This document shows positions 1 through 64,000 of a stretch of 64,000 nt of DNA, piece after piece. The notes under the pieces are model-generated. The model saw nothing but the letters and a program-made list of their open reading frames with translations, was not told the origin of the DNA and ran no database searches. Both the position numbers and the translations under genes were made by a program. Source of the DNA: Ostreococcus lucimarinus (taxonomy: Eukaryota); the NCBI GenBank assembly GCA_000092065.1, contig CP000600.1; one strand, given 5' to 3'. The first letter of the stretch is position 1. Every line of letters begins with the position of its first letter.

Positions 1-163
1 AACCCTAAACCCTAAACCCTAAACCCTAAACCCTAAACCCTAAACCCTAAACCCTAAACCCTAAACCCTAAACCCTAAACCCTAAACCCTAAACCCTAAA
101 CCCTAAACCCTAAACCCTAAACCCTAAACCCTAAACCCTAAACCCTAAACCCTAAACCCTAAA
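1..163. repeat. Telomeric repeat array (CCCTAAA)n, about 23 perfect copies (C-strand of TTTAGGG-type telomere); physical chromosome end
   Basis: Seen directly: perfect heptamer aaccctaaaccctaaa from base 1 to 163. The repeat type TTTAGGG is characteristic of plants/green algae and some other protists. Confidence 0.97.
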
Positions 164-205
164 CTCGAACCCTAGCCCTCCAAACCCTAGTTTACCCCGC
201 CCCGC
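164..205. repeat. Degenerate telomere-proximal repeats (ctcgaaccctagccctccaaaccctagttta)
   Basis: Imperfect CCCTA-containing units directly adjoining the perfect array. Confidence 0.7.
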
Positions 206-467
206 CTAACGTAGTCCTCAACCCAAAACCGGTATCACACATTTTCAAAAAAACCCAAACCGCGGCCTACGCCCGCGTCGACGTAAAGGTCCGGGTCGCC
301 GCCGGCACCCAGAGGTCCGCGAAACGCGCGCGTACACAGATGCAAATGCGTGTTTCATGCGTGTGCGCGAAATTCCAGCGTCGTCGACCGCCAGTGTAGT
401 GGTTCTGGTGACCCCTTTACTCGCGCAACTTTCAGGGCGCCAGAAGCGTCATGTTCCAGAGAAACTG

Positions 468-506
468 CTAACCCTAGTTTCTAACCCTAGTTTCTAACCC
501 TAGTTT
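468..506. repeat. Subtelomeric tandem 13-mer (CTAACCCTAGTTT)x3, telomere-variant-like
   Basis: Three exact tandem copies at 468-480, 481-493 and 494-506. They lie about 230 nt beyond the dynein stop codon, probably inside or next to its 3' UTR. Confidence 0.85.
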
Positions 507-737
507 CAGGGAGGCGGGTGCGGCGACGCGCGCTGGGAGACGACGCGGGGACGACGACGACGTGCGTGCGAGTAGCGCGAACGCTCGTTTTTTTCGTCTT
601 CTGTTGTCTTCACAAAGGAGCAAATCATTTTCTAAGTTTCTACGCTTTCGTTCAACAAGGTGTTGTCAGCGGTGTAATCTTGCGTGGCGGTGATTCGACC
701 ATCGTCGAGCGCGCGGGCCTTCCACGCTTCCCGCGAG

Positions 738-3700
738 TCAGTTCGACAGCGACAGCAGTAGAGCGGTGCCGCGCTTGATCCACTGCGATGGGTCGACGCC
801 GCCCGCATCTAGGTCGACCATCGTGACGAACGACGGGCGCTCGCGCGTCCCCGTCCTGCGACCGTACATATACAGCGGCGCTTGATACGTGACGTTCGAC
901 GCGGACGCTTTGTTCTTCCGCTCCGTAGGTTTGAAGTGCATCACGGGCATTTTGACGATGAGTTTCATGGTGTCCGGTTCACATAAGCACTTTTTCTCGT
1001 GATTCCAACCCGCACCTTCCAGGTAGAGATCTCGAACGTAGACGCCGTCCTCTGGCGATTGATCGCTGTCGCTTTCGTCGACGATTGAGAATGAAAACGA
1101 GAGCGCGTCGATGGCGATGCCGTCTCGTCGCGCCGTCATCTGGAGTACAGACGTCAGAAAGCACGTCGGATACGTAAATCCGCCCAACCAGTAAGTCTTG
1201 GGATACGTTCCGTGTCCCCACGCGGAGAGCTGTTCGACACGACAAATCAAGTCGAGCGTCCATGAAGTCAAAGGCTTGAGAGACGGATACGCCTTGAGAA
1301 ACGCAGCTGGGACTTTGTTTGCCGCCAACGCATCGTACACGTCATCCAGCTCGCTCGACATCAGAACCGTTCCATTTATGCCCTTGCGAAGTCGTTGCAA
1401 AGTGAGGGAAAGCGTACCCAGTAGCGCGTTGTAGCGCTCGATTTCTTGGAGCAAATTGACGTTGAGAGGGCTCATGTCTGTGCTTTTTTTCTGCGCGATC
1501 GCTCCGTAATCCAGCGGTTTGGGAATCGTCTCGAGCATTTCGCCGATAACTGCGAGCACGTTTGCCTCCATTTGGGCGGCGGCGCTGGAACTAGAACTCG
1601 CTGTCGAACCGCCGTCGCAGACTTGAAATTTAGCGCTCGCGCTAAGAATGGCTTCGCTTTCCGCAATCATGTAGGAGATGTCAGCGTTTGGATGCTGCCC
1701 AAAAGCGTCGGCTTGATCACTGAGCGGAAGTTTGTTCACAAACTCGCGATGATTTTTGAGTTCATTCGTATTCGACGGGATACAATACACTTTGCCGCTC
1801 GGGCCTTCGCACAATTCGTACGCCGCTTCCTCTCGCAATACGTCTTCGCAAAAGAATTGCAGCAGATACGCTTTAATCACGCGTCTATCGATTTCGTCGG
1901 TCACGCGTCCGCCGTAATTTGCTTCGCCGATTAAATATCGCAACGCATCCCAGGGTGTTTCTTCGTAGCCATCCAAATACGATTTAAGTAAATCGTCAGA
2001 GACGGAAAAATCCGTGTCGTTGAAATCGTACGGAATGTTTAAACCGAGAGTTCCGAACTTTCTACGCTCTAGCAACAGTGCATGGAAGAACGATAACGAA
2101 AACAACAATCGACCATATTTGGTTTTGTTCGCGCATTGCGCGAAAGATTCTTCCGAAACGCAAGTGCTATACAGTCGCGCTAAATTCGCGCGCAAACCTT
2201 TTGGCGGTTCCGTCGTCATTTTCAGACCGCGTTGGAGAATCGCCAGCGGGAACGCGGGAGTCGGATTTGAGGATAGCCAAAGTCTAAAGTTTTCGTGCGG
2301 AGCTTCGCTATCAAAGTCTTCGATGATTTCTTGAAGCTTTGGCAGCCATGAAATCATGAGGTGGCAGTTAGCGAGGAACACCCAGTGGCCTTCCTTTCTT
2401 CCGCGTTCGATGAGTTCGGTCGCAATCGAAGCTTGCCCCTGTCCGAGAGCGACGGTGAACAGCTTGTCGCTCATTCCTTTGCTAGTGGCCAATTGTCTCA
2501 AGTTTGCCACGGGATCGACGCCCGCACTCAAGACAAAGATACACGGAACCTCGCACGCTGAATCGAAATAAACTTCATTCAAGTTGAGCACCGGCGGATC
2601 GACGAATTTTGCGCCAAGATTATCCGCAACAAACTGTCTTATCGCGCTTTCCACACGGTCTAAGCGAAGCGCGCGCAAAATCAAAAGTTTTTGAAGTGCG
2701 CTGAGACTCTCACCCCACGCGCCAGGCAACGCTTGCGTCTCTGGCTTTGAATGTCGATACCAGACTCGCCACTCGTCCGCGTGCATTTCATTTATGGAAG
2801 TTGGAAGGTCTGAGAGAGCATCTTCAAACGCTCGAGCGAGCGCGACGACGTTCGACCACTGATCTGTACTCAACCACGCGCCCACTTCAGCGCGCATGAC
2901 CACTTCGTGTTTCTCGCGCACGCCACCGGCGCTTCCCCGCACGAAATATTGCCACTCAGCCGAAGGTATCGCTCCTTCTTCTGATTGAATGCGAACGCAC
3001 ATTTGTAAGCTGAGAAGAAGTTTATGCGACTCAAATAAGCCTCTGGAGGTGTACCTGTACACGGCGTATGTGTGATAATCGTTCAAGATGGCCAGTCTTT
3101 CGTTGACGTCGACGCTATCTTCGTCCGCGTTTTGCCGGCGCGACTTTGTGATCGACGCGTCGAACAAGCTCGTGTATGCATCCAAGCTAAACTGGTACAT
3201 TGGATCTATATCGGCCAGGTTGTATAACGTAAAGTACAGAATCGTCGCTCGCTTCGCCACAGGGGCGTAAGCCGCAGCTGCGTTCTCAATTTCCACTCCG
3301 GTGGTTTCGGCGACTTTTAGGCTCGCCGTGACTTCCTCACTTGTATTTTTTGAGCGCGTTAAAGAATCGATGAGCTCGATATTATCCAGCAAAGATCCAG
3401 AGGCTCTGCTTAGTAAATCCAAAATTAGGTCTTCGAGTTCACTGAGCTTCCGTTTACCCCGCGCAACCTTTACGACGAGTTCATTCTTTTGCGCGTCGAG
3501 CTCCGGCCTCTCGCGGCGAACGACTAAATCTCTTAGCTGTGCATTCAATCCTTGTTCCTTCACGGTGAAGTTGGTGACGGCGAGCTTGGTGCTCACTTCT
3601 GGCGTGTAGTGCGGATTCATCATTTTTGTCGTGAAATATAGTCGGAACTTTGGCGAGTAATCCAAATCTTTGTCGCCAAGTTTCACAGTTACCGAGCCGC

Positions 3701-6700
3701 CCTTTTTTATGAATACTTTCGCCACGATGTTTTCCAGAATCGGATCTATCGTTTCTTTCACATCCTGAATGAGCACAGGAACGCCGAACTGAATGCCGTG
3801 TTCAACTTGTCGCACCATATCAGGCGCGTGTAAAGTTGTGACGATTAAACCATTCGCCGACTCCATCGATTTGATCCATTTGTTTCCTTGCCCCTGCGGA
3901 TCGATGAGAAGCGGCCATCGATTACCGCGAGTGACGATGACGGCGTTCTCGGTGCTAAACGAATCGGCTGGTAAACCTTGAATATTCCAGTCTCGCACAT
4001 CGGAAGGATTCGCGAGAAAACTCGCAAAGTCAAACTCCAAGGTGCACGGAATCGCCATCTCCTTCAACATTGGCATCCAACAATCCGTCACGAGCGCCTT
4101 GCGATACTCTGATGGAAACGCCCCGGCGTAACTCATGAAAGCTGCGGCAATGCACACATCACCCGGAAGTCGCTCGATCTGCGACTCAAAGTCTTCAATC
4201 GATTTCACCCATCTCTTTTTCTCACCGGATAATCCATCGACTAACGCCTCGGCTCGTTCGAGTTTGAGCTCCAAATCTGCGAGTTCGTTTTCCAACGACG
4301 CCTTATTCGACGCAGACTTTTCGTAATTTTCCTTCAGCGCGGCGACTTTCGCCATCACTTCCGCCAAGTTAGCTTGTGTGAGCGCGAGTGCGTCCTGCTT
4401 GCCTTTGAGCTCGTCTTGTGCTTGCTTGAGCATTAATCTTTTTGGCGCAATTTCCCGCGCGACGTTTCCGTACGAGTACATGGCATGCACCCACTTGCAC
4501 AACCCCTTTGCGGCGTTGGAGACTTTCCCGATGACGTCAGGCTGATAATCGGGATTGTTCACAAACTTTGCGATCTTCGTCAGCAAGCTGTCGACGAGCG
4601 TGTCCTTGTCGAAGTTCAGCAATCGCTCCAAGAATCCAGAGTCGCCAAGCTGCTTCTTCGACTCATCCCATGTCGTCGGCCGCTTGAGTACGGTGAGCAC
4701 ACCCTTTAAGCACAGTTCCACTAGGGCTGGAGGTTTAACGTAAGACTTGAGTTCACCCATGTCCTTTTTCGTCAAAACGTTCAAAGCTGCCTCTGCTTCT
4801 TGGAGCGCAGGCAACGCCTCGTCAAGTTTTAGTTGGCACTCGTCGGCGATTGCATTCGCCTTCTTTGCCTCAACCTCTATGCGCTCCGCCTCCGCGCTCA
4901 CGCGCATACTTTGTTCGTCTGCTGCGCGTTTGTCTTGGACGATGACTTTAAGCAATTCTTCGCAGTCTTTCTTTGCCTGTGCGACGACTGCAGCCTTGTC
5001 CTTGCACACGCTCTGCATTTCACGAACTTGGACTTCTGTTTCCGCGAGCTTGGTCAAACCACCTCGAAGCTTTGTAATTTTCGCGTTGAACTCGCGCTTC
5101 TTTTCCACCATAAGTGCTCTAAAAAAGTTGACAAACTCGATGTAGTTCGTTGGCGTGACGTACATCTTGCGCTTAATCGCATTAAACATTTCATCCGCCG
5201 TCGAAACCGTCGATGCGTGAATCATTCCAAAAATTTTGCACAAGTCCGCTTTCACCTTCGCATTCACGTCGTCGTCTCGTAATTTCTTCATCGCGACTTC
5301 TTCCAACGCGTCAACGGGCCAATCTTTGAACCAATTAATCGTGCAGCAATTAACCAACCCCGGGAACATTCTCGTTCGCTCGCGAAACGCGTCTCCAATT
5401 GGCGACATGCACAAGACGATGTGAAGATTTTGCATCACTCGCTCCATGAAGAATGCGAAAAGCTCGTCGTGAGTCACCGCACGAATACTCTGTGCTTTTG
5501 CGATCTTGCGCATATCCTCGCAAATCGCGCTAATTTCATCCTTTGCAAATAAACCTGGTATTTCCCCAGACGTCAACGCGTTGTTCACGTCCTCCAGAAA
5601 AGTCTCTTTGACGATTTGCGTGTCATCCAACACGAACACCGTAGGCTTGCCGGCGACTCCTGTTTGACGATACAGTGATTTGAGATCTTCCCTGAATTCG
5701 AGCTGCTTGTAGTTCTTCGTGATCTCGATTGAAAATGATTTCATCTCGGCAACGTAAGCAGCGAGTCGAGCGAGCGATTTGCGACCGCTTCCACCAACGC
5801 CCACAAGCATCGCGTGTCCGCGAGGTTGAGTCAAGACACGGTGTATTCGACAAACGTGCATTATTGCGTCGTTGAAAAGTACGAGATCCATAGGCGCGTT
5901 GCCCGGTTCCAATCCGTAGTCTTCAAGCTTTTCTGTGAGAAACTCTTTCAAGGCCGGCGCGTCGACGACGGCTTCGTACGGCGGAACATCTAAACCTTGG
6001 CGCATGAATGATACGAATGGATGACATTCATTGAGTTTCTCGTCGACTTCACTCGCGACAGACGTCGTCGCACCCGTCGAGAGCACCTCATTCCACGAGA
6101 CTCCGAAGTGTAGTCGCATGTTGGTGTCGATTTGCCTCCTGAGCCACGACGAATCGTTGACATCCCAAAGACGATCACCAAAGACACGCAAGTTTTCGTG
6201 AATCCACAGTTGCAAGATGGACTCTTTCGAGTCGTAAAACTGTTTTGTAGCGCGAGTGACTCCTTGAATGACTTTTGCGAGATCGCGAGTGTTGAACAGA
6301 TAATGACTCTTCGTCGGAGTCGGGAGAAGTTCGCGAGCGAGGGAGTTGTACACCGCTATGGACGCCTTGGCAATAGTCGTGCCGATCGATGCGATCGATT
6401 GGTCGAACCCACCCTGCGTTTCCCCAAGAATTGTGCCATAAATACGCTCAAGCTGTGCGTCGGATGGATCCACCATGTTTAGAACCGCAAAAATGGATAG
6501 AACACGCTGCGAGAACGGATTTCTGCCGCCGCCCGGGGGCGCCATCGCCGCGAGAAGCTTCATATCACTGACGTGTGTTCGCTCTTGCTTCGATCGGTCA
6601 TACCAAAACCCATTGTCATGCCATAATTTTAGCAACTCGAGCGGAGGGATGAAACCAAACTCGCTCTTCTTCGGCATGTTCAAATCGTCAATTGCCAGGA

Positions 6701-9700
6701 TGAGCTTTCGACCGCCGGGAGGCGCGAGGCTTCCTTTTGAGCGCTTCTCAAGCTTACCTTCGATTGTTTCCTGAAGCGAATTTGAGCTCGTTTGTGCACT
6801 GAATGTTATTCTACTTCCAATGTATCCTTCTGGTAGCTCGGAAAGACAAGAGTCTACCACCATTGATTTACCCGCGCCGACGTTACCGACGATGAGAGTG
6901 TTCATGCCGGCTTTGAGAAGTAGCGTCGCTAGATGCTTTGTACGGACGGAATCGACGGTGGGAATCATGATCTTGAAGAACGGCGTGTTTTCGTGAGGTA
7001 AATGATAGGTAGGTATCTTCTCCACCCAAGGCACGAACGCACGGCGCTCCGCGTCGTAGTAAAAGTCGAAGACAGTTGTGTCCGTCGGCGCCGACGCCGG
7101 CGTGTGCGGGAACAGCTTCAAAGGCATTATACGGTGAAGCATTGCGTCGAAACGTAAGCGGCTTGCGTGATCAATTGACCCTCCTATCGACCAGACTATA
7201 CAAAACACAAAAATAGGCTCTACGTCCCCGACGCTCTGGATGTGGTGCGCATCGAACAACGTCGTAAACTGATGAATGCTCGCTAACTCATCCGTCGCCA
7301 CGGGCTCTCGACATTTTGAACGCTTGAACCCCAAAACTTCGTCCATGTACTTGTCCATGCAGTTAGACAGCGCGTCTTCTATGTCTACATCACTGCGATC
7401 TCTATTTTTTCGTTCACATCGCCAGCTCGCCACGTACGGCTGCCAACCAAGATCTTCGACGTTGAAATAAATCATTCCAGCTCTCGAGACCGTCGCTGGC
7501 GAAGCCTGCGACAGATCTTCGACTTCAAACAAAATTGAAACTTGCGGGCTCATCATGATTCGTTCGCCCGAAAGCAACGTTAAAAGTTTATTGTCGTCCA
7601 AGAGCGTATTCATACTTTCAATCCACAGCGTATCGACGGGCCCGTCCATGAGAATCCATTTCTGATTCGCCGATTCGTCTTTGCACACGTTTCGCATAAT
7701 TTTGGCCAAAACTCCGTCAGACCATTCGTGTGTTGCTTCATCGAATGACCCGTACAGTTCGTCGTTCGACAACGCGAGTGGGTTGATTGGATACACTTCG
7801 ACATTTTGGAAATCGCCTTGAACGCCGCTTTGTTTCAAGCGCGACATGGCCTTGATCAGAATTTCTCGCGCCCGAGTTTTGCCCGAGCCAGTTTTACCGA
7901 CAATCATGTTACCGTGTCGGGCCGATTTGCAATCGAAAATTTGCACAATCTTGGAAATCCATGCGTCCACTGGTTGCAAATTGTTCAGTCGGCACTCCTG
8001 GACGAGTGCCTCTCGCAGAGTAGCCGAGTCCTCATGCGGCGCGTTGACTTCAGGGAACAAGTCGTTGAGAAGAGCCTTGAATAGTGGAATATCAATGTAC
8101 ACGAGCTTTGGAATAATCAGGTCTCTCATCGCGTTGAATAAGATCAATTGTTCGTCGGCTTGCGGAGCTTGACGCTTCTTCGCGCCAGCGGCTCGAGATA
8201 TTGGAATGATGAAAGAACGCAAGGTGTAATCGTAGTGATCTTGCTTACTGAGCTGTTGCTGACTGAGCTCCATGATTGCAACCATTTTCTTGGCCAGCGG
8301 TTTCGCGTTTGTGAAGCCTTCGCTGAACATCATGATCTCGGCAATCAAACAAAAATCTGGAACCATCATTGACACTGGCCTCACGATTGCTTTGAGATTG
8401 TCGGGCAATTCGGCGCGACCGGCGTAGCCTGGATTCATGGTGACGAAGACACCGCATGACGGTATCAAGCGAATACGCTGACCTTCAAAATCGAACATCT
8501 TCAAGTTCTGCTTCACGGCGGCCATGACGACGCTAATTTGTGTCGCCACCACTGACAGTACCTCCACCGTGATACGGTTAAATTCGTCCAGACACGCCCA
8601 TGCGCCAGTTTGCGCGAGCCCACTAAACATCTTACCCGTCATCTTGTAGTCTACGCCATCCGAACAATTGAATACAATCACGTACCGCGCTAAAGCCTTG
8701 CCAAAATCTTTCACGGTTTCTGTTTTACCAGTTCCCGCCGGTCCGAGTGGGTTTCCGCCTCGACGCGTAAACATAGCGGCACCGAGCGTCATGTAGCAGC
8801 GATCGGTAAGTGGTGTCACAACCAGGCGGCCATTGTTACCTTGGTATTCATATCCATAGTCGAAAACACTGAGCACTTGCTTCACAGTGCAATGCCTCGT
8901 CTCGCGATCCCAATAAAATCGTAACTGTGACACCCACTCAAAATCGTTGGGAGAAGAGCATCCGGTCTTGATGAGTTTTTCTATCGCATCGCGCGCGTGT
9001 ACTTCGATAGTGATCAATGCCGTCACTTTCTTGCGAGTCACTTTGTCGAGTGGTGTGCGCGTAAGCTCAACAAGTTTATTCAAGTATTGAATCCATTTAC
9101 GCCGTAACTTTTTCAGCGCCTCCTTCACGTTCTCCGGATCTCGAAGCGCCCTCTCGCACTCCATCGTCCACGAAATGCAACCAGCGGTAATCAACATCTG
9201 TCCAGGATTGTCTTTCACCCATTTATCTTTTTTGATTCCCTTCGCGCGGCACTGCTCGAACGTGCTCGCCAAATGTGTCCTTGTTGCGGAGTACATCGCC
9301 GCCTCGACTGTGTTCAGCCATTCCTCCGGTCGGCCCTCGGTGCGGATAGGATTATCGAACGGGATCGTTTCGCCGTCAGGAGAAGTCATTGCGACAGATT
9401 CACAATGTCTTCGACCGGTCAAGGGATCGGGAGCGTACATCTCTAACTTTTTAATGCCCTCAAACATCCCCTTCAGATGTGGCTGGATGTTCTGCGGTTC
9501 CTTCGCTTGTCCCAAAATTTGCAGTAAATCGTCGTTGCTGAGGAAATAAAAGCGCGGAAACATCTGGCGCTTCGACTCAAGGTAATCATCGAGTGACTTT
9601 TGTATGCGCTCGAGATTCGAATCCATTGCGCTCAGCTCATTGAGAAGAGACACGTCTGGGGTGTCGCCAATGTCGGGCGCGCGCATCGCCGTGCACGCCA

Positions 9701-12700
9701 AAACGACGTTGCTCGTCTTGTGCATTTCTTGCATGAGCTTGATAAAACGCGTATTAATCGTGCCAAACATTTCCGTTTCACTAGGAAGCTGACGCGCGAT
9801 GTCTTCACTGCCAATAAAGATATTCTCCAAGTACATCCACGCTAGTTGAACTTTGAGCACCATCTCGACGACGTCATTTACTACACCGAGCGTCTTTTCC
9901 CACGACGTAATTGTGCGCTCAAAGACGGAGAAAAATTTGCTCGCTTTTAAAGTACTCAGAGTTACGGTATTGTCTTCCAATGCGGTAAATATATCATCTG
10001 CACTTCTCAACTTCATCACGTCGTCGCGCCCTTCCTTGAACGGACCGGTGTCGAGAACAACGTTTGTCCAGACGTCGGCGATGCCGCGCAGCGTATTCTC
10101 CACGGATAATTCCTTCGTAGCATCCGTGCTAATTTCGGAAATGGCTTCGGCGTAATGGTCCAAGCCAAGTTCAACGACTTTATCCAGAGTGAAACCTTCG
10201 CTTGTGGGATCGAATTGCTTGCCACATGCCTCCATGACGAGTTCCCAGTGTCGTCGACGAACCGCCGGATTACGCATGTCAACGATGAGCGGCATGATGC
10301 GCTTGAACGAATCAACCGTATCTTTCAAACTGATCCAAGTTCCCCACTCCTTGACCTTACCTCGCCCGAGCTTGGTGATTTGTTTGTACAAAAGAGTAGC
10401 GCCGTTTTCCATGGACTCGACATCTAGGTCATTAAATTTACCATCCTTCCAACCTTCGTACAAGTCGTTCCATTCTCGCACCACTCGCCAAACCATCTTG
10501 AGTTGTTCCAAGTCGGCTTTTAATTCTTCCATATCGACCAGTGTGGGTGGAGCGAGATCTTCAAATACAACCAAACCGTTCAGTATCACACGCAGTCGAT
10601 GATCAAACTGTTCGATGACCTCATCAACGCCCGCGATAAACTCCCACGACTTGTCGCACGCGCGTTTCGCGCACGCCGGGTGCGTCTGCATCGGCGCCAA
10701 ACGGTCGAATTTCACTTTATACTCTCTCGCATCTTTTTCGAGTTGCACGATTGATGTTCGCAGTTCATTCTGAAACACATCTTTTGTCGCATCGAGGCTT
10801 GACTCGATCTTCTCTAGCTGAAACTTGAACTCTTCAAACTTGTCATCGATGGACGCCAAGCGCTGAGATTCCGTCTCCGTGACGTCTACGAATTCGTTCA
10901 AAATACGAAAACTATCGCGCGGCTTGACGAATGATGCAGGAACAGAGTCAACGTTTGTTTGTAGTTGCTTGAGTTCGCTCACGTGCTTGACGAGCTCATT
11001 TATGTCACTCGGTGGCTGTTCGAAACGGGCGACACTCATTTCAAAGTATCTCATAACGTCGTCGATTTCAGTCGCCGCCTTGGCGCGTAATTCTGAAATC
11101 ATGCCTTGCACGTTATTCTGAGCTAAAGCCAAAAGACTTTGCTTGAGATATCCACATTCGATTCTGACGAACCCGATCACATGCGTGTGCTCTTCACTTC
11201 TGACGTCCTCCATCGACTCCTGCACGCGATGAATGCGGGCTTCAATCGCGCTGTTGTCGCTGACGTCGACGGCGTTTTCTCGCCACAAGTGGAAATAGCG
11301 CTCCTCCCAACGTGCGGCAAATCTCATCAAATCTTCGGCGATGTCTTTCACCGAGTTTGTGACACTCGATCTTACGCGCGAAATCATATCCCGGTTATCA
11401 CGCAGCAATCTATCTTGAATGGACTCGTTCAGCGGAGATATTTGAGGCACGGAGCCGTACGCATCGAGCGCGGCGTCGAAAACGGTGTTGATGGTTTCGC
11501 ACAATTGCGTGGTTTGCGGTGAAGTTTCGACTCGCATGGTGCCAACATCGCAGGATGAAAGGTTCATGCTCATCAGCACGACTGGTTTCAATGGAGCGCA
11601 GTCAGACTCCACTCGGCCCATCGTGAGATGCAAATGAGATAGCGTGCGCAACAAGACCTTGCGCAATGCACGAACGACGGCGTCTTCAATGTCCTTGATA
11701 TATGCGATCCACGCTTCACTGGCGGTGTCAACGTCACCGATGCTCTGTCGCTGATGTGAAGTGAGATGTAAGATAGTCGCACTTGTTTCTCCGAACTTCG
11801 AGCGAATATGAACGGTTTCCTGTTCGTAGATGTTCTTAAATTCGTCCAGCGGGTCGACGTGGTCACCTTCCCTGCGCCGTAATGAAACCGCCGAGAGTTC
11901 TTCGAGAATTTCAGTGATGCGCGCAGCCGATCCTCTAAACTTTTCCAAACTTTCACTCATAAACGAGCAGAGTTTGTCCGACTCTGCACAAAAAGCGTCG
12001 ATGGTGGAGATTTCGGAGCGCCATGTCAGCTCTTTTGACGCCGCGGCGAAAAGATTTTTCAAAATATCGACATTTGCGCGGAAAAGACGATTGACGTGCT
12101 TGTCGCGACCGATTTGCCGCAATAACGTGTTGTTCCTTTCGACGAGCGAACTCAATCGTTCGCACAACGCATCATGGGCACAGCGCATACCACCAAACGC
12201 GACTTCTTTGATATTGGCAGGTACTTCTCGAGACATGGATGCGAATCCTCGAGCATCCTCGCACGCAACGCCTACGTCGACGGCGTACGTGATGAACAAT
12301 AACCCATCATCGTCGGCGCGTAGCAAAGGCTGATCAAGGCGCTCTTCGACGTTCATTGCGTTCACATAAACGACCCATTCGTCGTATTTTTCGTTGATAA
12401 AGCGCTCTATTTGTGGAATGGTTAAATCGTACACGGCGAGCAAATCCACGGATTCGGGCAGTTGCGGTAGCGCACCCTCCGCGTGTGCCCTTCGTAACTC
12501 ACCGAAGTCGTTCTCGAGACGATGCAGCAATGTATTGGCCCAGTGCACGGCACCGAACGTTCGAGGCAAGCTCGATTCTATCGGAGGCTTCATCCGATTT
12601 GCGTCAAACTGTCGTTTGGCACACTGCAAATCCTCGGCAAACATAGAGTACGCGCGAGCGGCGCAAGATTCGACTGCGCGAACAACACCATCTCGACGTG

Positions 12701-21521: not shown

Positions 21522-22145
21522 TCACGTGAAGACGCCCTCTCGCAATCGGCGCTCGTGCCTGCGCTTCGCCGCCCGCCTTCTCGCCCGTCTTTTCGCCAAC
21601 CGCTCGGGATCTGAGTCCCCACCGCTCGTCGCGCTATCGATCGTCAGCACCGATCGCAGTCGCTCGCTCCCGACGTCTCTCGCGACTTCCCCGCCGACGA
21701 TCTCACCGCGCGCCGTCGGCTCGTCCTCGTCGCCCTCGAGCAAGCGTTTCGCCAACGCCTTTGCCCGCGCCGCGCGCTCGCGCGCTTCGTTCGACGGTCG
21801 CGGCCCCCAGCCGAGCTCTCTCGCGTCTCGCGTCGACGTCCACGCCTTCGCGTCCTCGTCCTCGTCTTCGCGCGCTCGCGCCGACGCGTACGAGCTCGCG
21901 CTCGAGCTCGACGAGCTCGCGCTCGCGCTCGAGCGCGACGTCCGCGTCGTCGTCGCCTCCCGCCTCCCGCGTCCGTCGTCCGTCGCCCACGTCTCCGCCG
22001 CGTCGACGAACGCGTCGTTTTCGCCCGCGTCGTCGTCGTCTCCCGCGCGCGTCGCCCGCGCTCGCGCCTCGCGTCGTCGCAACAGCGTCGTCACGACGTC
22101 TTCGCGCGCGCGCGGTCGTCGGCGACGTCCATCGCGGCGCGACAT
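21522..22145 (-). CDS. Possible highly charged R/E/D-rich protein (207 aa); could equally be a spurious GC-rich ORF
   Basis: Sits in a 1-kb GC-rich interval between the Cys-rich gene and SDHA where several long ORFs overlap on both strands. It has no homology signal. Its arrangement would fit gene spacing (convergent stop, divergent from SDHA). Confidence 0.2.
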   Translation of the reverse strand: MSRRDGRRRRPRAREDVVTTLLRRREARARATRAGDDDDAGENDAFVDAAETWATDDGRGRREATTTRTSRSSASASSSSSSASSYASARAREDEDEDAKAWTSTRDARELGWGPRPSNEARERAARAKALAKRLLEGDEDEPTARGEIVGGEVARDVGSERLRSVLTIDSATSGGDSDPERLAKRRARRRAAKRRHERRLREGVFT

Positions 22146-22504
22146 CGCGACGACGCGAGGCGTCGCGCGCGCATCGACGGGGTTCGTCGTCGCGACGGGC
22201 GTTCGTCGCGGCGTCGCGACGTCGCGCCGTCGCGACGAACGAACGCGCGACGCGCGGTTTTAAATCCACGCGCGGCCGGCCGTGACGACACCGCGCGCGT
22301 CCGGGCGGAGCGACCTAGGGTTTAGACGGCTGGCGGAGAAAACGCTGTGTGTGATTTACTGTCACAAAACTGTTACGTCGACGCGACCGTTTCGTCGACG
22401 CGACGACGCCCGTCGGCGATCGGCGCGCGACGCCATCGCGCGACGCGCTCGAGGCTCGGGCGGGAGACGAAGAAGCGACGGGAGACGGGTCGAGGACGAT
22501 CGCG

Positions 22505-24436
22505 ATGCTGCGTCGGGCGATGCGCGCGAGCGCGATGCGGGCGTGCGAGCGAGGATGCGTCGCCGCGCGAAACGCGTTGACGACGAGCGCGAGCGGGAGC
22601 GGGAGCGGGAGCGGGAGCGGGCGATCGATCGCCACCGCGGCGTCGTCGTCGACGTCGTCGTACGAGATCATCGATCACGAGTACGACGCCCTGGTCGTCG
22701 GCGCCGGCGGCGCGGGCTTGCGCGCCGCGATCGGGCTCGGCGAGCACGGATTCAAGACGGCGTGCGTCACGAAGTTGTTCCCGACGCGATCGCACACGGT
22801 GGCGGCGCAGGGAGGGATCAACGCGGCGCTAGGGAACATGACCGAGGACGACTGGCGGTGGCACGCGTACGACACGGTGAAAGGGGCGGATTGGTTGGGA
22901 GACCAAGACGCGATTCAATACATGTGTCGCGAGGCGCCAAAGGCGGTGATCGAGTTGGAAAAGTACGGGATGCCGTTTTCACGAACGGACGAGGGGAAGA
23001 TTTATCAAAGAGCGTTCGGAGGACAATCGCTGGATTACGGCAAGGGCGGTCAGGCGTATCGATGCGCCGCGGCGGCTGATCGAACGGGACACGCGATGTT
23101 ACACACGCTCTACGGCGCGGCGTTGAAGCACGACGTGCAATTCTTCGTGGAGTATTTCGCGTTGGATTTGATCATGGACAAAGGCGAGTGCGTCGGAATC
23201 ATGGCTCTGTGCCTTGAAGACGGCACGTTGCACCGATTCAGATCACACCAGACGATTTTAGCCACCGGAGGTTACGGCAGAGCGTACTTTAGCGCGACGT
23301 CGGCACACACGTGCACGGGCGACGGCAACGCCATGGTGGCGCGCGCGGGTTTGCCGTTACAAGATCAAGAATTCGTGCAATTTCACCCGACTGGGATTTA
23401 CGGCGCCGGATGCTTGATCACCGAAGGTTCGCGCGGCGAAGGCGGAATCTTGCGCAACTCGGAGGGCGAACGTTTCATGGAGCGCTACGCCCCGAGCGCC
23501 AAGGATCTCGCCAGTCGCGATGTCGTCTCGCGATCGATGACGCTCGAGATTCGCGAAGGACGTGGTGTCGGTAAAGAGAAAGATCACATCTACTTGCACT
23601 TGAACCACTTGCCTCCGGAGCTATTGGCGGAGCGCCTTCCGGGGATTTCGGAAACCGCCGCGATTTTCGCCGGCGTCGACGTCACCAAGGAGCCGATCCC
23701 CGTCATCCCCACCGTGCATTACAACATGGGTGGTATCCCAACCAACTACAAGGGCGAAGTTGTGGCACCTAAGAACGGAGACCCGGACGCCATCGTCCCT
23801 GGCTTGCTCGCCGCCGGCGAGGCGGCGTGCGCGAGCGTGCACGGCGCCAACCGTTTGGGTGCCAACTCATTGCTCGACATCGTCGTCTTCGGTCGCGCGT
23901 GCGCTAACACGGTGGCTGATAAACTCAAGCGCGGTGCACCGCATCGTGAGATCGCCAGCGACGCCGGATCGAACGCCATCGAACGTTTGGACAAGATTCG
24001 AAACTCCAAAGGCAGCGCGCCGACGGCGATGCTTCGTAAGACGATGCAAAAGGTGATGCAAGAGGATGCCGCGGTTTTCCGTACTCAAGAAACGCTCGCA
24101 AACGGGTGCAAGCGTATCGACGACGTCGCGGCGCAGCTGGACAACTTGAAGCTCACCGACCGATCGTTGGTGTGGAACACTGACTTGGTCGAAGCGCTCG
24201 AACTTCACAACCTCATGCCCAACGCGCAGACGACGATGCACTCAGCCGAGCAACGCAAGGAAAGCCGTGGTGCGCACGCCCGCGAGGATTTCCCCGACCG
24301 TTTAGACGACGTGTGGATGAAGCACACGCTCGCGTACGTGGAAAACGGCAAGGTGAAGATTGATTACCGTCCCAACCACCACTACACCCTCGACGCCGAG
24401 ATGGACGTAATTCCGCCCAAGGCGCGCGTGTACTAA
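22505..24436 (+). CDS. SDHA: Succinate dehydrogenase flavoprotein subunit, mitochondrial (643 aa)
   Basis: Carries the FAD-binding [10 protein letters not shown] motif, [12 protein letters not shown], and the [10 protein letters not shown] covalent-FAD His. High identity across the full length to eukaryotic SDHA. The N-terminal R/A/S presequence includes an (SG)5 run. Confidence 0.95.
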
Positions 24437-24612
24437 CTGCGCGACCTCGCGACTCAACGTTTACTACTCGCAGTACTTTAAGCCTCCATTAGCTCACCGC
24501 GCGTTGAATTTAAGTAAAATCACCCATCTCGCACGCGTTTCGTCGTCTTGTCTCTCGTCTCTCCGTCGCGCGCGCGTCTCTCGCTTCCGCACAGCCAGGC
24601 GCGCATCGCCCG

Positions 24613-27600
24613 ATGGCGCCACCGTCCGAACCCGCGCCCGAGCTCGAGGCCGACGTCAAGGCGTACGCCTCGTCTCTTGGGTTCGCTCCTCGCGCGAGCG
24701 ACGGCGCCGTCACCCGCGGCTTCGACGACCGAGACTTCCGCGCGGAACACTTGAGAAAGAAGGAGGCGGCGGCGGCGCGGCGCGCGAAAGAAAAGTCATC
24801 GACGACGCGCGAGGACGACGCGCGAGACGACGGCGAGCGCGGCAGAGGAAAGAAACGCGCGCAGACGAACGATGCTCGCGCGAACGCGTCACAAAAAGCG
24901 ACGCGGGACAAGGCAAACGATGGGAAGAAGACGTCGCGGGACGACGGCGACGGCGACGGCGACGGCGACGCGGCGGCTCGAGAGCGGCCGTCGGGAAAGA
25001 AACGACCGTGGAATCCAGGGGCGGGGCCTATGCCGAGTAAAGGCGATGTAAAGGGAGGTAAATCGAATCGCGATGGTGGTGCGAATGCGAGCGCGTCGGG
25101 GGGGGCGTGGTACGAGGCGAGCGAGGCTTTGGACGCCGAACTCGGGAGCGCTGGCAAGCGCGGGAAATCCAAGTCGGAACCGACGCGCGGTGAGCTGGAA
25201 GAGAAGGAACGCATGGCGAAGAATGCGCTAGAAGATCGAGTGAACACGTACGCCAAACGCATGCAGCGACACAGCGATGCAAACGCGAAATGGTTGGAGA
25301 TGGTTCGCACAAACGGTACGGCGAGCGATAAAGTAGCCGCCAACGTGTTGAGCGTGACCGAGGACCCAGCGGCGAACTTGAAAGCGCTGGAGAATTTACT
25401 AGGAATCGTCGAACGCGCTCGAGCGAGTGGGGGCAAACGTGGGGCTGTGCAATCGATCACCGCGCTCGAGACGTTGTTTCGGGAAAGCCTGCTCCCCGAT
25501 CGAAAGCTGCGATATTTTAGCGAACAGCCCCTCTCGGTGGCGGCGAGTGCCCCGCACGAACGCAAGCGATTGATGTACTGGTACGTCGAAGACTCTATTA
25601 AGCGTATGTACTTGCGGTTCATTGCGGCTTTGGATGAGTTATCTCGAGATCCTTTGCCGATTCTCAAGGAAAAGTCTTTGAAGAGCGCGTACGCACTACT
25701 CAAATCCAAACCCGAAGGCGAGCGTCAGTTGTTGAACATAATGGTCAACAAACTCGGCGATCCGTCGAGAAAAATCGCATCCAGCGCGTCGTATTTGTGT
25801 TTAGAGCTCATCAAGGCGCACCCTGCGATGAAGCGCATCGTCGCACGAGAGGTGGAAGCGTTCACGTTTCGAAGAGGCGTGGGATTGAAGGCGCAGTACT
25901 ACGCCGCGGTGATGATGAATCAAATTCCTCTCGGGCACAAGGGCGATGGACCGGCGTTGGCTGAGCAGCTCATCGAGGCGTACTTTGGATTGTTTCAGTA
26001 TTTGTACAATTTGTCGCTGAAGAAAGATCCCGCGAAAGAAGAAGAGGCTAAGCCCGAGGTGAAGAAGAAGGACAAAAAACGTCATCGAGACGGTGGCCGG
26101 GGTCGCGGCGGTCGCGGCGGTCGCGGCGGTCGCGGTGGCCGTGGACGCGGTGGTAAGGATAGCAACAAACCAACACAACCAGTGCAAATCGGTGCAGGCG
26201 TTGACGCTCGAGTCGTCTCCGCCTTACTCACGGGAATCAATCGCGCGTTTCCGTACGTGGCGAGCGAAAAAATGGACGCTCTCATCGATCGCATCTCTCC
26301 CGCCTTGTTCACTATTGCGCACTCTCCAAATCTCAGTGGGGCGTTGCAAGCGATGATGTTGCTATTTCAGTTGCTATCGGCTCGTTCATCAGTGAGCGAT
26401 CGATATTATCGCGCACTGTACGCCTTGCTGTTGCATCCGGGACTGTTGCGATCGGCGAACAATGCGCAAGTATTATCGCTTATTTTCAAGAGCTTGCGCG
26501 AGGACGTCGTTCCGAAGCGCTCGGCGGCGATGGTGAAACGTTTGTTACAAGTGGCTTCGCAAGCACCGGCTACGTTCGCGTGCGGTGCGCTCATGGCGGT
26601 TAGTGAGTTTTTGTCGAAGCAGCCTTCGCACTGGAACGCCATTCGAGTACCGCGAGAGACTGAAGAGGATGGCGTCGAGCACTTCAGCGACGTCAGAGAC
26701 GACGAAGACGAAACAAACGAAGGGACTGGGTTGTTTGAGGGCGATAAAACGACGGAAAGAACGCCCAAAGCGACGAAAAGTGACAGCGAAAAGTCCTCAG
26801 ATGATGACGAGGATGCCGACCAAGCCAACGCCGTCGATGGCGAAAAAGGCTCGAACCGAGTCGGCGGGCCGAGCGAGCGATACGACATGGAGAAGCGAGA
26901 GCCCATGTACGCGCGCGCGGAAACTTCGTGCTGGTGGGAACTCAATGTTCTCGCCGCGAACGCTCACCCGTCAGTCTCCGCGATGTCCCGCACTTTGCTC
27001 GAAGGCAAGCCAATTGAATACGACGGCGATCCTCTCTCTGACATGACGCTCACCGTGTTCCTTGACAAATGGTTGCAGAAGAAGCCGAAGAAAAGATCCA
27101 AGGGTGGTTCTCTAGTCATGCGAGCGTTGGAATCCGACGCGAGCGCGGCGTACATGCCCGGCACGGACGAATTTGCGTCGCTCATGGAGTCCGAAGTTGA
27201 CCCTTCCGACGTCTTCTTTCATCGCTACTTTGCCAACAAGACGGAGAAGGCGGCGGCGAAGAAGAAAAAGGCGGACAAGAAAACGACAGACGACGACGAC
27301 CAGGCAGAATCCGAGTCAGATGCCGACGGCGAGCTCCCGAAGAAGAAATTCGACGACAGCGAATCCGAAGGCGACGACAGCGAAGACGAACTCGCGGTGG
27401 AGGAAATCAACATCAACGACGCCTCCGACTCGGAGGACGACGAAGAGCTCGCGATTCCACTCAAGAAGATCCGCAAGAACGATTTCAAGGAGGATAGCGA
27501 CGACGCCGCGGACGAAGAGTTCGGCAAGTCTGAGCGCCAGGAAGAAGCGATCGAAGACGAGCGATACGATTTGGACGCCTTCGCGGCGGCGTACGGCAGA

Positions 27601-27865
27601 CAACCCGGGTACTTGATTCGCGAAGCCGCAGAGCGCGAGAGAGCGGCGGAAGCGAAGGCGATCGAGGCGATCAAACGCGCGGTTCAGCGCACGCCCACGG
27701 GTGCAAACGATGAAGACACCATCGACGACGACTTTACCGCCGGCGGCGTCTTCGCCTCGGCCGAAGAATACGAAACCATGATCAACACCGACGCCGTCAA
27801 CGCCGTGGATCCGAACAAGCTCGACGACGACGAAGCCGACGACGAGGAAGCTGACATCGAAGTCA

Positions 27866-27915
<50 letters not shown>

Positions 27916-28005
27916 CCATCGCCGCCACCATCGAAAAAGACCAAACCGTCTCCGTCGTCGTCCTCGAAGAAGACGTCCGAGCGCCGTCGCTCGCGCGCCG
28001 AATAG
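24613..28005 (+). CDS. CCAAT/enhancer-binding protein zeta / Noc1-Mak21 family (CBF domain) ribosome-biogenesis protein, 1130 aa
   Basis: Central CBF/Mak21-like region (LMYWYVEDSIKRMYLRFIAAL..., HPAMKRIVAREVEAFTFRRG...). Internal RGG box (GGRGRGGRGGRGGRGGRGRGG), acidic tail with a run of 17 Asp, and a basic extreme C-terminus. Confidence 0.65.
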
Positions 28006-28081
28006 CGCCGCGACGTCCGCGTCGAATCGTGTAGTCACTCCGCGTCGTTACGCGGCGTAGGGTAAAGGGAAGACGTTGTAG

Positions 28082-29704
<1,623 letters not shown>

Positions 29705-30060
29705 GGCGATCGACGACGATCATTTTCGAATTTATTTCCATCCGTCGAGCGCGCGAACCTTCGCACGAGCGTTGCAATTAATCTCCTAGTATCGAAGATG
29801 AGTGAAAAAAACGCGCCGAGACTCACCACACGGACCACACACCGCACGCGCGTCGTCCCATCCCCGCGCCCGTCGCGCGCCGCGCCGCCTCTTCGCGACG
29901 CCCGTCGCGTGACGCCCCCTCGCATCGAACGCTAGACGTTTGATACTATCGCGGCGCACGAGTTAAAGAAGTGTAAAACGCTCGCACTCTCCTTGCTGCA
30001 CGCATAAGCAGTTTGGTCTCGCCGCTGAACCAACCCTCGCGACCACTTCGCAGATTCATC

Positions 30061-31132
30061 ATGCCGTCCGCGGCGCAACTTAAGAAGCAAGGCTACGCCG
30101 AACGCGTGCACAAGCTTTTGGATAACTATGATACCGCGCTGTTAGTGCACGCCGATAACGTCGGGTCGAAACAGTTCATGGACATTCGCGCGGTACGTCG
30201 ATCGATCGATCGCGCGGGACGCTCACCAAAGCCCTAGAGGGTGACCGAGGGCGTTTCGCTTCGCCGCGCCCGTAAATCTCGACCGCGACGACTGACGGTG
30301 ATGAACTTGTGCGCGCGTCCAGTCGATTCGTCCGGAATCCGTGGTGCTCATGGGTAAGAACACGCTCATGCGCAAGTGCATCTCCAACTATTGCGCCGCC
30401 AAGGGCGACGACACGTGGATGATCCTTTCGAACAAGCTCGTGGGTAACGTCGGTATCATCTTCACCAAGGGTGATTTGTTGGATGTTCGTAAGAAGATTC
30501 AACAATTCGTCGTGCCGGCGCCGGCGCGCGTCGGCGCCATCGCGCCGGTCGAAGTCGTGGTGCCGGCGGGTCCGACTGGGATGGAACCGTCACAAACGTC
30601 CTTCTTCCAAACGCTGAACATCGCGACGAAGATTAACAAGGGTACGATTGAAATCCTCAACGACATCGTCGTGTTACAACCGGGCGACCGTGTTTCATCT
30701 TCTGCCGCTGCATTGCTCGGTAAGATGAAGTTCACGCCGTTCACGTACGGTTTGATCGTCATGGAAGTCTACGACAAGGGCGCCATGTACCCGTCCGCCG
30801 TCTTGGACATCACCAACGAAACTCTCGAGAAGAAGTTTATGTCCGGTGTCGCCCAAGTCGCGTCGCTTTCCTTGGCGTCTGGCTACCCGACCCTCGCGTC
30901 CGTGCCGCACTCCATCGTCAACGCGTACAAGAACGTCCTCGCCATCTCCATTGGTACCGACTACACGTTCGAGTTGGCGCAAAAGGTCAAGGACTACCTC
31001 GCCAACCCGGGCGCTTTCGCGTCCGCGGCTCCGGCTGCGGGTGGCGATGCTGCCGCCGGCGGTGCCGCCAAGGCTGCCGCCGTCGAGGAAGAGGAAGAAG
31101 AGGCCGAAATGGACTTCGACTTGTTCGATTAA
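30061..31132 (+). CDS. RPLP0: 60S acidic ribosomal protein P0 (uL10); join(30061..30192,30323..31132), 130-nt intron
   Basis: Exon 1 reads MPSAAQLKKQGYAERVHKLLDNYDTALLVHADNVGSKQFMDIRA. The intron is gtacgtcg...cgACTGACGgtgatgaacttgtgcgcgcgtccag. Exon 2 continues SIRPESVVLMGKNTLMRK... and ends in the acidic ...EEEEEEAEMDFDLFD tail. Collinear with human RPLP0. Confidence 0.93.
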
Positions 31133-31335
31133 TCTCGAGAAAAGAATGGTGTTCCTTAGGAAATGCTAGACAATTTGTTGTGATCGACGCTAAAGATTTA
31201 CAGCTCAAATCGCGACTCGCCGCGCCTGAAGTTTCGCGAAAAGAAGAAACGAGGAGCATCGCTGGGGGATTGTCCAAAGAATACCATTATCAACGCTAAA
31301 TAATTACAACTGAAAACGCAATTCCATGCGTCTCG

Positions 31336-32568
31336 CTATTCTTCGATAAGCCTGCGCACGCTGCGCAGCTCGGCTTCGACGGCTTCAAGCGAAAAGTCGC
31401 CCGAGGTCGTCGGCGTCGGGGATGGCGCGCTCATCATTTCCCCGAACCCCTCTTCAGCAAGATTTCGCGCCGCGGACGATGAAATCGCAGCGCCAGCGAA
31501 ACTACAATCCGAACCCTCATTCGCGGCGACAAAATCCGTCGCACATCCGTCGAACGTCCCCGTTTCCGACGTCTCGTCAATTTCTTCCAACCGAAGCATC
31601 GCGCTCACGGGCGCCTCTAACTCCACTAAGTTTTTACACAGCTCAATCGTCTCAATCGTGAGCGCTCTTACGAAGTCATGTCTTTCGCGCATCGATTCCA
31701 CCACACTCGCTATCTTTTGCAAAAATTGCTCCGCCGATAGCGAATCGTCGACGTTACCGTTCTCTTGTATATCGTCTTCGAATCTTCCCGAGAGCGTTCG
31801 CGCGGGCGTCGAGCCGCCGAACGCTACCGCGAACGCACCCGGCTCTTCGCTCATCGTTCGCTTGTGCATCGCACGCTTCCTAGCCTGCGCGACGATGCTC
31901 GTACTCTTTGTCGGTTGCACCCAACTCGGCCCTTTGATGACGTCTTTACTCGCCGCACCGACCTCATCACCGCGATACTTTTGAAACGACGCTCTTTGCG
32001 TGACAACATCCATGTCCACGCTCATACCTCGTCCTTTGATCGGCGTCGTTCTCGTCGACAGCGACGTCGGCGGTAGACCGCCGTCGCCGCCCGCTCTCTT
32101 CTCCTTGCTCGCGCCGTGCGAAAATCGCCTATCCGCGAGCTCGCCCACGACACCATCGTCCACGGCTCGCACGTGCGACGCGCTCGCGTACGCGTTCAAC
32201 GCCGTCCCAGAGCTCTTCCCGAACGACGCTTCCTTCTTCGGCGACGTCATCACTCGACTCGCGCTCGCGGCGCCGCGCGGCGACTCCCCGAGCGCGCGCG
32301 CCGACCGTCGCCCCATCCCCGTCCCGACCCGCTCCGCGTTCGTCTGCGCCGCGCGCGACGCGGCGTGTCCATCGCCTCTCCCTCGCGTCGCGTTCGCGCC
32401 TTTCCCGCGCGCTCGCTCGCTCGCGCGCGCCCCGTCGTCGACATCGCCGTCTTTGAATTCGAACGCCCGCGCGTCGTCGTCGTTCGTCGTCGCCGTCGTC
32501 GTCGCCGTCGTCGTCGAGCGCGGCGACGACGCGTCATCGCGATGCGGTTTCGTGCACGCGCATCCCAT
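31336..32568 (-). CDS. Hypothetical protein with N-terminal MGCxC (predicted N-myristoylation/palmitoylation), 410 aa
   Basis: ATG confirmed. N-terminus MGCACTK. No recognisable domain. Low-complexity S/A/T-rich. Confidence 0.4.
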   Translation of the reverse strand: MGCACTKPHRDDASSPRSTTTATTTATTNDDDARAFEFKDGDVDDGARASERARGKGANATRGRGDGHAASRAAQTNAERVGTGMGRRSARALGESPRGAASASRVMTSPKKEASFGKSSGTALNAYASASHVRAVDDGVVGELADRRFSHGASKEKRAGGDGGLPPTSLSTRTTPIKGRGMSVDMDVVTQRASFQKYRGDEVGAASKDVIKGPSWVQPTKSTSIVAQARKRAMHKRTMSEEPGAFAVAFGGSTPARTLSGRFEDDIQENGNVDDSLSAEQFLQKIASVVESMRERHDFVRALTIETIELCKNLVELEAPVSAMLRLEEIDETSETGTFDGCATDFVAANEGSDCSFAGAAISSSAARNLAEEGFGEMMSAPSPTPTTSGDFSLEAVEAELRSVRRLIEE

Positions 32569-32657
32569 GGCGCGTCGTCTTCGCGACGCGACGCGACGCG
32601 ACGCGATGTGATGTTTGTCGCGAGGCGTCGTCGGTCGTTACACGTCGTCGCGCCGCG

Positions 32658-33458
32658 ATGCGCGCGTACTTGGTGCGTCACGCGCAGAGCGAGAACAACG
32701 TCCTGCGCGCGCCCGGGCTGGACAACGCCGAGCGAAGCGCCGACCCCGGGGTCACGGCGAGGGGCTGCCGACAGATGGATGCGCTCGAGGCGCGTTTCGC
32801 GAGACTGCGCGCCGAGACGGCGAGAGGGATCGCGCTGTACGCGTCACCGATGCGTCGGTGCTTGCTCACGGCGAACGCGATGGCGCGAGGGATGCGGACG
32901 CGGGCCAAGGTGATGATCGACGCGCACGAGCACGGCGGATGCTTTCGCGGCGCGCGCGGACGAGACGCGGACGCGGACGGGACGAGTCGAGCGATCGGCG
33001 AGCGCGGGATGACGAGAGATGAGATCGAGAGCGAGTTCGAGCTCGTGGATGCGAGCGATGTGCCGACGATCGGGTGGTGGGACGCCTCGCGAGGGTGCGA
33101 GACGGTGGCGGAGGCGCAGACGCGCGCGCGCGGCGTGGCGAAGTATTTAATGCACAAGGCGCGCGCGATGGCGGCGGGTGAGGAGGAAGAGATGGACGTG
33201 TGCATCGTCACGCACGGAATGTTTATCGATATGCTGCTCAAGACGCTGTTCGATGTGCCGAGAACGCGAGGAAAGCAGGGGGCGCTGTTTTGCTCGCAAA
33301 ACGCGTGCGTGCACGAACTTCATCTTGACATCGCCGAAGACGGCGATTCGGTGGGATTGCAGGTGTTTAACGACGTCACGCACATTCCCGAAGAGGCACG
33401 CTCGGGTGGCACCGTCGACGGGCTCTCGGAGGCGTACACGAACGAAGGTTCGGCGTGA
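32658..33458 (+). CDS. Histidine phosphatase superfamily (phosphoglycerate mutase-like) protein, 266 aa
   Basis: The N-terminal catalytic motif YLVRHAQSENN (RHG-type) and the C-terminal CIVTHGMFID His motif are both present. Confidence 0.7.
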   Translation: MRAYLVRHAQSENNVLRAPGLDNAERSADPGVTARGCRQMDALEARFARLRAETARGIALYASPMRRCLLTANAMARGMRTRAKVMIDAHEHGGCFRGARGRDADADGTSRAIGERGMTRDEIESEFELVDASDVPTIGWWDASRGCETVAEAQTRARGVAKYLMHKARAMAAGEEEEMDVCIVTHGMFIDMLLKTLFDVPRTRGKQGALFCSQNACVHELHLDIAEDGDSVGLQVFNDVTHIPEEARSGGTVDGLSEAYTNEGSA

Positions 33459-33562
33459 GACGCGTTCGAGTCGGCGTAAGTTTCGCCGTAATATTTTACA
33501 GTACATTTGATGTTGCAATATATCTAGGTTTGAGCTAAGCACGAGCGCTTGTCGTTTGCGCA

Positions 33563-34438
33563 CTACAGACGAGCCTTCTTCCCGCTTCGCATGAACGGTC
33601 GCAGGCTCCATTCGATGTCGCAATCGTCCATTTCCACCGTCCCGAGCTTGATTTGGTACAAGCGCATCTCGAACCTCGGACCGATTTCCGTGAGCGCGAC
33701 TGATTTCGCCCCTTTCGGCATCTCATACATGTGATGGCGCAAAGAAATATAATCAGCATCGTTCGCAAACGTCACGACGCGCTTTGACTTCGCCTTGGGC
33801 TCGGGGAACAAGTGCTTCAGCACCGTCGCCGTGCGCTTGCCGAGCGGCGACGTAAAATTTTCTAAAATCAAGTGCGGAAACACCTCGCTGACGTGACCGA
33901 TGTCCTGATCCTTGATATCGTGCCGCATCACCGTGTTGGACAACCCAAAGTAACACGTCGGCCCGAACGGTAGGTGCGAAATCACCAACCCATCCGGCTC
34001 GCCCCGGTGTTCGTGCACCATGACTAAATCCGTGAACCCGCCGTTTCGACACAAATCCACCAAATCCGGCAAGATTTGACTCCCGCGGTTGATCCTTTGC
34101 GACGTGGGAAACAACAACTTGAGCTCTTTCGCGAATTGTTGCAACCGACTCGACGGATCTCGCGACGTCGTCAGAAGCACTCTCGGTTCCCGTTCCGCCG
34201 CCTTCGCGTACTCGTCGTCAATCACCCCTCGCGCCCCGTACGACGCCGTCTTCGCGTCTTCCGCGTGCACTTCCTCCCGCAATCGCGCTTCTTCCTTCCG
34301 CAACTCCGTCGGGATCGCCTTGCCGTCCTCCAGGCACTGTCGAATCGTTCGTTTCTTTTCGTACAGCTCGCGCTCCTTGCCTTCGAGCGATTTTCGATAC
34401 ACAAACTCTCGCCGCAGGCGCGCCGTGCGTCGAAGCAT
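33563..34438 (-). CDS. IMP4: U3 snoRNP protein IMP4 (Brix domain), 291 aa
   Basis: MLRRTARLRREFVYRKS...LLTTSRDPSSRLQQFAKELKLLFP...FEMRLYQIKLGT is a near-identical motif order to yeast/human IMP4. Confidence 0.9.
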   Translation of the reverse strand: MLRRTARLRREFVYRKSLEGKERELYEKKRTIRQCLEDGKAIPTELRKEEARLREEVHAEDAKTASYGARGVIDDEYAKAAEREPRVLLTTSRDPSSRLQQFAKELKLLFPTSQRINRGSQILPDLVDLCRNGGFTDLVMVHEHRGEPDGLVISHLPFGPTCYFGLSNTVMRHDIKDQDIGHVSEVFPHLILENFTSPLGKRTATVLKHLFPEPKAKSKRVVTFANDADYISLRHHMYEMPKGAKSVALTEIGPRFEMRLYQIKLGTVEMDDCDIEWSLRPFMRSGKKARL

Positions 34439-34841
34439 GCCGACGAATCACGGGGCGTTCGAACCCGAACGCGTCGCGCCGTCGCGTCGGTCCGTCGCGC
34501 CGTCGCGTCCGCGTCGACGTCGTCGCCCCGTTCGACGCGTCGCGCACTTCGGCCGCCGCCGCCGCGCGCGACGGCGCGACGTCGCCCGGCGCCGGACGCG
34601 CCGCGCGCGCCGTACGCGACGCGATCGAACCGCCATCAAACGTCGCGCGTCGATCGCATCATAAAACGACGACCGCGTCGAATGATGGCGCCGCGAACCA
34701 TCATTCGCCGCATGGGGTTTACGCGATGGATCGATAAAAATCATCCGCGCGCGATCCGAACGCGCCCGCGTCGTCCCGGCGCGCGCGCGCCCGCGCGGGG
34801 CGTCACAACGCGCGCGCGCTCTCTCGACACACCGATCGATC

Positions 34842-43765: not shown

Positions 43766-46700
43766 ATGTTCGCGCGCGCGAATCGCGGTCGCGAGACGGT
43801 CGACGTCGACGCGGGCGCGCCGACGTCGACGCGCGACGTCGGCGCGCGCGACGACGCGCGCGATGGCGCCGACGACGACGCTGATGACGACGACGTCGAT
43901 GACGCGTCGACGATGGGCGCGCTGAACGCGCGAACGCTGGCGACGCTCGCGCGAACGGGATCGCGACCGACGTCGCCGAGCGCGCGCGAACGACGCGCGG
44001 GAACGGCGACGGAGTCGAGGGCGAGCGAGACGCTGGAGATTCCAACGCGAGAGGTGGATTACGGACGCGGCGGCGCGGGAAGGACGGGATTGAAACCGGG
44101 AGACGTCGTGGCGCTCGTGACGCCGGAGGAGGGATACCCGTACGCGTGCGTGAGCGAAATCGACGAGGCGCGAGATGGAGAGCGACGGTATCGATACGCG
44201 ATCGATGCGGGAGGGAAGGGCGGGAACGCGGCGCTGCGGGAACGCGCGGAGACGCAGTTGGAGGTGTTGCAACATAACGGGTTCGTTGGGTTTCGAAGCG
44301 CGTTCGCGAGAGATCGATTGTTGCAAGCGACGCGACACGCGAGAAATCGGTTGGGGTTCGTGAGCGCGAATTTCGGGACGTGGGAGGAGTGGATTTTGGA
44401 CGAGGAGGAGAAGAGAAAGTTGAACGACGGCGCGTGGACGCGTTGCGAGGTGACGCTGAAGCATCGGCGGTTGGATGCGTATAGACTCAGAGTGACGATG
44501 GTGAGGGTCGGCCGCATCGTCGGTGCGGGCGTAGGAGATGGCGAGCAGGAGGAGTATAAGCTTGGCACGAGCGTGTCGCGACAGAGTACGCCGGGCGGGA
44601 CGACGCGAGCGCTCAGCGCTGTGGATCGCTTTCGATTAACGAGAGAGGGCGAAGCCGCCGAGGGTGGGCGCGGTGCTCCGTCGAGACCTCACGCCATGCA
44701 CGCCATGGGTGGCGCACTCATGAAAGAGTGGGCGGCGGCGCTCGAAAAAGAAGTCGCCGCGCGTCGCGTCATCGAGCAGGAACTCCACGACCTTCACGAG
44801 AGCGACGACAAGCTTAGGGAGTGGGCGCTCACGGAGCTCAACCGCCTACGACAGTTTGCGCAATCAGAAGTCGATTCATTAGCGGCCGAGGTTGAAGAAC
44901 GTAACAAAAAGATGGTCGATCTTAAGCAGCAGCGGCGTGCGCTGGAACTTCGAGCGAAGATGCTCGAAAGCCTCGACGAAGAGCGATTAAATTCCATCGT
45001 CGCTTCGTTTCGTGGGATGCAGCGCGGGACCCTGTTGCGACGGGCTTTCTCACACTGGCGCCGGGAGAGTGGTTCCATGGGCGTGATGCACAACAAGTCG
45101 ATTGAAAATGCGTTTGCGAGGTACCAAGCGAAAGACTACAAGAAAAATCTTTTGAAGAGGGCATTGGAAGTGTGGCGGCGCGAAGCGTCAAAGGAGAAGC
45201 GCGCTCGACGAGTGTACAGCTCCGTGCTCAATCGATATTGCCACGTCGCCTTCAGGACCTGGGCAAGCGAGATGCGCAGTAGCAAACTTCGACGTGAGAT
45301 CGCAGAGCGTATTGCACCCAGCCGCCGGATCGGTGTTCACCTGAACAACGCTCTGACGATCGGTTTCCAAATGCGCGGCGCGTTGAAGCAGCATCAGTTT
45401 CGCCGTTGCGTCGTAGCACACGCGCAAAAGATTACGGGCGTGCGCGTTGATCTCGTCGAAGCAGCTTTCGATTGCGGTGAAGAAATGGAAACTGCGGCTA
45501 CATATGCGCTCAGCGACTCGCTCAGCGATCCGCTCGGCTCAATAAACCTCGCCCGGGAAGCCGTTTTGAGACACGTGTCTGGAGACGACGTTGCCTCTGG
45601 CGCCGTTGTGCACGCGTTCGATCAAGGTATCGCCGTAGCGTCGAGAATGATTCAGGTCCGACAATCGTATATATGGATGAACGCAGACACCGTCGAAGAA
45701 GCTGCGGCTCTAACTGTGGCGTACGACCTCGGCGAAAGCTCTGACAACGCGTCAAGTCAAAATCGAGCCATGGCGCGCGGCAAGCTCATCGTCGATGTCT
45801 CGAAGCTACCACCGAGAATTTCTCGCTTAATCTTAGGTGCTTTCTACCGCGGTAATTTCGTACGCGACTACGCCGACTCGAGAATGTCGAATATCGACGA
45901 GAAAGACGCTTTCTGCGCTGGTTTAGAGGCGGGACTGTGTCAATACAAGCGACGTGAGTTTACTTCGCAGGCGAGATCGCCCGAGGAACTTCGACTGGTC
46001 GCCACTGCTTTCGATGGAGGTATCGCGTATGCGTGCTTGTCCTCGACTTCGAACTCGTACACTAAGGTGCAGATGGTTTTAGATTCGGTGGAAGATGAAA
46101 ATCAGCGAAGTGTGAGCTGGATGCGAGAAACACTCATGACGACGGTTGAAGTCGGCGCCGGCAACGTCGCTTCGACGAATACCGAGTTCCTCTTGCACAA
46201 GATTCTCTACCCTCTTCGCACTGATATGATGCGAGCAACACTTCATGCGTGGCGTAAGAAACATCGCGAAAGTAAGGAGGATGAGCTCACGGTGACTCGC
46301 TTCCAGAGGCGAGTCAATCGCCGCTTGGTCAAGGAGGCGTTATTCTCGTGGCGCAACTCGGCGTCGTTGAACAAGAAGCGATTCATGATCCTGCGACGCG
46401 TCGGTCTGAGGATTAAAAATGCATCCATGGCCAAATATTTCGATACATGGTCTGCAAACGTTGACAAACTCAGCGCTGATCGCGTAAGATTGACTCGTTT
46501 TAAGACGCGTTTGACGCATCGACTTCTCGCTGCAGCGTTTGCGGCCTGGGCTGAAGTCTCATCCAAGCGCGATGATCGCCTCGAAAAGATGGCAAACGTG
46601 TTGAACAAGCGCATGCGGCGATTTGAACTCTCTAAAGCTTTCGCGGGATGGGCCGACAAGGCTTTTACCGCGATTTCAAATCGTGAAAAGGCGAACAAGT

Positions 46701-47764
46701 TCATCGCCCGGTATCGCATGAGATTGCTCACGCGAACCCTCTACGGGTGGCACGAAAACGCTCAAAAGTCGAAGTCAAACCGAAAGAAGGTGCAAAAAGT
46801 GATATCGCGCTCGCAAAATCGTCTCGCGGCATCGGCATTTTACAAATGGAGAGAGTTAGTCACTTCCAAGTCGCGTCAATTACTGCTGCTACGACGTTTC
46901 GTCGATCGAATGCGCAACGGCGTAAAGGCGTCGGCGTTTGACAAGTGGTTCGAAGTGACGCAAAACGAAAAGCGTAAACGTGCCGTCATCACAAAAGTTT
47001 TCTCGCGTATCAAGAACGAGCAGATGGCGCACGCGTTCGGGCGCTGGCGCGAGTTCGCCGCGGAGTCGTACGACGCCAAGGTGAACCTACGCAAAATCGT
47101 CAGCCGCATGCTGCGCTTGCGTCTTTCACAAAGTTTCACGCTATGGAACGAAAATGTGGTTGAATTGCGACGCCAGCGCGCCGTTCTTGCTCGATTCGTC
47201 GGTCGCATGCGCAATCGATGCGTCACGGCCTGCTTTTACGCCTGGGTCGAGGCTCTCGAAGAGCGAAAACGCGCTTCGAAACAAGACGCGTACAGAGACA
47301 GACTCGTGGCAAACGTCCTGTGGCGCACGAACCGCTCGACGCTTCGGGCGGCGATGCACCAGTGGCGAATGGTGGTTGAGGAACGCGAGACGCATCGCGA
47401 GCTGATCCGACGCAATTTGCGTTCCAAACGCGTGGCACTGAACTTCTTCATGACTTGGTATTGGGACGCCTTTGATGGCGATATTCAATCCACCGTCGCG
47501 GACATGTTTGGTCAAACTCGTTCGTATATGAACGAAGCGTTCGATGATTTCGATGAAGGTTCCGCACAGGCCGCGCTCAACTTTGTGGGTTATTACGACG
47601 ACGACAAAGATATCGTGATCGACTCTCCGCCGCCGCCAACCTGGGAAGGCGACGCGGCTGGTATCCACGACGACGACGACGACGACGATGACGACGACAG
47701 ACTCTTCCACACGCCCGGGAAAGTCGGCCGTCGAGCCGACGATCAGGACGACTTTACGTATTAG
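43766..47764 (+). CDS. Sfi1-like centrin-binding repeat protein (centriole/basal-body), about 1332 aa
   Basis: The C-terminal 700 aa hold 15 or more spaced repeats of the form A-x-x-F-x-x-W-x-x, about 33 aa apart (AAAFAAWAEV, KAFAGWADKA, RTLYGWHENA, SAFYKWRELV, SAFDKWFEVT, HAFGRWREFA, QSFTLWNENV, ACFYAWVEAL, AAMHQWRMVV, ...). This is the Sfi1 repeat signature. The N-terminus is acidic, and a poly-D run sits near the C-terminus. The tracked start is TTG; first ATG at 43766. Confidence 0.5.
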   Translation: MFARANRGRETVDVDAGAPTSTRDVGARDDARDGADDDADDDDVDDASTMGALNARTLATLARTGSRPTSPSARERRAGTATESRASETLEIPTREVDYGRGGAGRTGLKPGDVVALVTPEEGYPYACVSEIDEARDGERRYRYAIDAGGKGGNAALRERAETQLEVLQHNGFVGFRSAFARDRLLQATRHARNRLGFVSANFGTWEEWILDEEEKRKLNDGAWTRCEVTLKHRRLDAYRLRVTMVRVGRIVGAGVGDGEQEEYKLGTSVSRQSTPGGTTRALSAVDRFRLTREGEAAEGGRGAPSRPHAMHAMGGALMKEWAAALEKEVAARRVIEQELHDLHESDDKLREWALTELNRLRQFAQSEVDSLAAEVEERNKKMVDLKQQRRALELRAKMLESLDEERLNSIVASFRGMQRGTLLRRAFSHWRRESGSMGVMHNKSIENAFARYQAKDYKKNLLKRALEVWRREASKEKRARRVYSSVLNRYCHVAFRTWASEMRSSKLRREIAERIAPSRRIGVHLNNALTIGFQMRGALKQHQFRRCVVAHAQKITGVRVDLVEAAFDCGEEMETAATYALSDSLSDPLGSINLAREAVLRHVSGDDVASGAVVHAFDQGIAVASRMIQVRQSYIWMNADTVEEAAALTVAYDLGESSDNASSQNRAMARGKLIVDVSKLPPRISRLILGAFYRGNFVRDYADSRMSNIDEKDAFCAGLEAGLCQYKRREFTSQARSPEELRLVATAFDGGIAYACLSSTSNSYTKVQMVLDSVEDENQRSVSWMRETLMTTVEVGAGNVASTNTEFLLHKILYPLRTDMMRATLHAWRKKHRESKEDELTVTRFQRRVNRRLVKEALFSWRNSASLNKKRFMILRRVGLRIKNASMAKYFDTWSANVDKLSADRVRLTRFKTRLTHRLLAAAFAAWAEVSSKRDDRLEKMANVLNKRMRRFELSKAFAGWADKAFTAISNREKANKFIARYRMRLLTRTLYGWHENAQKSKSNRKKVQKVISRSQNRLAASAFYKWRELVTSKSRQLLLLRRFVDRMRNGVKASAFDKWFEVTQNEKRKRAVITKVFSRIKNEQMAHAFGRWREFAAESYDAKVNLRKIVSRMLRLRLSQSFTLWNENVVELRRQRAVLARFVGRMRNRCVTACFYAWVEALEERKRASKQDAYRDRLVANVLWRTNRSTLRAAMHQWRMVVEERETHRELIRRNLRSKRVALNFFMTWYWDAFDGDIQSTVADMFGQTRSYMNEAFDDFDEGSAQAALNFVGYYDDDKDIVIDSPPPPTWEGDAAGIHDDDDDDDDDDRLFHTPGKVGRRADDQDDFTY

Positions 47765-48091
47765 CGCTGCGCGACATCACACCTCGCACGATTGTAATCG
47801 TCTAAAAAAGTAACTCGCGACGTCGCCTCGTCGAGCGAGGCGCGTGACCTCCTCCCCGACCGATCCCTTAACGATAAAAAATAATAATCCAAGAGGGTTT
47901 TGATCCCCCGACCTTCTCCGCGTTCGCGGTGACGCGCCACACTCGAGCGCGCGCGCCGGAGTCTGGGCGTTCGCCGATGTAAAGGAGACGCGCTTCCACT
48001 GCGCCATCGGATCGAGATAGCGCTTTATGTCGTATTATACGACATCATACCAACTAAATGATAAAATTTCAAATTTATCGCCCTCGCGTCG

Positions 48092-49045
48092 ATGATTCGT
48101 CCAAAGTTACGGGTTTTCGTTTCGAGCGCGGCCGGCGACGACCGACGCGCGTCGACGCGATTCGACGGCGCCGCGATGTCCGCGTGGACGTCCCCGCTCG
48201 AGCTCGGGGACGACGGGCACGATTTCGCGCGCACGCGCATCGACGAACGGCTCGAGCGCGCGCTCGCGGGACGTCGCGGGACGTACGCGCGGAAATCTCT
48301 CGCGCGCGCCTTCGTCGCGGACGCGCGCGAGGGCGCTCCGCGCGCGGCGCCGCGCGTCGTCGTCGTCGCCGTGGACAGCGAAGCGGGACGAGAGATCGCG
48401 CGCGCCGTCGTCCGAGGGACGCGAGGAAAGAAGTACGGCGCGGTGCTGAGCGCGGATGCGGATTGCGGCGAGGCGGCGCTCGGCGCGGAGGACGGCGACG
48501 ACGCGTGGACGACGCTGTACGAAAGCGGCGAGGGCGCGCCTCGAGTGGTGATAGCGGAGACGCTGAAGGACATATCGCCGACCGGCGCGCGGGCGTGGGC
48601 GCGAGAGACGCTGCGGGCGTGTGGGTGCGAGGAGGGGGGGGAGACGAAGGTGCTCGCGTTGACGTCGTGTTCGGAACACGAGACGAGCGAGGCGGAGATG
48701 TCGCTCGGGGCGATCGATCGCGTGGTGGCGTACGCGTTGGATACAACTAGAGTTCGCATGGATCGCGATGGGGCGTGGCCGGCGTCGCCGCGACCGTTAC
48801 CGGTGGGACTGTTGCTGCGATCGAACGGCGCGGCGGCCATCGCGAGCGCGTGCGAGGCGCTCGGCGTCGCCGCGCGCGTGATTGCGATTCCAGAGAGCGA
48901 ACCCGTGCGCGTGATCCACGGCGGCGCGGACGTGGGCGCGTCACGAGAGGCGGCGGCGCACGCGAGCGCACTCGTTGGGTGCGCGGTGGAGTGCGAGTTC
49001 AAGCCGCGAATGGCGCCGACTCGCGCGGAAAACTTGTACGCGTAG
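48092..49045 (+). CDS. Hypothetical protein, 317 aa
   Basis: Genuine ATG preceded by an AT-rich stretch (atgataaaatttcaaatttatcg). No recognisable domain. Confidence 0.35.
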   Translation: MIRPKLRVFVSSAAGDDRRASTRFDGAAMSAWTSPLELGDDGHDFARTRIDERLERALAGRRGTYARKSLARAFVADAREGAPRAAPRVVVVAVDSEAGREIARAVVRGTRGKKYGAVLSADADCGEAALGAEDGDDAWTTLYESGEGAPRVVIAETLKDISPTGARAWARETLRACGCEEGGETKVLALTSCSEHETSEAEMSLGAIDRVVAYALDTTRVRMDRDGAWPASPRPLPVGLLLRSNGAAAIASACEALGVAARVIAIPESEPVRVIHGGADVGASREAAAHASALVGCAVECEFKPRMAPTRAENLYA

Positions 49046-49148
49046 TACGTACGTAGGACTTCAAATATTTGTTACAAAACTGGACTTAGATGATACATAG
49101 TCGGCGCAAGCGTCCGCTGGTGTATTCAATTATTTGAGTGGTATTCTG

Positions 49149-50816
49149 CTATTTGACGTAGCCGTCGACCTCGGAGACCGGCAGCGCCGGAGAGTTCGGG
49201 CAGTGTTTCTTTACGATGCGAAGTAAATCGATGAGCACCAGTTCGCGTTTCTTTTTCCAAATCTTTTTGCCATAATGCGCGTCACCGTACATGAACAGCT
49301 CGATTTGAACTGAAAGATGGTCGACATCGATCTTCTTGAGCACGCAAAGCGGTGGCTTGTACGACGCGTGCACGTCGGGATGGTTCGTCAAGAAGGTCGT
49401 GATTTCCTCCGTCAGCGCCGGGATGCCTTCGTAATCAGGAATCGCTATGCGAAGCTGCGGTCCGACGAACTCGTTCGGTTCTCGAGAGGTATTGATGACG
49501 TTGGCGCCGAGAAAATAACCGTTCGGTATGGTGGTGACTTTGCCATCCTTGGGGATGAGTCTGGTTTGATACCAACCGATCTCGTCCACTTTATAATTGC
49601 TGACGTCTTTTTCCTTTGAATCTCGATACTTGCCGCCGCCGCCGGTGAGATAAATCTTTTCGCCAACCTTGAACGGGCGCATCACGGCGAGCACCAAGCC
49701 TCCGATGAGGTTACTTATGAAATCTTTCGCCGCCAAACCGAAAGCCAAACCTCCGAGGCCACCGAAAGAGAAGAGAACTTGGGCTGGAATGCCGAACGCG
49801 GCGAGCGTGAGCATGAGCGTGGCGACGACGACGAACGCGCTCGTGAGACGCGTGATGACGAGTTGTAGCGATGCGTCGTATCGTATCGACGGGAAAAATC
49901 TACCGAGTAATCTCGGTCCGTAGTTTTGAATCACCATCACGACCAAAATTCCCGTCGCGAACGTGTACGATCCTTTATCGAAGCCGAGCTTTATGTTATC
50001 CGGAATGTCCCATTCCGTGGATAACTGATCGATCATATCGCAACCGACGTCGAAGGCGTAGCTCAACACGAAGAGCGCTTGAATGAGCTGCATCGGTTGC
50101 CTGAACCAGTCCAGAAACGACCCTCGAAACGTTTTCGGCGTTCGAGAAGGGTTGAGCGCGTTCTTCGCGCGCTCCGCCGCCTCGAACAATTTTTCGCGTC
50201 CTCGACGGATGCACCAGTTCCACGCCACTAGCACCCACACGTCTTCGATGTGCCAATCCTCTTGCGTCTTCGCCTCGACGCGTCCCATGAAATCGCCCAC
50301 CGTCTGCAGGCTCGTCCGCATGGCGTCCGTCGTCGTCTTCCGCACCCTTCCGCGCAGCGCGTCAAACTCATCCAGCGCCCTCATCGCGCCCGCGCGCTTC
50401 CCCACCACCGTCGACGTCTTCACCCGATCCCCGGTTCCCGCGTTCGCCGCTCGCGGCGTCGCGAGCGCGCCCGTCGACGCCGCGAGCGCGAGCGCCGCCA
50501 ACAGCGCCGCGCGCCCCCCCCCCGGCGCCCTCCTCGCGCCGTCCGCGCGCGTCGTCGCGCCGTCCCATCGCGTCGCCGTTTCCTCGCGCTTCTCCCCCGT
50601 CGCCCTCGTCGCGCCGTCGTCCCGCGCCGCGCGCGCGCCGTCCATCGCGCCGCCGCCGCGTCGATTCCCAATCGTCGCGCGTCCCGTCGCGTCGTGCGTC
50701 GCGCGTCGTCGCGTCGCCGTCCATCGCGTCGCGAAACTCGCGCGCGCGCGTCGCGAAACGCGCGCGCGTCCCGTCGCCGCCGTCGTCGCCGTCGTCGCCG
50801 CCGTCGCGCGTCGCAT
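49149..50816 (-). CDS. MscS-like mechanosensitive ion channel (MSL/MSC1-like), plastid-type presequence, about 555 aa
   Basis: FGLAAKDFISNLIGGLVLAVMRPFKVGEKIYL...TTIPNGYFLGANVINTSR is the MscS pore-lining TM3 plus beta domain. The N-terminus MRRATAATTATTAATGRARVSRR... is cTP-like. The ORF's upstream extension (MYTSLRAVRIDR... x3) is read-through of a 99-bp tandem repeat, not coding. Confidence 0.8.
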   Translation of the reverse strand: MRRATAATTATTAATGRARVSRRARASFATRWTATRRRATHDATGRATIGNRRGGGAMDGARAARDDGATRATGEKREETATRWDGATTRADGARRAPGGGRAALLAALALAASTGALATPRAANAGTGDRVKTSTVVGKRAGAMRALDEFDALRGRVRKTTTDAMRTSLQTVGDFMGRVEAKTQEDWHIEDVWVLVAWNWCIRRGREKLFEAAERAKNALNPSRTPKTFRGSFLDWFRQPMQLIQALFVLSYAFDVGCDMIDQLSTEWDIPDNIKLGFDKGSYTFATGILVVMVIQNYGPRLLGRFFPSIRYDASLQLVITRLTSAFVVVATLMLTLAAFGIPAQVLFSFGGLGGLAFGLAAKDFISNLIGGLVLAVMRPFKVGEKIYLTGGGGKYRDSKEKDVSNYKVDEIGWYQTRLIPKDGKVTTIPNGYFLGANVINTSREPNEFVGPQLRIAIPDYEGIPALTEEITTFLTNHPDVHASYKPPLCVLKKIDVDHLSVQIELFMYGDAHYGKKIWKKKRELVLIDLLRIVKKHCPNSPALPVSEVDGYVK

Positions 50817-50851
50817 CGTCGTCGGCGTGTGCGGCGAATCGTCGGCACGAC

Positions 50852-51148
50852 CGACCGACCGGTCTATACGTATGGCACGCAGTGACGTATACATTATACC
50901 ACGCGCGCGCGTCTCTTTCATACCGTTCGAAACGCGTGGTGTATACACGGCGACCGACCGGTCTATACGTACGGCACGCAGTGACGTATACATTATACCA
51001 CGCGCGCGCGTCTCTTTCATACCGTTCGAAACGCGTGGTGTATACACGGCGACCGACCGGTCTATACGTACGGCACGCAGTGACGTATACATTATACCAC
51101 GCGCGCGCGCGCATCGCTTTCATACCGTTCGAAACGCGCTCTGTACGC
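50852..51148. repeat. Tandem repeat, 3 x 99 bp, in the divergent intergenic region between MscS-like (-) and the coiled-coil gene (+)
   Basis: Unit: cgaccgaccggtctatacgta(t/c)ggcacgcagtgacgtatacattataccacgcgcgcgcgtctctttcataccgttcgaaacgcgtggtgtatacacgg. Starts at 50852, 50951 and 51050 (period exactly 99). Each unit carries the palindromes GTATAC (x2) and TACGTA. A 22-bp direct duplicate, gcgcgtcggcacatcgtcgcgc, follows at about 51171-51215. Confidence 0.9.
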
Positions 51149-51398
51149 GCGGCGACGCGCGACACCACCGACCGCGCGTCGGCACATCGTCGCGCGCGCG
51201 TCGGCACATCGTCGCGCCTCGCGTCCGCGCCCTCGACGCGTCGCGGCGCGCGCGCTTCCCGCGAACGACGCGGAGATTCGCGTCCCGACGCGCGTTCCCA
51301 TCCCGGACGCGAACGACCCGCGCGACGATCGCGTCCGCGACTCGATTTGATTTCGACAACGATTTGATTCCGATTCGAATCGCGAATCGTCGCGCGCG

Positions 51399-52745
51399 AT
51401 GCCGACGGCGCGCGCGACGCGCGACGAGGACGCGTCGCTCGTGACGCTCGCCGCGCGCGCGACGGCGGGATCGGCGCGGTCGCGGTACGACGCGGCGCGA
51501 GCGACGCTCGGGATGATGACGGGGGAGTGGGACGCGAGGACGCGCGCGGGGGGGAAGAAGACGACGACGGCGCGAGAGCGAAGACGCGCGACGACGCGCG
51601 GGAACGCGGCGCGACGGGAGGGCGGGAAAGGGAACGCGAACGGTGACACGGGGTTGGGGCCGAATCCGTACGAGACGCTGCGGAAGAAATCGAGCGCGGT
51701 GTTGTTCGAGAACGAAGTCGCGTCGAGCGCGCGCGAGGTGGCGACGGCGCGGCGACGCGCGGCGGAGGAGTTGCGCGCGAGCGGATCGAAGAGAGACGCG
51801 ACGAAGGAGGAGAGGGAGGCGTTGATGCGGGCGGAAGAGTCGTTGGTGAAGGCAGAGAGGGCCGCGCGCGAGGTTGAGCGCGCGGCGAAGGCGGAGGCGG
51901 CGCGCGCGGCGAAGGAAGCGGCGGCGGCTGAGAAAGCCGCCGCGGCGGCATCGCGTTCGAGCGCCGCGCCGTCTTCGTCGTCTTCGTCGTCGAAACGATC
52001 CGCGGTTCGAGCGTCGAGCGACGGAAGAGCCACGGATAACGCGATGGGCGTCGTCGTCGAGGTTGGCAAGTTTGTCCTCCCAGCCGTCGTCGCGTGGTTC
52101 GCGCGTCAGCCGACGGTGAGGAAGCTTCGCACGGATTTGAACGCGATGACGACGGCGAAAATTCGCGCGGCGTTGGAAGCGACGAAGCTGCGCGCGCAAC
52201 TCGTCGAACTACGCGAGAAACTCGCCCTGGCCGAGGCTGAATCCGCCGACGTGCAGGCGGCGTCGGAAAAATTGATGACGCGCCGAAACTCCGTCAAGGA
52301 GGTGAAGTGCAAACAAATGGCGGTCGATCACGTGAACTTGGTCAAGAAGGTTCGAGCCGAAGCCGCGAAGGACGTTTCGGACGCCAAGGCCCTGGAAATA
52401 GGCGCGAGATGGCGCGAAGAAGCGTGTAGACGCATGAAGAATCGCGCCGTAGCCGAGGCGGAGACGCTGCGAGCGCAAATCGCCGCGTTGGAAAAGAAGG
52501 TAGACGACTTGGAGCACAAGCGGCACGCGGAGAACGTCGAGGCGGTAAAGAACACCGTGGTCGGGGGATTCGATAAAATCAAGTCGCTCGCGAAACACGC
52601 GTCGATGAAGATCGGCAAGAAGAAAAATGTGACGGAAGCCATCGAACACTTGGCGCCCCTCGCGGTCGAGGCGTCCTCGGGCGACGCGCGAGCGAACCGA
52701 CGGAAAGCGAAGGGAAAGAGCAAGAGCAAGAGCAAGAGCAAGTAG
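51399..52745 (+). CDS. Coiled-coil protein with R/A/T-rich N-terminus and KSKSKSKSK tail, 448 aa
   Basis: ATG confirmed. Long heptad-like E/K/A-rich segments. TGTAA lies 23 nt after the stop. No specific family. Confidence 0.4.
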   Translation: MPTARATRDEDASLVTLAARATAGSARSRYDAARATLGMMTGEWDARTRAGGKKTTTARERRRATTRGNAARREGGKGNANGDTGLGPNPYETLRKKSSAVLFENEVASSAREVATARRRAAEELRASGSKRDATKEEREALMRAEESLVKAERAAREVERAAKAEAARAAKEAAAAEKAAAAASRSSAAPSSSSSSSKRSAVRASSDGRATDNAMGVVVEVGKFVLPAVVAWFARQPTVRKLRTDLNAMTTAKIRAALEATKLRAQLVELREKLALAEAESADVQAASEKLMTRRNSVKEVKCKQMAVDHVNLVKKVRAEAAKDVSDAKALEIGARWREEACRRMKNRAVAEAETLRAQIAALEKKVDDLEHKRHAENVEAVKNTVVGGFDKIKSLAKHASMKIGKKKNVTEAIEHLAPLAVEASSGDARANRRKAKGKSKSKSKSK

Positions 52746-52877
52746 CGCCGCGTATTTGTTTGTTTGTAATCATCGTCATATGTTATTGGGAAAGTGATTT
52801 GTTTACAGTTGACTTGAGGGGGCGCGCGCTAAAAGTTGGTGGAACATCGTCTGGTGGAATCGTCTGGTGAAGCGAAG

Positions 52878-53900
52878 TCAAGGCAGCGTTTTGATCGTGC
52901 CCGCGTCGCCGAGCTCGCGGAGTCGAGTGAGGAACCGCAATACTTCACCCGAGTCGCGCAGGCTAAACTTGGCCGCGCTCACCTTGGGTGAGCTCGACAC
53001 CAGAAGTCCCACGCCCAAGTGATCGCCCAATTCTTCGTTAATCTCCATAAACGCGTCCTCATCCGTGACGTCGTCGCCGATGTAAATTGTGAAGACGTCT
53101 TCGGGTCTGAACCCCTTCTCGCTCAAGTCTGGGAGCAGGGCGTCTCGCAGGTACGACAGCGCCTTACCCTTATCCCACGCCACGCGTGGCCGAACCTCCC
53201 AAACCATCTTACCGTCGTGCTTGATCAAGCACTCCTCCGAGGCGCAAATCTCATCCACGACGGCTTCGACGCGAGGCCTGAGCTCTTCCGAAACCGCGCG
53301 GTAGTGCGCCGAGACGCAAAACATGTTGTGCTCGATGTTCGTCCCCGGAATGTCCGCACACTTTTCGATCAACTCCTTCGTCACGCGATCCATCACGTCG
53401 CGCGCCCACTGCGCGGGTTGATGCGCCAATTTCTTCTCAATCGGCTCGCCATCCGTCGTCGTCTTCGGCCCCGCGATGTCCAACCCGTGCGACCCGGCGT
53501 AGTACAACTCGTCCAGCTTTACGAACTGCGACACCTTCTGCCTCGATCTACCGCTGATGATCGCCGTGGGAAACCTTTTCGCGCACTGCCGCACCGCTTC
53601 CCGCATCTCGTCGCTCATGAACGCCTTATCCGGCTCCGGCACGATTGGCGCCAGCGTCCCGTCGTAGTCTAAAAACACCGTCAACAGTTTCCCCTCCGCC
53701 GCGTCGACAAACTTGTTTTCCTCGTCGCACGCGTTCGGGTGATACCCTCGCCACTCCTCCTCATCGTTCCAATACTTTTCAATCATCCCGATCGAATCGC
53801 TTCGCTTCATTCCCTGCTCCGCGCGCGGCATCTTTCCGAACGGCGGCCCCCGCGTGCGCACCTCCAGCGGCCCCCCGCGCGACATGTCCTTGTACGACAT
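52878..53900 (-). CDS. TPP: Trehalose-6-phosphate phosphatase (HAD family), 340 aa
   Basis: LTVFLDYDGTLAPIVPEPDKAFMSDEMREAV (DxDGT motif I) ...SGRSR...IYIGDDVTDEDAF (motif III), collinear with plant TPPs. The tracked start is GTG; first ATG (MSYKDMS) at 53900. Confidence 0.85.
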   Translation of the reverse strand: MSYKDMSRGGPLEVRTRGPPFGKMPRAEQGMKRSDSIGMIEKYWNDEEEWRGYHPNACDEENKFVDAAEGKLLTVFLDYDGTLAPIVPEPDKAFMSDEMREAVRQCAKRFPTAIISGRSRQKVSQFVKLDELYYAGSHGLDIAGPKTTTDGEPIEKKLAHQPAQWARDVMDRVTKELIEKCADIPGTNIEHNMFCVSAHYRAVSEELRPRVEAVVDEICASEECLIKHDGKMVWEVRPRVAWDKGKALSYLRDALLPDLSEKGFRPEDVFTIYIGDDVTDEDAFMEINEELGDHLGVGLLVSSSPKVSAAKFSLRDSGEVLRFLTRLRELGDAGTIKTLP

Positions 53901-54199
53901 CGCGCGCGCGCGCTTCGCGCGTCCGCGCACGCGTCCGCGCGCGCCGTTCGCGAGGGACGACCGCGCTCACGTCGAGCCTCGCCGAGATCGTCCCTCGCGT
54001 CGATATCGCGCCGTCCGTCGCGGAAACGAATCGAATCGACGGTCGATCGATCGTTCGTTCGCGATCGATCGACGACGCGCGGGCGAATCGAATCGATCGT
54101 TCGCGTTCGACCGCGCGCCGATCGCGACGATAAAACGGCGCGCGAAACCACCGAATCGAACGCGCGCGCGCGATCGAACGCCGCGCGCGCGTCTCTGAC

Positions 54200-54236
54200 G
54201 GATGGATGGATGGATGGATGGATGGATGGAATCGCC
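54200..54236. repeat. (GGAT)8-9 microsatellite at the 5' end of the NF-YA ORF
   Basis: Seen directly: gatggatggatggatggatggatggatggaat. Confidence 0.9.
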
Positions 54237-55183
54237 CGTCGCCGTCGACCGCGCGCGTCTCTCGTCGACGCGACGCCCGCGCGCGACGCTCGAAACGTCG
54301 ACGATCCGGGATCGCGATCCGTAACGCGATCCGTGACGCGACACGACGCGGACGCGATACCGATTCATCCATCGATCCATCCGCGTCTCTGATTCGTCGT
54401 CGACGGATCGAGCGTCGCGCGGCGCGTCGCGCGCGTCGTTCGATGCGGCGATTCGCGACGACGCGCGCGGCGTCGTCGCGCGAGGCGTCGACGTCGCGCG
54501 CCGCGAGCGACGCGCGCGACGCGCGACGCGCGGACGTCGAGACGACGCGCGCGTTCGGGGGGGTGCTCGGGCTGCCGACGGCGGCGACGACGCGCGCGAC
54601 GGCGACGCGCGACGGCGGCGACGCGCGACGGAGCGTCGCGGTGACGACGGGGGGATTCGCGGGGGTCGGAGAGGCGCGAGCGCGCGCGGGGGGGGGGAGG
54701 GAGGCGGACGCGCGCGCGAGGACGACGGCGAGCGCGAGACGCGCGGGCGACGCGGGAGACGTCGTCGCGCGAGCGTACGCGCAGTTGGCGCAGTATCCGC
54801 GCGTGCTGTTGCCGACGATGGACGCGGCGGTGTACGTGAACGCGAAGCAGTACGACGCCATCGTGCGGCGGCGGCAGAAGCGCGCGAGGGCGAACGCGAC
54901 GAGGACGCCGGGCGTCGTCAACGCGAAACATCCGTCGCGGTCGGCGCACGCGAAGAACAGGATTCGCGGGAAGAATGGGAAATATTTGACCCGCGATGAA
55001 TTGCTGCGCGGGCTGGGGGGGCCCGAGGGACGGGCGCGCGCGGAGGCGCGCGAGCGAGAGATCGCCGAGCGCGAGGCGAAGCGCGTCGAACGCGCCGCGG
55101 TGCGGGAAGCCACCAAGGCGCGCGCGCGCGCGCAGCGCGCCGCCGCCGACGCCGTGCGCGCGGCGAAAAAATCTAGAAAGTGA
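54206..55183 (+). CDS. NFYA: Nuclear transcription factor Y subunit A (NF-YA/HAP2, CCAAT-binding); 5' end uncertain (ATG at 54206 or 54443)
   Basis: AAVYVNAKQYDAIVRRRQKRAR...NAKHPSRSAHAKNRIRGKNGKYLT matches the NF-YA core (YVNAKQYHRILKRRQARAKLE...[23 protein letters not shown]). The upstream part is low-complexity R/A/T-rich. Confidence 0.7.
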   Translation: MDGWMDGWNRPSPSTARVSRRRDARARRSKRRRSGIAIRNAIRDATRRGRDTDSSIDPSASLIRRRRIERRAARRARRSMRRFATTRAASSREASTSRAASDARDARRADVETTRAFGGVLGLPTAATTRATATRDGGDARRSVAVTTGGFAGVGEARARAGGGREADARARTTASARRAGDAGDVVARAYAQLAQYPRVLLPTMDAAVYVNAKQYDAIVRRRQKRARANATRTPGVVNAKHPSRSAHAKNRIRGKNGKYLTRDELLRGLGGPEGRARAEAREREIAEREAKRVERAAVREATKARARAQRAAADAVRAAKKSRK

Positions 55184-55295
55184 GCGCGCGGCGCGGCGTC
55201 TCGCGGCGCGGTCGCCGACGCGCGCGGATTTGTAACGCGCGTTCGTCGTCTCGCCGCCGTCTCGCCGCGTCGTCCCGCAGACCTCGCCTCGCGCG

Positions 55296-56903
55296 ATGCC
55301 TCGCCCGCGCGCCGCGCGCCTCGCCGCGTTCGACGTCGCCGGCGTCGTCGCTCTCGTCGCCGTCGCCGCGGCGTGGTGCGTCGTCCTGTCCACGGCGTAC
55401 GGCGGCGAAAACCGCTGCGACATGAGCTACATGTACCCGAGTTTCTTCCCGGTGACGAACGTCGCGCTGGCGTCGCCCGCGCACGCGCTGTATCGCTACC
55501 GCGACGCGCGCGCGCGCGATGACGACGTCGACGATCGCGCGCGCGCGAGCGGCGACGCGAGCGCGTGCGTGGTGATCAACGTCTTCGTCCCGGGGACGGG
55601 GGGCGGTTACGGGCAAGCGCGAAGCGCGGCGAGCGGGACGCTCGAGAGCGAAGGATGCCGCGTCGAGCACTACGCCCTGGATTTCGCGGAAGAACTGAGC
55701 GCGTATAATGGAATGCTACTCGCGAGACAGGCGAAAAGCGTGGCGCGGGCGCTGGATGGGTTGAGGACGCTCGAGCGCGCGAGGACGGAAAGACGCGTCG
55801 TGGCGGGATGGAGCGTCGTGGGACACAGCGCGGGAGGATTGGCGGCGATGGAAGCCGCGGCGAGCGCTCTGGGAAGTGAGTTAGGGCTGACGATAGTGAA
55901 TCTAGCGACGCCGAGCGCGTGGAATCCGGTGAGTCTGACGTTGACGCAGCGCGCGCGAGAGGCGGGCGTGCGGCGACGTTGGCGAACGAGCGACGCGAGA
56001 CGGAGCGTGGCGCTCGTCAGCGTCGTCGGTGGCGAGCGCGATCGGCAGGTGAGCTCGAGCCCGATGGGTTTTGTCGATGATTGGGTAGAAGAAGGGCTCG
56101 GTGTGAGCGCGAGCGCGAGCACGGCGTCGCGGGTGGGCGTGTCGGCGGATCATCGATGCGCGGCTTGGTGCAAACAGTTAATCGTCGCGATCTCGCGTGG
56201 ATTCGCCGAGGCGTTTCCACGATCGAAGGTTCTCACCGCGCACCAGCGCGCGCGCGCGTTTCGCGACGCACTTGGTGATAAAGACGCGGCGCGCGCGCCG
56301 TCACCGACTTTCGGGGTGCCCGCGCGAGCGTACGAGGCGACGCAAGAGCGCACGCCGAGCGCTCTGGCGGGCGTCGTCGCCAACGTATTAGCGCCGCGGT
56401 CGGTGATGAGCGCCTTCGCGTTCGCGCTCATCGCACACGCAGCATCACCGAGCATACTTCGTGAGCGCGTCGTGGAATCCGTGATCGCGTCGCTCGCGGT
56501 CTACGTCGCGAGTGGGTGGATAGCGAATCGCGCGTTCGACGTTCGCGGCGACGTCAGACGCGCGTTGACGACGTGCATGGTGCTCGCGCACGTCCCATCT
56601 CTCATCGCGTGGGCGCACCACGTTCTTCGCACCTTACCGACGTATGGTTTTCACGCATTGGTGCCGCCGTTCGGTGCGATGGACGCCGTCGCGCTCTGCT
56701 TCGCCGCGGCGTCGACGCGTTTCGGCGCCATCGCTCGCGATCAGTCGTCGGGCGCGTCGCGCGCACGTCAAGTCGCGTGGTGTCTCGCCGCCGGCGCCGC
56801 CGCACCGGGCAACGTCGGTCTCATCCACATCGCCGGCGCCGTCGTTCACTGCGCGGAGACGCTCCGTCTTCCTCGCGCGTCGCTGCCGAAGAAAGTCGCG
56901 TGA
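55296..56903 (+). CDS. GPI inositol-deacylase PGAP1/Bst1-like alpha/beta hydrolase membrane protein, 535 aa
   Basis: N-terminal TM, CDMSYMYPSF, VFVPGTGGGYGQARS, lipase pentapeptide GHSAGG, multiple C-terminal TM segments. Same order as PGAP1 (CRMSYMYPSY, LFIPGNAGSYKQVRS, GHSMGG). Confidence 0.65.
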   Translation: MPRPRAARLAAFDVAGVVALVAVAAAWCVVLSTAYGGENRCDMSYMYPSFFPVTNVALASPAHALYRYRDARARDDDVDDRARASGDASACVVINVFVPGTGGGYGQARSAASGTLESEGCRVEHYALDFAEELSAYNGMLLARQAKSVARALDGLRTLERARTERRVVAGWSVVGHSAGGLAAMEAAASALGSELGLTIVNLATPSAWNPVSLTLTQRAREAGVRRRWRTSDARRSVALVSVVGGERDRQVSSSPMGFVDDWVEEGLGVSASASTASRVGVSADHRCAAWCKQLIVAISRGFAEAFPRSKVLTAHQRARAFRDALGDKDAARAPSPTFGVPARAYEATQERTPSALAGVVANVLAPRSVMSAFAFALIAHAASPSILRERVVESVIASLAVYVASGWIANRAFDVRGDVRRALTTCMVLAHVPSLIAWAHHVLRTLPTYGFHALVPPFGAMDAVALCFAAASTRFGAIARDQSSGASRARQVAWCLAAGAAAPGNVGLIHIAGAVVHCAETLRLPRASLPKKVA

Positions 56904-57135
56904 AGTGGCGAAGTCGCCTCGCGTCGACGATTTGCTCGACGCGACATTAGACGTACACATTAGACGCGCCATCACGACCGATGGCGCCTCGAAGGACTGA
57001 AAGTAGAACATAGACATAGAACTACGAGCGTTTCATCGTCCCTGAATCGACGCTCCGCGTGAAACATCCGCCGCGGCGTCCGTCGCCTCCGTAAAGCGCC
57101 GCCTCGCGCGTCTCGCGCCGCACAGCGCGCCTCGC

Positions 57136-58377
57136 ATGTTCGCCCGCGCGCGCGCCCTCGCCCTCACCGGCGCCGCGGCCGCGACCGCGACGATGCCGCT
57201 CGTCTCGCACGCGCGCGCGCGCGACGACGCGCGACGCGTCGCGCGCGCGCCGCCCCACGACGCGCGCGAGCTCCTGCTCGTCCAAGCCGTCTTCAGACAC
57301 GGCGACCGCACGCCCATCGCCGGCCTCGGCGCCGGACTCGAGGACCTCGAAGAGACGTGGCGACGATTACTGCCGTCCGCGGCGGACGAAGAGCGGCTGC
57401 GTCGGCTCGCGCGCGTGCGGTCGGAGATGGAGGCGACGTGCGTCCCGCGAGGCGCCGGCGGTTGGGAGGGACGGCTGACGACGCGAGGCGCGACGCAGAT
57501 GCGAGCGTTCGGACGAGAGATCATACGAGAGTGGTTGATCGCGCAAGAGTTTTTGTCGAACGATTTCGCGCGCGCGGTGGCGAAAGGAGAGGTGAAGGTG
57601 CGGTCGACGGCGGCGTCGAGGTGCGTGGCGAGCGCGGCGAACGCGCTCGCGGGCGGATGGCCGGATGCGTGGGAAAACGGTGGTGGAGGCTCGCCTTTGA
57701 TCATCGAGGTTCGAGAGAAAGAGCGAGAGACGATGTTTCCGAAACCGGGATCGGCGTGCGATAGGCTGAGTGAGGTATTTCGAGGCGCGATGGCGTCGAA
57801 CGACGAAAAGTTTACGCACGACGAGACGTTGGCTCGCTTGCGCGAGTCGATCGAAACGGCGCGGGAGAAAAAGGCGGGGTTGCTGGAAGTATGGGACCCA
57901 CTGCAATGTCGCATCAATCACGATTTGCCCCTGCCGCGCGGCGTGACGAAAGATCAAGTGCGGTCTTTGTTGACGATGATGGAGGACAGACATTTCGCGA
58001 CGTTCACGAGCCCGCTCGCGAACGGCATCATGGGTACGCAACTGCTCCGTGAAATTTGCGAAGAAATGGGCGAACACGGCGGAAAAGTCAAGCTAAGTCT
58101 TTACGCGGGTCATGATTCGACGATCATGGCGCTCTTCTCCGCGCTCGGGACGCTCGGATCGACGCTCACGACGTGGCCGCCTACGGGAAGTTCGTTGATT
58201 TTCGAGACGTGGCGCATGAAGGATGGATCCGTCGGCGTGCGCGCGGTGTATAACGGCGAGCCTATGGCGTTGACGCCGAAATCGCGCGAACGCGATGGAT
58301 TGACCTCGTACGCGGACTTCAAGGCGTACGTGAAGACGCGCGTGCCGGAAGACTACGTCGCCGCTTGCAAACTCTAG
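57136..58377 (+). CDS. Histidine acid phosphatase (branch-2 histidine phosphatase; lysosomal/prostatic acid phosphatase-like), signal peptide, 413 aa
   Basis: LLLVQAVFRHGDRTP (RHGxRxP) near the N-terminus and LYAGHDSTIMALFSALG (HD motif). N-terminal hydrophobic leader. Confidence 0.75.
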   Translation: MFARARALALTGAAAATATMPLVSHARARDDARRVARAPPHDARELLLVQAVFRHGDRTPIAGLGAGLEDLEETWRRLLPSAADEERLRRLARVRSEMEATCVPRGAGGWEGRLTTRGATQMRAFGREIIREWLIAQEFLSNDFARAVAKGEVKVRSTAASRCVASAANALAGGWPDAWENGGGGSPLIIEVREKERETMFPKPGSACDRLSEVFRGAMASNDEKFTHDETLARLRESIETAREKKAGLLEVWDPLQCRINHDLPLPRGVTKDQVRSLLTMMEDRHFATFTSPLANGIMGTQLLREICEEMGEHGGKVKLSLYAGHDSTIMALFSALGTLGSTLTTWPPTGSSLIFETWRMKDGSVGVRAVYNGEPMALTPKSRERDGLTSYADFKAYVKTRVPEDYVAACKL

Positions 58378-58426
58378 TTTATCCTTCTCGTTGTCGCTAT
58401 CTTATTTCTTGCTATTGAATGTGTTG

Positions 58427-60328
58427 CTATTTCTTTTTCGTTTTCGCCTTCTTCACTTTCTTCGGAATTTTCGTCTTGCGCTTCTCCGCCGCCGCTTGCT
58501 TCTGCAACTTGGCCGCCGCCTTTCGTTCCGCCTTGACGGCGTCCTTGTCCACGACTTCCTTGGGGAATCTCCGTCTGCCCCCGCCATTCTCGGAATCCTC
58601 GTCGGAGTCCGATCCGTCTTCGCTGTCAAAATCGCCCGATTCGTCGTCGTTTTCGTCCTCCTCGTCTTCGTCCTCGTCCACGACGTCGAGTTTCTTCGTC
58701 ATCAACAGCGTCGGCGTCGTGCGCACGCTGCTCAAATCGTCCGCCATGCCTGTGATGGTTTGATAATAAATTCCTTCGCTCTCTCCTTTGCCTTGAATCA
58801 AGCGCTTTTGATCGCGCTCAAACAGATCGACTTCGTCCAGAGCGCGCGGAATAAACGCCTGATGGAACACGTTGGCTTGAATCTCAGCCTCGGCGCGGCG
58901 TTCCATCATCTCGTCGTCGAACTGGGAGTCGGGATCGGCCGAGTTCAGCGCGTTGAGCTGGGCGTTTACGCGCTTGAGTTCAACCGCGTGCTCCTCCGCG
59001 GACTCACTCAGCGCCTCGAGCACGGCCTCCATGTTGTCATCGTTGATCGCCGGGTCGGTGACAAAGTCGAACAATTCGCGAACCGTCGGCACGGCGACGT
59101 CTTGCTTGGCGAAGTATTGAATCACGTGAAGCAAATCTTCGCGCAGGAACTCCAAGCACCGCGGGTGGTCCTGATCGACGCTTTGCGAGACGTCGATGAT
59201 CCAAATGTGTCCGTCGTGAAACAACAAGTTGTACTCGCTCAGATCCGCGTGCACGAGACGACACTTTTGGTACATCATGCGCACGTCGACGATGAGTTCG
59301 GTGAATAACGAACGCATCTTCTTGACTGATATGTCCGCATCTCGCAATCGCGGCGCGGCGATGCCATCGTTCCCGATGAATTCCATCACCAAGACGTGCG
59401 AGCGAAGCATCTCCACCGCGGGCACGCGCAAGCCCGCCTCCTTCAACCGAATCAAGTTCCGCATCTCCTTCTCCGCCCACGTCTGCACCATTTTCCGCGG
59501 ATTCTTCTTTGAATACCCATTCCGCCATCTCCAATCCCCGCTGACGTATCTATCGCGATCCTTGAACACTAAAATTGACGTCTTATACACCTTGACCGCG
59601 AAGTCCGTCACTTCTCTCGCGCCAGTTTCCCCGACGACGACGTCTTTTCGCGCGTGATACACGTTCGCCTCCTTCCCCGTCGACACGCATCCGTGAATCT
59701 CCGTGAACGTCTCCCTGGACAGCATCTTGAACAAAATCAACATCGTCCGCGGATCCAACGCTTGCTCCACCGTCGCGCGGTCTTCCTTATCCTTATTCAA
59801 CGACATCGATTTATCCTCCTTCCGTCTCGCCTCTTTCATCGCGTTCGTCACCTTGGTCTCCGCGCGCGTCGTCCTCGTCGTCCTCGCGCCCGCGCCCGCG
59901 CCCGCGTCGCCGCCGTTCGCGCTTTTCCCTTTCCCTCCAGCGAACGTCACCGCGCGCGTCCTGTTCCCCGCCCCCCCGTTCGCGTTCGGCCTCGCCACGT
60001 TCGCTCGCGTGAGCTTCGCCGCCGCCGACCCCGGCGCCGCGCGCGCGTCCCGCGTCGACGCCTCCCCCCTGTGCGCGCGCATGTCATCCAGCGCGTCCAG
60101 CGCGTCTAAGCGATCGTTCACGTCGTCGTCGTACGCCTCGTCGTCGTCGCGCGCCTCGTCGTGCGCCGTCCAGCCGTCGTTTTCGTCGTTTTCGTCGTCC
60201 TCGTCCGCGGCGGCGGCGTCAAAAACCTCGCGCGTGCGCCCCGACAGCGCCTCGCGAATCGCCAGAAGCGCGTCCTCGCGCTCGCGCATCGCGTTAGCTT
60301 CGTCCTCGACCGCGGTGCGCGGCTCCAT
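58427..60328 (-). CDS. RIOK1: Serine/threonine-protein kinase RIO1, about 633 aa
   Basis: FTEIHGCVSTGKEANVYHA, LVHADLSEYNLLFHDGHIWIIDVSQSV, and an acidic/basic KKAKTKKK tail. RIO1-type, not RIO2. The N-terminal 380 aa of the tracked ORF are antisense garbage. Start taken at MEPRTAVEDEANAM (60328). Confidence 0.88.
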   Translation of the reverse strand: MEPRTAVEDEANAMREREDALLAIREALSGRTREVFDAAAADEDDENDENDGWTAHDEARDDDEAYDDDVNDRLDALDALDDMRAHRGEASTRDARAAPGSAAAKLTRANVARPNANGGAGNRTRAVTFAGGKGKSANGGDAGAGAGARTTRTTRAETKVTNAMKEARRKEDKSMSLNKDKEDRATVEQALDPRTMLILFKMLSRETFTEIHGCVSTGKEANVYHARKDVVVGETGAREVTDFAVKVYKTSILVFKDRDRYVSGDWRWRNGYSKKNPRKMVQTWAEKEMRNLIRLKEAGLRVPAVEMLRSHVLVMEFIGNDGIAAPRLRDADISVKKMRSLFTELIVDVRMMYQKCRLVHADLSEYNLLFHDGHIWIIDVSQSVDQDHPRCLEFLREDLLHVIQYFAKQDVAVPTVRELFDFVTDPAINDDNMEAVLEALSESAEEHAVELKRVNAQLNALNSADPDSQFDDEMMERRAEAEIQANVFHQAFIPRALDEVDLFERDQKRLIQGKGESEGIYYQTITGMADDLSSVRTTPTLLMTKKLDVVDEDEDEEDENDDESGDFDSEDGSDSDEDSENGGGRRRFPKEVVDKDAVKAERKAAAKLQKQAAAEKRKTKIPKKVKKAKTKKK

Positions 60329-60481
60329 GACGCGTCGCGCGCGCGCGCGGGCGCGAAATGCGGCGACGGCGCGACCCGGCGAACGTCGAATCGGCACATC
60401 GCGCCGCGCGCGCCGTCGCCGGGACGCGCCGCTCGCGCCGTGGCGCGCGCGCGCGAGCGCGAACGCGACGCTCGACGCGCG

Positions 60482-61912
60482 ATGACGGACGCCGAGGACG
60501 TCGAACTGCGCGGCGCGGCGGAAATCGCGCGGAAACAGCGCGAGGAGCTGGTGCGCGAATTCGAGTCGCGACGACGTTTGCGCGCGACGCACGCGCCGAC
60601 GCACGATGCGGACGTGCGCGCGATGCTGCGAAAGTACCGCGAGCCGATCACGCTGTTCGGCGAGCGAGAGAGCGAGCGGAGGGATCGATTGCGCGCGCTG
60701 TTGGCGTCGTTGGACGCGCGAGACGGCGGCGAACTCGACGACGGCGCGGGGACGCGAACGGCGACGGATAAATACGGCGCCACGATCGTCGACGAGGGAG
60801 AATATAACGCGCACGCGACGCAGAAGGAGACGTTTTACACCGAAGGCACGGAACGGTTGCTGGAGTGCCGAATAGACATCGCGGAGTGGTCGCTGCCGCG
60901 GGCGGCGAAGCGCGTGGCGACGCAACGCGAGGCGAGAGGTAAGGGAGGGAGAAAAGACGAACGGGCGACGATCGATGCGGTGGTGGCGTCGACGTCGGGG
61001 TTCCAGGCGCAGTGCAGCGAGATCGGCGACGCGTCGCGACCGATCTGTGAGGTGAAGTTTTATAACGGAGGGAGAAACGCGGTGAGCGCGAGTTGGAGCG
61101 GGGAGGCGCGCAAGTGGGCGTGCGACGTAGAGGGAGGAAAATTGACCTCCGAGCTCGTCATTCGAGCGAGTGATCATCGAATCACTGGAATCGACGCGTT
61201 CGACGCGGGCGACGGTCGCGCGCGCATCGTCACCGGGCACGCCGACGGCTCTGCGGCGATTTGGAACGCCGACGGAAGTCGCGCGGCGGAGTTGAAAGGC
61301 CACGCCTCTCGATGCGGGCGCGTGGCGTTTCATCCACACGGGGGAAAGTACGTCGCCACCGCGTCCTTCGACGCCACGTGGCGGCTTTGGAGCGCGGAGA
61401 CCGGGGAAGAGTTGTTGTGTCAAGAGGGCCACGCCAAGGAGGTGTACGACGTCGCGTTCCACCCCGACGGTTCGCTCGCCGCGTCCGTGGGCTTAGACGC
61501 CGTCGGGCGCGTGTGGGATCTGCGCATCGGCAAATCCATCGCCGTCTTACGCGGTCACGTCAAGCAAATCCTCTCCGTGGACTTTTCTCCCAACGGCTAC
61601 CACGTCGTCACCGGCGGCGACGACCGCACCGTCAAGTCGTGGGACTTGCGCAAATCCGCCGAGTGCGCGTACACCAACGCCGCGCACTCCGCCCTGGTCT
61701 CTTGCGTCAGGTACGAAAAAACCTCATCCAACGGCGCCTTCTTCACCAGTTCCAGCTACGACGGTTCCGTCGTCGTCTACTCCGCGCGCGACTTCGCCCC
61801 GCACAAGAAGATCGGCGACGGCGCCGCGGGCAAGCTCACCGCCGTCGACGTCGCCGGCGACGCCCTCATCCTCAGCGGTTTCGACCGCACCCTCAAGTAT
61901 TACACCAAGTGA
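60482..61912 (+). CDS. PRPF4: U4/U6 small nuclear ribonucleoprotein Prp4 (WD40), 476 aa
   Basis: N-terminal PRP4/SFM motif MLRKYREPITLFGE, followed by seven WD repeats (GHxxxV...WD). Confidence 0.85.
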   Translation: MTDAEDVELRGAAEIARKQREELVREFESRRRLRATHAPTHDADVRAMLRKYREPITLFGERESERRDRLRALLASLDARDGGELDDGAGTRTATDKYGATIVDEGEYNAHATQKETFYTEGTERLLECRIDIAEWSLPRAAKRVATQREARGKGGRKDERATIDAVVASTSGFQAQCSEIGDASRPICEVKFYNGGRNAVSASWSGEARKWACDVEGGKLTSELVIRASDHRITGIDAFDAGDGRARIVTGHADGSAAIWNADGSRAAELKGHASRCGRVAFHPHGGKYVATASFDATWRLWSAETGEELLCQEGHAKEVYDVAFHPDGSLAASVGLDAVGRVWDLRIGKSIAVLRGHVKQILSVDFSPNGYHVVTGGDDRTVKSWDLRKSAECAYTNAAHSALVSCVRYEKTSSNGAFFTSSSYDGSVVVYSARDFAPHKKIGDGAAGKLTAVDVAGDALILSGFDRTLKYYTK

Positions 61913-62053
61913 AGCGTTCTCGCGCGTCGATTTGTTCGCGCAAATCACCTTTGTGTAAAAAAATGAGCCACAGCGACCCTTCGCGACGCTTTCGACGGGT
62001 CGACACGCGCGCCACATCTCGTCGCCGCACCGCGTCGCGCGCCGTCTCGCGCG

Positions 62054-63247
62054 ATGGTGCTCGCGACGGCGACGACGCCGACGCCGCGCGCGCCGTCTCG
62101 GTCCGCCCCGCGCGCGGCGTCGCGCGCGACGGCGCGACGATTCGCCGCCGCGCGACGATTCGGCGGCGACGACTCGAATCGACGCGCGCGCGCCGCCGCG
62201 CGCGCCGACGGCGGCGGCGACGCGGCGGCGGACGACGCGCTCGACGCGCTCGAGCTGCTGCGCGCGCGAGGGCGCGCGAGGGCGTCGAGCGCGACGACGC
62301 GCGACGACGCGCGCGCGGCGAGGGTGTGCCTGGTGGGCGTCGGACCGGGCGACCCGGGCTTGCTCACGCTTCGCGCGTATCAGCTCATGCAGACCGCGGA
62401 CGTGGTGCTGTACGATCGATTGGTGTCGAACGAGATCCTGAATCTCGCGCGCGCGGAGGCGCGGATGGTGTACGTGGGGAAGCGAGCGGGGTACCACACG
62501 CGGACGCAGGAGGAGATACACGAACTGCTGGCGGCGTTCGCGGACGCCGGGGCGACGATCCTGCGGTTGAAGGGCGGGGATCCGCTGGTGTTCGGGCGCG
62601 GCGGGGAGGAGTTCGAGTTCCTGCGCGAGCACAATCCGAACGTGCGCGTGGAGGTGGTTCCGGGAATCACCGCGGCGGCGGGCGTCGGGAGCGAGCTCGG
62701 CATACCGCTCACGCACCGCGGGGTGGCGACGTCGGTGCGGTTGTTGACCGGACATCTGCGCGAGGGCGCGGGGTCGCGCGAGGACGCCACGGGCGCGGCG
62801 AGCGATCCGGTGGATTTCGCGGTGACGAGCGCCGACGTCGAGACGACGCTCGTCGTCTACATGGGTCTGGGCACGCTCCCGAAGCTCAGCGAAAAGCTCA
62901 TCGCGAGCGGATTTCCGGCCGATATGCCCGCGGTGGCGATCGAGCGCGGCACGACCGTGGACGAACGTCGAGTGTTTAGCTCCATCGAGCACCTACCCGA
63001 AGCCGCGGCGGCGTGCGAGCTCGTGTCGCCGACGCTCCTCATCGTCGGTCGCACGGTGACGCTCAGCCCGCACTGGCCGTACGCCGCGGACGAATCCTCG
63101 TACGATCCCAAGTGGGTCGAACAGCGCGGCTCGCCGCGCGCGGCCGACGACGTGGACGATTGGCGCGCGTGGCTCGACTTGGACGTCGATTTCGCCTCGT
63201 CGCGCCCTCGCGCCGTCGCGCGCGAGATTCACGTCGACGCGTTCTAG
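62054..63247 (+). CDS. Uroporphyrinogen-III C-methyltransferase (SUMT/CobA-type, siroheme branch) with plastid transit peptide, 397 aa
   Basis: VCLVGVGPGDPGLLTLRAYQLMQTADVVLYDRLV...GKRAGYHTRTQEEIHELL...ILRLKGGDPLVFGRGGEE...VVPGITAAAGV is the canonical TP-methylase fold. The S/T/A/R-rich N-terminal 80 aa form the transit peptide. Confidence 0.9.
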   Translation: MVLATATTPTPRAPSRSAPRAASRATARRFAAARRFGGDDSNRRARAAARADGGGDAAADDALDALELLRARGRARASSATTRDDARAARVCLVGVGPGDPGLLTLRAYQLMQTADVVLYDRLVSNEILNLARAEARMVYVGKRAGYHTRTQEEIHELLAAFADAGATILRLKGGDPLVFGRGGEEFEFLREHNPNVRVEVVPGITAAAGVGSELGIPLTHRGVATSVRLLTGHLREGAGSREDATGAASDPVDFAVTSADVETTLVVYMGLGTLPKLSEKLIASGFPADMPAVAIERGTTVDERRVFSSIEHLPEAAAACELVSPTLLIVGRTVTLSPHWPYAADESSYDPKWVEQRGSPRAADDVDDWRAWLDLDVDFASSRPRAVAREIHVDAF

Positions 63248-63396
63248 CCCTCGAACGGTCGCGCGCGTTTGTATCATAATCTTAGTCCGTTCCGCGCGCC
63301 GGTCGTCACGCGCCGTGCACGCTCGCGATTCGATTCGCTCCGCGTCCGCGTCCGCGTTCGCGCCTCGCGCCGTCGCCACTTCGCGCCTCCCTGGCC

Positions 63397-63788
63397 ATGT
63401 CCGCCGCCGAGGAAGACGCCGCCGTGCGCGAGCCCTTGGACCTGATCCGCCTCGCCCTCGACGAGAAGGTTTACGTCAAGCTGCGCGGCGACAGAGAGGC
63501 CAGAGGGCGCTTACACGTGCGTCGTCGCCGCGAATCGACGCGACGCGATCGCGAATCGAACGAGCGATCGCTCGACCGACGACTGACGACTCTTCGCCGT
63601 GGTTTCGCGCGCAGGCGTACGATCAACACTTGAACATGATCCTCGGTGACGTGGAGGAAGTGATCACGAGCACGGAGACGGACGAAGAGACGTTCGAGGA
63701 GTTTACGAAGACGACGAAGAGAAGTGTGCCCTTCTTGTTCATCAGAGGCGACGCGGTGACGCTGGTGTCGCCGCCGCTGCGGAGTTAG
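63397..63788 (+). CDS. LSM3: U6 snRNA-associated Sm-like protein LSm3, 97 aa; join(63397..63516,63615..63788), 98-nt intron
   Basis: Exon 1 reads [40 protein letters not shown]. The splice is |GTGCGT...cgACTGACGactc...gcag|. Exon 2 reads [21 protein letters not shown]...[20 protein letters not shown]. Collinear with human LSM3 ([45 protein letters not shown]...). Confidence 0.88.
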
Positions 63789-63859
63789 AGGGATCGTTAT
63801 TCGGGTATAGCTACTAGATTGTGTAAATTCGTCACTACAAGGTTGCGTCGTTCGGTCGC

Positions 63860-64000
63860 TCACGTCGGCGCCACGAATTCGGCCAAGTATTCGGCGACGG
63901 TGAAAGCCTTACCGGGCGGTTGCGTCGCGAGCTGCTCGGCGCGTTGAGCGTCGTAGGCGGATTTCAAAAGTACGGCACCGCGATCGAGCACACTCTTCGT
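63860..64000 (-). CDS. 3' end of an unidentified gene running off the window (C-terminus ...GKAFTVAEYLAEFVAPT*)
   Basis: The minus-strand frame is open from the window edge to the TGA at 63860-62. Convergent with LSm3. Too short to name. Confidence 0.3.
   Translation of the reverse strand, partial: TKSVLDRGAVLLKSAYDAQRAEQLATQPPGKAFTVAEYLAEFVAPT

Follow-up and report, generated by a model that had tools for sequence, protein, structure and literature searches.

Genes and introns in the window

The window analyzed here, 64,000 nt in length, is the telomere-proximal 64 kb of a 549,133-bp chromosome of Ostreococcus lucimarinus CCE9901, the record of which begins with a telomere. The source of the sequence is a mamiellalean green alga. 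About 35 genes occupy the window, 87% of which is coding, and the two strands together contain eight GT-AG introns in seven genes.

14250..14308 (14308-14250), minus strand: 59-nt phase 0 intron following codon 115 of the dynein heavy chain gene; begins with the donor GTGCGTC and ends with ACGTAG; branch site GACTGACGC, its A 23 nt before the 3' splice site
17397..17570 (17570-17397), minus strand: 174-nt phase 0 intron following codon 12 of PSMB6 (proteasome beta-1), precisely between Gly and Thr1 at the propeptide boundary; begins with the donor GTGCGTC and ends with GCGCAG; branch site GACTGACGT, its A 34 nt before the 3' splice site
30193..30322, plus strand: 130-nt phase 0 intron following codon 44 of RPLP0; begins with the donor GTACGTC and ends with GTCCAG; branch site GACTGACGG, its A 27 nt before the 3' splice site
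34910..35220, plus strand: first intron of PsbO (intron 1), 311 nt in phase 2 following codon 23; begins with the donor GTGCGTG; branch site GACTGACGA, its A 34 nt before the 3' splice site
35324..35604, plus strand: second intron of PsbO (intron 2), 281 nt in phase 0 following codon 57; begins with the donor GTGCGTC; branch site GACTGACGA, its A 32 nt before the 3' splice site
37467..37559 (37559-37467), minus strand: 93-nt phase 0 intron following codon 30 of RabGGTA (Rab geranylgeranyltransferase alpha); begins with the donor GTGCGCC and ends with CGATAG; branch site GACTGACTG, its A 37 nt before the 3' splice site
37946..38049, plus strand: 104-nt phase 0 intron following codon 78 of the NSI/GNAT2-like acetyltransferase gene; begins with an atypical donor, GTGAGAC, and ends with GGATAG; branch site GACTGACGA, its A 29 nt before the 3' splice site
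63517..63614, plus strand: 98-nt phase 0 intron following codon 40 of LSm3; begins with the donor GTGCGTC and ends with GCGCAG; branch site GACTGACGA, its A 28 nt before the 3' splice site

These coordinates match those implied by a preliminary description of the same DNA, which had claimed nine introns. Its own list names eight, and no ninth was found in the window: the remaining ACTGAC[GT] sites (plus strand, 6567 and 24179; minus strand, 25729, 26975, 19869, and 742) are antisense to, or in frame within, continuous ORFs. The range 30193-63614 assigned there to the introns omits those of the dynein and PSMB6 genes. Eight introns in about 35 genes is a low density, in keeping with the proposed intron-poor genome, and the 13.5-kb dynein exon is real (13,509 nt, 741-14249); the stretch that carries the dynein gene (1-14 kb) has a GC content of 50%. 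The 5' bias of the introns stands as well, although not in the form of seven of nine within the first 120 codons, as all eight lie inside the first 115.

The donor is GTGCGT in five introns and GTGCGC, GTACGT, or GTGAGA in one each, exactly as first listed, and seven donors are at most one mismatch from GTGCGT, the NSI donor having two. ACTGAC and GACTGAC are present in all eight introns and GACTGACG is present in seven; likewise, the branch site reads ACTGACG in seven and, as had been noticed, ACTGACT in a single case (RabGGTA), so that all eight conform to GACTGAC[GT]. The distance from the branch A to the last intron base is 23, 27, 28, 29, 32, 34, 34, or 37 nt, a range of 23 to 37 nt instead of the 24 to 46 nt described earlier. 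Intron lengths (59 to 311 nt) needed no correction. The introns have a GC content of 64 to 70%, and their acceptors end in YAG or RAG.

Evidence for splicing and conservation of intron positions

Five of the eight junctions (RPLP0, PsbO introns 1 and 2, PSMB6, and LSm3) are broken at the exact predicted GT..AG in intron-less contigs that are 99 to 100% identical to the flanking exons and are probably of RNA origin; genomic contigs from the same populations retain the introns. Four such contigs (L001-L004) align with 28163-30192 and 30322-31132 at RPLP0. Contigs L005-L009 align with 34805-34909, 35220-35323, and 35602-36582, covering both PsbO introns, L010-L013 align with 17670-17571 and from 17397 onward at PSMB6, and L014-L018 align up to 63517 and from 63612 onward at LSm3. 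The spliced models of these four genes are identical to O. lucimarinus RefSeq proteins (RPLP0, XP_001422456.1; PsbO, XP_001422458.1; PSMB6, XP_001422631.1; LSm3, XP_001422469.1).

Five intron positions (RPLP0, PsbO introns 1 and 2, RabGGTA, and LSm3) are common to O. tauri. The RPLP0 intron is kept there with GTACGTG .. TACTGACC and in relative L035 with GTAAGT .. TGACTGACT. PsbO intron 1 is kept in O. tauri (GTGCGTG .. AGCTGACCG) and L035 (TTACTGACG), as is PsbO intron 2 (GTACGTC .. GACTGACTT and GTACGA .. TGACTGACC, respectively), and the O. tauri LSm3 intron reads GTGCGTG .. GACTGACGA .. GCGCAG.

For the dynein, RabGGTA, and NSI introns, the case is made entirely from frame logic, junction homology, and cross-species conservation; on these comparative grounds, the three are confirmed by position and signal conservation in relatives or by junction homology. 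Dynein exon 1 (14653-14309) is in a different frame from the 13.5-kb exon 2, and five database proteins share its peptide at 48 to 93% identity. In relative L032, the dynein ORF is preceded by a 67-nt intron with an identical junction (GAAGAG/GTGCAA .. CGACTGACGC .. CATAG/GAACGC). The RabGGTA intron is in frame yet carries stop codons, and exon 1 encodes an MHGRRR N terminus that may resemble the way RabGGTA begins in animals and yeast (MHGR). Conservation of the ORF of exon 1, of the position of the junction, and of the signals for splicing extends to O. tauri (GTGCGTC .. GACTGACGA), L033 (GTGCGCG .. TGACTGACGG), and L035 (GTGCGTG .. GTGCTGACGG). Without splicing, the NSI frame shifts and stops at the acceptor's own TAG, while the spliced junction DPYRHAQGACE/VDITLQ aligns without gaps to the continuous DPYAYVQSDKELDVVLG of relatives. 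An intron occurs at the same place in L035, there with a GTGCGTG donor, and is absent from O. tauri and relative L033.

The grammar is not absolute. One donor in the window is GTGAGA, and relatives have deviant donors (GTAAGT, GTACGA, and GTGCAA) and branch sites (GCTGAC and TCTGAC). Introns turn over between Ostreococcus species, and all those gained or retained follow this grammar.

These comparisons also bear on the idea that the introns are copies of a mobile family, such as the introner elements of Micromonas, and share their motifs by common descent. The IE-C elements of Micromonas commoda RCC299 are likewise short (about 67 nt) and have the identical extended branch motif GACTGACG (PMC3879977). 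Some turnover would fit this origin: the NSI intron is lineage restricted (present in two lineages and absent in two), and one relative has three RabGGTA introns, i.e., two in addition to the one found here. However, IE-C comprises 221 sequence-related copies at non-orthologous sites, whereas the introns described here mostly occupy conserved positions and share no body. An all-versus-all comparison of the eight introns, and of each intron with the window, gave only simple-sequence matches such as (CGCGA)n, and the lengths are widely spread. At the five positions common to O. tauri, the bodies are only 53 to 63% identical between the two species, while CTGAC and GT[GA]CG persist. Within the window, the introns do not form a copy family, and we consider such an origin very improbable.

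Discriminating value of the motifs

Neither ACTGACG (10 observed versus 11.7 expected) nor GTGCGT is enriched overall in the window, and a loose pattern of donor, branch site, and AG occurs at chance level (10 matches versus 7.6 +/- 2.8 in Markov simulations). A strict composite pattern is matched 7 times versus 1.6 +/- 1.3 expected in the same type of simulation. Seven of the ten ACTGACG sites fall inside the 1,250 nt of independently validated introns, which make up 1% of the strand-specific sequence (binomial P of about 1e-12), and eight of the nine GACTGAC[GT] occurrences in the window are real introns (P of about 1e-12 or lower). GTGCGT, on the other hand, is found 23 times within sense-strand coding sequence versus 24.4 expected. 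The donor hexamer alone is thus uninformative, and it is the branch octamer that discriminates. The contention that introns can be read by eye holds because of the branch octamer together with coding context; by the donor or the loose grammar, reading does no better than chance.

It might be argued that the motifs co-occur by chance in a GC-rich genome and that some introns are unreal, being explained by downstream Met starts, frameshifts, or assembly errors. The flat motif counts and the loose-pattern result are compatible with this, as is a complete decoy of the intron pattern antisense to the dynein gene (6455-6632). Chance is refuted for the five introns whose junctions are spliced in independent contigs, and four of the spliced proteins are RefSeq proteins. 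The other three introns are backed by an upstream exon, junction, and signals that are conserved across species, and the co-localization of motif and introns is itself far from random. The probability that we assign to this explanation is practically negligible.

On the sense coding strand of the window, ACTGAC occurs once versus 4.6 times expected from synonymous-codon shuffles (P = 0.04, uncorrected), and GACTGAC does not occur on the sense strand of coding sequence in the window. It is possible, and we put it forward only tentatively, that the branch-site octamer and not the 5' splice site carries intron identity, with coding exons purged of the octamer. Such depletion, if it extends to the whole genome, would directly support selection against cryptic branch sites in a eukaryote with few introns.

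Nature of the introns

The introns are almost certainly ordinary U2-type spliceosomal introns of the canonical O. lucimarinus class, i.e., that found outside the outlier chromosomes, held to narrow signals by selection. The few retained introns lie near gene 5' ends, with several of the host genes being housekeeping or highly expressed genes. Purifying selection would keep a narrow set of signals: GTGCGT(G/C) or a close variant, GACTGAC(G) 23 to 37 nt upstream of the acceptor, and a YAG or RAG acceptor. By established spliceosome biology, U1 followed by U6 would recognize the donor, and SF1/BBP followed by U2 would recognize the branch site. The bulk of the specificity would probably reside in the branch octamer, as exons contain many copies of the donor hexamer.

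Alternatively, the atypical signals might reflect modified machinery, namely, compensated snRNAs or a second spliceosome for these introns, with another one serving the degenerate outlier-chromosome introns. The donor GTGCGT differs from GTAAGT at positions +3 and +4, and the C at +4 would presumably mismatch the standard U1 5' end. The U1 of Entamoeba can coevolve with an atypical donor, and modified machinery was raised explicitly as a possibility (Irimia and Roy 2008, PMC2483917). However, Roy and Bowser (2022) report a standard pairing region in the U1 of five Mamiellales, each of which has one strong candidate, and an earlier screen cited by Irimia and Roy (2008, PMC2483917) found the snRNAs of O. 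tauri to be single copy. A search against Rfam gave no snRNA in the window. We therefore regard modified machinery as unlikely and favor canonical U2-type introns under selection.

Consequences for gene calls

Metagenome gene calls at the same loci bear out the warning that ORF-based annotation loses N termini. The called and spliced lengths are 260 versus 313 aa for RPLP0, 50 versus 97 aa for LSm3, 163 versus 241 aa for NSI, 267 to 271 versus 317 aa for RabGGTA, and 4499 versus 4618 aa for dynein. Even the curated O. tauri RabGGTA model (258 aa) is without the MHGRRR first exon. Prokaryote-style or longest-ORF calls on Ostreococcus DNA, of which metagenome databases contain many, yield a truncated product or a wrong start for all of the intron-containing genes described here, and a scan anchored on the branch motif would mend them.

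Comparison with known splicing systems

The strict splicing code of O. lucimarinus was already published in 2008: canonical introns have a GTGCGTG donor, a GACTGACG branch site, and 20 to 35 nt between branch site and AG (Irimia and Roy 2008, PMC2483917). The signals in the window match this class. Genome-wide, 87% of confirmed introns have ACTGAC and 66.5% have GACTGACG, while about 13% are without ACTGAC (Irimia and Roy 2008, PMC2483917); the window, with ACTGAC in all eight and GACTGACG in seven, differs in nothing essential from these genome-wide percentages. Canonical introns outside chromosome 2 also share with those described here a weak CGCAG preference at the 3' end and a low intron density, and the GTGAGA donor and the 37-nt distance lie at the edge of the published ranges.

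GYGCGY donors extend across Mamiellales (Roy and Bowser 2022), and Micromonas has the same type of signals (Verhelst 2013, PMC3879977). Its canonical introns are alike in their AG/GTGCGT donor, NCTGAC branch site, and few introns per gene outside low-GC outlier regions; however, the branch site lies 43 to 52 nt upstream of the acceptor, versus 23 to 37 nt here.

Outlier-chromosome (BOC, chromosome 2) introns belong to the same organism and are likewise GT-AG, and the 59-nt dynein intron falls within their range of 40 to 65 nt. They are AT rich, dense, and without a discernible branch motif, whereas the dynein intron has GTGCGTC, GACTGACGC, and 66% GC. The BOC1 class was rejected for the whole set, as GC content is high throughout, GACTGAC is always present, and only the dynein intron is short. 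U12-type introns have a /RTATCCTT donor and a TCCTTAAC branch site close to the acceptor; none of the eight donors or branch regions is similar, and this minor-spliceosome class was likewise rejected.

A comparable strictness is seen in the hemiascomycete yeasts, and a yeast-like, constrained code is supported by the narrow donor, branch, and acceptor grammar found here. Like O. lucimarinus, Saccharomyces cerevisiae is intron poor, with a near-invariant donor and branch site and 5'-biased intron positions. About 5% of yeast genes have introns, versus about 16 to 20% of O. lucimarinus genes. The consensus differs, being GTATGT/TACTAAC in S. cerevisiae and GTGCGT/GACTGACG in O. lucimarinus. As in yeasts, introns of O. 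lucimarinus are enriched in ribosomal-protein and other highly expressed genes (Lanier 2008, PMC2367439). The shared strictness is an independent evolutionary convergence. That lineages with few introns converge on strict splicing signals, of which this is a textbook example, was already in print in 2008; what the present finding adds is thus not new biology but confirmation and local detail.

Eight introns share one splicing grammar

Our analysis shows that the window contains eight introns in seven genes, each combining a GTGCGT-like donor, a branch motif, and a downstream AG. To collect candidates, we looked for ACTGAC[GT] sites that have a donor on the 5' side and an AG on the 3' side, and then translated the sequence spanning each one. 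The introns are as follows.

30193-30322, plus strand, RPLP0 intron
34910-35220 and 35324-35604, plus strand, the two PsbO introns
37946-38049, plus strand, intron of the NSI/GNAT2-like acetyltransferase (NSI)
63517-63614, plus strand, LSm3 intron
14308-14250, minus strand, dynein heavy chain intron
17570-17397, minus strand, PSMB6 intron
37559-37467, minus strand, RabGGTA intron

Removal of each intron yields a continuous, homologous reading frame. All eight have the longer motif GACTGAC[GT], with 23-37 nt separating its branch A from the 3' splice site; they fall within the first 115 codons, and seven are in phase 0. Each of the other six ACTGAC[GT] sites either runs antisense to a continuous open reading frame (ORF), belongs in frame to the SDHA coding sequence, or sits at the stop codon of dynein, and no grammar-violating introns were detected in the window. 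The preliminary description claimed nine introns; its list names eight, and eight were found, with donors, branch motifs, and lengths as it had given them. Its observation is confirmed with minor numerical corrections, and its interpretation as a highly constrained, yeast-like splicing code is supported.

Intron-less contigs and protein matches support splicing

Four of the spliced gene models built on the intron coordinates of the preliminary description (RPLP0, PsbO, LSm3, and proteasome beta-1) are identical over their full length to RefSeq proteins of O. lucimarinus CCE9901, and the record holding all four matched proteins is 549,133 bp long. Exact-protein look-up retrieved short intron-less contigs that originate in JGI samples and in publicly available sequencing runs. 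Their coding sequence is contiguous and, when aligned, 99-100% identical to the window, with breaks at the predicted junctions of RPLP0 (30192/30322), PSMB6 (17571/17397), LSm3 (63517/63612), and PsbO (34909/35220 and 35323/35602); overlaps of 1-4 nt at the breaks are to be expected where bases repeat at the junctions. Because genomic contigs from the same populations keep the introns, we infer that the intron-less contigs derive from spliced RNA.

For dynein, a homologue search with the exon-1 translation as query yielded five database proteins that conserve this peptide at 48-93% identity. In one relative, a 67-nt intron with CGACTGACGC occupies the identical junction and is followed by the dynein ORF. 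When NSI and dynein N-terminal sequences were joined as a query for junction-spanning transcript proteins, two distant matches only were returned, and low-complexity words dominated the candidates; the dynein N-terminus alone returned solely a genomic ORF call beginning past the junction.

The RabGGTA N terminus MHGRRR is encoded by exon 1 and is apparently similar to the MHGR with which the animal and yeast proteins begin. O. tauri and two further relatives share this junction, where the signals are GTGCG[TC] and [GT]GACTGAC or GCTGAC. Exon 1 is missing from the O. tauri reference model. The preliminary description had warned that ORF-based annotation loses N termini, and at these loci the metagenome-contig calls are indeed truncated or mis-started for every intron-containing gene. 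In PSMB6 (17571-17606 / 17397, minus strand), the intron lies exactly between the last propeptide Gly and the catalytic Thr1, so that the 12-residue propeptide is all that exon 1 encodes.

The branch octamer is the discriminating signal

Neither word of the grammar is enriched in the window: ACTGACG occurs 10 times, with 11.7 expected, and GTGCGT 50 times, with 67.9 expected. A permissive donor-branch-AG pattern gives 10 matches versus 7.6 +/- 2.8 in composition-matched simulations, and the grammar alone, if loosely written, fails to find introns; a strict pattern gives 7 matches versus 1.6 +/- 1.3 in simulations. The placement of the motifs is far beyond chance. Intron sequence defined by independent evidence amounts to 1,250 nt, or 1% of the strand-specific sequence, and includes 7 of the 10 ACTGACG sites and 8 of the 9 GACTGAC[GT] sites (P about 1e-12 to 1e-15).

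Synonymous-codon shuffles served to set expected counts on the coding sense strand. There GTGCGT is not depleted (23 copies versus 24.4 expected), ACTGAC has a single copy in this window versus 4.6 expected (P = 0.04, uncorrected), and GACTGAC is absent from the sense strand of the window's coding sequence. Because the donor hexamer is common and the branch motif rare or absent on the coding sense strand, the branch octamer GACTGAC[GT] is the discriminating element. It is possible that cryptic branch sites are avoided in sense-strand exons, a question for which this window is too small to be decisive. One complete decoy of the grammar lies at 6455-6632 (plus strand), antisense in the dynein ORF, with GTGCGT at 6455, ACTGACG at 6567, and a TAG ending at 6632; it departs from the introns in its long branch-to-AG distance (61 nt) and in having no G before ACTGAC.

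Splice signals are conserved while intron bodies drift

Orthologous introns of O. lucimarinus and O. tauri are 53-63% identical, versus 78-85% nucleotide identity in flanking coding DNA, and they keep a GT[GA]CGT donor, a CTGAC branch core, and a similar acceptor distance. Population contigs are 99.3-99.8% identical to the window and hence uninformative on constraint. Our data show that five of the eight introns are excised at GT..AG and that the signals persist as the bodies diverge. The hypothesis that the introns are introner elements was rejected: apart from simple repeats, the intron bodies share no sequence with one another or elsewhere in the window, which excludes introners as the source of the shared motifs.

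From general spliceosome biology, the donor would be recognized by U1 and U6 and the branch site by SF1 and U2. A standard U1 was reported in five Mamiellales (Roy & Bowser 2022), and by our own reckoning the donor +4C is left unpaired with the standard U1 5' end. Irimia & Roy (2008, PMC2483917) hypothesized that intron-poor genomes evolve a stringent, possibly low-abundance splicing apparatus that needs near-consensus sites.

Intron presence varies among Ostreococcus lineages

In an alignment of the junction, spliced NSI regains a motif that runs unbroken in relatives. O. lucimarinus has the intron (donor GTGAGA), as does L035, a locus of a relative, at the same site (donor GTGCGTG, branch TCTGAC), and the gene is uninterrupted in O. 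tauri and in L033, the locus of another relative. The NSI intron was thus gained or lost inside the genus. RabGGTA also lies on L033 (about 1-770, reverse strand), with two grammar-conforming introns read in sequence and an apparent third suggested by translation; in O. lucimarinus and O. tauri this gene has a single intron.

RabGGTA (start 37649, minus strand) and NSI (start 37712, plus strand) are divergent, 62 nt apart, with a 5' intron in each gene. The first exon of NSI, probably a transit peptide, contains a 24-nt repeat (4.5 copies, 37703-37810). Between the population contigs L021 and L022, the placement of this exon differs by 12 nt, possibly reflecting a repeat copy-number difference; such a difference may explain why the exact spliced NSI protein is absent from the database.

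Gene content of a chromosome end

The following features were identified outside the introns.

1-164, telomere repeat AACCCTA, 23.4 copies, at the very start of the window
468-507, subtelomeric 13-nt repeat CTAACCCTAGTTT, three copies
741-14653, minus strand, dynein heavy chain gene, 4,618 codons, directly adjoining the telomere
47885-48013, minus strand, tRNA gene (Rfam, 45 bits) interrupted by a 58-nt insert that follows the anticodon loop

The AACCCTA array at its start identifies the window as the telomere-proximal 64 kb of that 549,133-bp chromosome, at its left end. The gene set, about 35 protein genes over 87% of the window and one tRNA, rests on mapped coding potential, on Pfam scans, and on the annotated syntenic region of O. 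tauri, whose gene ranges served as a proxy for O. lucimarinus intron coordinates. The remaining roughly 28 genes are single ORFs, and for 15 of them, those with an O. tauri ortholog in the retrieved loci, the ORF and the O. tauri model agree in length. Gene spacing is very short across the window (e.g., a stop codon at 39424 versus a neighboring start near 39334-39395). A frame change at about 39.4 kb, which suggested a second intron in a DNA-alkylation-repair gene, is in fact due to a distinct gene of 125 aa in the same orientation.

The dynein gene contains DHC_N1, DYH2-5-8_CC, and AAA modules (Pfam), and its GC content is about 50% (GC3, 0.59) versus 56-71% in its neighbors (GC3, 0.7-0.8). 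Axonemal inner-arm IAD-1 dyneins in the flagella-less Ostreococcus have already been called surprising (Wickstead & Gull 2007). The tRNA is probably a tRNA-Val(UAC) with an intron at the canonical position, since its anticodon loop is UUUACA; ARAGORN found no tRNA in the window, whereas Rfam detects this one. A 99-nt tandem repeat (50852-51138; 2.9 copies, 96% matches) upstream of an MscS-like gene has an atypical composition and is in frame with a long ORF, without coding potential. The window also encodes two components of the spliceosome, PRP4 (U4/U6 snRNP protein; 60482-61909, plus strand), which is intronless, and LSm3 (63397-63785, plus strand), which has one intron.

Comparison with known Mamiellales introns

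In view of the work of Irimia & Roy (2008), Verhelst et al. (2013), and Lanier et al. (2008), the finding is a correct rediscovery of what was known. In EST-confirmed O. lucimarinus introns outside chromosome 2, ACTGAC was found in 87% and GACTGACG in 66.5%, together with an atypical 5' consensus (GTGCGTG), a branch-to-AG peak at 20-35 nt, and a weak bias toward CGCAG at the 3' end (Irimia & Roy 2008, PMC2483917). Canonical Micromonas introns have AG/GTGCGT (the slash marking the splice site) and NCTGAC, and the Ostreococcus GACTGACG motif was cited in the description of IE-C introners (Verhelst et al. 2013, PMC3879977). Only two leads are mildly new: (i) sense-strand exons appear to exclude the branch motif and (ii) introns differ in presence or absence between Ostreococcus lineages. 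Introns were reported in 16-20% of O. lucimarinus genes, with enrichment among highly expressed ones (Lanier et al. 2008, PMC2367439); the window agrees, with introns in 7 of 35 genes, including those for RPLP0, PsbO, and proteasome and LSm subunits.

Follow-up and report, generated by a model that had tools for sequence, protein, structure and literature searches.

A 99-bp tandem repeat upstream of an MscS-like channel gene in Ostreococcus is probably a young minisatellite of variable copy number

Results

Genomic setting of the repeat

The DNA analysed here, called the window throughout, is a stretch of 64,000 nucleotides which begins with a telomere (positions 1-164, 23 copies of AACCCTA) and has a GC content of about 50% over its first 16 kb and of 56-73% thereafter. 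Its MscS-like ORF shares 62% identity with the mechanosensitive-channel protein of O. tauri and 99% with marine metagenome proteins, and from the telomere and these identities the window was recognized as the terminal part of a nuclear chromosome, from an oceanic species of Ostreococcus other than O. tauri. Close to this end, a sub-telomeric sequence CTAACCCTAGTTT is repeated three times (positions 468-507). Also, a complete dynein heavy chain, including a coiled-coil domain of the axonemal DYH2-5-8 type, is encoded on the minus strand by a single ORF of 4499 amino acids (738-14237), which starts some 570 nt from the telomere, within the block of lower GC content (1-16 kb). Ostreococcus is not known to have a flagellum.

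The repeat described below sits in the spacer that separates two divergent start codons, ATG 50816 on the minus strand and ATG 51399 on the plus strand. The former opens the gene of the MscS-like channel (49149-50816, minus strand), which encodes 555 amino acids and contains the beta-domain PF00924 of Pfam. The latter opens a gene for a coiled-coil protein of 448 amino acids (51399-52745, plus strand), for which no Pfam family scored above threshold. The N-terminal 120 amino acids or so of the MscS-like protein are of low complexity and poorly conserved, and its true start codon is uncertain; if translation starts further downstream, the repeat is farther away from the start site than assumed here. 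Directly upstream of the coiled-coil ATG, the intergenic DNA has its AT-richest 30-mer region in a GATT-rich tract (GATTTGATTTCGACAACGATTTGATTCCGATTCGAATCG, 51339-51380, plus strand), which may be a proximal promoter or leader element of the coiled-coil gene itself; similar tracts are found in the sister lineage (L002) and in a lucimarinus-like lineage (L013).

The order of genes around the spacer (trehalose phosphatase, coiled-coil gene, MscS, a gene for a 317-aa protein, Sfi1-like gene) is the same in four Ostreococcus lineages, namely in conspecific contigs, the sister lineage, the lucimarinus-like lineage and O. tauri, and wherever long contigs exist this syntenic block is located about 50 kb from a contig end. 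In L018 (positions 4480-6110), L002 and L009, the Sfi1-like gene is separated from the 317-aa gene by an extra segment of 1.6 kb with a gene for about 500 amino acids that gave a faint match to Tectonin. The window lacks this segment (at about 47869), which is thus a gene presence/absence polymorphism.

Structure of the array

Tandem Repeats Finder (TRF) reported an array at 50852-51138 with a period of 99, 2.9 copies, 96% matches and a score of 524, the top-scoring non-telomeric tandem repeat of the window and the only one that is not CG-rich low-complexity sequence. Tandem repeats at 54455-54692 (129 bp, 1.8 copies) and 62149-62317 (62 bp, 2.7 copies), both with 75% matches, are of this CG-rich type and lie within long ORFs. 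As had been predicted, the array begins 36 nt from the ATG of the MscS-like gene and ends about 250 nt before that of the coiled-coil gene. Copy 1 (50852-50950), the one nearest to the MscS-like gene, has a T at 50873, and copy 2 (50951-51049) differs from it by one SNP, a C at 50972. Copy 3 (51050-51148) equals copy 2 over its first 60 nt or so; thereafter it has a CG insertion of 4 nt and its tail diverges, the identity being 72% without gaps and 94% over 89 nt with gaps. TRF ended the array at 51138. Apart from two Logan unitigs (see below), this haplotype of copy 3 is peculiar to the window strain. The original prediction had described an exactly periodic array with a single SNP between copies. 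The starts at 50852, 50951 and 51050 agree with an exact period in the window, but other alleles have periods of 100 or 101; similarly, the single SNP describes copies 1 and 2, but not copy 3 with its insertion and different tail.

A 40-mer and a 22-mer taken from the unit each matched the window three times, compared to no match in 100 shuffled sequences. A blastn search of the unit against the 64-kb window gave nothing outside the array except low-complexity CGCGCG matches, in agreement with the earlier statement that nothing else in the window resembles it.

The unit has a GC content of 56%, compared to 70-77% in its flanks, and is rich in TA: all five GTATAC sites and 11 of the 44 TATA sites of the 64 kb are inside the array. 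GTATAC had been thought to occur twice per unit, which is correct for units 1 and 2 but not for unit 3. The second GTATAC coincides with the junction from one copy to the next and is missing in alleles of a single copy and in the last copy of an array, where the sequence is GGTGTACGCG; being confined to copy junctions, it is a product of the duplication and not an ancestral site. Reading the sequence by eye, we noted an imperfect palindrome in each unit (50865-50891, recurring at +99 and +198), composed of TATACGT, a spacer of 13 nt and ACGTATA, which holds TACGTA and TGACGTA and hence two ACGT cores. Next to it, a TATAAT on the minus strand (GGTATAATGTATAC, 50893-50898) is located 82 nt upstream of the MscS ATG and recurs at 50992-50997 and 51091-51096. 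Read towards MscS, the unit contains GCGCGTGG-TATAAT-GTATACGTCACTGCGTGCCGTACGTATAGACCGGTCGGTCG. The two parts of the unit, of 45 and 54 nt, align with each other better than 2000 shuffled sequences, although the phase of this comparison was chosen post hoc; this suggests an older internal duplication, as a lead only.

The predicted flanking repeats were located as well. The sequence CGTCGGCACR flanks the array at 50840, 51177 and 51199 and occurs seven times in the window, compared to 1.7 occurrences expected. The left-flank copy (CGTCGGCACG, 50840-50849, plus strand) contains a 9-mer that stands once on either side of the single-copy allele. The 22-bp direct duplication behind the array (51172-51225, plus strand; 2.4 copies according to TRF) carries CGTCGGCACA twice and is specific to the haplotype of the window, being single in all other resolved alleles.

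Copy number differs among conspecific genomes

Starting from a protein cluster at 90% identity around the best MscS match, the encoding contigs were fetched and their spacers compared. Members of this cluster have 580, 613, 619 or 624 amino acids, and their N-termini differ by whole blocks of 33 amino acids. The DNA that flanks the array in the compared contigs is 96-99% identical to the window, so that these contigs represent alleles of one species or species complex. Two independent assemblies (L007, L008) contain one copy of the unit; two copies are present in L001, L005 (period 101), L009, L010, L012 (a 545-kb contig) and L018, and at least two in L006 (period 100) and L020, where the contig end falls inside the array. 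Three copies are found in the window and in L019, a 78-kb contig with periods of 101 and 99 whose copies each have their own SNPs. In L004 and L011 a scaffold gap within the array leaves the copy number unfixed, and L011 has two copies on either side of its gap. Accordingly, the expectation of a copy-number polymorphism was borne out, with one, two or three copies among conspecific contigs with flanks of about 99% identity.

Whole-unit indels were visible when the conspecific spacers were aligned. The T/C SNP at position 22 of the unit occupies different copy positions in different alleles, and in the lineage of L009 and L018 private substitutions are common to both copies; both observations fit ongoing unequal exchange or gene conversion. 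Also, the edges of the array carry small indels among alleles. Gain and loss of whole units, shuffled SNPs and edge indels together form a pattern characteristic of replication slippage or unequal recombination.

Short-read assemblers can collapse tandem repeats, and individual contigs with one or two copies may therefore under-count. However, a general collapse artefact is unlikely, because SNPs separate the copies at distances shorter than one k-mer and both two and three copies occur among the larger contigs. The exact copy-3 haplotype of the window was recovered in two Logan unitigs from separate read sets, the start of both lying exactly 30 nt ahead of the first base specific for copy 3. 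Logan uses a k-mer size of 31. If k = 31 applies to these unitigs, their common start is a branch point of the de Bruijn graph and the reads hold at least two copies; on this branch-point reading, the window haplotype is real.

The unit evolved in place

The sister lineage L002, whose protein is 93% identical at the amino acid level, has one diverged copy at the orthologous locus, in which CCGACCGACCGGTC and CACGCGCGCGTC alone are retained. Sequence homologous to the start of the unit is present in place in L002, which has neither the palindromes nor the flanking 9-mers, and either lost the palindromes or never had them. In the syntenic spacers of O. tauri (L014, KZ155785.1) and of the lucimarinus-like L013 nothing could be aligned to the unit. 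The equivalent place is taken by (CAACCCT)n in L013 and by CCCTAAACCCTATACCCTATACCCTAG in O. tauri, short repeats that are telomere-like or telobox-like and are found some 75-120 nt before the start of MscS, with a TGACGTG closer to the ATG in both cases. As L002 holds a homologous unit start in place without the flanking 9-mers, the sequence comparison argues for a unit that evolved in situ and was multiplied within this species only. One, two or three copies within the species and a single diverged copy in the sister lineage support the original prediction of a young minisatellite, which had been offered there as the alternative to a cis-regulatory array.

With regard to the first duplication, an exchange between the flanking CGTCGGCAC 9-mers was considered and rejected, since it predicts a junction GGTGTACGCGTCGGCACGACC and a period of 106, whereas the junction GGTGTATACACGGCGACC and a period of 99 were observed; in L006 the junction reads GGTGTATACACGACC. 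A non-homologous or micro-homology event is the probable cause of the first duplication, after which slippage or unequal crossing-over would have changed the number of copies.

A putative promoter module as the duplicated piece

On the MscS side of the spacer the unit is the only TA-rich island, and in the other species the AT-richest island likewise lies some 60-120 nt before the ATG of MscS. The nearest upstream ATG on the minus strand, at 50894, overlaps the TATAAT of copy 1, and a leader free of upstream AUGs (uAUGs) therefore requires a transcription start between 50817 and 50891. This range lies inside or just below copy 1 and matches the start predicted from a TATA-like element at 50893-50898. 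We infer that this TATAAT may serve as a TATA-like core-promoter element and that the duplicated piece would be the MscS-proximal core-promoter module with its adjacent sites, namely the inverted pair of ACGT cores (TATACGT and ACGTATA) and a CCGACC repeat. Every extra copy would then add one TATA-like element, two ACGT-core sites and one CCGACC repeat, and transcripts fired from an upstream copy would carry uAUGs, in frame in alleles with 99-bp units and out of frame in those with 100- or 101-bp units. For other ORFs of the window, most TATA sites were inside ORFs and few were 12-80 nt before an ATG (as at 48036, for the 317-aa gene), too few for statistics.

Such a module raises the question of whether the array is a selected cis-regulatory element. 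In this case the unit would be a transcription factor module, with two inverted ACGT-core sites of the bZIP type and a DRE-like CCGAC repeat, and selection would maintain or vary the copies such that their number tunes MscS expression, for example under osmotic stress. TACGTA and TGACGTA do resemble plant ACGT-core elements (A-box/C-box, bZIP), and the ACCGACC repeat resembles DRE/CRT elements (CCGAC, AP2/ERF). The array shares these core sequences with the plant elements as a resemblance of sequence only, and both CCGAC and ACGT occur frequently when a genome is rich in CG. The location between the ATGs 50816 and 51399, in a divergent intergenic region conserved by synteny, is as expected for a regulatory array. 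The first 59 nt of the unit are nearly invariant over all copies and alleles and its last 20 nt or so vary, but recent duplication and gene conversion predict a uniform 59-nt core equally well. In the window, L013 and O. tauri alike, TGACGT is found in the same orientation about 20-70 nt from the MscS ATG (background: 37 sites in 64 kb), a pattern that was noticed post hoc, and both copies of L009 and L018 have TAACGTA instead of TGACGTA. Similarly, the rare 9-mer CGACCGACC occurs four times in the window, always at this locus, and is inverted in the O. tauri spacer.

The poor conservation of the motifs speaks against selection. The palindromes are absent from L002, the unit cannot be aligned in O. 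tauri and L013, and neither GTATAC nor TACGTA was found in the orthologous promoters of L002, L013 and L014; the only motif common to the unit and the L002 promoter is CCGACCGACCGGTC. Furthermore, the junction GTATAC arises from the duplication itself, and the existence of single-copy alleles indicates that extra copies are dispensable. On balance, we consider a selected array rather unlikely. With single-copy alleles occurring in wild genomes and motif conservation ending at the species boundary, our best guess from the sequences, and the simplest interpretation, is that variation in copy number would be neutral or alter expression mildly.

The repeated peptide is a product of gene calling

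On the minus strand the repeat has no stop codon in the MscS frame, so that the MscS ORF stays open up to 51092 and the array can be read as a repeated peptide of 33 amino acids (MYTSLRAVRIDRSV...), whose opening ATG overlaps the TATAAT at 50893-50898. If this peptide were a genuine N-terminal extension of the MscS-like protein, the open frame, a unit length divisible by three in most alleles and database proteins of 580, 613 and 619 amino acids that contain the peptide would all be accounted for. However, L005, L006 and L019 have periods of 100 or 101, which put the repeat out of frame, and the allelic variants, when placed in the frame of the ORF track, comprise one synonymous and 12 non-synonymous changes, the reverse of the synonymous excess seen in coding repeats. 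In addition, the proteins of the sister lineage, of O. tauri and of the lucimarinus-like lineage lack the peptide, and across the array no stop interrupts four of the six frames, as stops are rare in this GC-rich composition. We therefore regard a genuine extension as highly improbable and agree with the original prediction, which had called the peptide an artefact. Metagenome gene calls P0001, P0053, P0061, P0062 and P0064-P0066 begin inside or beyond the repeat and have N-terminal extensions of 26-70 amino acids, the length of which tracks the number of repeat copies. Given the frame shifts, the variant counts, the orthologues without the peptide and the open frames, the extended MscS proteins of 580-647 amino acids in public collections (compared to about 555) are gene-calling artefacts.

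Mobile DNA, structured RNA and mis-assembly

A piece of a mobile element (MITE or LTR) or of foreign viral or organellar DNA, inserted at this place and then amplified, would explain the odd, TA-rich composition of the unit with its 56% GC as well as the 9-bp direct repeat CGTCGGCAC around the single-copy allele, which looks like a target-site duplication. In contrast to what is known from dispersed elements, no further copy is present in the 64-kb window, a 29-mer scan of metagenome contigs returned two contigs which both represent the orthologous locus, and no terminal inverted repeats are visible. A scan of viral contigs gave zero matches and thus no evidence of prasinovirus origin. Also, L002 holds the start of the unit in place without the flanking 9-mers. 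A dispersed transposon fragment, which had been named as the finding that would overturn a local array, is hence contradicted by the window, metagenome and viral scans, and a mobile or foreign origin is hardly credible.

Tandem small non-coding RNA genes and an assembly artefact have a very low probability, too: plants have tandem snoRNA clusters and mis-assembly is common for tandem repeats, but the best Rfam score was 25.6 bits (gathering threshold 88) and fell outside the array, a permissive E-value added sub-threshold bacterial sRNA noise only, ARAGORN found no tRNA, RNA and DNA folding of the unit gave no signal on either strand (z-scores from -0.84 to +0.69, |z| < 1), independent assemblies are multi-copy, and the suspicion of an artefact raised with the original prediction is countered by the second 3-copy allele (L019) and by the two read sets of the Logan unitigs, which reproduce the copy-3 boundary.

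Discussion

The array upstream of the MscS-like gene is non-coding, non-dispersed and not a structured RNA. Its copies are arranged head to tail with a unit in the range of 10-100 bp, their number differs within the species, and they occupy a single locus within the 64 kb and the metagenome contigs. We conclude with good confidence that it is a young minisatellite (VNTR) of variable copy number, locus-specific as far as the window and the metagenome collection extend, which originated by tandem duplication of an intergenic piece of about 99 bp.

Variable tandem repeats close to promoters have been reviewed for yeast and human genes (PMC3899988; PMC4857002). Like these, the array is a head-to-tail repeat with a unit of the 10-100 bp class within about 300 bp of a start codon, its copy number differs between individuals, and its copies are homogenised relative to the outgroup. 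Unlike the yeast and human examples, it has one to three copies, possibly four or more, and belongs to a picoeukaryotic green alga whose intergenic regions are very short. In land-plant genes, tandem repeats with units of 1-50 bp are enriched in 5'-UTRs and in the upstream 200 nt, according to a study that did not include Ostreococcus (PMC3887541); the array shares the gene-upstream compartment with those repeats but differs from them in its unit of 99 bp. A literature search found no report of promoter VNTRs or minisatellites in Ostreococcus or other picoeukaryotic green algae and nothing on the regulation of Ostreococcus MscS genes. Genomes of Ostreococcus clade B (RCC809-like) with telomeres are part of a long-read study (PMC13558084).

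A more far-reaching possibility is that, in wild Ostreococcus populations, the rapidly mutating copy number would set the expression level of an organelle-targeted MscS-like channel in the manner of a dial. This seems doubtful to us, more so than selection on the array as such. If it were true, alleles would differ in channel dosage or in the N-terminal isoform by means of the added TATA-like and ACGT modules and uAUGs, and allele frequencies would track salinity or the osmotic regime.

As a young minisatellite, the array provides a marker by which strains of an abundant oceanic Ostreococcus can be told apart. It also cautions against MscS entries in databases whose N-terminal extensions are spurious products of metagenome gene callers. 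If copy number does affect expression, the locus would offer a tractable case of repeat-driven regulatory variation in a eukaryotic genome that is among the most streamlined, and one that could be genotyped directly in long-read ocean metagenomes.
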